In this document: positions 1-64,000 of the stretch, piece by piece
Position numbering within the stretch: the first letter of the stretch is position 1
Layout of the letters: every line of letters begins with the position of its first letter
Assembly: GCF_028641065.1 (NCBI RefSeq)
Contig: NC_073398.1
Coordinates: forward strand, 21,824,001-21,888,000
DNA from: Leucoraja erinacea
Taxonomy: Eukaryota
Direction: 5' to 3'
Length of the DNA stretch: 64,000 bases
Translations under genes and position numbers: made by a program
The notes under the pieces: generated by a model
Told to the model about the DNA's origin: nothing
Database searches by the model: none
What the model saw: the letters and a program-made list of their open reading frames with translations, nothing else

Positions 1-2002
1 TCAAGTCTCAGGTAGCATCATAATCATATCTGCACATGCTCAATTTGCATTTATATAACACTTTCCTCATAATAAAAATGTCTCAAGGCACTTGTGGGAT
101 TGTTGTCAGATAAGAAAATTAGCATGTGAGAATGGGAGGCTTTGTTGAACAGCAGTCAAGATCAGAAAACTGTGTTAGATTCATATTGCCTACAGTAATT
201 TTTTTAATGGTGTCCTGGTATTGTAGCAAACAACATATAGAATGGAGATCAGAACTTTAAGCCTCTTAAACCAAATAGATTAATTCAGAATCAACTCACT
301 CATCATGACATTCATGAATAATTCTATATTATCTTTTATTTGGTTAATTCCAGTGAATGTTATTCATTTGTTTGGTTCAAATTGAAGAAATCATTAATAA
401 TGGGTTTCAACAGCACAGATAACCGCTTGCAAGTTGCAACTTGTTCCTGACCAGCTGTTTTCCCAACCGTAGAATGAATGAATCATGTCACATTTGGCTT
501 CTTGGTGTCAAGCATCTGACACAGCTGTGGACAATACTTAGAATGAAACTTGGAACTGTTTTCGCATAACAGTTTTTTTTCATGCAAAGTTAACAAAAGT
601 AAGAAAGCATATGTTGTGTGTTTGAAGAAAAGTTAAATCTTGCTTTATTCCTGGAAGAAAATTGATAGATGTGAGTTCGACAGCAATAGGATGATTTAAA
701 TTCCAATCCATGGAGTGTTGATTTGTTGTGGAAATATGTGCTGTCCTCTGCTGTGGACAAATAATTCTTGAGTATTGAACATTAATAAATTATAGACACA
801 ATTACAAATGAAACATAAATGAGCCAGTTAGCTTTTATTTGTTTGCAGCAGAATCTTATAAATAACTTACTATGTTGTCAAATCGAAAGAGTTTGGAGCA
901 AGTTTAATCCTTCACAATTTGGTTCTGATATCCCTGCAGGCAACCTGACTGGAATTAGTCTATTGTATTCGCAAGGTTTAAACTTTGATCATTTCACTCC
1001 GATACTTTTTTTAAAAGAATCACTACAGTGGTGCAAATGATGATCAGTGATAGGATATATTCAGGTCGGGAGAAGAGTATAATTGAACAGAGATTGATGA
1101 TAGCAGTCTGTACAATATCCAGACATCGACGTGCTTATGAGTAGCAGCAGTCAGTTATATCAAGTTCTGCCACATTATACTGGTAACAGATGCAAAAATG
1201 GATTAATATGCATGCCTTTAGCTCCAGTGACTAAAAACACCTTTGTCTCCCAAATGTTTATGAAAGGACCTCTATTTAGCTATGGATGTAATTATATAAA
1301 CTGGTATTTTCTGGTAACGTCAACATCTCATTTTATCTCATGTTCTAATTTTTTATATAATAAATATTAACCATTTCATAATTTTTAATGTTTGTGTGTT
1401 AACCATTTTAAGATTTGGCGGTACATCAGTAAGTTTTGTCTTTTTTATATATGTATTCTCGCCCAAAATGTGGAGATAGCTGGCAGTGCCAGCATTGAGC
1501 CTCCGTCTCTAACTGCCTTGATGTGAGGAGCCAACACACTGAGTGCCTTGAGTCATACGTCAAGAAGATTTCTTCTCGTAAAAGCATCCACACACCAGAC
1601 AAGATTTTACAAACAATACTGTAGTTCCACAGTTGCAGTTATTTCATCTTTTTGTTTTTCTTTTGATTCCATCTTTTTAATAGAATAGAAGGTGCCATGG
1701 TAGGATTCAAACCTATTTTTCTGGATCAATAGCCAGCTTCAATATTGGCAGATATATGCTCTTGTATATCTCTTGGGCTAACGGAATCAAGGGATATGGG
1801 GAGAAAGCAGAAACTGGGTACTGATTATGGATGATCAGCCATGATCATATTGAATGGCGGTGCTGACTCGAAGGGCCGAATGGCCTACTCCTGCACCTAT
1901 TTTCTATGGTTCTACGTTTCTATAAAGCTTAAAACTTGCTGCAAATCCCTATTCCGTTAAATAGTGTTAACCTGGTGCATTAACCTGTGACATTTTGAAC
2001 AG

Positions 2003-2094
2003 GTGCTTCCACAACGATTCCAGAAGACTTCCCTGCCTTTAAAACAGTCTACAGGATCATTGCAAAAGATCCTGACCCTCAAGGAGAAATTAAA
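2003..2094 (+). CDS. Gene A exon A1 (92 nt, phase 1-0): [31 protein letters not shown]
   Basis: aacag|GT..AAA|gtaaga; same size as paralog exon 53483-53574. Confidence 0.88.
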
Positions 2095-5000
2095 GTAAGA
2101 AAGTAATTCAATTAATTTACACAACAAAGCCAGTAAAGTCTGAAGGGATAATCAAAGAATATTTTGATTCTGTTGATATGTCGCTTGGTCAGCCAAGCAT
2201 TATCGTGAACTTCTGTGATATCGCCACTTCACCAAATCCTAGTCTCACCTCTCCACCCGAGACCTCAAATGTTTCAATGAATCTCAATCCTTCCTTCTGA
2301 GATTGCTTCATAATTACATGCCTTTCCCAAATGATGGCCTTGTTCAAAACTGGAACTTAATCATCATCTTTTACACACCCATGTTATCAGCAGCTTTTCT
2401 GCACTATGTTATCATGAAAAAGAAATATGCTGATATGTGGAGGTAGCACAGATCATACAATGGATAAAGAGATGTGCATCTGGCAGAAGCAGGGGAAGCC
2501 ACCATCATTCCACCTCTTCCTCAATGATCTCTTCTCTACTTGTTCTCTATGCCTTTCCTACCTTCTCCTCCATCACTGTTCTTTGTATCTTCTCTCCTCC
2601 TTTAGAAGAGATTTTGGCTTTGCTTCTACATTCACGATGACTACAGGAGATTGAGTTGTGCTTGTGTACGTGAGCTTTTAGCTTTTAAAAGTATATTCAA
2701 ATAGACCTTGGTCAATCCTGCTCTGTTACATAATATTACTTTTTCAGCTATCATCGATGAAGTAACAACTGAATTTTTTAACCTTTCCTTTCTATTCAGT
2801 TTACTATAATTAATGATCAAAGTGATGCTGCCAAGTATTTTTCATTGGACCCTAAAGATGGAATTATCTCCAAGACCAACGAGCCACTTGATTATGATCA
2901 AGGCATGAAGGTACATATGGACATCAGGTGGGTTTGCTTGGGTCTGATATGATCCCAAGTGTAATCAGTGCTGAATTCTCTGAATTCTCTTTATGGCAGC
3001 AATACAAGATCACCATTTCCGTGAGTGAAGTGGGAAAGACTCCTCCAAAATCCTGCACGGGAACCATTACAATTACCATCCAGAACCTCAATGATGAATC
3101 TCCAGTTTACTTGTGAGTAACATTCCGCATTTAGAACCTGAATATTTACTCAGTTCCTTTTTTGTGAGATAGGATATGAAAACCTGCCTCCATTTATATG
3201 CTAGTTTTGTACAATCAATAAAATATATTTAACCCACAGATGAAACAAAACTATTTGAGTGGTGGATTCCTGACAAGTTAAATGGAGTCTAGAGCCTAAA
3301 TGTTGGCCATTTGTTCTGGAACTGCCAACATTTATTTTCCACTCCTGGTTGTCCTTGATAAATAAACAATTAGTCCATCTTCTTGGGTCTCTGCAGTTAG
3401 CGGGTTGGAACTTATCCCAGGCTGTTGATTGGTATGGGAGCCTAGAATTTTGACATTCACCACCTCTCATTCTTTTGTGGCATTCAAGCAGTTGCTTCTC
3501 ACACTGTGCTGATGTGTGCATCACCTTCCTCTTTAAATACACAAGTCCTATCCTTTTCAACCACTTCATTTTGGAAAATATTCCACCATCTCCATATTAG
3601 GTCTGGGAGATGCTGCATCCATCTGTTCAGGGCTCAACCACACATGGATACAATTTATCCACATTCAAAACCAATGGTCCAAAATTCATCTTTTTGATTT
3701 GGCAAACACTCTTTATTCACATGCCCACAATTGGATTTTATTATTGCTTTGAATGTACTAAACGTTGTCTGAGGAAGCTTCACTATACTTAGTAAAGTAC
3801 CACAAGCCTCAGTAATGAGCAAAATATTTACAGCAAGATTGAGCAGTTCCTCAGAATCCCATGCCATGTGACTGCCTTCTTGACCATGTTGACCTACCTC
3901 ATCTTTCCCTGTACTTTTGGAAAATGATTCTCTGGATGTTACTGGAAAATCCAGCAACTTTTCCTACCGCTATTTGACTTGCCTACCGCTATTTGAAATG
4001 TAACAGTGATTTTCATGAATCAATCAACTTAAATGATGAAGATGCTGCCACAAATACTGAGGTTGGAAGCTCTGGGATGCTAACCAAATGAAATCAAAAG
4101 ACCAGCAATCATACAATTAAATCAGAGTGGTCCGGGAACTGAGGGAGATGTGTTTCCATGCACGGGCTCCAAGTTTTCTTGTCATGCTACGGTTATGTTA
4201 TCTTGTTACATTTCCCTTTTAAGAACATCATGTGTGTGTTTCATTTTTAAGACGTTTGCCTATTTCTGAGCTTGCTATATATTCTGGGCATGGTCAGAAA
4301 GAAGCAGCCTATATTGACATTCGGAGCAGGAGTGAGTGTGTGAATTAATCATAAATAGAAAGGTTGAAACTGTCAGACTTTACACTGTCCTTGCACTTCC
4401 AGGCAGTGAGCTCATAGATGCAAGAGGTGCTGTCAGAAAAGCCATGATGAATTGCTGCAGTGCATTCTGTAGAAGTTAAATGTGGCTAGAGTGCACCAGA
4501 AATCTTGGAGAGTGAATATTGAAATAATACAGGGGCATGTTAGTTCTGGATGCCATAGAGCTTGAGTGTTGTGGGAGCTTGGAAGATTATTCCACCACAT
4601 TCCTGGCTTGTGTCAATAGTCATGTCATGAGTATTTTATTGCCATTTGTCCAGAAATGGATCAGAGAGTCATAGAGTGATACAGCGTGGAAACATGCCTT
4701 TCGGCCCAACTTGCTCACACCAGCCAACATGCCCCAGCTACACCTGTCTGCATTTGGCCCATATACCTCCAAACCTGTCCTATCCATGAATCAATGAAAT
4801 TCTTACTTGGAGCAACACAACTGATATGTAAACATAGTACTTCTTTAAACACCATAATAAACAACAAACATAGTTCAGTGTATCTATATTTTGAGGCTGT
4901 GACTCCTGCAGATCCCTTTGATGGTGGGGAGGTCAGTACCTGTGATGGACTGGATGATGTTCACCACAGCTCTGTCTAATAGGACATGTTAGCCGCAGAC

Positions 5001-8000
5001 CAGCCTAATTTGTGGAACACCACCACCACTTCTGTTTACAGCAAGCAATCTGAACGTGAGGGAGAAACAATTGAAGGGGAGAGATTGAAGTGCTGTCTCA
5101 AAGTAGTTGCCAGTTTAGCTTTAATAAACCTTAGATGAGGTTTCCTCCAGTTATTGAATGGTATGGCACAGAAAAGGTCAGAAAAACCCATAAATTTGGG
5201 GGATGGGAATTAAGATCAATGCATAGCAGAAAGACACAATGCATCTACAAGCTCTGAACTAAATCAGGCAGATCATGGAAACACAATACATAGCAGTAAC
5301 CTGACTTATGACATTCAGTTATCAGTGAACCTGTTCTGTTTACTCAACATCTTCTGTTTAAATTGCACAGAGGTACTACACTGTGTAATGTAGGACAGGC
5401 AGTTAGACTGAAGAACATCCCATATGGCAGAACATGCAACCCCTCAACATCCTGATAATGCCTCTACTGTGGTTCTGAATCACAAACTGGTCACTGCAGG
5501 AAGAGGCAATTTGGCCTGTAAAGTCTATACTTGCTCTACCAGCTATTTCCACCCCTATTATTTCCCTCTAGCCCTGAAAATTATTTTCTTTCAGATGTTT
5601 ATCCAGCTCCTTTTTTGATCACAATAATTGAATCTGCCTCTACTTCGACCCATGGCACTGCATTCTAGACCATAACCACTTGCATTAAAAAAAAATCCAA
5701 ATTAGACACAAACTGCTAGTGCAACTCAGCGGGCCAGTCAGCATCTCTGGAAGAAAAGCATAGGTAATTTTTCGGGATCGGGACCCTTCTTCAGACTTAA
5801 TAAACTTCTTGGATCACTATTAGTTCATTTGCCAATGACCATCATGTTATGTCCCTTGGTTTTTGAAATCTTCTATGGGAGCAATTTCTTACCTTCTATG
5901 CTGGAAGGACCATGATGATCTTAAACCTTCTCCTCAATGGCAGTACCTCGGGATGGCATGATTCCACTTCGGGTCTGTGGATTGTGAGGTCCACCAGGGA
6001 ACCTCTGACCCTTCCACAGATGCGGCAGGATATGCCAGCGAAGGGCAGGCGAGTGTATGAGAGATGCTGTACTCCTGCCGCATTTACACTGGGCTTCTGT
6101 GAGCTCCCACTGCATGGATTCAAGGTTCTCTGTGCCAGCCCAAATTCTCCTTCATTTTGAAGTCATGGGGCAACATCCCTTAGAGCCAAACATGCTTTGA
6201 GAATAACCTTTTTTTGTTGTCCGTCTGCTAATCTCTTCCATGATGGAAGTCCAAATATAAGGCTTGCTTCAGGAATCTGATGTAATGCAGGCAAATGGTA
6301 TGCCCTGTCCCTTGGAGTTGACTGAGTGGATTGGGTAAACTGGCCTGCAAGATGACATTGACGTTGACATTTCTTTGCTTATCATGCCAGCGGGTTTGGA
6401 AGGTTTTGTGGAGACAGGATTGAAGGTATAATTCTTGAGCATTGAGGAGCCTGCTGTAGAAACATAGAGATCACAGTTGCCAAGTGCACCATGGGTGTTG
6501 TGCCAAGGTTGAGATTTTGACCTGCAGAATTTTCATCATTTGGCCAAAGTGCTGACACGCTGAGTCTGATGGCGAATTTGATCATCGATGTCTGCTTCCG
6601 ATGAGAAGTGGCTCCTGAGAAATGGGTTCAGGCCTCAGGGAATTTGTCCCGCAGATCAAGACCCAATCCTATTGCTGATGGAATGCTACGTTGAAAGATG
6701 GTATTTTGTGGATGAGGTTTTAAACTGCAGCCTCTTCTAACATCTCATCTAACAATCCCATCAAACATGTTGAAGAAGAGAAAGGAAGTTATTTCTGGTT
6801 TCCGGACAATTGTTCCTCTGCAACAATATCAGTTGAATAAAAGTGACAATAACAGGGAGAGTGTAAAGGATAATCACCAGGCTGTTATCTGGATTGGAGA
6901 ACTTTAGTTTTGGGGAAAGATTCAACAGACTGGGCTTATTTTCCCCAGAGCAAAGGACTGTGAAGGTTGATCCGATAGAGTACATATAATTATAACATAC
7001 ACACAGAACATAGATATTAAGAATCTTTTCCCCAAGTGGTCATAGGCTTAAGGTAAGAGGAAGGATTTGCAAAGAGGTTCTGACGGAATGTTTTCTGTAC
7101 AGGGAGTGGTTAATATCTGGAATGCGCTGCTAGAGAGGGTATTGAGCCAGTCAAAATCACTTTATTTTTGAGACATTTAGGCATTAAGGCAAGGTATAGA
7201 AGAATACAGACACAATGCAAGAAAACAAAACTAGTGTAGTTGAACAAAAAAGATCAGCACAGACATGGTGGGCTGATTTGTGCTGTAGGACTATCATTCT
7301 AAATTGCTGTTAATGGGATCTCAATGTGCATAAATGACTGCTGCATCCTCAGATTATTAGAGTCTGCACTGCACTTCTAATTCATCACTTTGATTGGAAG
7401 TTGCAGTGGGATATTGGAGGTTGCAAATGCTAATCTTTTCTGTTAGAGTAGTCTCTGTGCTGCTGAAAAGAATGGAAAATCCAGGATTTAATAGATGTCG
7501 TGAGCAGCAGTTTCCCCTTCTATTACCCATGTCTAGATCATCTTTGAGAGTGTGTATTGGTGCGTAAATGTGCAATTGTATCCATTTTCAGAACATGGTT
7601 CTCAAAGAAACTGAGCGGATAATTAAATAATTAAAACAACTTCATCAAGACTTGATAGTTGACAATATATCAGATTATTTTGTTTGTTTCTAAGGAATCC
7701 ACCTAATGTTATAAACATTCCCGATGATGAGTCTGCAGGGACTATTGTAGCAAAGTTCACAGCAACTGACCAAGATGTGGATGACAGAGTCTTCTATGAA
7801 TTTGCTAGCAAGCACAAAGGCTTCACCATTGATGAAAGTGAGTGTTACATATTTCATTTTACATTGTGTTTTGGATTACCGCTGTTAGTTTGTGAGAGAT
7901 TTCCAAACACTTGGATCATGTGCGAGGTTGGATCTTGCATTGGTCTGTGGCCAGATTAATTTTCAATAAAATCACCTCTGCACTTTTTGATGTTTGAGAG

Positions 8001-11000
8001 CCTCTTCATATTGATATGTACTTGTTATTAATCCGTTGCTTCTGTATCTGGTTTCAATATTCTCCATTGCTTACGTCTTGTTCTATCTTTTCCTAATTTT
8101 CCCTTTTAACTGATCTATGCCAGGTCTTTGGCCTCAAAGAAATTGAATTACTTCATCACTCAAGTTATCCTGCCTTTGACATATTCTATTTTTGTACTTA
8201 ATCTGATTATATTGAAATCATAGCTTCCACACTGACAAATATTTAAATATGTTGCTGAATTGCCAAATATTTTCATTATTCCTTGTAAATTTTAAATATC
8301 TTCAGATTCAGATTCAGATTCAGATTCAATTTTAATTGTCATTGTCAGTGTACAGTACAGTACATTTTAAATATCTTGTTTTGCTTATGGGTTTTCACAG
8401 ACACAGGAGAACTCAAACTGACCCATCGCCCTGATTATGATGACACCACCTTTCCTAACAAACAGATACTGGAAATTAGAGCATTTGACTCCAACCGGGT
8501 CCATTCCGTCACTGCAACAGTAACTGTTAATATTATTGATATTAATGACAATGCCCCTCAGTGCCAGCCAACCCTTTACAAGTGAGTACTTAACATCAAA
8601 CCAACAATAGACCAATGATTATTACTCTAATGCAACAGACTTTTAAATGTTTCCTTATTCAGTCACAGTGACTTTACAGTAATCCTCAAAATGGATATAC
8701 ATTTCAATCACCGCACTAAAATCATCTCCAGCAATCACTGAAAATGTCCTGATTTATTGGAAAGCCCTGTTCAGATTATATTTAATGAAGAGTACAGTAT
8801 CATTAGGAAAAATAAAGTTCTCTTCTGACCTAGCATTGAGATGATTGATGTGAGGAAATTGAATTTAGAACCAAGGCATCTAGAATACAATTAAGTGACC
8901 TCATCTCTTACCTTGCATGAACTTACTAAAAATGTGTTTTTCGTATTCAGCCTTCATTATTCTTGTACTAAAATGTTAATTATTTTCACTTCAAAGCAGG
9001 GAAAGGATGTGTTCCAGCGTGATCCAGACCCCTCCTTGTTATCATGCTCTTAAATGCCATTAAAGCCTTTCTCCTGGTAGATATTCCCTTCACTGGGTCC
9101 TCTTTTTAATTAATGTTGTCCATCTTCTGACAACAGCTCTCCCTATTACAGAAGCTCTGAGACCAAGTTGGCTTCTAGCAATAGAAAATATTCTGAATTA
9201 AATAGAATAGAAACATAATATTGCAAATCTGTTCTGTTCACCCTGAATACCAAATGTGATCTTTGATTCCTGCAAGCATAACTTCACTGGCAATGGTATT
9301 GTATTTAATATATAGCTTCTGCTCAATGTCACATTTTTGTGCCTATTCATATATCACCGTATAACTCTGAAGGAGTAACTGAACATAACTGAACATTTCA
9401 AGCAATGCTATAGTCAAATGTGGCCCCACATCAGATTTTCAGTGCATAAAATGATTCCAGAACTTGATTTTGAGTCAATAAAGTCAGAAGGAGTTTTCCA
9501 TTCGGTTACCATTTCATCTTCTTTTGCAGTGCTGTGCTTGCTGAAACAGACCCACCAGGCACCATGGTCACTTTCCTGAACTGCTGGGACAATGATTCAG
9601 AAGCACCTAATAATCATCTCACCTACACACTGGTGCTGGATTCCTTTTCTTAGGGAGCAGGAACAATGATACGTGATCAGACTGACCAAGGTGGGGGAAC
9701 CTTGTCTAAAATGTTATTCTTTTCACTTCAAAGCAGGGAAAGGATGTGTTTTTTCCACAGACAGATTTTCTAATAGTAAAAATGAAATACAAGTAAGTAT
9801 TAAAACATTGGAAAGAATGGAGACAAGGTGTGGCGTTGTTCCATCCCACTTTCATAGTAGTTTGAAAAAAAAACATAGTTTTCTGAATTGAAATTGAAGT
9901 TCTCTTCATTGGCTCTGTGCTTCTGCTGAATAGAAATGCCATGCAGATTCAACATAGAGTCACAGAGTCACACAGCATGGAAACAGCCCCTTTAGCCCAA
10001 CATGTCCATGCTGACCAAGATGCCCCTTCTAAGCTGATCCCATTTGCTTCCATTTGGGCCATATCTCTCTGAACCATTCCTTTAAATGTCCAAGTGCCCT
10101 TTAAATGCTGTTACAGTACCTGCCTCAACTACCTCCTCTGGAAACTCAAGTGAAAAAGTTGCGTCACAGGTTCCTAATAAATCTTTGCTCTCTCACCATA
10201 AACCGAGGTGAGAATATGAAACCGACTTATAGATGTCAGTAAGAACAAAACCCCTTTGTTACTCATTCATGATATCATTGTTTAAATAAAAATAAAATGA
10301 TACTTTGCGATGTAACACGTTCAACATACAGATGTTTCCAGTAACATACGACTGAACATCTGCAGAAACTAATTGTTGGAAGGGTAATGTAAAAGTTATG
10401 ACAGTAAACAATAACTCACATGTTTAAATTGTAGTCATTTTAAAGAGGCATTAATATCATTTTCATTGATATCATTGTTTATTTTCTGTGCAGGTTTTCT
10501 CCCATTTTTAGAAGGTAATCTTTGTATTTTGATGAATTGTTGTCGCCATAACAAGTTAATTATCCAGTTCTGAATCAGGATTAGTATATTGTGACTCCAC
10601 ATGAAACATTGTACAGAGAGTTGGTTAGAAAATCATTGTTGCAAAATAACATTGATATCATTTATTATGGATGGATAATTTATAAAATAATATGTCATAC
10701 ATTATGCTTGCAGATTGGCCAAAAGGGTTTGGACTATGATGAGTCAACATTTGAAGGTCAACAATTTAAACATACAATACTAATCAAGATTTCAGATGGT
10801 GGAACTCCTTCTTTAACAAGTGAGTGTCCATGTTGGATAGATATATGAGGCCAAAGTGCAGTAAACAGGAAAGGTCATTTTTTCTCTTTGCAGGGAGAAA
10901 AGTAACCAGGGAATATGGATTTCTGGTGAATTGATAGAAGGATTTGAAACCATAAATGTCATCCCCCCAAAGAGTGCTGTGATGTTTGCCTGGCAGGCAA

Positions 11001-14000
11001 GATAAATCTAGAAACACTTGGATAAGTAGTGAAATGTTTTCAATCAATATGGTTACAGTACAAAAGTAGGGATAATTTAAGTGGCTCTCATTTGGCCGGC
11101 ATGGCCATTTTGAGGAGCTGCTTCCTTCTATGCATGGATTTAAATGATTGTATGATGCAATGAACCTCACGATATCACTGGTTTTCATTAAGATTTGCTA
11201 ATTGGTGTCTTGCCATCTGCTTTGGACAGGCACAGCTACTTTGATTGTACAAGTGACGCGTAGAAATGAATGGAATCCCAAATCCGACGATTTAATATTC
11301 ACTGTCGCTGAAAACAGCCCAATTGGAACAATTGTGGGCCTCGTAAAGTTCACTGATGCTGATCTGCCTTATGACAGCATTCGGTACAGCATTGCCAGTG
11401 GAAACAATGATATCCCTCCCAGATTCTACATGGAACCCAATTCAGGTTATCTTCACCTTTCTTTCTTCAAAGCATATTGGCTGACTGAAATATTTGACCA
11501 ACTTCCAATAGTATAGACAAGTAAAATAATACATTCACAAAATTCTGCATCTGCATGGTGGATCAACCAGGTGGATGGCTCCACCGTACTTTATCTCCAA
11601 TTACCTTCAATTATCATGGGAGATTACTGTTTCTCCTTCCTTCAGTTACTTGCCCTCAGTCTATGATTGTTAATTTAGAGATTTTGTGCTTTGAACCAAA
11701 TTGTGGCAGGAACATCAACAATTGGCGCAATTAGTGTGGGGCAGTTTTATATATGCAGATCTAAAACTCAGTGACTTCATTCAACCCCTTGCATTGATTT
11801 TATAACATTTGAAGTCCTAGAAATGAGCATAAAGATTGATTTTTGTATTGCAGTACATTTTTAAATGTCAGAAACGTTTATATGTGAAGTGTATGTTATT
11901 TTCTGACATGATCAAAATGTTTCCGGTGCCTGGACACCAGGGCAGCTGAAGGTCCTGAACCTACTGGATGCAGAAAGTGCAGCCCGCTATTCCCTGACAG
12001 TGCAAGCGTTGGATCTGAATAATGATCTTGAGTCTGATCCACAGAAGCAGAAGACCAGCTTCGCCATGGTCACAGTGAACATTCTGGTAAAGTATCAGAA
12101 ATCTACTGCCTGACAAGGCACGCTTGTGACCTGACTTTTTGTTTTGGCATTTTAGATTTAAATGAAACCGTGCATTACATTTTATAACTCGAAACATTGT
12201 CTGCAACTTCTTGGGGGGAAAATGGAGGAAATAAGAGTTCATAGACACCAAGTATACTGGGGTGGGAGATCTTAGCCTCGACTGAGGTTTCACCTTTGCG
12301 ATAGTGGACAAAGCTGAATGATGACACATAGACCGATGAAATAAATTTAGTTTGTATTCTCGTGGGTGTTGAGGATTGAGGAGTGTGTTAATTGAAGTGC
12401 TTAGAATAATAAAATAATTCAACGGGGTAGATACAGCAAAACCATTTCCTCCCTAAGGCAACCAACATCACAGATCCCACCGAGAAATTGAGAGCTAAAA
12501 TTACAATGGGAAGTAAGAGCTTGGATCCCCAAAGGGGTGTAGCTGTCGGATTTGATGTACTTTTCAAGGTGCATCCTGATGGCAATTTGTGTGGGTAAAT
12601 TATCATCAGATGGGGTAACCTGACTGCAGTTACATGTGTGGTCACATCAGCAAAGCCATTAAATTATCTTACTTTTAAAATCTAAAATAGACTGTTCTTG
12701 AATAAATAAATCAGTTCTGACTCAAATGTCACTGACTGAAAGGTCAACTCTGCTTCCATCAGGTTGGCTGGCTGATATTTTCAGCATTTTCTCTCTCGTT
12801 TTAGATTTTTAGCATTTACAGGGCTTTACTTTAAATGAAAGTATACCCTTGTTGAACCCATTTATGTGTTTAAAGAGATTTTTATGTTATGTTGAATTTT
12901 ATAATATTGTTTTTCTGTAGCTCAAAGCGCCAGACACACACAAGCAAAATATATGTTAAAAAGATAACACCTCACTTACACCTCTGCACAGTCCTCAGAG
13001 CTACACTGACCAGTAGCAGCCCTGTGGTTTTGATTTGGCTGAAGGTCCTGCTCCCAGGGATGTCCAGTGAGGCAGGGTTGTCTGAGAGCAGTGCTGGGCC
13101 ACAGGTGGGTGCTCCACTGCAGTCTGCCCCGGCGGGCTTTTGACAACACCTGCTGGCAAAGGCCTTCCCATCACGGTCTAAATGTCTCTGCTAATGAACT
13201 ATTACAAACACTTGAAAAATAATCAACTCATTTCACAGCATATTTACCAAATGTAAGATGATTAAAAAAATGTGTAGGTAGGAACTGCAGCTACTGGTTT
13301 ACACCTAGGATAGACACAAAATGCTGGAGTAGCTCAGCGGGACAGGCAGCATCTCCGGAGAGAAGAAATGGGTGACGTTTCGGGTCGAGACTCTCCTTCA
13401 GTCTGTCCCGTTGAGCTACTCCAGCATTTTGTGTTTATCTGATTGAAAATATGTTAATTTGGCTTAAAAATTAAAAAAGGCATGCCACAGATATTAAACA
13501 CCTCTTCAAACCGGCTTGATGACCACATTAAACTGCCAAGGACAGGCTGCGTGTCATGTTTTGCAGCCAGCCTCTCAGCCCAGCATTACCAGCCTCTGCC
13601 CCTGGGGGGCAGTGCTGCATCCAGCAATGGAGCAACAGGTCAGGCAACCCCAGCCATACATTAATGCAGAGGATGGGAACACCAGGCTTACACACTGCTG
13701 TTAGTCAAGTGGTTCTCTCTGGAACCACCAACTGAAAAGAACCACACATTTCTGTGTTTTTAACTTACTTTTAATTTTTTTTAAATTATTTCAAGATGAA
13801 TTAAGAGGGAGTTAGATGTGGCCCTTGTGGTTAAAGGGATCAGAAGAGAAGGCATGTACAGGATACTGAGTTGGATGATCAGCCATGATCATATTGAATG
13901 GCGGTGCAGGCTCGAAGGGCCGAATGGCCTACTCCTGCACCTATTTTCTATGTTTCTATGTTTCATTTCTATTAGTTTTCCACTGTCTCTGAATGTAAAA

Positions 14001-17000
14001 ACTGTCAGCGATTTTCACAGAAGGCAAAGCTTTGCCCCAATTTTATGTTCTGTCGACAGCATTTTGTGTGTGGGTAGGGAATAGACATATGGCATCTCGG
14101 CTTGGGTCCCTTCTTCAGACTCTGAGTCTGAAGAAAAGTCCTGACCCGAAACTTCACCTATTCATGTTCTCCAGAGATGCTGCCTGACCCATGGAGTTTC
14201 TCCAGTGTTTTGTGTGTTTTTTTGAAAACCAGCATCTGCAGTCCTTTTGTCCTTCAATCAGCAAAATGAGAATTACAGATATAAAATATTAGGATTGCCA
14301 TAGCAAGCAAGTTGAAACTGGTGTCCAAATCGGTTAAATGGATATAATTGTCATGTGTTGCTGAGATTTAACCATCATATTTTTCTATTTCTTGCTTCTA
14401 TGTCTATAGAATATAAATGATGAGGCACCAATCTGCAACCCAGCCTACTATGAAACCACCATATATTCCACAATTAAAACTCCCTTCCTCCAACTCCAGT
14501 GTTCAGACAAAGACTCTGCCAATGACCAACTCCGTTACCTGATTGTGGGAGGTAAATGCAGACTCGTTTCTAATTTTAACTGTGGGTCACTAGTTGCTGG
14601 GCAGGTTTTAGTGTCACCAATTTTTTATATCCAACCTAAATCATCAGATATGATGCATCCCATTTACACTGCACACCTGCATTTAGGGTTAGGATAAGGT
14701 ATGTGTTTTTAATTTGGGTTTCTAGACGTAATCCAGACATGATAAAAATATTTTTGAACACAATATTACTCAATGTCATTTCTGGCAGCATTGATAACAT
14801 TGGTTATTCGCACACAAATAATTTATCTGAAAGTAGACACATAGTGCTGGAGTAACTCAGCGGTACAAGCAGCATCTCTGGATAGAAGGAATGGGTGACG
14901 TTTAGGGTCGAGACCCTTCTTCAGACGCAAACCAAAACGTCACCCATTCCTTCCCTCCAGTGATGCGGCCTGTCCTGCTGAGTTACTCCAGCATTTTGTA
15001 TCTATTTTCAGTTTAAACCAGCAGCTGCAATTCCTTCCTACATAAAGAATTTATCTGAATTGACTATCCATGTGGAGTGGGCTAGAAAGATTTAGCTAAA
15101 ACTCTGACTGCTCATGGTGGGCTTATGTAAACTACCTGGTTACTAAATCCAACCAGTACAATTGGTACTTTTGGAATTCTTAATTACAGAAGTAACATGA
15201 TATTGGTATTTAATCATGTTCCTGATATGAACATTTTATCTCTTGCCATCTGGCAAGAGAGACCGTAACATCAAAGCCCGGACAACCAGACTGCTAAACA
15301 GCTTCCTGCCACAGGCTGTGAGGCTGCTAAACAGTCACTCCACCTGATCCTGCAGCTTTGCACTGACATTTTAATAACTCTGGCACTGGCCACTCAAATC
15401 AGCTGCCCTGGACATTTTAATGACTGTTTTTATTGTATTTTAATGTTGCTGTTTTACCTGCTTTTAACTATTTATACTGTTTCATCATGGACTGGATTGT
15501 TTTTACTGTTATTATGTGTAAAATGTTTTAAGTTTCATGGGCGATGCTCCGGTATTCCCTGGGAAACGTCTTCTCATTTTGCACTGTACAACTGTTGCTT
15601 TGCAAGATGACAATAAAGGTTGATGATGATGATGATGATGATGAACGGTTCAGGTGGAAGTACCTGTGTTAGTGCTGATTCACTGGCCCGCTGTGCCAGC
15701 TCCACTGTCATGAGCATTGCTGACGTTATCAGTTTAATAATGGTCAGACATTCTCTATGTTGGATGAGGCAGAATAAGTTCCTGGTTCAACTTTATTTGA
15801 CTTTTAAACCTTGCACTTTATCTCAACATCACTATTTTGGGATTAAAATTGTACTGCTTAGTACAATTATTGAGACCCACCTCTGAACTTCCCAAGGGTC
15901 CTTATCTCCCATTAGGCTGTGGAGACGAGTCTTGGTGATGCCACGCCACTGTTTCCATGGGCTAGCCTACCCCAAAAAAACAATCATTTGGTGACTATGA
16001 ACAGTGTACAAGCTTTGGCCCTGAGCTGTTTGTGAATGTGCTATATATCCATATACATCCAGAAACTGTTGAGGTTTTTATACATGGAATCCTAGCAGTG
16101 GATATTTACACCATGTACAATGTTCTGTATATGGATTTTACTGATTTGGAATAGATTGTATTTTATCCTCAAGTCAAGTCAAGTCACATTTATTTCTATA
16201 GCACATTTAAAAAACACCTAAAGGTGACCACCTCTCGTGCTTTACATTGGTGGAGGTACTAACGTTATACAACAGTGATTCATAGATTAAGTACATATGT
16301 AAATACATACATATAGCCCTTAACGTTGTGCTTCTTTTTTTGTGTTTGCTCTTAGGCAACACACACAATCGCTTTGTGCTACAGAGAACGGATATGAACC
16401 TTCTGTCCGTGGCCACGACGCAAAGCTTCCAGTTCCACATCCCTGGTGGTGTGGAAGATCCAACGGACTATCAATTGTTGGTTCAAGTCACTGATGAGTT
16501 TGGAGGAACCAAAGCACACCAGCTAACCAGCACAGCAACAGTGGTTATACATGTTATCCCATGGACAACAACGCAACCAACCACCAGTACACCAACCACT
16601 CCGGTCAGTCTGGTATCACTATTAAACTACAGGAATCAACAATATTGTCCACTCCAGGAAGTACTAGCTTTATCTAAGCATTTTATCAGTTTCAGTTTTA
16701 TCAGTTTCATATACCCACATGTGTAAAAAAGTTGCTTCTCAGTTTCCTATTAAATCTTTCACCTCTCACCTTAAATCTATGACCTCTGTTTCCCTGAAAG
16801 ACATTGCGGATCAGTTGTGTAAAACAAAAATTCAATAGAAATGTAACATTCCAGATTATTGTTATTAAATGTTACCATTACCAAGGTGAAGTTTGAATTT
16901 GGGTCCCCCAGATTTGTTAGCCCACGCCTCAGGATTAGTAAATTAACCACTGCGTCACCAGTAAATAGGCAGAGACGTGCCGCTTTCAGGTAGTAAGTTT

Positions 17001-20000
17001 GCTTTTGAGTCCAGCAATGGGTTTAGTTTATATTACAAGGATTAGAACATTCTAGAATGGAGATTAGAAATCTAGGCCGACACTCCAATACCGAGCAGGT
17101 GCCGCTTTGACAGAAACCCACCTGCTGATCTATAATGTACTTCGTCTGCTTTTGAAAATTCCACAATTATTTAACTCTTAACGAAGAAATTGCATAAATA
17201 TGCTAAAAATAGAAATGTTGAAAGGTTATGGAAAAAACAGCTTGCGATTTAATTAACCAATCCACCTCCGTTTACAACATGGGAATACCTGCAAATGTGT
17301 AAATACCAGCTCTCTATTTTCTGCGGAAATTTCTTTACAGAAACGCGCTGAATTAAAAGCAATAGAAATGGATAATGAATAATAATTGGTGGTAATGCAA
17401 TGGTTATATTACTGATCCAGAAGCCAGCAAGGATATTATTAAGGATATTTAGGATATTATTGTGCATTGAACAGATTGTACCACAAGATTAACAGATGGA
17501 GTTCCCATGTCTGGGAGAGGTGCAGTGGGGATGTTCTTCCTTTATTGCTCCAGTGTTCCTCCAGTGCAGACCTGGCCGCCCTCCTGCTGTGAGCCTGGCT
17601 CCTGGTTCATTGGTGAGATGTAGTGCATGCAGCACCACACACTGGACCTTGCTCCACACACATGACTGTCTGCATTGCCAGAGAAACCCTGACCGAGGCT
17701 CACCTGCGTCGATGTTGCCACTGACATGGGATGATTGTGAATGCCTGAAACATTCACAAATCTGCAAAGTGGATGGAACGGATTCCCTAGTTTGATCTGC
17801 CGGCTTTAGGCATCAGTTTGACTGGAATGGAAGCTGATCGGCAAGTCCGATTATTTTCTAGGACCATGATAAGTAGACTCATTATGGTACATTGTAATGT
17901 TTTAATCACGTTTCTGTTTGTAACAGTTTACCACAGCTGTGCTGATACGGATCTCGTGGTACTGGAGTCCGGATGGTTGGTTTGTGGCCCTGCTGGTTTT
18001 ATTAGGAGCATCCGCTTTTACAGGACTCTACGTACTGGCGTGGGCTCTCCTCAAGAAGTAAGGCTGCCTGTGTGTGTTAACATCTATGAGGTCCTTACGT
18101 CAGTCCTCTACCTTCCATGAACATTACTTTCATTATCATAAACCAATGGCTAACGCTATCTTTTAATGTCTGGCAGTCATCCCAGATATGGCCGGTTCTT
18201 TCCGAAATGTGAGAAACCTGAAAAAACACCTGGGAACCACATCACTAAAGCTGGCCCAAAACGACCAAGGTACCATAATATTGAACTTCACTTGGTGGAT
18301 GATAAATGCCGTAATACTGCACAGAATAATGTATTTTTTTTTTTTTAGGAGTTTCCCTCCATTGGATGAAAAGCCAAACTTAAGTGACAAATGGACACTA
18401 CTCCCTGTTGATTCACTGACAGGATTTGGCCAAGTATGTTATTAACCAGATGTAATTTTAGACGGTGTGACAATGTTCAAATCGCTTTGCACTTTGGGTG
18501 TGGTTTTCTGTCAGTTTAAAATCCTACTTGTGCTTGACTTTGTGGTGTTCAGAACCATGTTGGTTAATGTACGGTGTGTAGGAGATCCATCACTGTTACC
18601 TTACTTGAATTGTCTAACAGTAAATTTTCTTTGACCAACTCCAGTTCTGCTACCTTATCCTCATGCTTGAAGCTTTTCCTGTATTTCAACAATGTAAAGC
18701 CACTTCATTTTCATTTGCTCATTTTCCTATACAAGGACACTATAGTGCCTCGCAACACAAATTCACAATACCTACTTTCCACACTGCTGTGCTGAGCTCA
18801 CTCCCTTGACTGAATGTCAATGAAATCAAATGTAGAAACTAAAATAACTCTAAATTACCTACAGGAATATTGTTTGTAAAGATACAGGGTTAATTGTGAA
18901 ATTACCATTGTGATCCTTCAAATAAGTCTTCGATACAAACTCGCTTTCCCATGATTGACAAAGCAATAAATTAAACAATCATGTCATCTACATCTGCCTC
19001 TGGGAATATGAAAGTGTTGAATCAATTTATTTTTAAAAATCAACAGGATTTTCACAATGAACCCTGTGGAATTTAACCTATATCTCAACTAGCAATTGTC
19101 TCACTGATGACCGTTGGAGTTAATTTAGTTAATACAGTTTAACAAGTTAGTATATGTGTGCAATAAGTGGGGAGACCTCCCTTAGTTGTCAACACATTGT
19201 ACAAATGGATGAGTGATTTGCCTTTCTTCCACAAGGCGAGTGTGGGGGCAATAATCGGCAGCCAGCGAGGCTTCGCTGACAGCAGTGGAATTCTTTGGCT
19301 TGGTAGATGTCCAATAACTGGTGAGACTGTGCAATGGAAGTGTTTGGAGGCGGCAGTGAAGGATTAACAGAATTTGTTCAGCTTTTGTTGCCAAGGGTTG
19401 ATTTTTGCCTGAGGACAGCACAGAGTGTGGTCAGGGTTTATTTTCATTTAATGTCATGGGGAAAATAAAACTCTGATTGTCCCGTCTCTTGGGTTTTGGC
19501 CACAGTCATGGCTGAAGGGGCTGTCCCACTTGGGTGACCTAATTGGCGAGTTTAGAAGAATTAAAAAAAATGTCATGTTGAACACCTCCTTCGACTAGCT
19601 ACAACTGACTTCGGGAAAATTGGATATCGAATAGTGGAGAGTGTAGACAACCTTCTTCGAACTCCTTCGACCTCCCTTCGACTATGATGAAGACTATCTA
19701 CCACTACCTTTGACTACCCTCAATTACCTACGACTAACATGCCGACCTACTATGACCTACTACGCCAAAACCTACGAGTAAAAAAAGTATAGATTTTTTT
19801 CCATGGCGACCTTTTTTTGCAGGCATTTTTCAACATGTTGGAAAATACGCCGTGACTTAGCTGAGGCCTTGAGTACACGGGGACTACTCTCGAGCATGAA
19901 GGAGAGTTACATAGACCTCCTACAACCTTGTGTCGACCATGCTGCGAGTATGAGTCGAGGGCAAATTCGCCAATTAGGTCGCCCAAGTGGGACAGCCCCT

Positions 20001-23000
20001 TTACCTGTCCCAGAAGGATAAAAAGCAAACATATGTGCACTGATATGTTATCTGGTGGTTAAAGAAACAATAATGTAAACCACTACATTTCTGTTTTCTA
20101 TTCTCTGCCGATCTATTTCTGTTTTTATCTCCTTCCTCCAACATGTAAATTACTCCCATGTATTGGTGCAAATTTAGGGGTAGTTGATCTGGTTTGTGTC
20201 TTAATATTGGAAGTTCTCTGATGGAATAGTGTGCAGAACAGATTGGAGATTGTGTCATGGTTTGTGCATCACCAACATTCAAGAGGAATTTACCTGGATT
20301 TTGGAAAGTGATTCATTGTGTTCACCACATTAAAAGGCAAAGCTGGCACAAAATAAAAGCACGTTGTATGAATGTAATATGCAAAGCTGATTATAGAATA
20401 ATTTAAACAGATATAGTAGCTGGGAGGTCATGTTGCAGTTGATTTGGATGTTGGTGAGGCCACATTTAGAGTATTGTGTTCAGTTCTGGGCACCGTGTTA
20501 CAGGAAAGATATTATCAAGCTGGATAGGGCACAATGAAAATTTACGAGGATGCTGCCAGGACTAGAGGGTCTGAGCTATAAGCAGAGGTTGAGTAGGGTG
20601 GGTCTCTATTCATGGAGTGCAGGAGGATGAGGGGTGATCTTATAAAGGTGTATACGATCTTGAGAGAAATAGATCGGGTAGATGCACAGAGTCTCTTGCC
20701 CAGAGTAGGTTAATCGAGGACCAGAGGACATAGGTTTAAGGCGGAGGGGAAAAGATTTAATAGGAATATGAGGGGTAACCTTTTCACACAAAGGGTGGTG
20801 GATGTATGGAACAAGCTGTCAGAGGAGGTAGTTGAATGGTACATGGATAGGACAGGTTTGGAGGGATATGGATAAAATGCTGGCAGGTGGGACAAGTGTA
20901 GGTGGGACATGTTAGTCGGTGTGGGCAAGTTGGACCAAAGGGCTTGTTTCCACACTGTATCACTTTATGACTAAGTAAATTAAGACTTGTCAGCAAGTAA
21001 ATAATATTGCACAATACTAGGGAGACTTCCTTTCCTGTACTCATCACAGCCAGACATTTCAGCATAAGTAAAGTAGTTACTGGAGTTAAGTTCTTTAATT
21101 ATATTTTGTTAGGAAGATTATCCAAAAGGCCACTCTAATCCTCCTGTGACTGCATTTCAGTCATTTCCTGGGGACAGTATTTCTTATTAACTGAAATGTA
21201 TTGTCAATCTGAGTAAAAACCCTCATCAATCGCTTGTTCCCAGGCCCCTTGCACTGCCAGATATATTTCACAATGAGCACAGTTGCAAGATACACAAGCA
21301 CACATGTTTATGAAGTTTAGGCTGTTGTCACAAATCACCTTGTTCCTCCAGTATAATTGGACAAGCTAGGATTCTGGGCTTCCCTAAACAGCACAGAAAA
21401 AGCCTGATTTGGACTTAAGCTGACTTACTAACATGTTTGCAGTGATTCAAGTATCACCAGGGCGGCACAATTGGACACTTCTTGCCCTGGGATTTATACA
21501 CTTCAGGATAAATTAAAGGCTGTGAATGTGTGGCCATCAGTGACCCACAAAAAATAGATGACTTTCCTTGTGTGGTTTCCCCATTCAGGTGTGCTCATCA
21601 GATCATAAGTGATAGGACCAGAATCAAGTCTACTCTGTTATTCAATCAAGGCTGATTCACCTCTCCCTCTTAATATTATTCACCTGCCTTCTCACCATAA
21701 CCATTAACACCCGTACTAATCAAGAGATTAGTACCCCTAAGAATAAGGAGTAAGCCATTACGTGCTGTAATTGTTATATGGTTATCTTCTGAGTGCAGGT
21801 AGATGGGACTAGGGGCGAATAAGTGTTCGGCACGGACTAGAAGGGCCGAGATGGCCTGTTTCCGTGCTGTAATTGTTATATGGTTAGTAAGGGATTACTG
21901 GGGCCGAGGGAAGCTGGCTCCAGCAGTTATGATAAGGCCTAGTGGTGGCAATGCCTTTTGTAACACTACATCAAGGGTCAGCCAGGTGGTGGGAAGTAGA
22001 GGAGGTAAGAGATGCAGAATAAGAGTCTCGCCCTCAACCAAAGAGCTGAGAAAGCATTAGCAGCAGACAAAATTAAGCTGAACTGGTTGTCATTGCTGAG
22101 TTAGAAAGAGGAAACCATTTTGCTGGCATGTATTTAGTGTTATGGTAGCCACATCATTAGACACTAGCTAATTTCCCCCATCATCTTACTCACCTGAAGC
22201 TGCATGGCAGGTACATCTTGACACCGGGAAATATTGTGTTTTGGTGCATAGCAGCATCATTTGTATTTGTGTCTTATACAGATAAAGCCTGGACTTGGTA
22301 AAGTACTTTCAGTGCTTCAGTTAAGGGCCTGTCCCACGAACATGTGACTGCATGCGGCAAGTGCGACCTAACGTGGTCTCTTGAGCCATACGGCCTCGCG
22401 GGGCCGGTCCCACTTCGATCGCCGGAGCCATATGGAGTTGTGCGGAGCTGGTCCCGACATCGCGTGGGACTCAGAAAAACTGACACTGTCCAAAAATTCC
22501 GCGCGGCAACGGCCTGCCGGCCCGCAGCCGCATTGAGGCCGTATGCACCGCCTCGACGGGTGTGCGCAGCGTCTTGATGCCGTACGCAGCGTCTTAACGC
22601 CGTACGTCACGCGTGAACCTCCCGCGGACTTCTCTTGATCTTCACGTCAACTCGTACGGGATCACTCGACCTCCGTGCGGCCCCCGCTTCCGGTTTGGTT
22701 GCGCTCGCCGCATGCAGTCGCATGCTTGTGGTACAGACCCTGGAAATTCAGTACGTACAGTACAGAGGCGGGTCTCGCCTTTTGTTAATATTCCTTTCAA
22801 AAACTAAATGGTTGCACAGAAGTATTAACTTTAATTGATCCCAAATGTGAATATGGATGCTGCAGCTGCAAGTTTTTTTAAAACCTCACTTGCTCTCAAA
22901 ATGTTAGATTTTTTTACAGGGGAAAGTTGATTTTGTCTTTGTTCCACATCATAAACTAATTAACATTCATGCAGCCTCCAGGCCTCCAGGCAAAAGGGGA

Positions 23001-25175
23001 CAAATCGCCTAGGGACACAGTATCCCTGTAAACGCATCTTTCTTGCATCTGAACTTCATTATTTATCTAATTGCCAACATGTGGCATAAACAGCTCATGA
23101 ATGATGTATCAAAACATTTATCTTCTATTTTTATTGAATTACCACTTAAAGTGCTCATTAAATATTAATTTCTTATTTTATTCATCACAATACTATTCAC
23201 ATATTTTGCCCTGGTTCATTCATGGGAATATATTTGTTTGAATGATAATAATGGTGATTTGAAAGAAAAAGAGATAAGATAGTTTGGAACCGTATTTGAT
23301 TTGGGATTATTAAGTGTATCGATGTAGCTCGCTGGTATTTAAAGGATGAGAGGGGCATCTCATTGTGACCCACAAAATAATGAAAGGCCTTGTGGATATG
23401 GAGAGGATGTTTCCAGTAGTGGGAGAGTGTAGGTCCAAAGGGCACAGCCTCAGAATAAAAGATGTACTTTTAGAATGGAGATGAGAAGGGAATTCTTTAG
23501 TCAGAGGGTGGTAAATCTGTGCAATACATTGCCACATATAGCAGAGGAGGCTAAGCCTGTGGGTATTTTTAAAGCAAAGATAAATAAGTTCTTAATCAGT
23601 AAGGGTGTCATAGGTTATGGGGACAAGGCAGGGAAGTGGGGCTGAGAGGAAAAAATAGATCAGTCATGATCGAACGACGGACCAGACTCTATGGGCCGAA
23701 TGGCCTAATTCTTCTCCTATTTCTTATGATCTATTATATGAAATAAAAGCAGAATTGTTCTTAGCAATTATGTTTTTTGTGGTCAGTCTTTTCAGCCAAC
23801 ATATTCCCTGTGGTTCCTTGCATACAAAGATCATATGTGATCACAATAGAAATGCATATTCGGTATTTTTGTAATGAAATTGTATTGTTGATATTCCTTT
23901 GATCTGCTAGTTGGATCCTGTTGTGCAAATATGTTATCCATTTAAAAATATTACTGTGTGTGCTTCATTAATTTATTAACTTCAATTTCAGCCTTTGGAT
24001 CAGTTTGATGGACGTACTGTAGATGAAGGTAATTATCAAGTTTCATGCTTCCCTCTTCTATTGTTTTAGTAGAAAAGATTATTTTAATCTTTCTCAGGAT
24101 GATTGAATACAGCAAGCTAACTTCCTAACTTCTCAATCAGCAAAAGAATGCCTCAGGGAAACATATATGGTGATAGAATTTCATGCAGGGATTAAATTCT
24201 AATTGTATAATACTTAAATATGTGTATGATTTTTGTGCTTTGACCTCTCCGTGACATTAAATTCTTCTGTCCCTTTTGCGTATTATTAACACAAACTCTC
24301 TGGCATTCCAATTCATTAAACTGGGATAGTTGAACAGGCACCAAATTAAGGAAGCTGTAGAATAAAATTGTAATGGATCCTCATGAATATACATTGTCAC
24401 CCTGACACAAAAGCAAGAGGAAATGGCAATAAAACCTTAATATATATCTGTCTGATGCTGAGACCTGAGTACCAGGTCACTGAGGACCAGGTCATTGGCC
24501 AGCAGTTACCCTTGCAATTAAATCTTGTTCTACATTTTGTCAGCAACCCACTGAACCAAGTAAAAGCAGAAGGAAAGGACTGCAGATGCTGGTTTAAACC
24601 GAAGATAGACACAAAATGCTGGAGTAACTCAGTGGGACAGGCAGCATATCTGGAGAGAAAGAATGGATGACGTTTTGGGTCGAGACTCAGTCTGAAGAAG
24701 GGTCTTGACCCAAAATGTCACCTGTTCGTTCTCTCCAGGGATGCTGCCTGTCCTGCTGAGTTACTCCAGCATTTTGTGTATATCTTTAAGTGACAGGCTA
24801 ATATTAAAGTTCAAATTTACTATCTGGCTCTCTAATATTCATTTCCTCAAGACTTAAAAGAAGGAAGGAAATAAGAAGTATTTGGTACTACTAATCTTTG
24901 CTGTATTTATACTCCTCACTAGCGCTTCCACACGCATGCACACGCACACACGCACACACCTAACTATATAAATGTAGCTTCCTATTCATTTCTCCCGCAA
25001 GTGCTTTACTGTTATATTGGTACTGCTGCATAGATTCTGATTATGATCGGTCTGTAATGCCACACAGTGAATATAAAAGAAGAAGAGTTCGGATTAATTC
25101 CATCTGCTTTGTTTAGTGTCGGGAAAATCCTATTTATTCAACAGCCGGACTGGGCAGAGAAGATGGGTCAATTAA
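2003..25175 (+). CDS. cdhr4-like: Gene A: cadherin-related family member 4-like (CDHR3/CDHR4 family), 5'-partial, 16 exons; exon 6 disrupted as assembled
   Basis: 16 GT-AG exons with consistent phases. Cadherin motifs (PE/DE, DxD, LDYD, DxNDxxP), stalk PWTTTQPTT, juxtamembrane [13 protein letters not shown] and C-terminus [27 protein letters not shown] resemble, from memory, the CDHR4/CDHR3 tail. Confidence 0.85.
2800..2910 (+). CDS. Gene A exon A2 (111 nt): [37 protein letters not shown]
   Basis: ttcag|TTT..AAG|gtacat; LDYD motif. Confidence 0.9.
3000..3112 (+). CDS. Gene A exon A3 (113 nt): [37 protein letters not shown]
   Basis: ggcag|CAA..TT|gtgagt; NLNDE calcium linker; paralog exon also 113 nt. 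Confidence 0.9.
7695..7837 (+). CDS. Gene A exon A4 (143 nt): [47 protein letters not shown]
   Basis: ctaag|G..A|gtgagt; ATDxD motif. Confidence 0.9.
8303..8363 (-). mobile_element. Very short 5'-truncated retroposon tail with 14-bp TSD
   Basis: attttaaatatctt at 8289-8302 and 8364-8377 flank (cagatt)n-caattttaattgtcattgtc. Confidence 0.7.
8401..8581 (+). CDS. Gene A exon A5 (181 nt): [14 protein letters not shown]...[16 protein letters not shown]
   Basis: cacag|AC..AA|gtgagt; DINDNAP; paralog exon also 181 nt. Confidence 0.92.
9530..9792 (+). CDS. Gene A exon A6, interrupted by a 106-bp insertion (157 nt without it): [52 protein letters not shown]
   Basis: tgcag|T..CAA|gtaagt; in-frame TAG at 9651-9653; paralog exon 42006-42162 is 157 nt. 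Confidence 0.82.
10714..10819 (+). CDS. Gene A exon A7 (106 nt): [35 protein letters not shown]
   Basis: tgcag|ATT..A|gtgagt; DGGxPxL motif. Confidence 0.92.
11230..11445 (+). CDS. Gene A exon A8 (216 nt): [16 protein letters not shown]...VAENSPIGT...[10 protein letters not shown]
   Basis: gacag|GC..TCAG|gttatc; paralog exon also 216 nt. Confidence 0.92.
11941..12086 (+). CDS. Gene A exon A9 (146 nt): [49 protein letters not shown]
   Basis: accag|GG..CTG|gtaaag; paralog exon also 146 nt. Confidence 0.9.
13271..13440. mobile_element. Fold-back Penelope-like pseudo-LTR element
   Basis: gatagacacaaaatgctggagtagctcagcgggacag ... ctgtcccgttgagctactccagcattttgtgtttatc inverted arms. Confidence 0.7.
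14080..14250. mobile_element. Penelope-like pseudo-LTR fragment with degenerate hammerhead core
   Basis: cttcttcagactctgagtctgaagaaaagtcctgacccgaaacttcacc. Confidence 0.6.
14410..14551 (+). CDS. Gene A exon A10 (142 nt): [47 protein letters not shown]
   Basis: tatag|AAT..G|gtaaat; paralog exon also 142 nt. Confidence 0.92.
14833..15041. mobile_element. Fold-back Penelope-like element
   Basis: tagacac..tgctggagtaactcagc ... gctgagttactccagcattttgtatcta. Confidence 0.7.
15235..15643 (+). mobile_element. Rex1/Babar-type LINE 3' end with (TGA)n tail
   Basis: encodes [29 protein letters not shown] (Rex/Babar ORF C-terminus), then gacaataaagg and (tga)n. Confidence 0.75.
16356..16603 (+). CDS. 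Gene A exon A11 (248 nt): end of last cadherin repeat plus Thr-rich stalk (...[20 protein letters not shown])
   Basis: cttag|GC..CCG|gtcagt; within ORF 16328-16726. Confidence 0.9.
17927..18057 (+). CDS. Gene A exon A12 (131 nt), transmembrane: [43 protein letters not shown]
   Basis: aacag|TTT..AA|gtaagg; hydrophobic helix; paralog exon also 131 nt. Confidence 0.9.
18177..18269 (+). CDS. Gene A exon A13 (93 nt), cytoplasmic: [30 protein letters not shown]
   Basis: ggcag|T..AG|gtacca; phase 2-2 consistent. Confidence 0.72.
18349..18433 (+). CDS. Gene A exon A14 (85 nt), cytoplasmic: [28 protein letters not shown]
   Basis: poly-T ag|G..CAA|gtatgt; phase 2-0 consistent. Confidence 0.75.
19516..20000. 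mobile_element. Non-autonomous DNA transposon (PIF/Harbinger-like MITE)
   Basis: TIRs aggggctgtcccacttggg(t/c)gacctaattggcga; flanks tga/tta resemble a 3-bp TWA target. Confidence 0.8.
20407..20970 (+). mobile_element. CR1-type LINE 3' fragment
   Basis: degenerate [27 protein letters not shown]-type RT C-terminal sequence and typical 3' tail. Confidence 0.8.
22324..22741. mobile_element. CpG-rich PIF/Harbinger-like MITE
   Basis: tta|agggcctgtcccacgaacatgtgactgcatgcggc ... gccgcatgcagtcgcatgcttgtggtacagaccct; imperfect TIRs of about 45 bp. Confidence 0.75.
23340..23735 (+). mobile_element. CR1-type LINE 3' fragment
   Basis: gagaggatgtttccagtagtgggagag...gggcacagcctcagaataaa...gggccgaatggcctaattct. 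Confidence 0.75.
23992..24028 (+). CDS. Gene A exon A15 (37 nt): [12 protein letters not shown]
   Basis: ttcag|CCT..G|gtaatt; FDG motif of the CDHR3/4 tail. Confidence 0.85.
24573..24785. mobile_element. Fold-back Penelope-like element
   Basis: inverted arms around gagactcagtctgaagaagggtcttgacccaaaatgtcacc. Confidence 0.7.
25117..25175 (+). CDS. Gene A terminal coding exon: [19 protein letters not shown]
   Basis: tttag|TG..TAA; YxFNxxTGxRxW motif. Confidence 0.88.
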
Positions 25176-26974
25176 AACTTGTATCTACAAGAGAAAATTG
25201 TCTAGAAGCAATTACGAACACAATTTGCACCTAACTTCAAAAGGACTTGTTTTTAGTACGTGCTCTTGCAAACATTCTGAACAATCATACAAGGCCGGCT
25301 TATATGTGATTGACTAAGCTGCTACTGTATTGAAACTTTTGCTAAATCCCAGTTAACAATTTCTTTATTCACTACTGATATCTGTCAAACTAAAATTCCA
25401 TCTTACAATTTACAATGGTACTGTGGGTTGACCTTATAGCATGGTGCTTTCAATCAGAAGTCGTGAACTCTAGCCTTGTTGGCACTGTTCACTTTGAGAG
25501 CACACATAGGGACGGATTACCTCTCCAAAGACGTTACTTTCAAGCATTTTCAAATGTTATCTTGTATGTTGTGGGTGTTATTCAGATTGTAAAATGGCAA
25601 ATGGGTAATTACAACAACAATGTGACAGAGAATGTAGAAACAAAGAACAACAGATGCTGGTTAATACACAAAAGAATGACAAAGTGCTGCAGTAGCTCAA
25701 CAGGCGAGGCAGCATCTCTGGAGAACATGGATAGGTGACGTTTGGGGTCAAGGCCTTAAACATCACCTTTCCATGTTCTCCCGAGGTGTTGCCTGACCAG
25801 CTGAGTTACTGCAGCACTTTGAGTACATCAAGGTGATATGGAGCTGTTTTGATTTCCGCATTCCAATGAGCATGGCCATCTCCCCTTTACTGCCACACGT
25901 ACTTCATCGTTCTGGGCTGGGAATAGGAGAAATCAAACAAGGCTTTGAATTTGGGTCACTACCAGGTTGGAACTCCTCCTGTTTGATAATGAGCTAAAGC
26001 AACCTCTTTTATAGTAACCCCAACTTTTAATGAAATTACCAACATGAACTTTTTAGACTGGCATAGAGAACCGTTGCTTTAATTGGCAACAGAAATAACA
26101 TAAGGCTGCAAATACCCACTGAATAAACGGTGTGTTACAGGGTTTCAGAATGGAGATAAAATGTTTTAAGAATAAAGCAATAAAGACTTTACTGCTGGTA
26201 TAATTATCATACACTACTGCCAGGTGAGGGTTTGCTGCATTTCCCACAGTCCAACAGTTTTATTGGCCTTTTACAGATATTGTTTACTTAATCAACATCA
26301 CTTCTTGTAACTGCGAGAAATATACGGATTGTATGGCCAATTTTGCATGAACATTTCAAAAAATATGAACTTATGATAGATTTGCAGGTTGGTTGAGTTG
26401 GCATGGAGGCCTTTATTTTTTTTTGGGTGAAAATACTTTCAATATGAAAGACTCCACCACTCGATTAAAGGAATAGTTCAGTTATACGGGAGTATTGAGA
26501 GTATCTGCATAACTACAAGGAAACTTGACATAGTTAAACACAAACTGAAAGGAAATACGGTGATCTCAGTTCTAAACCATTTAGTTGATAAGACTGAGCA
26601 AAAGAGGAAATCTTTTGCTTATTTAATTGGATATTTAAGGATTTGGAAATTACACAGTTCCACGGAAGGGAAGCAGGTTGTTGGCCCAGAGAAGTTTGTG
26701 CTCAGCCATTGCCACAATTCATTTTTAATCCCAGTTTGCTCCAGATCTCTAATCGTCTTTCTAGAGAAATAACGGTTTCCCTTTTTGATGTCTCAACTGG
26801 TTTTGGCAGCCATAACAGTTTGGTCAGTGCTCACGGACGCAAGTTTGCTGGATTCTCTTTCTGTTGTAGTACTTTGAATCATACTCTGCCAACACTCCAT
26901 ATTTGTTATACCACAAATTACAGAGCCAATGTCAAGATCTGCACTTTACTGGCTCGTGTTGGGCATTCATATGA

Positions 26975-27297
26975 TCATAAAACATAGCAGAATCAGGTTA
27001 TTCGGCCCATTGAGTCTACTCCTCTATTCGATCGTAGCTGATCTATTTTTCCCTCTCAACCTCTTTCTCCATCTCCCTGTAACCATTGACACCTTTACTA
27101 ATCAAGAACCTATCAATCCATTTTTTTTAATACCCAATGACTTGGCCATGTGACATTGAATTCCACAGATTCACTACCCTCTGGCTCAGGAAATTCCTCC
27201 TCATTTCCATTCTTAAGGCTTGTCCTTTTATTCTGAGGCTGTGTCCTCTGGTCCTGGACTCTCCCACTACTGGAAACATCCTTTCCACATCCACTCT
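26975..27297 (-). mobile_element. CR1-type LINE 3' fragment
   Basis: ORF 27127-27333: [36 protein letters not shown]. Confidence 0.8.
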
Positions 27298-28931
27298 AGG
27301 TTTTTCATTGTTTGCAAAACCTGCACTTCGCATGATGAATAGTATGTTGATTATATATTTGTTTTGTCTTGTACTCTATGGAGATAAAATTTTCTGTATT
27401 TTTCCAAATCGGTTTAATAGAATAAAAACATGCGGCACGCATAAAATATGTATTAATCAGATCTTGGTTTCTGGTTTGATTAAATCTGTTTTTAGGCATC
27501 GCCTCCCTTAACCAATACAAATATGGAAACCACAAAATCCAATCCTTATTGTAAGATACTTTTGTAGCAAAGGTATAGTTTAGTAAAATGTGCCAAAAAT
27601 ATATATGCTAATTATTAACAAATGAGTCAAGTTGTATGTCTGAAGGAGAACAGCTAATTAATTAGAATTGCCAGCATGATATCGGGGTCAACACTGGCTG
27701 ATAGTAAAGCCATTCATAAAGATTTTGCATTTCTTTTAAGCTTTGTAGTTCATGGGTTTACTTTGTTGCCCAAATAGGATGCTGCCACAAAATGGTAGCA
27801 CCTGGGAACTCAATCAGTGACCTGCAAGCTATTACCTTGCTGACATTACTCTCTCTTACTGACAAGTTGATTGGATACATGCAAGAATCTGAATCCAGGA
27901 CAGTCATTTATTTTAAAACTAACTTATATAAAGTACTGTGGTAAATGCAGGACATTTGAAATAAAAGAGAGCTGGAAATAACTATTAGTTTCTCAACCCA
28001 CTCCCGTTCTGAATTCAGTTTTCTTGAAAGCTTCCAATTAACCTCAACAGAAGCTCAAGGTTCAGCAGTTTGTCTTTTATGTTGTGGAGGTTATATCTGG
28101 TAACGTTAATCAAGGTAACATTTCCTTGTGGCTGCTTTGACATCAAGTTTGGCATGGACACTATGGACTAAAGGGACATGGAGGCAAAACTGCGTCAGGA
28201 CGATTTGGAAGCTCAGCCCTCTGGTTCCCAAAGGCATCCCTGGGAACCTTCAGGAAGAGGACTGAAAAGGAAAAGTTCTCTTCCCAGCAGAAGATGGTCA
28301 TTGTTATAGATAGAACACTCAAAAAACACATTGCTGATATTTTGTTACAAGATTAACTTATTTGTGGCCACAAATTGGGTCCCTAAGTCTGTTTTGAATT
28401 GATGTCCCTTTTTAAAAATATGTTCTGAGTTATTCTCAAGAATGACTGCAAACATTTACATAAAAACATACCAAAGGAAATAACACTTAAGACTTCACTA
28501 GTTTTAGCACCATTTGATAAATGAATGGCAGAAATTCTGGATGCAACTTTCTCCACTGTGGCAGTGTTGTAAAACTGAAGAATAGGGATCAGTCACAAAG
28601 TTTACCTTCATTGCCTAATTTTCCCTCCAGTGAACTCAATGGAGAAGATAGTGTGATTTTTATTTTTAATTTGACAATACTTTCTATCCTTCGGTCAAAA
28701 TAAATTCATCGGAAATTTTTGTCCCAGTAGATTCCATTTCTTCTACTGATAAATTATATGATAAATTGTACATACTGTATCACAGGATTTTCAGGTACAT
28801 ATCGGTCAGGGGAAAATCAGTCATATTTGGTGTTAAATGTTCAAAGTGTTGAAAGTTTCAAATTGGACATACTGTTGTTTCTGGTGATTCTGGTGATTCT
28901 GTTGTTGCAGGGCATGTCAATAAATAGATTA

Positions 28932-29892
28932 TCTGTATGACTAAAAGTTTCATCTTGACTACTTCCTGTCTGCACTATGTTGATTTTAGAAAAACGCTAC
29001 CCTATATCGCCATGATTTTTGACCATCTTACTCACAGTCCTCTGCTGAAGCAGTCCCGAGGATTTTTCCGATCGATGAAAAAGAATAAAGTTATGATTGT
29101 TTAAAAAATCTTGAGATCAGCCAATTGGTCCTCTCACCTATCAATCACCAAGGTAACACCCCTTCCGGGAGGGGGGGGGGGGGGGGGGGTGGTGCGGGAC
29201 TATAAAACCCCGGATGCCTGGACATGAGTCAGTCACTCTGGAAGATCGCGAGTGAGAGGCTACAACTGTTATTATAAGTTGTGAATCAACTGAACTGTGA
29301 GTCTGCAATGTAATGATTTGTTAGCCCTTAATGACAATGCAATGAGTTGTTTGGCAATTTGGTAGCCTGCACTCTGCTTGAAATGCTATGAAATTGAATT
29401 TGGTGGCCTGCACACTGCTTCAAATGCTATGAAATTGAATTTGGTGGCCAGCATTCTGCTTGAAATAGAATTTCAAGGAATAGCAGTTGAGTGAACTGCC
29501 AGCCCACCAGCCCTGAGTGACTGAGCTGTCAGCCCACCAGCCCTGAGTGACTGAGCTTCCAGCCCAAGAATCTATTCGGTCCACAATGTCCATACTAGCC
29601 TTCTGGAAACCAGTCCCTTCGGCCCACAGCACCCATANNNNNNNNNNNNNNNNNNNNNNNNNNNNNNNNNNNNNNNNNNNNNNNNNNNNNNNNNNNNNNN
29701 NNNNNNNNNNNNNNNNNNNNNNNNNNNNNNNNNNNNNNNNNNNNNNNNNNNNNNNNNNNNNNNNNNNNNNNNNNNNNNNNNNNNNNNNNNNNNNNNNNNN
29801 NNNNNNNNGAATTGGTGGAGAGGTGGAATATTGCGTTGGGGGACCAGCCATCCTGTGTGAACATGAGACCCACCGGGTCCCACTTATTCTCG
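28932..29892 (+). mobile_element. Non-autonomous Helitron-like element spanning an assembly gap
   Basis: A|TC 5' end; 3' hairpin GACCC-acc-GGGTC followed by degenerate CTCG|T; internal tandem repeats of about 41 bp and 30 bp. Confidence 0.62.
29638..29808. other. Assembly gap (171 N)
   Basis: run of n characters. Confidence 0.99.
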
Positions 29893-30033
29893 TTTTTTAA
29901 TGAAATCTGTTATTGCATCAAACTTGGACATAGAAACTAAATTATCAATACATCATAAAATCTTTCAGAAATATATTCACATCCACTTTCACATTGTTCT
30001 TGGCATCCAGTAATTCCCCTTGTTTTCTATCCT

Positions 30034-30068
30034 TTACATCCATTTCCGCAGCCCGATCTCATTATTTC
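30034..30068 (-). CDS. Gene B terminal coding exon candidate: NNEIGLRKWM*
   Basis: strong acceptor tctttcatattttcag; GLRKW resembles TGQRRW of gene A. Confidence 0.62.
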
Positions 30069-33000
30069 CTGAAAATATGAAAGACAAGTTAATAGTGGTC
30101 CATGTCCAAGATCTAAATACCATGTAGAATAGCTGCTGTTAGAGAAAACATCAATTGCTCATGGCAGATCACATTATTTGGATGTACAGTTTTTCCATTA
30201 AACGATGCCTGCAATCAATGTTTTTTAAAAAAAAAAAGCAAAATTATTGGGATTAAGAAATTAGTGTGTTATTTAATGTTTTATTTGTGGAGCTACCTCT
30301 GGTTGTGGCGGAGGTGGATCATGGCCTTAGGATAGATCTCAGCTCGTTTGGGGCCGGTGATGTCCTGAAACACAAAACATCACCATATGACCATGCACTT
30401 CAAGCTTATTGGTAACAAAAATGATTTGGGCGGACGGATACATAAAGGTTTTGAGCAATTTTCACCATCTTTATTTTTACCATGTTTTCACCATGCAATT
30501 TTCACCATCTTTATTTTTAGGGCGTAAAACCTAAAATGTTGCAAACATGTGCAGAACTTGTTGAAGGTGACATAAATAAACTTGTTAAAGTATGTAGGGA
30601 CCTTGACTTAATAAACAGAGACTAAATATGAAGGCATAGAAGTTATTCAATACCTTCATAAGTTATTGGATAGACTTCAGCAATTTTATACCCAATCAGT
30701 TTTATTGACCTGGAACAATAGCCAGATTAAGCTCCAATGGAGAATTAGTTCATGAAATTTGGAATGATCCTAGAATACCGATCAAGGAATTGCAGGCACT
30801 GAACTGGAGCGTCAAAAATGATGTAACGGTTTTTCACGTGAAATCCAGATATTGAATGTTGCTCACATTTTGCTACAGCTTATGTCTGTGTCTAATTATA
30901 CATTGTTCAAATAGACATAATCATTCACAAAGATCTAAACACTTCCATTCCAAACTAATTGTTCAGAGGATCAAAGCAAAGAGAGGCTCCAATGCTAAAA
31001 CAGATCACACATTAAAGGAAGCAACCCTTTTAACACAGCTTTACTCAAATGTGTACATTCTGATGCTGGCTTTGAAAAAAAATGATAGATTCCAGGATAG
31101 TAAGTGTTCATGAACAGGATGAAATGTTTAAACTTAAACAACATTTACATTTGTCGAATTAAGGCTCTCATCTCCACAGTTATTTTGACTAGAATGACTC
31201 AATGCTACAAGTTAAGAACCGTAGCTAATTAATCACCCACTGAGATAGTGACCCCAGTAGTGAGTGAACAATAGTGAAATGTTATTTCTCTACCTGATGG
31301 GAAGCAGATTCCTGCACTCATTGCCTACGCAAACAAAATTGTGGCTTCTGACCACAATGATCACCCTCAACTATAGATAAGCAGATGTGGGCTGCAACAT
31401 CTACAAAAGGTACTACAGCGACTTGTCAAAGATTCATTTGTCACACTTTCTAAACCTACATTCTGTGTCACCAGGAAATAGAACTGAATGGGGTTTGATC
31501 TACAAGCTTTTGCAGAGAATTGGCTCCAAAATGACCAAGGTTGGGATTATTCCAGGATACTAAACTTTACGAAGAAATGGGCAAAACGTAAAAGGAGATG
31601 CTGCAGCCCTGATAATAGACTTGGATAAAGAAGTATAGAGGAAATCTGAGAAACATGAAAATAGGGGGAGTTTGAGCAGTCTACATATAACTGTAACAAT
31701 TACAGCAGAGGCCAATTCTAGTCCGTGCCAAAATGACCAAGGTTGGCTCAGACCATAACCCTATTCCAGGTCCATATAAATCTTTACGAAATGATAAAAA
31801 ACGAACCTGGCAAACCTTCACGGAAGCTCATTCCACACAGCCACCACTCTCTGAGTAAAGAAGTTCCCCCTCATGTTACCCCTAAACTTCTGTCCCTTAA
31901 TTCTCAAGTCATGTCCCCTTGTTTGAATCTTCCCTACTCTCAGTGGGAAAAGAAACTCTGTCTATCTCATCATTTTAAAAACCTGTCTAATCTGAAAGAA
32001 ACATAGAAAACTAGGTGCAACCCAGGCAGTAGTAAATCTCCTCTGTATTCGACCCTTCGACCATAATTGTACACCATATTCAATATTGATCACCAATGCC
32101 TGTACAATTTTAATATTACATCCCAAAATACAGTGCCCCATTCCTGTTTTTTTTCCCCCCATATCCCTTGATTCCGTTAGCCCTAAGATCTATCTACAGC
32201 GATTCCACTTTCAGGGAACTGTGCTAACTCTCTCTTCCCTACCATTTAAAACACAATTCAATATGATCATGGCTGATCATCTAAAATCAGTGCCACATTC
32301 CTGTTTTTTTTCCCCCATATCCCTTGATTCCGTTAGCCCTAAGATCTAAATCTAAATCTCTCTTGAAAACATCAGATTTCATTCTGTAGAAGATTTAGAA
32401 GATGAGATAAAAACGGAAAATAAGAAATGGAGAAGGTGCCATGGAGATTCATCAGGATGTTATCAAAGTTGAAGCATTTCATTAATGATTAAATTAAAGT
32501 ACTGTACAAGTTTAGGAGTGAGCAAGAGAAGAGCTGCAAGAACGGTGGAGCTGTCGGAGAGAACGTCACAGTGTTACACTGACCTTGTGATACAGGCCCA
32601 GGCTATTCCAAAGACAACTAGCACTGTCACTGCTGCAGCCAGGGTCATCAGTGCCACAAACCAACTCTCAGGAGCCCAGTAGGCGGAGGTTAGTGACAGC
32701 ACGCTGGTGGTGAACTGGAGAAAAAGTGACAAATCTCCATCAGGTCAAGGCCAGTCAGGCAGCACAGTCAAAATCACTCACTAAAAATAAGCATCAATTT
32801 CTCCCACGCTTTTAAATTGTAGTGCGAAAAAAGATAAACGTGAATACAAGAGAGATTTGGATGAGTGCACAGGACTCTCAATAACATTTAGTACAAGGGG
32901 TTCTGGTGACATTCAGTGCATGGGGCGTCTTTAGATTTTTAGAGATACAGTGTGGAAACAGACCCATTAGCCCACTTAGTCCACGCCAACTAGCGATCAC

Positions 33001-36000
33001 CCGCACACTAGTTCTATCCTACACACTTGAGGCAATTTACAGAAGCCAATTAACCTACAAACCTCTACGTCTTTGGAATGTGGGAGGAAACCGGAGCTCC
33101 CAGAGAAAACCCACGCAGTCACAGGGAAAATGTACAAACACCGCACACAAAGCACCCATAGTCAGGAATGAAACCAGGTCTCTGGCGCTGTGAGGCAGCA
33201 TCTGTACCATTGCACCACTGTGCTGATACCTTAAGCCACTGTGCCGATACTAGGACTCCTGGTGACAGTGAGGGTGCTGGATCAAGGTGATAGTTGGTGC
33301 ATGGGAACCCCAGTGATGGTCACTGCATGCAACCCCCAGCGATGGTCGGGGAGCAGGACCCCCAGTAACATCCAATGCTGGGACCCCCATGATGGGCAGT
33401 GAAAGTGAGCGCGCGGGAACCCAAGTGACATCTCGTGCTGGGACCTCTGCGGATGATCAACGCATGGGGCCTCCAGTGAGGGTGCAGGACCCCAAGTGAC
33501 ATCTGGTTCCAGGACCCCTGGTGAGAGGCAGTGCCCGAGGCTCATGGTGATATTATCAACCAGCACAGTGACCCTGAGAAACAGTGACAGGTGCAGGGTT
33601 GCGGTGGTGCTCTACGTGGCCTCCCTGCATCACCCCAGTAACACCGCAGTAACCGCCCACAATCCCCGAGCTGCAGGTGACCTCTACAGGTGTTGAGGGC
33701 ACAGGGATTACCTGCGTGGTGGTAGTTGTGGTCGGCTGTGTGGTTGTCCATGGCACCACGTGTATCACCACCGTCACTGTGGACGAGAGCTGCTGGTGTT
33801 TGTCTTTGCCAAACTCATCCGTCACTTGGATCAGCAAGGTGTACTCCTTGGAGTGCTCAATTCCTTCAAACGTGCCAAACTGAAACCGCTGAGTGGAGGC
33901 CACTGCCGGAGGATTGTTGCCTGCCCTCTGAAGCTCAAAGAGATCTTCTGCATTTTCTACAAAACATTAAGATGTTTCACTGATGGATTTGGTAGCTTGC
34001 TGAGTGGTGTTTTTTTTTTAAGGGTTAGCCAAATACAGCTTTCAGAATGCTTGAAACCTTCCACTGAAATGAATCAAATGGTGTGTTGCATGGCTTTCTG
34101 GCAGGATGGTCATTACATCCACTCCAACAAGTTAGATAGACAGTGTCTAAAAACTGCATGCATGTGTCTATCGAGTCCAGTTATCCCCTGCTGTATCCAT
34201 GCTCATATCTATTGATTCAAAACCCTGCTCCCACTCTGACTCCAAACCTTTAACCATTCCCTTTTGGTGTTCACTCTCAGCGGGAATCCATTGGAGATGG
34301 AGCTGCTCCAGCCTTCTTTAAAACAGCATCAGCAAGTTCCTGCCCTTTGACACATGTAGCAACCTCTTAGTTCAAGTACACTATCACCCACCCTCATACA
34401 AGTGGGCACAGGCACGGTTGCATTTACTCGTTGTCTGCTCCTCATTTCCCCTCTTCATCTAGTCTCCTCTTCCCTGCCATACTCCAGCCCTGCCTCCCAG
34501 CTGCACACCCAGACCCATTGCACCTTGTGTTCTGCCCATGCCCCTGGCCCAGCTTACCGCAGCCCCAGTAGTCAGTACCACTCCGAGCTGCACACCCGGT
34601 CCCACTGCCCCGCATCATCTGCCCATACCCTTGACCCAGCTCCCACTGTCCCTTGGCCAGTACAACTCCCAGTTACACACCCAGTCCCACTGCCCATGCC
34701 TCTGGCCCAGCTCCCACAGCCCCAGTGGCCAGTACCACTCCCAGCTGCACAACTGGCCCCACTGCTCAGTGTGATCTGCCCATACTCCTGGCCCAGCAGT
34801 CAGCCCCACTTCCAGCTGCACACCAGTTCCCACTGTTGGCCATGCCTCTGCCCCCATATGTTCCCTCTGTCATTGAGCCCAACCATCTGCTGTAAGTGGA
34901 TGATGAAGGCAGAGCAGAGGGGTGTGGATGGCTGGAGTTGTAGCTGCAGATCGCTCCATTTGCTAATAATCTCATGTTGTTCATGAAGGTACTGCCTTTT
35001 GCTCCTTTTCTAATTTTGTTTCTCACACGATCATTAAGGAAATTAACTGGAATTCAAATATTGCCAGATGTTATTGACTTTTCTACAATCTGAGACACAT
35101 CAATCAAAAGTTAATGTACCTAATATGTAAAGATGCCAAATTGTGATGTCTTCAAGGAAGTATGCAAGTGATTGACTTCATGAACCAACCTGCACAACCA
35201 CAATCCAACCTCGACAACCTAGACACCTCTTGCACTGCCGTCGACTTGTTTATTATTCTAATTGTGTTTTGCACTGATGTGTTGTTACTGTCTTGCAGAA
35301 ATTTACATGTGATTTATATATAGTTTATTCTTGTGTGTTGTCTGAGTCTTTGTGCATGTAACAAACTCTTGTGTAGGAAGGAACTGCAGATGCTGATTTG
35401 AACCAAAGATAGAAACAAAAGTCTAGAGTAACTCAGTGGGACAGGCAACATCCCTGGAGCGGGGAAATGAGTGGCGTTTCAGGTCGAGAGCCTCCTTGTC
35501 TCGACCTGAAGCGTCACCCATTCCTTTTTGCTGAGATGCTGTCTGACCTGCTGAGTTACTCCAGCCTTTGTGTCTATTTTCTGGAACACAAAAGATACAG
35601 AAGGGGTTTCACACAAAGGGTGGTGGGTATATGGAACAAGCTGCCAGAGGAAGTAGTTGAGGCTGGGACTATCCCAAAGTTTAAGAAGCAGTTTGACTGG
35701 TACACGGATAGGACATGTTTGGAGGTGACTTCAGAATTAAGGGACAGAAGTTTAGGGGTAATACGAGGGGGAACTTCTTTACGCAGAGAGTGGTAGCGGT
35801 GTGGAATGAGCTCCCAGTGGAAGTGGTGGAGGCAGGTTCATTGGTATCATTTAAAAATAAATTGGATAGGCATATGGATGAGAAGGGAATGGAGGGTTAT
35901 GGTATGAGTGCAGGCAGGTGGGACTAAGGGGAAAAAAAAAATGTTCGGCATGGACTTGTAGGGCCGAGATGGCCTGTTTCCGTGCTGTAATTGTTATATG

Positions 36001-39000
36001 GTTATATGGTATATGGACCAAACACAGGCAGGTGGGACTAGTGAAGCTGGGGCATGTTGGCCGGTGTGGGTAACTTGGGCTGAAGGGCTTGTTTCTTCAC
36101 TGATTCACTCTACGACTATGACTCTATAATGTTACGTCAATGGGTGAACTGTCAAATTGCGAGTGATCTTTTGGAGAATTAGATAGCAACAGTGACACAC
36201 TTCTGGCACCACTGCAGAGGGGCAGCTTTGAAGATTTCATACATTTGCACCACATACGTGCTGGCAAAGATTTATGCCTGAATATCAGCAACCACACATT
36301 CAGAGAGTTACCACGGCCAACAGACCTCTGGAATTGTTTCACCCCTATCTTCCCATCACTTAAGCTACTGGAATGAATTTCTCAATAACCTTAAATGACC
36401 TACAGTGGTAAGAGACTGTGTCTCACCAACATAGGGCAGAAGTAGAAACAGGGAATATCTCAGTGCATTCTTGACATAACACCATAAGATATAGGTGCAG
36501 AATTAGGCCATTTGGCCCATTGAATCCGCCATTCAATCATGCTGATCTATTTTTCCTTCTCAACCCAATGATCGAGACCACAGATATTCTGGGGTACATG
36601 GCTTCAAGATTTTTCTTGGCCACCCGCCCACTCCCACTCAATCTATTTTTTACTGGTGACAATTATTAAAACAGGATAAAAATATTCTCCCAAGAACATG
36701 ATTTTTAATCTCACCTCCCACGATTGAATAGCTGAGTTCATCATCAGGAGAGTCTCCATCCGAGCACTGCAACTGGACAAAGGGGGTGGTGATGGTGGAG
36801 TAGATGGTGCTCTCGTAGTATTCCGGGTTACACACTGGAGGCTCATCGTTCACGTTCTGCAATTCAGTGAGTTAGTTAGTTAGTGTGAGGGGTTGGGTAC
36901 TTTTCGGTGCCGCCATTTTGGCGCCTCCGTTTATAATATCTGTACTCATCAGAACTCTAACCCTAACCCTGACCCTAACCCTACCCCAAAACCCCAATCC
37001 TAACACCCCAAAACCCTAACCCTAACACCTCGAAACTCTAATCCTAACACCCCGAAACCCTAATCATAACACCCCGAAAAGGCGAAACGGTGGTGCCTAA
37101 ACGGCGGCGCCGAATGGTACCATTCCGAGTGTGAACAACTATGGTGAGGTGTGTGTCGATGGTGAAAAACAGAACAAAATAAAATGTAGGTACAGGTGAA
37201 GACAGAAGAATGGAGGAATAAATAAACTGTAGCTGGATATCTGCCAATAGAGGACCTTCAAATCATTTTTAAAGAACTGCCTCATTAAGCCAAAAGCATT
37301 AGTACATTACAGAATGTACCTCAAAGGACAGTGCTTCAGGTCGGGGAGATAGACATTAATAGATTTTCAAAGTACCAATTTTGTTTCACATTGCACAATG
37401 ATTTTTCAGTAAAATCAGAAGGTGCTGAAAATACTCTGGAAGGTCGGGCTATGTGTGGAGAGAGAAACAGATTAAACCCTCGTCAGTGACATTTCAGCAT
37501 AGACACAAAAAGTTGGAGTAACTCAACGGGTCAGGCAGCATCTTCTGGAGAAAAGGAATAGGTGACATTTCAGGTCGAGACCCTTCTTCAGACCCTAAAT
37601 GTCATCTATTCCTTTTCTCCAGAGATGCCGTCTGACCCACTGTGTTACTCCAGCTTTTTGTGTCTATCATCAGTTCTACCATCTGCAGTTCCTTCCTGCA
37701 CCTTTCAGCGTAACTGGGTGGTCGGAACCAGTTCTGACGAAGGGTCACTAACTTGAAATGCTAATGCTGGTTCCCACTTCTCAGATTTTGCCCAAACGGT
37801 GAAATATTTCCAGCACTTTCTTATTTTATTTCAGATTTTCAGTATCTGCAATTTTCAATTTTTTTCAGAGACTTTTAAATTACCAATTTAGTTCATAATC
37901 TTTCTCATCAAAATGGAATCTGCAGTGCAGAATAATTATGTTGAATCACTTTGTGTTTCCAGTTTATCGCTAGAATTTTTTCAAGAAAGTTTCAAGATAT
38001 TGTCAGTCTTTACATAAATATATTTAATGGCGCGACCTAAAATCCTCTCTTATTTTCATATTTCTTTTGTGTTTACATTGTGCTTGGTCTGGGATCAGGC
38101 TGGCTTAGAACTGCCTGAATTAGTGTTCGTCCCCAGAGACCTTGAGAGCAGTGGGAACAAACCAGGTATTCTGGGGCTGATAAGATGGAGGGGGGGTATA
38201 TATGTGTGAGGGTTGCCAGCACCCTTCCCTGAACACCAGCGGTAAATCGTTAGGGAGCCCCAACATGCCAAAAAGTTTGCAGACACTTTCAAAAATGACG
38301 AGATGAAACAAAATGGTGCTGAAATGCTGAGATAAAATCAGAAAATGTTGAGCAGCACACTGCTGGCACAGTGGCTAACACAATGGGCGTACAAGCAAAG
38401 ATCATGGACCTGCTTTAACCCAAATTTCAAGCCTCTCTCCTTGCCAGACATTTTGTAGTTTCATGAATTACTGCTTCTGCCTTTGAACAAATTATCTGGT
38501 ATTGTGAGTTTAAACAGCCATATGTATAATTGATTTGTCCACTGAATAAATGGTTATTTCTTTGATTTATTTTCAAAATGATAATTTGGTGTTTATTGCT
38601 AAACCTTTTTCAGGCATCTGTCATGATCTTGTCCGACCTAGATCCTGCATTTACTGGTGAGGCTACAGATCAAGCCATCGACATCTTTGCAAGATCTTTC
38701 TCTGGGTTTGGGCTTCATTCTGGCTAAACCCGTGGGTGTGAAAGTTTGGAGAACCTCTAATTGTAATTCATTTTCATTTTGCCACTGAGTAAATCATGTA
38801 CACCTTGTCCGTAATAATGGAGTCACTTGGCTGAATTATCAGAGTGCAAATGCCTTGAGGTAGCACTAGATGGCAGTCTAAGAACAGATTATCACAGCAT
38901 CGAACCATTGAATAGACATGTCCTTTTATGATTGAATCTGTGGAGCAGTTTGAATAATAATTGTGGACAAAAAATGGATATTTAAACCTCCTTTCTCTAT

Positions 39001-42000
39001 TTGTATTCATAGAAACATAGAAACAGAAAATAGGTGCAGGAGTAGGCCATTCGGCACTTCAAGCCAACACCGTCATTCAATATGATCAGGCTGATCATTC
39101 AAAATCATTACACCTGTTCCTGCTTTCTCCCCATATCCCTAGTTTAGATCTGTCTCAGCAGTTGATATTTTAATGAATTGGGGACTTAATTCCAGCATTA
39201 GTTTAGTTTAAAGATACAATTTGGAAACAGGACCTTCGACCTATCGAGTCTACGGCAATCATCAATCGCCCGTTCAAATTATGTTCTATGTTACCATCAC
39301 TTTCTCATCCACATCCTACACACTTGTGGCACTTTCCAGAGGCTATTTAACCCACAAACCCACACGCCTTTGGGATGTGGGTGGAAACAGGAGCTCCCAG
39401 AGGAAACCCACGTAGTCACAGGGAGAACGTGCAAACTCCACACAGACAACTGCTGAAATCAGGATCGTACCTAGGTCTCTGGTGCTGTGAAGCAGTAGTT
39501 CTACCAGGTGTGCCACTGTGCTTCACTTGATATTTAGAAAATACAACTAAATATTTTTAAAGCAAAATGGAGGTTTAAGCACGACAAAGCAAGTCAGACA
39601 GAAATGTTCATAAATTGTGTAGGAAGGAACTGCAGGTGCTGGTTTAAACTGAAGATAAACACAAAATGCTGGAATAAATCAGCAGGTCAGGCAGCATCTC
39701 TGGAGAAAAGGAATAGGTGATGCTTCATGTCAAGACTCTTTTTCAGACATATATTCAATCAAAGTTCATATATTCATCTGTTGCAGGATCAAGATGTAAT
39801 TCCTGGATAGGATGATTATGTGGTTGGCCATTGTCGGCAGTGAAATGACAATTGGGCTTAACTGATAATGACAACAGGGCAGCAGCACTGTTTTAGACAG
39901 CTTCTTTGAATTGATTAATGCGTTCTTGTGTTCTGAACCACTTGTTGTAGTGGGGGCAAAAGTTTGTAGCTTATACTTTTCGATACTGCGGGTGCATATT
40001 GAAAGCACAGTGATGAAGTATTCAACTGCAACCCACAAAATCTTTATAATAACCATCTGCCACAACATAAATAAATTGATTGAACAGTATAAAAGTGGAG
40101 TAAATAATTCAGGTTAATTGTTTTAGGTGATTTGCATTGAGTAGCTATAACGCAAGGTTCAGAGTACCACCTTACCAACACATTGACAGTCACTAGGGCT
40201 GAGCTGCTTCTCTGCCTCAGTGGGTCGAGTTGAAGATCATTATTCATGTCTGTTGCTTTGACAGTTAGGATATAAGTCCCTTGCTTTTCACTATCCAAAG
40301 AACTTAGAAGTCTAATCCGACCTGTCAGAGGAAAAAAATACATATACTACTGAGGCAATAAACATTTAAAATGACATCAATAGAATACCGAGCCAAATTG
40401 AAGACAAATAATAGAAATTTATATATTTTTTAATTTCCTCTTTGTGATTTCAGCTTTTAACCTGAGGAAGTGTGAAATAACTAAAGTGAAATGATTGCCT
40501 GGTGATGTCCTTAACTTATTCCTTGAATGCCGTAGAAAATAATAATAATTATTATAAATTGACATGTCACAGTTGCAGAATATTTACCGAAATACTACGT
40601 TAAATTTTATTAAAAAATGCAGCCTTCTGTTTTTGCACAATAGTTTCAGCAAACATGTAGGATGCAGCAAAAATGTCGATCAAAAAGGGTTCTAAATATT
40701 TTTTCTCCTTTTGAGGCTGAGCTGCTGAATTGCATCCACTCCCTTGAACCCGACCAAATTAATACTTAAAGTTATTTTTAATCTACTTGCAGTGAAACCA
40801 AGCTTAAACTTATTCCAGCAGCTAAAACCCTGAAGCAGTCAAACCATGGCATGGATAATCTTGTAATGGCAATAATAAGTGACATATAGCATACAAAAAA
40901 TAGACTGCTTTTCTGAATAGAATGTATAATAGGTTCAATTTACACAAAGCCAGAAAAAGTTGATAAATAGGATCTCTAATGGAAAACATAAAACCCTTAT
41001 AGGTAAGAATTATGAATGGAAATATCAGAATGATTTTGCATTACCCGAGTCGGATTCAATGTAAAACCTAGGTGGGATTTCACTGTTGCCTCCTACAATA
41101 GAATATTTAATCTTGTCCGCCGGAAGGTCACCATCTGTAAACATCGCTGTTCCAATGAGAGCCCCAATAGGGCTGTCTTCAAAGATATTAAATGTTCGAG
41201 ATTGTGACACAGGACTCCTCTCATTCACTGGTGTGACCTTCACTATAACTCTGGCCGTACCTAAGTAAATGGGTCAATTGGTTCATTTTAAGTTCATCAT
41301 GGTATCAACGAATTGATCTTTTGAATAAACAATGTATAAATAGAGATTAACTCACTTGTCAATTGAGGCTTGCCATTATCCGTTATCTTAACAATTATCA
41401 AGTGTTGAAAATGAACAGCAGCGAATGAGCTAACATCATACTGCAGAAGCGAAGACCCGACCTGTAAAGTAACGTAACAAGTGTTGGACACAAAATGCTA
41501 GAGTAACAGGCAGCAGCATGTCTGGAGAGAAGGAATTGGTGACGCTTCGGGTCGAGACCCTTCTTCAGACAATGTTAATGAGGGGGACTCCTTATTTAAG
41601 TCGCTTGTTATCAAAGTAAAGATCCTATAATTTTTCTAGGATAATTTATAACTAGTTTCATCTGATGGTTGTTATCATAAATTAAACAACTTGGTTTCAA
41701 CTAATGCTATGTTTTCCTATCAGTTCAGTAAACCAGGATAGTTTCATTTCCAAGGGATCAAGACATTGTTGTCTCACCATTTGCTGCTCTAATGCAGTAG
41801 ATTTCATGCTGACAACTTCTGTAGACTTTAAGGCTGAGACAATTAGAAGTGTCAAGAATTGAAGGCCCAACAGCCTAAGTAGGAAACTTCGAAGAGTCTC
41901 AACTCGCTTGAAATTGGCAGTTCAGTTGTGTTTCTTCAAGCAGAAATAGTTTTGGGTCATATATTATAACTGCTGCAGAATTTCAATGACCTTATTTATA

Positions 42001-45000
42001 CTTACAGTAATTTCATTTCCACTGATGTTAAACCTTCCTGTTGAATATGAGTCAAGCACCATGCTGTAATTCAAGATATTATTTACTACTGTTCTGTCAT
42101 TATCCCAGCAGTTTAGCGACACAACTGGAGTGCCCTCTGGGGAGGTCTCAGCAAGCTCCATGCTAGGAAATGAAATGTAGTTAAAAGTTAAACCTTCCTA
42201 ATAAACTCGGGTAATAAGATCAACATTGCATCCAACTCAACAATTAACTGAAGGACATTTCAGAATCAGACCTTCAGAGTACAGATGTAAAAAATGTGTG
42301 TCTGGTAGTGGGTAAAGGGACAGCAAGAATCAATAAGAAATAAGATATAGATTTGTAAATATGGAAAGTAAGATAATAGAATCTTTTATTTAAACCCAGA
42401 GAATGATGCAGATGTGGATGTCACAACCATTGGGGAAAGATGGATATTCCAAGTGTGTTTAAGGATGAGTTAAATAGACAAATGAAGGATAAAGGAATAC
42501 TTTGAGTTTAAATGAGTGGAGGGTGGATGGAAACTCAGAGAGAGAGAAGCTCAGACACCAGCTTGGACATTTCAGCACTCTTAATATTTTGCAACAATGC
42601 AATGTTTGTACTCCTTTGGCTGTTTAGAGTGACCTTCAGCATTACCCAAATGTGCAAATGTTTATGTACATAATGCTTATTAAAATCATATCAACATTTT
42701 GGACATGTTGAATATTCTTGGCTGGTGCTCAAAACTGATTTGAAAGCTTCATGTTCATGAAATGGAATATCATATTTGATTTTAAGAAGTCAGAATAAAA
42801 CTCTAAAGATTGACTGGAAATTAAACATTTAGCAGATGTGGTTTAGTCACTATTCTTATCTTAAAAGCTGAATTAGTCTCTGTACTAATTTCTATTTTGT
42901 GTGGTAAAATTTCCATGCAAGTATTACTTCGCCATTATGAGGTTGACTCAATCAGTAATCACCAAATTTATAATGCATGTAACAATAACTAAAACCACCT
43001 TGAACATGAAATGTTAAATCTATTTATCTCTCTGTTAATGCTGCCTGACTATAATCCTAGCTAGAGTGATAAAGTGTGGAAACAGGCCCTTCGGCATAAC
43101 TTGCCCACACCGGCCAAAATGACCCAGCCTCACTAGTCCCTCCTGCCTGCGTTTGGGCCACATGCATACCTGTCCTATCCATGTACCTGTCTAACTTTCT
43201 TAAACGTTTGGATAGTTCCTGCCTGAACTACCTCCTCTGGCACCTTATTCCATACCCCCACCATCCTTTTTGTGAAAAAGTCTTAAACCTATGTCCCCTT
43301 GTCCTCGATTGACCTACTCTGGGAAAGAGATCTGTTGGGTACTTCCAGCATTTTTCGTCTTTATTTCTGATTTCAATAATTTGCAGAATTTTGCCTTTTA
43401 CCATAATTAATCATAGGGAAGAGGAATTCAAAATCAATGAACTGCTTTATCATTAAAAATGGGCATAACCCACCAACTTGAGGGTGAAGCCCACCATTCC
43501 TGCATTGGCAGTCCAGCCATAAGGAGTTTACATTTCTTTCAAAGTAACAAACAGTAATATTTGTGCCAGGGCTCCATTCATGGGTAATGGACACAAAAAG
43601 ATAATAATTTTACAAGAATCTCCATTAATAGATTAAACATTTTGAAAGAGTACCAGCTGCATTTTAACAAGGTTGGATCACCTTAAATTAAACTTGTGGA
43701 TGCTTGTTAATTTCCTATCAGTGATTTGTTATGGCAAATAATGCCTTATTAACAATCTGTAATGCCTTGTTTCAAAATCCACCACTATCTTTTCAAGAAA
43801 GGAGCAGCAGTTTGCTGCTGAGAGAAGTTGAAAGGACGAGGGCAGAGTTTGCTGTGCTGAAGTTAATTCAATAACACTGCAGCTAAGTTATAAAGATTTG
43901 TTGTTCAGTCACATTATCTGGTTCGTTGTTATCACTGCAACAGAGGCTCCAGAAAGACCAAACTTTAATCAATTGGCCTTGGGCTCAGAAGAATTTGAAA
44001 CAGGCCAAGCAGTAAACTGTTGGCCATCCAGAAATTTGTCTCGTGCATTGGAAACACAATCCTCTCAAAAGTGTGAACGATTAGGTCAAAGTTATGCATA
44101 AGGTAAGTTCAGTTTATTCATTGCGAGCTGCATTGGCAAAGAATGCAGACAATTTCAGCATTTGAAGCACCATTTATGTTTGGAAATTCTAAAGAGCAAG
44201 AAATAATATTCTGTCTGAAAGCACTGATATTAAATATATTTCAAAACATAGTTGTATAAGACAAAGTGAGGCTGCACTTTGAGTATTATGTTCCGTTTTG
44301 GTCACCCTGCTATGGGAAGAATGTCGTGAAGCTGGTAAGAGTACAGAGAATATTTACATGGATGTTGCCAGGACTTGAGGGCCTGAGCTATAGGGAGAGT
44401 TTAAGCAGGCTGGGACTATTCCTTGGAGTGCATGAGGTGAGGAGTGATTTTATAGATGTGTATATAAGATGATGAGGGGAATAGACTCTGAATGCACAGT
44501 TTTTTTTCCAGGAGTAGGGGAATTGAGAACCAGAGGATGTGGGTTCACAGTCACAATGTCACAAGGCAATGCATTATGTACCTTCTGCTTTCTTGTCTGA
44601 ATTATTGGTATCTCAGAAACTGAAAGTTGACAGTGCCCTTCTCTCTAGATGAATCAAACAACGTTATGAATAGACAATCGTCTAGCAAAATGCTTTATTC
44701 AATAAAGGGAACTGTTTAAGTTCTTAGTTGAAACAAATGATAATCACAGGGATAATGTGAAGTGATTTGGTATTAGTAACTAGGGCAGGATTGGAGATGG
44801 GTGGTGTTGTCATGCCAGGTTCCATGAAGGAAGAGAAAATATATACATTGTTTTACCTGTGTTAAAATGGATAAAATAACATGTGGTAAGTAAACCAAAC
44901 TATTAATCGGGTGTATTACTAATAGCTTCCAAATACAATTACTCAGCCTGGACATCATAATCCTCGCTGAGGAGCAAGATGGCTCATCTCATAGATGATC

Positions 45001-48000
45001 TGAAAATCACACTTGACAACCTGCACATCTTCATCAACTTTGGACAATATTCCCACTTTGCCTTTAATCCCATAGCAGCGATTTTTAAACCTTAATGGCA
45101 TTGAGATTCCATTTAGTTTTTTTTAATTTAGTTCAGAGATATATGGTGGAAACGGGCCCTTTGGCCCACCATGTCTGTGGCAACCAGCAATCCCTGCATA
45201 TTAACGCACTAGGGACAATTTTTACATTTACCAGACCAATCTACCAACAGACCTGTACGTCTTTGGAATGTGGGAGGAAACTGAAGACCTCGTAGAAAAC
45301 CTACGCAGGTCATGGGGAGAACGTACAAAGTCCGTATGGACAAGCACCTGTAGTCGGGATGGAACCTGGGTCTCTGGCGCTGTATGGAAGCAATTCCACC
45401 ACTGGGTCACTGTGCCACCCTTGGGTGGGTTTATTTTTGCTTGGGTTTTGTTTAATCTTGTCTTTGAACTGGTACTTACATGAAGATGTACCGGGAACAC
45501 TGTGGAGGGTTATCATTGACATCAGCAATATTGATGGTAAGTGTAGAGGTGGAGGAATGCACTCTGTCAGAATCATATGCTCTTATTTCCAATATTGAGG
45601 TAGTGAGTGTATTGATATCATCATAATCTACCAAGGAAGCTATTTTGATCTCGCCAGTGTCTGTTTAAAAGAAAAAAACACAATGGGGAAGAAATAATAC
45701 AATCTCCACTGCAGTGTCAAAGAATGCATTATCGTTTGAAAAGACCAGAGCCTTAATTATGCTATGATGACAGAAGAATTACATGAGCATACAAAACAAT
45801 TAATGGTCTGTCTCATTACATCGCATCAAGGGATAATAAGACATTTTCAGGATTTGGCATTTACATTGTGGAAATACAGACCTTGAATCACGGAGGCAGA
45901 TAAGCCCAGAATTGGCTTGAGTTATTTGTCCAAAATGCAATGCCTATAATCTGACTACCAAATAATAATATTTTAATAGAATTTGCATCTGATGCTTATT
46001 GCCAGGAACACAGTGGTGCAGCTGATAGAGGTACTGCCTCTCGACGCCAGAGATCAGGCTCATTCCTGTCCTTGGGTTCTGAGTGTGTGCTGTTTGCACG
46101 CATGTTTCAGCATGGATTTCCTTTCAGCGTTTTGGTGTCCTCGCACATCCCAAAGACGGCAGGTCTTTAGAGAAGCAGCCCCTTCAGCACACCAAGTGCA
46201 CGCTGACCATGGCCACCCTTACACTAGTTCTATGCTCCACACCAGGGACAATTTACCAAAGGCAATTAACCGACAAACCTGCACGTCTTTGAAATGTGGA
46301 GGAAACTGCAGGAAACCCACGTGGTCACAGGGAGAACGTACAAACTGCATAAAGACAACACACATGGTTGGGATGAAACCCAGGTCTCTGGCACTGTAAA
46401 GAAGCAACTCAACCACTTGCCACTGTGCCACGCTAAGGTCAATAGGTTCATTTGCCACTGTAATTTACGCCTTGGTGCATGGTAGAATCTGGATCAAGTT
46501 GTTGAAAATATGGAGAAAATTAAAAATAGGATTTATGTAGAATGGGTGGCTGATGGTCAGCCCAGATTTGATGGGCTGAAAGGCCTATTTCTGTGCTGTA
46601 TGCATCAATGACTATAATTTTAATAATTTTGTGCCTAGGATCATATATTTGATCATACCATATCAATGTAGAGTGAAAGAGGAAAAAAATCCAATAGTTG
46701 TGATTATCTCTAGCTATCAATAATGTGGAGAAGACAAAGCCCCGAATTTCAGTAAAGATTGGCATCAACTTCAACACAATATCTAAGGTAATAATTCTTG
46801 GATTGTTATCTGGGCTACATGCAAATTGGCTTAAACTAATAGGATCACATTAAGTAATGCATGGTTCATGGTTGAATTTGGCGTTTTGAGGCCATGGACC
46901 TGTTATGGAGTGACGTGGGGCTAACTACCCAACCGCTGTTCCTAATTGGTATATCTACAAGTACACTGAGCCCAGACAACAGTCATGTTAATGATAGACA
47001 ATTAACATTAATGTCACACAAGCTGAATGATCTGAATTTTGATGTGTGATCTAGCTTCTCACAACATTGACTTCAAAGTACATAGGCTTGTGTGCAAGAT
47101 GAGGTGTTCTGAGGCTGCTAAAGCTTTGATCATAATTGAGCCATTTGGCCCATCGAGCCTGCTTCACCATTCGATCATGGCTGATCTTATTTTTCCCACT
47201 CCGCCTATTCAACTGTCTTCTCCCCATAACCGTTGACATCCTGCTAATCAAGAACCTATCAATCTTTGATTTAAAAATACCCAAAGTCCTCTCCTACACA
47301 GCCGTCTGTAGCAATGAATTCCACAGATTTACCACCCTCTGACTAATAAAAAATCTCTTCATCTCCTTTCTAAATATACATCTTTTTATTCTGAGGCTAT
47401 GACCCCCTGGTCCTGGATTCTCCCATTCATGGAAATACCCTCTCCTTATTAATGCGTCAACCTGTAAAATGGGTAGTTTCAGGTCAGTTGGATACTGATC
47501 ATCAAAACATTTGTGTTTGAGGCATCTTGATAGAATTTGCTGCTTTTAACTTGCTGAATTATAGACATCTCATTAGCATCTTTCCGGTTTCCATCACACA
47601 GCATTCAAAAATTCAAAGTGCTGATGGAACTCAGCAGGTCATCTGTGGGGGGACTTCTTCAGACTCTGAAAAGGGCACCAATCTGAAACATCACCTCGCT
47701 ATTTCTCTCTACAGATGCTGCCTGACCTGCCGAGTTCCTCCAGCACTTTGTTTTCCACTCTAGATTCCAGTATCTGCAGTCCCGTGCCTCTATTATTCAA
47801 AGATCAGTCGGGTAATTTTTTATTGTTTAATCCATCGTATTCAAAGCCCATTCCATCCGAATACTGTGCATTTACCTTCTTCAATCAGGAAGCCAGCATG
47901 AGTCTTTACAAATTCATAATAAATGACATCATTTTCATCCTTGTCCGTGGCATTAACTTTTATTAAGAATGTTTTCCAGGGCAGATTCTCATCAATAATG

Positions 48001-51000
48001 AGTGGGTTTGGTGATATTGGCCTTGAAAGACAAAAGATGCAGCTTCATTGTTTTATGCTTGTGCTTGCATGGTTATACCTGCAATCACATTCTCAACATG
48101 CAGCACCCTTGCAACAAGTCCTGTAGAACGTAGGGCTTCAGGATGTCATGGATATCAAGGACCAAAATAAGGAAGAATTGTAATAGTTGACACTTGCCCA
48201 GATGTTAGAAATCTATCATTAGCTCTGTTTCTGAGACTTTTAAAGCCGTTCATAAACAACAACAAATATTTAAGCAAATTTAAATAGCTTTTTAAATAAT
48301 TGAATAGCTTGTTAATTTTTTTTTTGCAATTCATAAAGCAATGTTGGAATGGTTTAAATATATTGTAATCTACTGACTGTTAATAAGTCTTTATAAGTTA
48401 CAAAACTCAGAAATGATTTGCTTGAAATAGCTCCTTTCCATTTGCATCAATAGGGAGAGAAAAGCTCGAACCCTTTTGAAATTGAGTGTAATTTGGATGT
48501 TGGTGAATGAGCTCAGCCTCCTGCTTCTTCTCTCAACTCCACAATGAGTCCAGTGCCATAGTTTAGGCCACGGCTGATGACCAGTCACTGACCACCATTT
48601 CCCAGTTTTGGCCCTAGTTGCTCTCCCAAGGTTACGCCTGTGCCCAGGTATCCCTGGAGAGGGAGCCTGCACTGTCCACTGGCTGTTTGGAGGCTCTCTG
48701 GGACTGCTGAGTGTTACAAGGAGTGGCGTGCATCCTGAACCAGGATAGCAATATTTAAACTTGACGTTTTAATTTAATGTTTATTTGTAAATAATGAATT
48801 GAGAATCGTATGAATATGTATTAAGCATTTAAAAAAACTAACTTTGACCCCACTGTGTTGCTGAAGCTGGGCCAGTGGTTTGCAACTTGGCCAGTGAGCT
48901 GCCCATTGCTATCTGTCTGGATCTGCCTTTCCATCGCATCTCATAGAACATAGCACAAGACAGGCTCTTCGGCCCACATCTCTGTGCCGAACATGATGAT
49001 AAGACCAACTCTTAACTGCCTGCATGTAATCCATTCCCTGCATGTCTGTTCAAAAGTTTTCTTAACACCGTCCTATCTACTTCATCCACCACCACCCCTG
49101 GCACACTACCCTCTGTGTATATATTTTAAAAAAATTAAACCTGCCTGACACACCTCCTTTAAATGTTTCCACCTCACCTAAAAGCTATCTCCTCTAGTAT
49201 TTGACATTTCCATCCTAGAAGAAAAGTTCTGACTGTCTACCCTATCAATGTCTCTCAATTTTACATACTTCTCTCTGGTCTCCCTGCTAATTCCAGAGAA
49301 AACAATCCTAATTTGCCCAACCTCTCCCTGTATCTTATATATCCCCTAATCCAGGCTACCCTAATTCTGGTAAACCTCATGTGCACATTTCTAAAGCCGC
49401 CATATCCTTCCTGTAATGGGGTGACCAGAACTGCATGCAATACACTGAATGCAGCCAAACCAAAGTCCTATAAAGCTGGATCATGACTTTCTGACCCTTG
49501 TACTCAATGCCCCAACCTATGAAAGCTAGCATACTCTATGCCTTCTTTAGCAAATGGTGTGCTTGCTCTCCATACCAACTGGGACTGAAAATGAACATAC
49601 AAAAAGTAAGGGGCCAAAACTGCAGATTGACGTCCTGTTTGGGAAGGTAAAATGAAAATGACTTACAGGAATATTGGTGGCTCATCATTGACATTTTCAA
49701 GGTTAATTGTAACAGAGCCAGTGCAAGACTTGGGGCTGCTCTTTCCAGCTTCAGCAATCTCAATTTCCATCTGAAATCTCTGTTGTTAAAGGAAATGTAA
49801 AGAATATTAGTAGTATTGCATGCAGTTCTGGTCACCCCCTTACAGGAAAGATGCAGAGGGTTTGGAGAGGGTGCAGAGGAGGTTTACCAAAATGCTGCAT
49901 GGTTCAGGTATAGGTTTAGTTACAGGGAGAAGTTGGATAGATGTAATTTTTTTTTCGGGGATGTCTGAGGTTGAGGGGAGACTTGATGGAAGTATATAAA
50001 ATTATGAGAGGCATAGATAGGGTAGATGGTCAGAAGCTTTATCCTAGGGTGGAAATGTCCAACACTAGAGGGATAGCTATAAAGTGGGTTATAAACCACT
50101 ATAAAGGGAAAGTTTAAAGGAGACGTGCAAAGGCAAGTTGTTTTTTTTTTAAACAGTGGGGGCCTGGACAGTATTGTGGTGGATGGTGGTGGAGGCAGAT
50201 ACAGTAGTGGTTTTTAGATAGACATGTAGAAGTGCACGGAATAAAGGGATATGGATCATGTACAAGCAGATGAGATCTGTTTAACTTGGCATTATGTTCG
50301 GCACAAACATTGTGGGCCGAAGGGCCCATTCTTGTGCTGTACTGTTCTATGTTCTAACGAATGGCAATACATTTTGAGAATGGGGCCCTTTACCCAAAGC
50401 TTGGGTCGGCTTCATTGTATATACCAGTGGTGCTTGGAGGTCTCAGATGAGCAGAGGGAATTTTGCTTGAGTAACATACCACTGCGTATCGCTCATGGTA
50501 TCATACATTATGCGCACAGAAGACTTGGAACAAATTTTCCGATTGCAATTCCTGGGCACCAAATATCCAGAGGAGTTCAGGGATTCAGTTTTTCAAATAG
50601 TTCAAAAGAATACAGCACACAAATGTTGCACTGTGATTCTAGATCAATAACTCAACAAGTCTTGTTGAACCAAGATTCAACCAACTTTATCAACAAGTAA
50701 ATTGTGATAACACACAGGATATTGGCAAGCCAGAAAATAGTTTGTTCAGTCATTTACCTTGATGCCAGCTTCATAATCTAAAGGTGAGATGGAAGTTCTT
50801 GAAATCAGTCCACTGCTTGAATCCAGGATGAAGTACTGTGTAGCTCCTGCAGTTGCATCCGTTATAGTGTACTGGGATGTGAAGTTGAGTGATATCATTA
50901 GTTTACAAAAGCAATCTGGATTGACGGTTTGTTTCAGTATTCTAGGGTTGGGCATGCAACCATTGCAGCTATCTGAGTGGAATTGGGATCTTAGTGCTGT

Positions 51001-54000
51001 GCATAATAGTCTGGGATAATGTGCACTGCACTATTGGAGGATTTTGTATGAGCAGGCTGGAGCTATTGATCAGTGCTTTGAGGTGTCTGCTGTATGAAGC
51101 CCATGAGCTGGACAAAACCATTTGAATTGTTGGTTTCTTTTCATACCAAGACTTGGACCTTGAAACACACTTTTCCTCAGTTGTGCTGACATGAATTTAT
51201 TGTCAATATCTACCCTTACAGAAGCAATTCTCAAGGCTGGAAGTGGTTCACATACTCTTACATAGAAGAAATTGGAATTTTTTTAAATCTGTTTCTATAA
51301 AGCTAACAAAATTTGTAACATCGGCTCGGGAGAATTTAGGAATATAAGTCTTGTAATTGTTTGTTTAATAGTAACATTCATTATTTCTTGTAATAATGAT
51401 TTTTGAAACGTTTATAGTACTACACAGTGCAAGGCATGAGAGCAGCAGATATAACATTTCACACCTCCTCTGACAACCTTTGTCTCCTATTCTCCTCCAG
51501 CCTTTGGCAGATGAGTGGAGCAAATGACAATCAAATCCCAGTCACCTGTATCCAGTCACCAGGCCTTATCCTGCCCCCACATCTCTTTTCTAGCTTTCTC
51601 TCCCCTACTCCAATCAGTCTGAAGACCAGTTCTGACCCAAAATATTGTCCATTCCCTCCACAGATGCTGCCTGACCACTTGAGTTCCTCCAGCCCTTTGT
51701 GTTTTCTTCTTCTTCTTCTTCTATGTAGTTTTTTTTGGCGGTTGGCAAACAACATTTTAGTGCATTACCGCCACCAACTGGTATGGAGTGTGGATCAAAT
51801 AACATTATAACTTATATACTAATAACCTATATCTTTCCAAACAAATTGGTTACCCTGAGAAAAAGCATTAGGATTTGATAGCACTTATATGAATTATTTT
51901 GTAAAATATCTATTAAATCAAATTGTACTTTTTCTTTTCTGAATCGTTCACTCATTTGTCTTCTTTCTTCCTCATACCTCTCACAATGTATAATGACATG
52001 CTCTATTGTCTCTTCTTGCCCACAGTATTCACATCTGCCTGTATTATGCTTGCCTATTATAAAAAGTGTACTTCTCTTTTCTGTTTTTTCCTGCACATCT
52101 CATTTCTCCCACTTTCCTCTGGACCCTGTAGAACCACCATCCTTTCCGCTCTTCCTCCCATTGCTTTTGCCATCTTTCCTTCAGTCTTTGCTTAATAATG
52201 TCTTTGATTTCAGTTTTACCTATGTTAATACTTAAATCAATCTTACTTCTTTTTGTTACCTCTTTTGCTACCTTATCTGCCAATTCGTTTCCTCTAATGC
52301 CAATGTGTGCTGGTACCCATAAAAATATGACTAAGCCCCATCATTTGAATTCTGAATAGTGTTTGTTGTATTTCAATCAAAATGTCCGGTCTACTGTCTG
52401 AATGGCTGTGCTGTAAACTCCCTTTTGTGTTTTGCAGCAACCATAACATGTTCAAGCTTCACCTATTAACTTAATTGGGCCATTATATATTGACAACCCC
52501 CCCCCTCTCAAAAAAAAACCTTGGGATATTAATAGATAGACACAAAAAGCTGGAGTAACTCAACAGGACAGGCAGCATCAGAGAAGGAATGGGTGATGTT
52601 TTGTGTCGAGACCCTTTTTCAGACTGGTTAGGGATAAGGGAAACAAGAGATGTAGATGATGATGTGGAAAGATAAAGAACAATGAATGAAAGATATGCAA
52701 AAAAGTAACGATGATCAAGGAAACAGGCCATTGTTAGATGTTTGTAGGGTGAAAATAAGAAGCTAGTGTGACTTGGGTGGGGGTGGGATAGAGAGAGAGA
52801 GAGAGAGAGTGAATGCCGGGGCTACCTAAAGTGAGATAAATCAATAATATATTGATGTATGAAAGGAACAATGATAAGCAAAGTTAGCTTTAATACAAAG
52901 GCACCAGAATCCTTTTCCTCATGGTAAAATCTCACTGCTGGGATAAAATAGGGTTGCCTCTTGCACCTGTGGAGTGTTGCAGCATGGTTTAAATTGGGGT
53001 CTCTGCAATGAATATGCCAACATAGTTGGAAATTAATGAGTGGTATTTGTATATGTATATATATATATATTAGTTGTCAGAATGAAGATAACCAGGGTAT
53101 ATGGTTTATTAAATTTGTTAAAAATGCCATTGAAAGTTTGTTCAGATTTTTTAAAACTAACTTGTACTTGCATTGAATCTTCAGCGCTGGACAACACCAG
53201 GACATGATCTGATGAAGATTGGCACCAGAACAAAAGAAAAGGCATTGGGACAGGTTAATGTTTGTTCAAGGAAATGCATTTAGAGAGGCTTGAAAGAAGA
53301 TGATGTATAGGTTTAGAAAGACTAAAGGTAGAAAACCTAATGATAAATGCAGGGCAATATGGAAAGATTTATTTCTGAATTAATTCTAAAAGGACAATGT
53401 GAAAGGTACAAATTCCCATTCCTTTACAACAACATTACTTGTGTTATTTTCACTCGCAGGATGTAATTTATGATTTACTTACTTTAACAGAATCATTGAT
53501 ATCCGGATCAGCAGCAAGTAACTGATATACTGATGCTGAAGTTGGAAAATTCTCAGGAATAGAAAGTGAAACACCTGGTGAGAAGAAAAACCTTCTGAGT
53601 AATTTGAACATTGAACGCCGTAACAGTGCTTTACTTAATGTGCTGCCCTGTTCATGGTCATGAAGTTGCCTCTACTCTAAGAGGAGTAACCTGTCATGTT
53701 GGTTTTCCATTTAAAGTTATGAATACATCTAATATTTTCATGGCATCTGCATGTTCAGTATTGTGCCCATACAGCAATCCCCCCCCCCCAATAATAATTA
53801 GCTATTCACTTGTATTTTTAATATGTGCTGGAATTCTTAATAGTGCACTCTAAATGCAAGGCAGCAAATCTCCTTTGGTTTTCCTAATAATTTTATTGAA
53901 AACATTTTCTTCATTGTACTCCTCCCAATTTTAAGTGGCAGCATCAGCCAATGAAGCTGGACGCACCATTGCATAACAAAATCAATTAAATGGGTGCCTC

Positions 54001-57000
54001 AATTATCTACTTCAGACTTACAGAGGTGCAGCTTCATGCAGCATTTGCCAGGTAACATCACAAAGTAATGTAGCATTCACAGTATATCTCAGCAGTGTGG
54101 TTACCAAGAAGATATTCAGGGGAGCTACCTACTTTAGTTTAGAGAATCAAGCATTTCGGCACACCGCGTCCACACCAACCAACAATCCCCGCACACTAAC
54201 ACTGGTCCTACACACATTTGGGACAGTTTACATTTATACCAAGCCAATTAACCTACAAATATGTACGTCTTTGGGTTGTGAGTGGAAACTAAAGATCTCG
54301 GAGAAAACCCATGCAGGTCACGGGGAGAACCTACAAACTCCGTACAGGCAAGCACCCGTAGTCAGGATTGTACCCGGGTTTCTGGCGCTGTAAGGTAGTA
54401 GCTCTACTTCTATGCCACCCAGCTGTCACTATTTGCCTGTCTGTAAAGTTAGCAATATGTGTGGCTTTTCAGTAAAATCATTGCAAGAAATTAAATGCTT
54501 CTTGCATTAGTAAACTTGTATACATGAACATTGATTTTAAGCACAAAACATAACTAAATAATCAGCTGGCTAAGACTGGCTGACATGCATTGGAGGGTCA
54601 GGTTTTTCTCTTAGACCAATTCGTGAAACAAATCATCTTGTTGAACCATTGAAATCAATAGCATTGTACAGAAATATAAAGAGGAGACACATGAGAATGC
54701 AGATGCTGATATCTGGAGAACAAAGCACACTTCTGAAGATGCTCAGCAGGTCAAATAGCATCTTTGTGGACAAAGGGATGGTGGATGTTTTGTGTCCAGC
54801 CCCTGCATCAGTGTCCTTGCCTCCATAGACATGAGATAAATACCTGCTCCCATAGTGAATGCAGGGTCACAGTCTGGTGCTTCATCGACATTGACCACGG
54901 CGACTGTCAGCGTGTATGTGGCCGAGTGCGTCCGATTGTTATCATATGCTCTGATGGACAAGAAGTGGACTTGTGCAGCATCGGGGCTGTCGTAGTCCAG
55001 CCGGCTCTGGAGAATAATATCGCCAGAGTCTGAGGAAAGACAAAATAACACAATTAACCATGTCACCCTTCAGATGAAGGCAATATGAAATCTTAATGTC
55101 TGTGGTGATGCTACAGCATGGCAATTAGTCATGAAATTCTACTGTATCTTATGGTGTTCCCAAATCTACTGTGACCATGGCATTAAACTATTCTGAATTA
55201 GGAACTATAAGTTTTGTTACAGCAATCCAAACAGAAATGTTTGCAAAATTAATTCAGTCCATTTTGTTAATATCTCCTGGCATTACTTCCATTGATGAGT
55301 GATTAAATACGAATTTTGGTTGACAATATTATCTCCTCTGTGTTATCACGCAAGTGTGAAGTGACATTTACTGTTATGCATTTTCCTCCAACCCGGATAT
55401 TCCTTCTACTTCCTCCTGGGGGAGAGTGGCATTTAAATAACAGACACAACAGCTTTCATCCTGTCCTGGTGTCATGATGTTGGAATACACCGAAGATAAA
55501 CACAAAATGCTCTAGTATCTCAGTGGGACAGGTAGCATCGCTGGAGATCCGATACGTTGCCCATTCCTTCTCTCCAGTGATGTTGCCTGCCCCGCTGAGT
55601 TACTCCAGCATTTTGTGTCTATCTATGGTACCACTTCTTCACAGATACAACCGACAAATGGACAAACTGGATTTAAAACATGTTCAGATTAATTTTACCT
55701 GCATCCGCCTTCCGTAAAACATCATTTCTTGAAGGTTGCTCTCAGTTAGCGGAGTTTGTTAAGATGTTTGTTAACAGATTTGTTTAGATCATTGTTAAAA
55801 AGCAATGGTTTATTTATGCAGGGTCAGGATGATCATAAAACCATAAGAAATAGGAGCAGAATTGGGCCATTCAGCCCATCGAGTCTGCTCTGCCATTCGA
55901 TCATGGTTGATCTATCTTCCCCCAACCCTGTCTTCTCCCTGTAGCTTTTGACACTATTACTAATCAAGAACCTGTCCATCTACATTTTAATAAAACCCAA
56001 TGACTTGGCCTCTACTGCCATCTGTGGCAATGAATTCCACAGATTCAGCACCCTGTAAAGAAATTCCTCCTCGTCTTCATTCTAAAGGTGTGTCCTTTTA
56101 GTCTGAGGTTGTGCCGTCTGATCCTAGACTCTCCCATGAGTGGAAGCACCAGTATTGCTCCTCTCCATTGATCAGCTCTTTGTAGCAGCCTAAGAATGCC
56201 CTTACTATACAGTGCCTGCTTAATGCTAGGGGCTCACCATCTACAATTGAATGAGGCTGGGTACCTATAGCAGTGGCAACACACTGGAGTGAGTGTATTG
56301 ACAACATAGGTGGCCTCTTACATTGATACATGGTCCAATGTGGTTGGAATCTAATCTAATTGCCTTTGTAGTAACAATATTCAGTTGGCATATTTATGTT
56401 CTATTTGTTGGTGCAAGTTGCAAGTTCAGACAGACTCACCATTGCCCAAAATGAAAAGAGATTGGTTATCAATAAACTCAAAATAAAGATTGTCATTCTC
56501 ATCCAAGTCAGAAGCTTCCACCTTCCCCAGCAGAGTTCCAATGAGCATTTCCTCTTGTGCATTTATTGTATCCGAGGAGATGGGTCTGCAAAAGGAGATA
56601 GCTTCAACCACCACAGTAGTAAACAGTAAAATAAATCAAAACTTACACACAAAGCAAAAAAACTCTCATCAAATGCATTGATAATATTCTAACTTCTGCA
56701 CATTGGATATTTGGGAGTTGGACTGCTCTGGGCGACTCTAACACCGTAAATTAATTCTCCACTGCAGCTATTGTTTTATGCCATTGTGGCTCGATGTTAT
56801 CTGATGCATCCTTGGGCAAAAGCTAAGAGATAAACTCTGGGCTGGCTGCTTTTTCAATTTAACACCACCTGCTATCTAACGGCGGGATTATTCAGCAAGT
56901 CAACCAATTCAGCATTCAATTTTTCAACATAGTGACGAACCAAGCAGAAAAACTCTGTCATTTATGGCAACAGCCACTCTTATGCCAACCATATAAAGCA

Positions 57001-60000
57001 GATCCTGGCTCTATGTAGAGAGTCAGGTTTCTAGGAATTCCAATCCACCAAAGCAAGTGCACTGGGGCAAATGCACAGGCATCAAGAACATTAGTGCACC
57101 TACCAGTGCAATTCTCAGCAGCCGTTGAAAGGGGGTTGCACTGTTCTGCAATAGAAAACATGTTGCCTGGGACGTACCAGATCCTGAAACATTATGTGGG
57201 TGGGAGGGGAACAGGGATGGAGCTGAGAGCTAATCTAAGATTCAGCAATGAGATGACACTCGGGACACTGTAAGTGGCCAAGGACAGGTACGTGGCCAAA
57301 GTTTCCTATTCTTGTTCCAGAGATCCCTCTGATCTCTGCAACTTAATAGAAATGTTCTGGCAGATGTAGCCATTCGGCCTATCTGTTTACCCTGGCTCAT
57401 GGTGATGCAGTGCCAGCAATCTCATTTTCCTGTTATTACCCAGTTACCCTTTGAAGGCACTGGTTGAATCTGCTTCCACCACCCCTACATGCAGTGAATT
57501 TTGTATCTTAACTAATCTCTGCATTTCAAAAATTTTCCTTACATTTACTTGTTGTTTTTTGTTGAACTAATTAAATTTGTGCCGCTGCCATGAGCCATCC
57601 ATGAATTGTAACTGCCTCCCCCCTATTTGCCTTCTCTAAACCAGCCACAATCTTAGTATTGCAAGATGCTGGTTAATACACAAAAGAACGCAACTTAGCA
57701 GGTCAAGCAACATCCCCGGAGAACATGGATAGGTGAGGTTCCAAATCGAGACCCTTCTTCAGACCACAATCTTGTCCACCTCCATTGTTTATTTAATAAC
57801 TGCACTTGATTTTTGAATCAGGCATGCCCTTGGTTAAAATCACATCAATGCCTGCAGATTTATAGACAACATTATTCTCAGTGCAACTGTTCTTTGTTAT
57901 GGTGTGGGGTGGGCTTCATATTACAACCCGAATGCTAAGCTTGCTTTACTTACGTAAATATAGGCACTTCATCATTCAAGTCATTAACAACGATGGTCAA
58001 AGTTCCCTTGCAAGAGTGTTGTGGAGCTGGGATTCCATCATCTTTCACTTCAATCTTCAGTGTGAAAAACTGTGTCAAAAAATAATAAATGAATTACAAC
58101 AGGTGTGATTTATTGATCTTATTTCAGCACATCTAGCCCCACAATAATTTAAATTTCCCTGAAATCAGGACTGACTTTTGTGAATCACCAGCACCAATGT
58201 TAGGGAATGGGTAATTCCTGCAATTTGCCTCTAACTTTAACTGGCAGATGTCCCTATTCATGGCGATGTACCAATTAGGATAAAGAGCTGCAGAGAATCA
58301 CAGTGCCATCCTGCTGGAAGGGCTGTGCTGATAGCAGAAGATTTAGACAATCAGTTTTCGAGCCCTGTCTTCAATAGACCTTCTGTGAACAGACATTCCA
58401 CAAATTCCACCAGAGAATTGAAATGTCACTAGCCTTAAAGCAGTGTTGCTTGTGTTCACAGCAAAACATTTTTTCACAGGAACTTGCCCTCTTGTCCTTG
58501 TATAATGGCAAGTGTCAGAAATTCCCCACAGTCTCCCAGCGAACTATAATATAAAGAGGTTAACCCTATTCCCAGTCTTGTCATTTCCATGAAATAATTG
58601 TTGTATTTCACACCTCTGCATGAAAATGATTTTCCATTATTTTTACAATAGTGATCATAAGGTCATAAATGATAGGAGCAGAATTAGGGCATTCAGCCCA
58701 TCAAGTCTACTCCACTATTCAATCATGGCTGATCTTTCTCTCCCTCCTTACCCCATTCTCCTGCCTTTTCCCCATAACCCTTGACATCTGCAGTGATGAT
58801 GGGATCCAAGTTTAAAAGTTGCTGTGCATAATACTGCCTGAGATTCTGGCTTTACAGGTCTCTGTAAATTGTCCCTTAGTCCGTAGGGGATGGGTGAGAG
58901 TGGAGGAAAACATAGAACTAGAAGCCTGGATGTTCGATGGTTGCGTGGACTCGGTGTGCCAAAGAGCCAGTTTCCATGCTGTATCTCTACAACTAGAATT
59001 GGAACATGCATATATGCAGGAATATACACTCCTGGACAAGGTTCCTCCTTCAGTAACACCTACATTATTACCAATTACTGACAGAACAATTCCCTCTGAT
59101 CCTATACCCTATCCCCTCCTCGGTTCTTGAACTACAAGCATTTTTTCTTCTCCTGGGCTGAGAGCGATCTCCATTTATTAGTCACCCTCCTGCACTTCCT
59201 CGTCCAATCCAAACTAATGGAACACCAGTGGGCTGCGGCCAACTGTAAATAAACCTCCAGTGCACCCCAGCAACCAAAAGCCGCACTAAATATACAAATT
59301 GTATTATATTAATTACTACATAAGAGGACTGTGACTGCAGACTTTTCAGGGTAAAATGCTAGGAAGTGGAGAATTTCAATTTTAGTTCATTCCAATGTGA
59401 ATATATTACAGCACCATATGGAACATTTCGAGGAAAATGCTTAGCAATTTATTTTAGTAAATGACAAAAAACCTTTGCATACACAAATAAAAAGATCTAG
59501 TATTGCCTTGTAAATGTTTTCTGGACTTACATGATATGTGTGGTCATAGTCTATTATTGTTGTTGAGTTTCTGTACACAATTCCAGTGTCAGGGTCGATG
59601 TTGAACAAGTTGCCTCCGGTAACTGGACTGGATTCCTGGGACACAATGCTAAACTAATACAAATATGGAGACGCGTTAATTGACTTAGGTTTAAATAATG
59701 ATAGAGTAAGTTTATTTGTGATGGAATTTTTGCTTGTAAAATTTAAATTGTAATGATAATGTGAGGTGTCGGAACTTACAAATCGATGCAACCCGATTAG
59801 CTGAATGGAGTTCAGTGGAAACTATGTGTCATGTGTAAGGAAGAACTGCAGATGCTGGTATAAATCAAAGGTAGACACAAAATGCTGGAGTAACTCAGCA
59901 GGCGAGGCAGCATCTCTGGAGAGAAGGAATGGGCGATGTTTTGGGTTGAGACCCTTCTTCAGACTCAGTGGCGGACTGGCCAGGGTGTCAGCTTGCCCGA

Positions 60001-63000
60001 TGGCAAGTGGGCCCCTGATGAAGTGATAGCTAGTGATGGCAAGTGGGCCCCTGTGAAATGATAGCATTGTAGTTGTGGGTGGGTCCACTTTGTCTCCTGG
60101 CAACCAATATTTTTAGATCCAGTCCGCCACTGTTCAGACTGATGTGTCATGTACTGTGTATCCCAGAATTTGCAAATCTGAGTATTTTCTTGATGGTAAA
60201 AGATTAGCGGAGTAGTGAACAAATGTTCTTGTTGAAATATACAATCATTTTCAGCTTGTGCCAAGGTATGAAGTCAAATGGACTTACACCACTTACACCA
60301 CTGTGGCTGGAATACAAATGGGTGGATGTTATACTTGGTCAAACATGATGTGGATTGCAGAGCTTAGTGGGTGTAGTACTTTTCGAAAAGGGACATGTTA
60401 AACATCAAGAGATCATGTGCAAATTTACAACAATGTTCTCGAAGCTTAATGGGTTAAATTAGAAAGATCATGCTACATAAATGAGTTTTAGGAGGGAGAT
60501 CTGTTCCTGGGCTTTAAAATGGAATAGGAAATGAATATCGACTGCAGGGCGAATTCAGAATCAGGACACAAACCTGAAGGTTCCAATCACGCCAAAACAA
60601 AGGTTTTAATGTAGGAATGTATTTAAAACGTTTTGGAAGACAAGGAGCACCATATTATTGGCACCTGCCTAAAATTGTCTGATATCTATGTGTGATATCT
60701 CTATTGTTCTGATAGTTCAGATATCGGGTAGAACTTACTGTCAGTGAATCTCCTGCATCTGGGTCTTCAGCGGTAACCTGGTAGACTGATTTGAGATTTG
60801 GGTAATTCTCATCAATGTTCACAGTGGCTGCAATATATAAAAGCATTATTATTGCTCCCAGCAATGACTGATCACTTGGATGCATTTATTTTATATTGTG
60901 GGTTTGCTGGAGAACGGATGGATGGTTGGATGCCACCACACCCTTCCTCTCACCATCTCCTCCCATTCCACAAGCCTTCCCTTACTCAATCTCCTGCACA
61001 TCGCCGATCATAGCGACCCCTCATATCTTTTGCTTCCGTTGGTCTTCTACTGTATCTTATGGTGTTCCCAAATCTACTGTGACCATGGCACTAAACTATT
61101 CTGAATTGGGATAATCCTTTCACACTAAGGGTGGTGGGTGTATGGAAGCTGCTGCCAGATGAGGTAGTTGCAGCAAGGACTATCCCAATCTTTAAGAAAC
61201 AGTTAGACAGGTACATGGAAAAAAACAGGTTTGGAGGGATATGGGCCAAACGTCGGCAGGTGGGACTAGTGTAGCTGGGACATGTTGGCCGGAGTGGGCA
61301 AGTTGGGCCGAAGGGCCTGCTTCCACGCTGCTTCACTCTATGACTCTATGAAAGACCGATCCTAAAACTTGCCTGTTCCTTGTGTCAGCTGTGGTGAGGT
61401 GCACACTGGTGGTTCATTGACAGGCTGAAGCACAATGGTCAGGGTCACTGTGACAGTGTTGAGCCCTTTGTCTGTGACAAACACTTGCAGTGAATGGTAT
61501 TTGATTGTTGTGCCGTTATCGTAGTCCAGTACTGTCGTTGTAGTCAATATCCCTGTATCTGTAAAGGTACAAACTATTGTGATCAATTCTTTCTCAAAGC
61601 GCATGAACATCCTACTCGAACAAAATGGAAATGCATTGAATCACAAATCATCAATGTGACGTCAAATATTGCGGATTTGCGCATTGTTAACAAAGGCTTC
61701 TCTTTGTAGTAAACACCATACCGAGGGATTACAGATTAGCAAGAGATTTCAACCAATTTATACATTTTAAAAGAGAAAACTTATTTTTATGCATGACATG
61801 GGCTTTGATATTTTTTAATGCGACTTGCATTGTATTTGATGCAAGAGTTAGACAGAATTTAGAGAGAGTGCCAGGGAAAGTGATCTATTTATCTCTGAGA
61901 CAAGGTCTTCCTTCTTTCTGACATCTGCTGCTGTGACATCGTTAACCAGTCAGGCCCTGAACCTTGGATTGTTTTCACTGGAACATAAGAAGCTAAGGGA
62001 CAACCTGACCGATGTACACAATTATGAGCAGCCTTGATGCAGTTGATGGTCAAAGTATTTTTCCCAGGATGGAAAAATCAACTAACTAGAGGAAATAGGA
62101 TTAAGGTGGGAATCATCATTTTAAATGTGATTTAAAAGACAAATGTTTTATACAGAGGGCGGGAGATGCCTGAAACACAGTGCCAGGAGTGGTAGTAGAT
62201 ATGAAAGTGATAATTAAGAAGCATATAGATAGACACATGAACAGGCAAGGAATAGAGGGATATGGACCTCTTGTAAGCAGCTGGTATTAGTTTAGATTGA
62301 CATCATGGGAGCAACAGACATTGTGGGCCAAAGGGCCTGTTCCTGTACTGTTCTATGTTCTACATTCTCTCAGAGTGCAAATCAGGAAGGAAAAGCAGAA
62401 ATTAAGTATCTCCATCTTTGGAATATCCTTGTGAGTGCATAATAACTCTTATTTTTTTTTTGGGGGGGGGGGGGGGAGACTGTTTACTAGTTGGGAGAAT
62501 GGGATTAAGGGATAGATAGATCAGCCATGATTGAATGGCGGAATAGACTTGATTGGCCAAATGGCCTAATTCTGCTCCTAGAACATATGAACACAAGGCA
62601 ATTGTAATGGCCTTTGGGGATCCGACTAACAATGTGCATCGTGGGTAGAGCAGGGATGTGAAGGGATATATGAAATATGTCACAACCACAGTTTGCTTTT
62701 TACATTTTTAATAAATGTGTATGTTGAGTGATATCCTTACTTGGATCAATGGAAAAGTCTTGGGAAGCTGTAGCAAAATTATAAGATGCAACATCATCCG
62801 CATCCCTATCGGTGGAATTCATCCGCACCACCTCTGTTCCAATGGGTTGGTCTTCCGTGAAATTTATTGGATTTTCAGGGCTGAAACTTAACATAAAGAG
62901 TGAGGTTTTATAAACCTGTCACAAGGAGTGACCAATATGCATGGTCCTCCACTACTCCCACATTATAGTTTCCATGAACTCATTTATTTCTGCATAACAA

Positions 63001-63422
63001 GAATGATTCTTCGTAACTCCACAATATCCCAAACACTTTGCAAAGGGCACATCACCTGCTGTAACATGTTTTATATGTAACTAGTTATATATAGTGCAAG
63101 AAGGAACTGCAGATGCTGATTTACACCGAAGATACACACAAAATGCTGTCTGAAGACTGAAGGGTCTCGACCACAAACTTCACCCATTCCTTCTCTCTTG
63201 AGATGCTGCCTGTCCCGCTGAGTTACTCCAGCATTTTGTGTTTGTATTAGTTGTATATCGACCCTCTTTATTCACGGTGGCCCCCCACTCCAGGTCTCCT
63301 CCTTACCTCACGACAGGGATTTCATCATTCAGATCAAGGATGTTAATAATGAGAGTTCCTTCACAGGACATCTGTGGAGCTGGGTTTCCTTTATCTTTCA
63401 CTGTAACACCCAATGAGAACAC
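30034..63422 (-). CDS. cdhr4-like: Gene B: cadherin-related family member 4-like paralog with expanded ectodomain, 5'-partial, about 23 exons; tail exons uncertain or disrupted
   Basis: 20 phase-consistent exons from 63422 to the TM exon (32584-32714); the last 12 correspond one-to-one to A1-A12; tail exon candidates at 30364-30034. Confidence 0.85.
30178..30208 (-). CDS. Gene B cytoplasmic exon candidate: ASFNGKTVHP (homolog of FDGRTVDE); donor reads AT instead of GT
   Basis: ttgcag|GCA TCG TTT AAT GGA AAA ACT GTA CAT CCA A|ataatg. Confidence 0.55.
30297..30364 (-). CDS. Gene B cytoplasmic exon candidate (68 nt): TSPAPNELRSILR, then apparent 1-nt frameshift (TGA at 30321-30319)
   Basis: tgtgtttcag|G..GAG|gtagct; removing 1 nt gives ...RHDPPPPQPE with a phase-0 end, as in A14. 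Confidence 0.55.
32584..32714 (-). CDS. Gene B exon B20 (131 nt), transmembrane: FTTSVLSLTSAYWAPESWFVALMTLAAAVTVLVVFGIAWACIT
   Basis: tccag|TTC..AG|gtcagt. Confidence 0.9.
32930..33225 (-). mobile_element. HE1/V-SINE-like SINE
   Basis: gccaattaacctacaaacc..tacgtctttggaatgtgggaggaaaccggag..tctctggcgctgtgaggcagca..tgcaccactgtgc. Confidence 0.75.
33275..33545. repeat. Degenerate GC-rich minisatellite-like array
   Basis: recurring gg(a)accccca(g)tga / gcaggacccc(c)a(a)gt(g)acatc units. Confidence 0.55.
33712..33956 (-). CDS. Gene B exon B19 (245 nt): ENAEDLFELQRAG...[19 protein letters not shown]
   Basis: tgtag|AA..CAG|gtaatc; counterpart of A11. Confidence 0.9.
34470..34860. repeat. Degenerate C-rich tandem repeat
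   Basis: recurring ccagctgcacacccagtcccactgccc and gccagtaccactcccagct units. Confidence 0.65.
35600..36125 (+). mobile_element. Nested CR1-type LINE 3' fragments
   Basis: RGNFFTQRVVAVWNELPVEVVEAGSLVSFKNKLDRHM (ORF 35715) inserted within another CR1 tail. Confidence 0.75.
36715..36856 (-). CDS. Gene B exon B18 (142 nt): NVNDEPPVCNPEYYESTIYSTITTPFVQLQCSDGDSPDDELSYSIVG
   Basis: tgcag|AAC..G|gtgaga. Confidence 0.92.
36889..37127. mobile_element. MITE with imperfect TIRs of about 37 bp and a degenerate (TAACCC)n core
   Basis: ggtacttttcggtgccgccattttggcgcctccgttt vs aaacggtggtgcctaaacggcggcgccgaatggtacc; direct repeat agtgtga at 36882-36888 and 37128-37134. Confidence 0.72.
37561..37594 (-). 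ncRNA. Minimal hammerhead ribozyme motif (Penelope-like element copy)
   Basis: minus strand reads GGTCTGAAGAAGGGTCTCGACCTGAAATGTCACC. Confidence 0.55.
39197..39522 (-). mobile_element. HE1/V-SINE-like SINE
   Basis: same consensus as 32930-33225 with (tttag)n tail. Confidence 0.72.
40176..40321 (-). CDS. Gene B exon B17 (146 nt): GRIRLLSSLDSEKQGTYILTVKATDMNNDLQLDPLRQRSSSALVTVNVL
   Basis: gacag|GT..TTG|gtaagg. Confidence 0.92.
41045..41260 (-). CDS. Gene B exon B16 (216 nt): TARVIVKVTPVNERSP...EDSPIG...PPRFYIESDS
   Basis: cttag|GT..G|gtaatg. Confidence 0.92.
41356..41461 (-). CDS. Gene B exon B15 (106 nt): VGSSLLQYDVSSFAAVHFQHLIIVKITDNGKPQLT
   Basis: tacag|GTC..A|gtgagt. Confidence 0.92.
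42006..42162 (-). CDS. Gene B exon B14 (157 nt): MELAETSPEGTPVVSLNCWDNDRTVVNNILNYSMVLDSYSTGRFNISGNEIT
   Basis: cctag|C..ACT|gtaagt; intact counterpart of A6. Confidence 0.92.
44245..44550 (+). mobile_element. CR1-type LINE fragment
   Basis: RLHFEYYVPFWSPCY...[19 protein letters not shown]. Confidence 0.75.
45111..45420 (-). mobile_element. HE1/V-SINE-like SINE
   Basis: same consensus; ends actgtgccaccc. Confidence 0.72.
45480..45660 (-). CDS. Gene B exon B13 (181 nt): DTGEIKIASLVDYDD...IADVNDNPPQCSRYIF
   Basis: aacag|AC..AT|gtaagt; counterpart of A5. Confidence 0.92.
46005..46432. mobile_element. Two oppositely oriented V-SINE fragments
   Basis: cacagtggtgcagctgatagagg...(+) joined to ...gtctctggcactgtaa...cactgtgcc(-). 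Confidence 0.62.
47876..48021 (-). CDS. Gene B exon B12 (146 nt): PISPNPLIIDENLPWKTFLIKVNATDKDENDVIYYEFVKTHAGFLIEE
   Basis: tcaag|G..G|gtaaat. Confidence 0.9.
48942..49560 (-). mobile_element. CR1-type LINE 3' fragment
   Basis: reverse-strand RT C-terminal sequence (YRERLGKLGLFSLE) and catagaacatag tail. Confidence 0.72.
49667..49779 (-). CDS. Gene B exon B11 (113 nt): RFQMEIEIAEAGKSSPKSCTGSVTINLENVNDEPPIF
   Basis: aacag|AGA..CT|gtaagt; counterpart of A3. Confidence 0.9.
49800..50356 (+). mobile_element. CR1-type LINE 3' fragment
   Basis: gcagttctggtcacccc...gtgcagaggaggtttacc...gtactgttctatgttcta tail. Confidence 0.75.
50758..50871 (-). CDS. Gene B exon B10 (114 nt): YTITDATAGATQYFILDSSSGLISRTSISPLDYEAGIK
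   Basis: cccag|TAC..AAG|gtaaat; LDYE motif. Confidence 0.9.
51706..52419 (-). mobile_element. 5'-truncated Nimb/I-clade LINE (RNase H end, zinc-finger region, 3' UTR, (GAA)n tail)
   Basis: VPAHIGIRGNELADKVAK RNase H motif; CEYCGQEETIEHVIIHC; ccagttggtggcggtaatgcac 3' motif; near-identical target duplication ccc(t)tttgtgtttt. Confidence 0.82.
53483..53574 (-). CDS. Gene B exon B9 (92 nt): GVSLSIPENFPTSASVYQLLAADPDINDSVK
   Basis: accag|GT..AAA|gtaagt; counterpart of A1. Confidence 0.9.
54130..54420 (-). mobile_element. HE1/V-SINE-like SINE
   Basis: aagccaattaacctacaaa..gtcacggggagaac..tctggcgctgtaaggtagtagctctac. Confidence 0.75.
54844..55029 (-). CDS. Gene B exon B8 (186 nt): DSGDIILQSRLDYDSPD...VVNVDEAPDCDPAFTMGA
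   Basis: ctcag|AC..CAG|gtattt. Confidence 0.9.
56440..56585 (-). CDS. Gene B exon B7 (146 nt): PISSDTINAQEEMLIGTLLGKVEASDLDENDNLYFEFIDNQSLFILGN
   Basis: tgcag|A..G|gtgagt. Confidence 0.9.
57954..58069 (-). CDS. Gene B exon B6 (116 nt): FFTLKIEVKDDGIPAPQHSCKGTLTIVVNDLNDEVPIF
   Basis: cacag|TTT..AC|gtaagt; homologous to B1. Confidence 0.9.
59531..59653 (-). CDS. Gene B exon B5 (123 nt): FSIVSQESSPVTGGNLFNIDPDTGIVYRNSTTIIDYDHTYH
   Basis: attag|TTT..CAT|gtaagt. Confidence 0.87.
60739..60827 (-). CDS. Gene B exon B4 (89 nt): ATVNIDENYPNLKSVYQVTAEDPDAGDSLT
   Basis: tgcag|CC..ACA|gtaagt. Confidence 0.9.
61373..61558 (-). CDS. Gene B exon B3 (186 nt, GC donor): TGILTTTTVLDYDNG...VLQPVNEPPVCTSPQLTQGT
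   Basis: tacag|AT..CAG|gcaagt; same size as module counterpart 54844-55029. Confidence 0.87.
61960..62365 (+). mobile_element. CR1-type LINE 3' fragment
   Basis: ttggattgttttcactggaa...gggccaaagggcctgttcctgtactgttctatgttcta. Confidence 0.7.
62741..62880 (-). CDS. Gene B exon B2 (140 nt): PENPINFTEDQPIGTEVVRMNSTDRDADDVASYNFATASQDFSIDP
   Basis: ttcag|C..A|gtaagg. Confidence 0.9.
63307..63422 (-). CDS. Gene B exon B1 (116 nt): VFSLGVTVKDKGNPAPQMSCEGTLIINILDLNDEIPVV
   Basis: tgcag|GTG..AG|gtaagg; DLNDE motif. Confidence 0.9.
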
Positions 63423-63452
63423 CTGCAGTGAACAATATAATCAGTAACACGA

Positions 63453-63668
63453 AATGTGAAGAAGGAACATGCTGGTTTAAATCGAAGATAGACATGAAAA
63501 GCTGAAGTAACTCAGCGGGACAGGCAGCATTTCTGAAGAGAAGGAATGGGTGACATTTCGGATCAAGACCCTTCTCCGGTCTGAAGAAGGGTCTCGACCC
63601 GAAACGTCACCTATTCCTTCTCTCAAGATATGCTGCCTGTCCTGCTGATATTACTCCAGCATATTGTA
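63453..63668. mobile_element. Fold-back Penelope-like element with the best-preserved hammerhead
   Basis: inverted arms; related copies near 5700, 25630, 35370, 37500, 39617, 41485, 47610, 51500, 52535, 55490, 57660, 59832 and 63095. Confidence 0.7.
63578..63611 (+). ncRNA. Minimal type-I hammerhead ribozyme motif in a Penelope-like pseudo-LTR
   Basis: GGT-CTGAAGA-A-GGGT(CTCG)ACCC-GAAAC-GTC-ACC: CUGANGA and GAAA cores, 4-bp stem II, palindromic ACGU stem III, GGT/ACC stem I. Confidence 0.7.
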
Positions 63669-64000
63669 AATATTATTGCCTCTCTAAACAAAATGTAACT
63701 TCTCATCCTCTTATCCAATCCTGTTTCCATGAACATGCTGTTTTATATATTGAATTTTAATGCTGATATTTTATTTTTTACCCTTGATTCTGTGAAAATG
63801 GGAAGAATTGAATTAATCAAGATGAGAAAGATTCACTGAAGTTCTAGTTGCAGTGGATATGAGATTAGATTCCATCTTCTGAATTGGCATTGGAATAGGT
63901 TTATTATTGTCATTTGTACCGAGATACAACGAAAAGCTGTTATCTGTTTTCATGTTATCTAATCCACTCCATTGCTTAGTTTTCTTTAGCTTAGAGATAC

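Follow-up and report, generated by a model that had tools for sequence, protein, structure and literature searches.

The window analysed here, a 64-kb stretch of the genome of Leucoraja erinacea, probably contains, tail to tail, the 3′ halves of two cadherin genes that belong to the CDHR17 clade, and we hold this explanation as a whole with moderate confidence. Gene A, on the forward strand, is a further member of the known, nearly unstudied CDHR17 subfamily. Gene B, on the reverse strand, is a long CDHR17 variant that databases list under incorrect names. As a duplication, the pair is old and ordinary, and no genes other than A and B were found in the 64-kb window.

Exon architecture of the two genes

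The exon chains of gene A (+) and gene B (−) were located by six-frame open reading frames combined with self-comparison of the window. The compared exons of A (2003-18057, +) measure 92, 111, 113, 143, 181, 263 (157 + 106), 106, 216, 146, 142, 248 and 131 nt, and those of B (53574-32584, −) measure 92, 114, 113, 146, 181, 157, 106, 216, 146, 142, 245 and 131 nt. When exon 6 of A is counted without its insert, sizes and phases agree in 12 of 12 pairs, as a preliminary description of this DNA had stated, and splice sites could be fixed at AG/GT for all 12. Alignment of the two proteins over 593-595 residues gives 52% identity, a similarity far above what chance would produce (blastp E 0.0), with a saturated pS of 0.76 and a pN of 0.30. 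The introns lack obvious similarity, again in line with that description: blastn remained blank for 9 of 11 same-rank pairs, and the matches in the remaining two lie only in dispersed repeats, which occur in 11-38 copies in the window. This degree of protein divergence, together with the saturated pS and introns that share nothing except dispersed repeats, bears out the proposal of an old inverted duplication of a whole gene. The claim that the stop codons face each other about 4.9 kb apart stands only in part. The distance from the A stop at 25173-25175 to the B stop that the description apparently used, 30036-30034, is indeed 4.86 kb, but 30321-30319, at 5.1 kb from the A stop, is the likelier end of the B frame. 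An assembly gap of 171 N (29638..29808) lies between the two genes.

[quoted passage not shown] Upstream exons had no match in positions 1-2002, and the 5′ exons fall outside the window. The first module (2003..8581, +) consists of five exons (92/111/113/143/181) that encode two cadherin repeats. The transmembrane exon lies at 17927..18057 (+), and the last two exons (23992-24028 and 25117 to the stop at 25175, +) carry a WW-like C-terminal motif, which is kept. A is of the ordinary CDHR17 type, which has eight repeats in its full-length relatives.

Exon 6 of gene A contains a 106-nt insert (9651..9756, +) that introduces an in-frame TAG (9651-9653) and a frameshift; once it is removed, the reading frame is open. 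Contigs from each of three public DNA runs (X1, X3 and X6) skip the insert exactly, which points to a probable error of the assembly. Run X1 shows 0 other differences from the window over three pieces totalling ~3.6 kb, and it bridges the insert-free junction at depth 26, compared with 26-30 on either side. X1 is possibly the source sample and is then not independent of the assembly, but this is what suits it to exposing an error made in assembly. A real heterozygous or private insertion, which would leave the sequenced individual with a null allele of A, is improbable. Such an event would fit the short T-rich direct repeats at the ends of the insert and its partial copying from the nearby intron 5 (~50 nt are 94% like 8962-9013), and contigs do drop rare variants; however, X1, identical elsewhere, spans the site insert-free at even depth, and X3 and X6 do likewise. 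Reading the insert as a new intron was also tried and rejected, in that a donor at 9690 and an acceptor at 9761 preserve the frame but leave the TAG in. Gene A is most likely intact.

Placement within the CDHR17 subfamily

Both genes encode cadherins in the broad sense: Pfam PF00028 was found in four of four orthologues, and calcium motifs are present in the window models of A and B. With the C-terminal part of shark A as query, 139 representatives were obtained, and 30 proteins were named by look-up. A further search with a lizard member led to ~1,000-aa proteins of frogs, reptiles and mammals (the best 120 of 679 matches, with bony vertebrate proteins covered up to 1,399 aa), and the matches listed include a Jaculus 'Cadherin related family member 17' and the rodent protein Gm28710. 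A search of solved structures returned generic cadherins, with CDHR3 no higher than rank 60 (E 3.4e-13).

The phylogeny was built from 42 rows, picked from the matches per subfamily, and 494 columns covering the last four repeats and the transmembrane segment, with the tail excluded. It places A and B in one clade with support of 100/100, together with the Jaculus protein, mouse P0243 and members from frog, reptile, reedfish and coelacanth. Mouse P0243 is presumably Cdhr17; in humans the gene is represented by a pseudogene, CDHR17P. CDHR4, including that of catsharks, and CDHR3/CDHR18, including the Rhinoraja CDHR3, branch apart from this clade. In core identity, A and B reach 48-51% with crocodile and 45-47% with rodent rows, 33-38% with CDHR4 and 25-33% with CDHR3/CDHR18. 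The comparison with vertebrate CDHR3 and CDHR4 that had been proposed earlier thus puts the pair outside both. Moreover, two modules of the EC2-EC3 type occur in the full-length A orthologues P0006 and P0201, and B has the orthologous modules 1 and 2 along with extra ones.

Several elements of the preliminary description give way to this placement. It had called the pair CDHR4-like, a label that does not hold for proteins sitting among frog, reptile, reedfish, coelacanth and mammal members of CDHR17. It had envisaged a chondrichthyan cluster; only two genes were seen, and the clade reaches beyond chondrichthyans. For mammals it had mentioned just single CDHR3 and CDHR4 genes, a picture that is not supported: the CDHR17 clade has mammal members, and databases name a mouse Cdhr18. 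It is scarcely credible that the pair arose by lineage-specific duplication of CDHR4, or that one of the two genes is the orthologue of CDHR3 and the other that of CDHR4. Such a reading could draw on database names ('CDHR3-like' and 'CDHR4-like'), on the rank of CDHR4 as the nearest other subfamily, with the same short end past the final Trp, and on the apparent location of the pair on the CDHR4 chromosome in catsharks. Against it, a clade of B with CDHR4 is rejected at AU p 2.5e-6, in a test that covered B and was run after the tree was known on a grouping taken from the preliminary description. In addition, the repeat number is eight compared with six, and sharks and skates have their own rows of both subfamilies (CDHR4 in catsharks, CDHR3 in Rhinoraja). 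The tree speaks largely against a separate 1:1 relationship, which the description had named as an outcome that would refute it. Its suspicion that automated pipelines mislabel such genes proved well founded, with the names Protocadherin Fat 4, Fat 2, Fat 3, cadherin-23-like and CELSR-like all found.

Compared with the named families, the A type shares with CDHR17 the two-module, eight-repeat plan of ~1,030 aa, with 45-51% core identity. The situation in the skate differs in that there are two copies, one of which, B, contains three or more modules, against nine in the catshark, and in that A retains a tail motif that is partly or wholly missing in many mammalian models. CDHR4 resembles the pair in a tail motif that ends just past the Trp, but it has six repeats (~790 aa). 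CDHR3, the rhinovirus C receptor, and CDHR18 follow the same plan of repeats, transmembrane segment and tail with the tail motif, but they carry 34-136 extra residues past the motif. CDHR3 is described as a protein of six repeats, located apically on ciliated cells and with an unknown role (PMC6301718). In the literature searched, no mention of Cdhr17, Gm28710 or CDHR17P was found, and Cdhr18 appeared in two unrelated papers. Likewise, no description of the long CDHR17 variant was found in the openly available literature covered.

Module array of gene B and history of the pair

Gene B (30319..63422, −) has 21 coding exons in the window, encoding ~9 repeats, a transmembrane segment (exon 32584..32714, −) and a 15-residue tail, and its 5′ part lies beyond the window. 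The open frame of 980 aa is 77% identical to Mustelus P0002 over the core, and all 20 ectodomain and transmembrane exons are open over 33 kb, with canonical or GC-AG sites. Eight coding exons upstream of the compared set (63422-54844) repeat the first five compared exons; these eight are absent from the preliminary description. The repeating unit consists of five exons of ~92/114/113/146/181-186 nt encoding two cadherin repeats, and the window contains two full units and part of a third. Module 1 (45480..53574, −; 92/114/113/146/181) is 76% identical to module 1 of the catshark and 47% to module 1 of A. Module 2 (54844..60827, −; 89/123/116/146/186) is 76% identical to its catshark counterpart. 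The last three exons of module 3 (61373..63422, −; 116/146/186), with a GC donor after 61373, are 68% identical to catshark module 3. Modules 1, 2 and 3 differ among themselves, at 33-45%. In the module tree, A, B and bony CDHR17 have all their module 1 copies in one group (98), the module 2 copies form another (91), and module 3 of B comes out as the sister of module 2. From these comparisons, module 3 appears to be old and common to skate and sharks.

Shark orthologues of B measure 1,429, 1,603, 1,760 and 2,492 aa and bear the database names cadherin-23-like or Protocadherin Fat 4. The longest, from the catshark (P0200, labelled Fat4), has a signal-like start and gives seven full and two near-full module matches; the module profile also gave weak scores (32-65 bits) for some later repeat pairs, which were not counted, and a few labels shifted. 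Nine modules would yield 1 + 18 + 3 = 22 repeats, a figure that comes from one automatic catshark gene model. Three outer catshark modules are 76-87% alike, which suggests that they are recent or homogenised. In the length of its repeat array, B resembles cadherin-23 and Fat4, and the inferred 22 repeats approach CDH23, which has 27. Unlike in those proteins, the length of B derives from a private two-repeat module, and its last repeat, transmembrane segment and tail are of the CDHR type. Pfam scans of four orthologues revealed no EGF, LamG or seven-pass blocks, and a single transmembrane exon is followed by the CDHR tail.

The catshark S. torazame carries A and B under consecutive locus tags (scyTo_0002069 and scyTo_0002070, on a scaffold of 825,581), and the two genes apparently share one contig also in Mustelus and S. 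canicula. Because the two genes are neighbours in catshark as well, the pair must have arisen before sharks and rays parted. How much older it is depends on the position of B. In the best tree, B is sister to A plus bony CDHR17 (93/92, with SH 90-95 in other trees), which gives a little better than an even chance to a duplication older than the jawed-vertebrate divergence, with A as the CDHR17 orthologue and B lost in bony vertebrates. Against this early date, a single clade of cartilaginous-fish A and B survives the AU test (p 0.147), no chimaera is among the named rows, and the search of bony vertebrates covered proteins of up to 1,399 aa. Chromosome partners are also discordant: in both catsharks, the pair and CDHR4 apparently lie on one chromosome, and reedfish CDHR17 apparently lies with CDHR3, not with CDHR4. 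Fusion, translocation or hidden paralogy are possible causes, and a strict 1:1 orthology of A with mammalian CDHR17 is for this reason a possibility. The trees are consistent with a history in which the EC2-EC3 module of a six-repeat, CDHR4-like ancestor was duplicated to give eight repeats. The whole eight-repeat gene would next have undergone inverted duplication, before sharks and rays separated, and B would then have kept adding modules.

The cytoplasmic tail and its possible function

Members of the family share a tail motif, F/Y-D-G-x-A-x-D-P-x-S/T-G-x-x-Y-x-F/Y-N-S-x-T-G-x-x-x-W, which is also present in long cadherins of amphioxus and hemichordates. It is kept in full in 15 of 48 CDHR17-clade rows with a transmembrane segment, while most mammalian models miss part or all of it, and some models without the motif may be incomplete.

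In the window, B appears to have lost this motif through a premature stop and decayed exons. The first tail exon (30297..30364, −) reads TGA at 30321-30319 after 15 tail residues. A remnant of the FDG exon (30178..30208, −) has altered conserved residues and a donor of AT instead of GT. The remnant of the last exon (30034..30075, −), judged by eye against shark tails, is five codons shorter than in sharks and has AT at the expected acceptor position. Sharks retain the full tail in B. All these lesions come from this one assembly, which has at least one probable error elsewhere, and a search of 22 candidates (up to 2000 aa) found no batoid B protein for comparison. A direct splice from the transmembrane exon to 30068, leaving a tail of two residues, was set aside, as the exon at 30364 matches shark tails.

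The lesions could be the first signs of pseudogenisation, with B recently dead or dying in this skate lineage, although we regard this as unlikely. The premature stop, the dead donor, the shortened last exon and the changes at near-invariant tail residues would all be expected of a dying gene, and no full-length batoid B is among five database matches. However, every ectodomain and transmembrane exon remains open, and the end branch of B (0.19) is no longer than the lineage of skate A (0.20 + 0.03). With 22 nt between the stop and the next donor, B would also evade nonsense-mediated decay under the 50-nt rule. Rodent Cdhr17 models likewise end without the motif, and its partial or complete absence from most mammalian models gives loss of the B tail a precedent.

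The motif itself may resemble a WW domain. AlphaFold2 predicts three strands for the tail (pLDDT 87-94), and Foldseek ranks Pin1 WW domains first (rmsd 1.8 over 25 columns), with an E of 1.5 at best that is not significant. The predicted three-stranded sheet and the pattern DPxxG-x-Y-x-F/Y-N-x-x-T-G-x-x-x-W would be features in common with WW domains, and the groove Tyr and the second Trp are apparently retained. Unlike in WW domains, the first Trp is replaced by Phe, the closing Pro is missing in the CDHR4 and CDHR17 types, and scores fall below the cut-off. No tail reached the gathering cut-off of Pfam WW (PF00397), one scoring 15.2 bits against 26.9; at E ≤ 10, two of the 42 family members gave a WW match, and the tail that had been modelled gave none of any kind. 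A wide fold search of the tail gave a best Z of 2.6 and no WW row. An Atlas feature search placed 3 of 10 rows on WW parts, below its bar, with one row at 0.76 as a lead. In the shark-A search, the tail stretch drew multi-WW proteins, three with a Pfam-confirmed WW; one match was an FG-GAP repeat protein, and such a match to the motif speaks against the WW reading. On balance, it is fairly probable that the CDHR tail is a degenerate WW-like domain that is not a Pfam member. No link between CDHR3 or CDHR4 and WW domains was found in the titles or opening abstract text of the literature searched.

Calcium bound at the junctions of cadherin repeats stiffens such proteins into rods. A and B are likely to act as calcium-stiffened cell-surface links of two lengths, and calcium-dependent apical adhesion in ciliated epithelia is a likely setting, as far as function can be inferred. 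A would be a short protein for adhesion or spacing at the apical surface, linked inside the cell to proline-rich partners through its predicted WW-like tip. The B of the window, without this tip, may be a tail-short spacer or tether with a reach set by module number. No RNA data set was listed as containing exons 5-9 of A, and one RNA run with the same species label, of which ~5 in 100 reads were covered, gave matches on repeats only and is uninformative on expression. A bolder proposal, which we offer tentatively and consider doubtful, has two parts. The giant paralog of ~22 repeats in sharks and rays would link motile cilia or microvilli across ~100 nm and would have reached the size of a cadherin-23 tether independently, tuned by the addition of two-repeat modules. 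All of the CDHR3/4/17/18 family, the human receptor of rhinovirus C among them, would signal via an unrecognised degenerate WW domain at the cytoplasmic tip.

These findings correct the identity of a widely mislabelled vertebrate subfamily, with CDHR17 rows named as Fat, CELSR, cadherin-23, CDHR3 and CDHR4. They also provide a clean case, in cartilaginous fish, of an ectodomain lengthened by duplication of an exon module. Finally, the WW-like reading of the tail may open a way to test what CDHR3 does, a protein described as having no known normal role (PMC6301718).

Irregularities in gene A and the intergenic interval

In gene A, one coding exon contains an extra segment (9651-9756, + strand), whose presence inside the exon is a probable assembly artefact. 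Contig depth is very high in the bin that includes this segment, indicating that it is partly repeat-like. The C-terminus of P0006, the Rhinoraja gene A protein model, corresponds to an intron read-through matching window positions 18642-18803, which replaces the two conserved last exons and is likely an annotation error.

Two elements were also observed. The first, seen by eye at about 19515-20000, is about 480 bp long and bears terminal inverted repeats of about 35 bp, while the second, GC-rich and with a similar end, starts near 22325; both are possibly non-autonomous DNA transposons. Between genes A and B, an assembly gap of 171 N (29638-29808) makes the true intergenic distance uncertain, and an additional small feature could lie hidden there.

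Module-linking exons and duplication timing

Both exons that link the two-repeat modules of gene B are 186 nt long and of phase 1-1, so that in-frame gain or skipping of whole modules would be possible. This gene also uses a GC-AG intron donor at 61373 (- strand). The timing of the A/B duplication could be informed by P0020, a 179 aa fragment with 65% identity to each of the two shark proteins (A and B), which is placed in the tree as sister to the B clade (SH 91; 32% of columns covered).

Distribution of the C-terminal tail motif

Mammalian CDHR17 sequences (including mouse P0243, as well as P0230 and P0229) were taken from the best 120 of 679 search matches. Among the matches listed, the tail motif is absent from the end of rodent models, and it is present without the final Trp in bat and marsupial models. 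This tail motif also occurs in long invertebrate cadherins labelled Fat4-like, namely P0026 (3,765 aa, amphioxus), P0112 (2,295 aa, Saccoglossus) and P0061 (2,201 aa). Long CDHR-type ectodomains may therefore be ancestral, or may have originated more than once.

Follow-up and report, generated by a model that had tools for sequence, protein, structure and literature searches.

Fat cadherins carry 34 repeats, and a single cadherin repeat is 4.5 nm long. To our knowledge, the long vertebrate cadherins (CDH23, Dachsous and Fat) all have old and fixed repeat counts. For CDH23, 27 repeats (EC1-MAD28) are given in a structural report (PMC8691648). The small CDHR3/CDHR4 family is built of cadherin repeats only, with one transmembrane (TM) segment and a short tail in human CDHR3, the receptor of rhinovirus C. 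According to two reports, human CDHR3 has six repeats, is located apically on ciliated airway cells and is of unknown function (PMC6301718, PMC7911512), and Cdhr4 falls with ciliary genes in the ependyma according to another (PMC11221146). Vertebrate CDHR4 proteins, of about 800 amino acids, consist of EC1, one two-repeat module, three basal repeats, a Thr-rich stalk and a tail motif, and sharks and rays carry their own six-repeat CDHR4 (P0021, P0050).

Here we describe gene B of the skate Leucoraja erinacea, located in a stretch of 64,000 nucleotides which was analysed as a whole and is referred to as the window. We consider it likely that the window encodes the membrane-proximal portion of a very large single-pass cadherin belonging to the CDHR3/CDHR4 family, which has grown by modules and may serve as a surface tether of species-specific length. 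Gene B was rebuilt from splice sites on the minus strand; its parts, and the neighbouring gene A, are as follows.

63307..63422, minus strand: exon B1, class c of module m3 (third from the membrane), 116 nt, phase 0-2; first gene B exon in the window, the gene continuing upstream
62741..62880, minus strand: exon B2, class d of m3, 140 nt, phase 2-1
61373..61558, minus strand: exon B3, class e of m3, 186 nt, phase 1-1, with a GC donor at 61372-61371
60739..60827, minus strand: exon B4, class a of module m2, 89 nt, phase 1-0
59531..59653, minus strand: exon B5, class b of m2, 123 nt, phase 0-0
57954..58069, minus strand: exon B6, class c of m2, 116 nt
56440..56585, minus strand: exon B7, class d of m2, 146 nt
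54844..55029, minus strand: exon B8, class e of m2, 186 nt, phase 1-1
53483..53574, minus strand: exon B9, class a of module m1 (which groups with the single module of six-repeat CDHR4), 92 nt
50758..50871, minus strand: exon B10, class b of m1, 114 nt
49667..49779, minus strand: exon B11, class c of m1, 113 nt
47876..48021, minus strand: exon B12, class d of m1, 146 nt
45480..45660, minus strand: exon B13, class e of m1, 181 nt, phase 1-2
33712..42162, minus strand: six exons for the three membrane-near repeats and the Thr-rich stalk (42162-42006, 41461-41356, 41260-41045, 40321-40176, 36856-36715, 33956-33712)
32584..32714, minus strand: transmembrane exon; the TM helix appears in the ortholog model
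30297..30364, minus strand: cytoplasmic exon, stopped in frame by a TGA at 30321-30319; isoform X2 of Mobula terminates at this residue too
30037..30208, minus strand: decayed remnants of the two last family exons, at 30208-30178 (donor reads AT) and about 30068-30037 (shortened), which encode the conserved tail motif in sharks
2003..25172, plus strand: gene A, a convergent paralog of 8-repeat type in Rhinoraja and Mustelus, starting upstream of the window

The 13 minus-strand exons of the preliminary description were all recovered with the claimed sizes, phases and places and in one open frame. Eight whole cadherin repeats and the last third of a ninth are found in the window, for which at least 8.5 had been estimated. 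The frame, of 963 amino acids, remains open across these 13 exons and seven further ones, through the transmembrane exon. All acceptors are AG, and 17 of the first 18 donors are GT, that of B3 being the GC. A decayed TTAGGG-like array, holding 5 of the 26 exact units in the window, lies at about 36950-37070, some 100 nt upstream of one of the gene B exons. A 67-bp duplicate, 97% identical, is present at 55137-55203 and 61045-61111 in non-equivalent gene B introns, and its 24-nt core occurs just twice in the window. An assembly gap (N) occupies 29639-29808, just downstream of the 3' end of gene B.

The repeated pattern of exon classes is real and goes beyond chance. Among 19 exons compared, the best non-self match lies in the same class for all 13 of the module exons, with z values of 4.9-25 for same-class matches against shuffles. 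A lack of two-repeat periodicity in a self-comparison had been set as a possible refutation of the module; this periodicity is present in the whole-repeat scores, which are 98-210 for repeats of the same type versus 53-109 for those of the other type, with slightly overlapping ranges. The phase 1-1 module had been proposed as a unit that can be duplicated in frame, and this part stands. Phase 1 is, however, not special, as all five rotations of a-b-c-d-e keep the frame and some blocks that break a repeat do too, and the proposal fails for the last module (646 nt), which ends in phase 2 and so allows neither in-frame skipping nor clean copying between introns. Only one complete phase 1-1 unit is contained in the window, the middle module of 660 nt. 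The phase goes from 1 to 2 across exons a-b-c and from 2 to 1 across d-e, and neither single repeat keeps the frame; because a single repeat is not frame-symmetric, two repeats would form the unit of duplication, and we infer that this asymmetry explains the two-repeat unit. For exon e of m2, 6 of 8 rows show a body similar to the m1 exon and 8 of 8 a tail similar to the EC1 exon, which hints at a first duplication through a crossover inside exon e, the compared rows being related and the signal weak.

The structure of the skate gene upstream of position 64,000 was read from orthologs. The gene had been expected to run past this point, and ortholog models indeed extend far upstream of the part equivalent to the window. 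When a basal exon and distal modules were used as queries, gene B orthologs came from sharks and rays only, and no skate protein was among the best 120 matches in either of two ortholog searches. The identity of skate gene B is 84% with the proteins of Mobula hypostoma and Hemitrygon, 76% with that of Mustelus, 71% with that of Chiloscyllium, 44-48% with 8-repeat genes and 36-38% with 6-repeat genes. Its 20 exons all align, in their order, with residues 2756-3724 of a single Mobula model (63-91%). Two models are complete, from a signal-peptide-like start through to the membrane: XP_062928863 of Mobula hypostoma (3737 aa; EC1, 15 modules and three basal repeats) and GCB72575 of Scyliorhinus torazame (2492 aa; EC1, nine modules and three). 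Their totals of 34 and 22 repeats, respectively, are counts from annotation models, in which near-identical repeats can collapse or be duplicated by assembly. They compare with six repeats in CDHR3 and 27 in CDH23, and the Mobula count equals that of Fat. The other models are partial or split (Hemitrygon 2012+474 aa; Mustelus 1429 aa; C. plagiosum 1760 aa; C. punctatum 1603 or 960+1115 aa), and the database names are Fat4-like, cadherin-23-like or CELSR1-like. That B1-B8 might belong to a separate upstream gene, as named in advance, is contradicted by Mobula, Hemitrygon, Mustelus, Chiloscyllium punctatum, C. plagiosum and, as the sixth, S. torazame, where B1-B8 and B9-B13 share one protein model. 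Ectodomain lengthening by in-frame duplication of the a-b-c-d-e module is supported, and variable length holds between species, with nine versus 15 modules; the modules of the window, on the other hand, are position-fixed and not the variable part.

The age of the modules was addressed with unrooted trees of 56 and 68 modules. Catshark rows were added to the second after the pattern had emerged in the first; the second tree was built without five rows (two from Discoglossus, gar, paddlefish and one catshark CDHR4). Gene B modules cluster by their position in the protein, m1 and m2 at 100/98-99 and m3 at 95/72. The m1 cluster also takes in m1 from the 8-repeat genes and the one module of CDHR4; m2 is placed alongside its counterpart in the 8-repeat genes, the order among them being weak, and m3 is common to sharks and rays. 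At the level of sequence grouping, three layers of apparent age are shown: m1 with CDHR4, m2 with the 8-repeat genes found in bichir, amphibians and lizards, and m3 within sharks and rays. The remaining modules form one long-branch clade adjoining m3 (100/100), in which the first modules of catshark and devil ray fall together (100/95) and the middle modules separate by lineage, those of rays at 95/90 and those of sharks at 94/92, the latter slightly short of the starred support level. AU tests, with groups chosen after the first tree, reject the three window modules as one clade (p 1.8e-5) and likewise the shark and ray fourth modules (p 8e-68), which argues against orthology by position for the fourth module. 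The skate window modules are 33-38% identical to each other and 63-85% to the module at the same position in sharks and rays, and their introns show no similarity beyond dispersed repeats and the one 67-bp duplicate. A recent duplication of the window's own modules was rejected on the basis of the AU test, the divergence between modules and the lack of intron similarity. These three modules are, judging by their sequences, old and position-fixed.

The distal part behaves differently from these fixed positions. Identity between middle modules reaches 91% in S. torazame; in Mobula it reaches 99%, and a four-repeat higher-order copy is formed there by modules 3-4 and 6-7. Conserved in position are the ends, namely the signal peptide, EC1 and the first module at one side and m3-m2-m1 with the three basal repeats at the other, and the tip is 63-65% identical between shark and ray (63% over signal peptide and EC1). 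Fixed ends around a homogenised middle are the known outcome of unequal crossing-over between tandem copies, and since this is the pattern found, the window would show the array's old base, with the part that changes lying upstream; it is there that we place a young, homogenised array. Gene B shares the frame-symmetric block, the fixed ends, the homogenised middle and the higher-order repeats with known tandem exon-module arrays under concerted evolution, and no report of such an array in a vertebrate cadherin ectodomain was found in our literature search.

The protein itself repeats the two-repeat pattern. Linkers inside the modules read (D/N)xNDE in 15 of 15 cases in Mobula and 9 of 9 in S. 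torazame, whereas linkers after the modules read DxND in just 1 of 15 and 1 of 9, respectively. Each unit is thereby predicted to have a full acidic linker inside and a reduced linker towards the next. In the respective reports, a calcium-free cadherin linker is described as more flexible (PMC8427231) and a two-calcium linker as straight (PMC8691648); extra flexibility at the reduced linkers of gene B is therefore possible but not certain. Two cysteines lie near the two ends of the first repeat of each module, the distal second repeats have gained a similar pair, and disulfides are predicted. A single-sequence fold of three distal repeats reached a pLDDT of 35.9. The AlphaFold model of the Chiloscyllium ortholog, calculated from a 29-row alignment (mean pLDDT 79.7), contains beta-sandwich repeats, one TM helix and a three-strand tail, and all 40 Foldseek matches listed for it are cadherins.

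In its family placement gene B departs from the preliminary description, which had regarded it as CDHR4-like; it does not group with vertebrate CDHR4 and is not CDHR4 itself. In a tree of the three basal repeats (27 rows), genes A and B form one clade (100/99), apart from lamprey and from CDHR4, which is a clade of its own (100/100). Gene A falls loosely (82/78) among the 8-repeat proteins from bichir and amphibians, together with one coelacanth fragment. Another fragment from coelacanth joins gene B, at a support that is not firm (90/86), and the lineage is also found in lizards. Based on these groupings, we regard genes A and B as a separate 8-repeat paralog lineage that is also represented in coelacanth, bichir, amphibians and lizards, and the gene pair may be older than the split of sharks and bony fish. 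Latimeria carries two genes of this lineage (P0010/P0011 and P0016), one of which groups weakly with gene B. The nearest relatives of gene B are the 8-repeat "CDHR3/4-like" genes of sharks, bichir, amphibians and lizards (gene A type, together with the coelacanth fragments), which share EC1, m2, m1 and the three basal repeats and differ in having two modules only, no distal array and an intact tail. The trees contain CDHR4 rows and no CDHR3 sequence, and the lineage may be closer to CDHR3.

Further features point to the CDHR3/CDHR4 family. Gene B encodes cadherin repeats only, with a single TM segment after the Thr-rich stalk; its three membrane-near repeats and one module are closest to CDHR4/CDHR3, searches with exon k returned this family first, and CDHR3 and CDHR4 clusters are the top three in the ESM Atlas (0.95, membrane-near part). 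The matches returned by the sequence searches did not include CDHR3, nor did the 60 PDB matches shown, among which generic cadherins appear. The six repeats of CDHR4/CDHR3 orthologs are exceeded, with eight whole repeats in the window and 22 and 34 in the orthologs. An identity as Fat4 or CDH23 was rejected at 25-30% identity and without EGF/LamG (true Fat4 is 26-29% identical to the query region); the Mobula protein has neither EGF/LamG families nor a long cytoplasmic domain. The repeats of Fat4, CDH23 and Dachsous are ancient and divergent, whereas gene B holds recent near-copies and a tiny tail. A Pfam match of exon k to Tox-MPTase3 (E 0.0035) is below the cut-off and was taken as spurious.

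At the cytoplasmic side, the in-frame TGA at 30321 ends skate gene B 15 residues after the last whole codon of the TM exon, and in the motif exons beyond it a donor is lost and the last exon is shortened. The tail motif, FDG..DP.SG..Y..N..TG.R.W, is present in the shark orthologs P0004, P0005, P0007, P0372 and P0373, recognisable in gene A, and missing from the Mobula X1 and X2 and Hemitrygon gene B models. Its loss is likely common to skates and rays, as far as can be read from these models, and with a truncated tail the skate protein may be anchored differently from that of sharks. With three strands in the model, the family motif may be a WW-like domain, at which a Pfam WW match in 1 of 8 proteins (E 0.083) gives a hint (regions P0044 803-823, P0007 934-956). 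Gene A, the paralog and the only neighbour of gene B in the window, is disrupted in the skate as well. A 107-nt insertion at 9650-9756, part of which copies intron sequence near 8965-9012, breaks one exon by a stop and a frameshift, and the RefSeq skate model has just 204 aa, which the C-terminal part of gene A matches at 92-100% per exon. The Rhinoraja model is intact (1045 aa), and the skate disruption represents a pseudogene, an allele or an assembly error.

Taken as a mechanism, a five-exon, two-repeat block would have been copied repeatedly by unequal crossing-over, lengthening the ectodomain, and we hold this architecture and history of gene B with considerable confidence. The protein would then act as a long tether at the surface, its ends fixed and its middle a spacer of species-specific length. 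It would form a rod of about 100-150 nm at 4.5 nm per repeat which, as predicted from the alternating linkers, may consist of stiffer dimers strung together by weaker joints. The analogy with CDHR3 might place it apically on ciliated or sensory epithelium, with the tip as the binding part; a long apical tether with a spacer middle is suggested because of the ciliary placement of CDHR3 and Cdhr4 and the conserved tip. This role rests on analogy, and we are somewhat more inclined to doubt it than to accept it. More speculative, and in our view rather improbable, is a tunable molecular ruler with conserved tip and base, whose middle would gain or lose two-repeat units, between species through recombination and within a single animal perhaps through splicing, and which would set a link span of about 100-150 nm between cilia, microvilli or sensory hair bundles, uncoupled in rays from the cytoplasmic WW-like motif.

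Other explanations bear on the length, its origin and its reality. An expansion by unequal crossing-over could be neutral, the length functionless and the gene decaying in rays, in line with the truncated skate tail, the lack of the tail motif in any ray model (Mobula X1, X2, Hemitrygon) and the broken neighbour gene A of this assembly; we find this unlikely, as all 20 exons are open with sound splice sites, identity to Mobula is 84% over 919 aa, and the distal repeats keep their cysteine pairs and calcium motifs. We would give no more credence to a splicing cassette, in which one gene would produce many ectodomain lengths by skipping whole modules. Every 1-1 module can be skipped in frame, and among the eight Mobula RefSeq isoforms X5 lacks exactly one module of 214 aa and X6 a module plus 29 aa (243 aa). 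The X5 junction is, however, not independent evidence of skipping, because at the protein level it is identical to the normal junction of modules 4 and 5. Both of these share 96-99% identity with module 7, and mis-mapped reads among modules this similar would give the same model. The module-skipping isoforms that the preliminary description had suggested looking for come down to X5, the only RefSeq isoform without exactly one module; the losses in other isoforms, of 29 and 36 aa, cover parts of a repeat and resemble noise, and none of the eight skips a module that lies in the window.

An annotation artefact, with the distal and proximal parts as separate genes or the counts as assembly errors, would account for the split RefSeq models of Hemitrygon, Chiloscyllium punctatum and Scyliorhinus and for the fact that no transcript or read was seen to span gene B. 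One polyA RNA dataset from a related species, of which about 6% was read and whose tissue is not stated, has zero depth in the B7, B9 and B10 bins and 0.03 at B8, with no exon joints among those shown, and bears on neither splicing nor expression. Such an artefact is nevertheless quite improbable in light of the two independent complete models, which agree at the start (63% over signal peptide and EC1) and at the end, of six further or partial models that cross the distal-proximal boundary in frame (P0006, P0018, P0215, P0228, P0373 and the Mobula isoforms), and of the split pieces themselves, which lack a start or a TM segment and in Hemitrygon have consecutive accessions. We give least weight to the idea that the long ectodomain was kept from invertebrate cadherins and that CDHR3/4 were shortened, which we hold to be highly implausible. 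Long "Fat 4-like" cadherins without EGF/LamG families do exist in amphioxus and molluscs, and the module trees are unrooted; yet the invertebrate proteins are only 27-31% identical, the lamprey protein has six repeats, and the distal modules are 41-99% identical within one gene and grouped by lineage, by which this reading is largely refuted for the distal array.

Our literature search, which covered few subscription papers, found no paper on gene B, and the main text of the catshark genome paper does not contain "cadherin" or "cdhr" (PMC11979771). A Fat-sized ectodomain of species-variable length in the CDHR3/4 family thus appears to be undescribed, the mechanism being known and the proteins present in databases under other names. 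The locus would represent an unnamed third lineage of the CDHR3/4 family, and orthologs of gene B are mislabelled in databases as Fat4, CDH23 or CELSR1. It would mean that a small cadherin family has reached the length of the long vertebrate cadherins by repeated duplication, with a count that still differs between species. The living series of six repeats (one module), eight (two modules), 22 and 34, with all stages extant, may serve as a natural test of how an ectodomain lengthens and whether its length sets its function.
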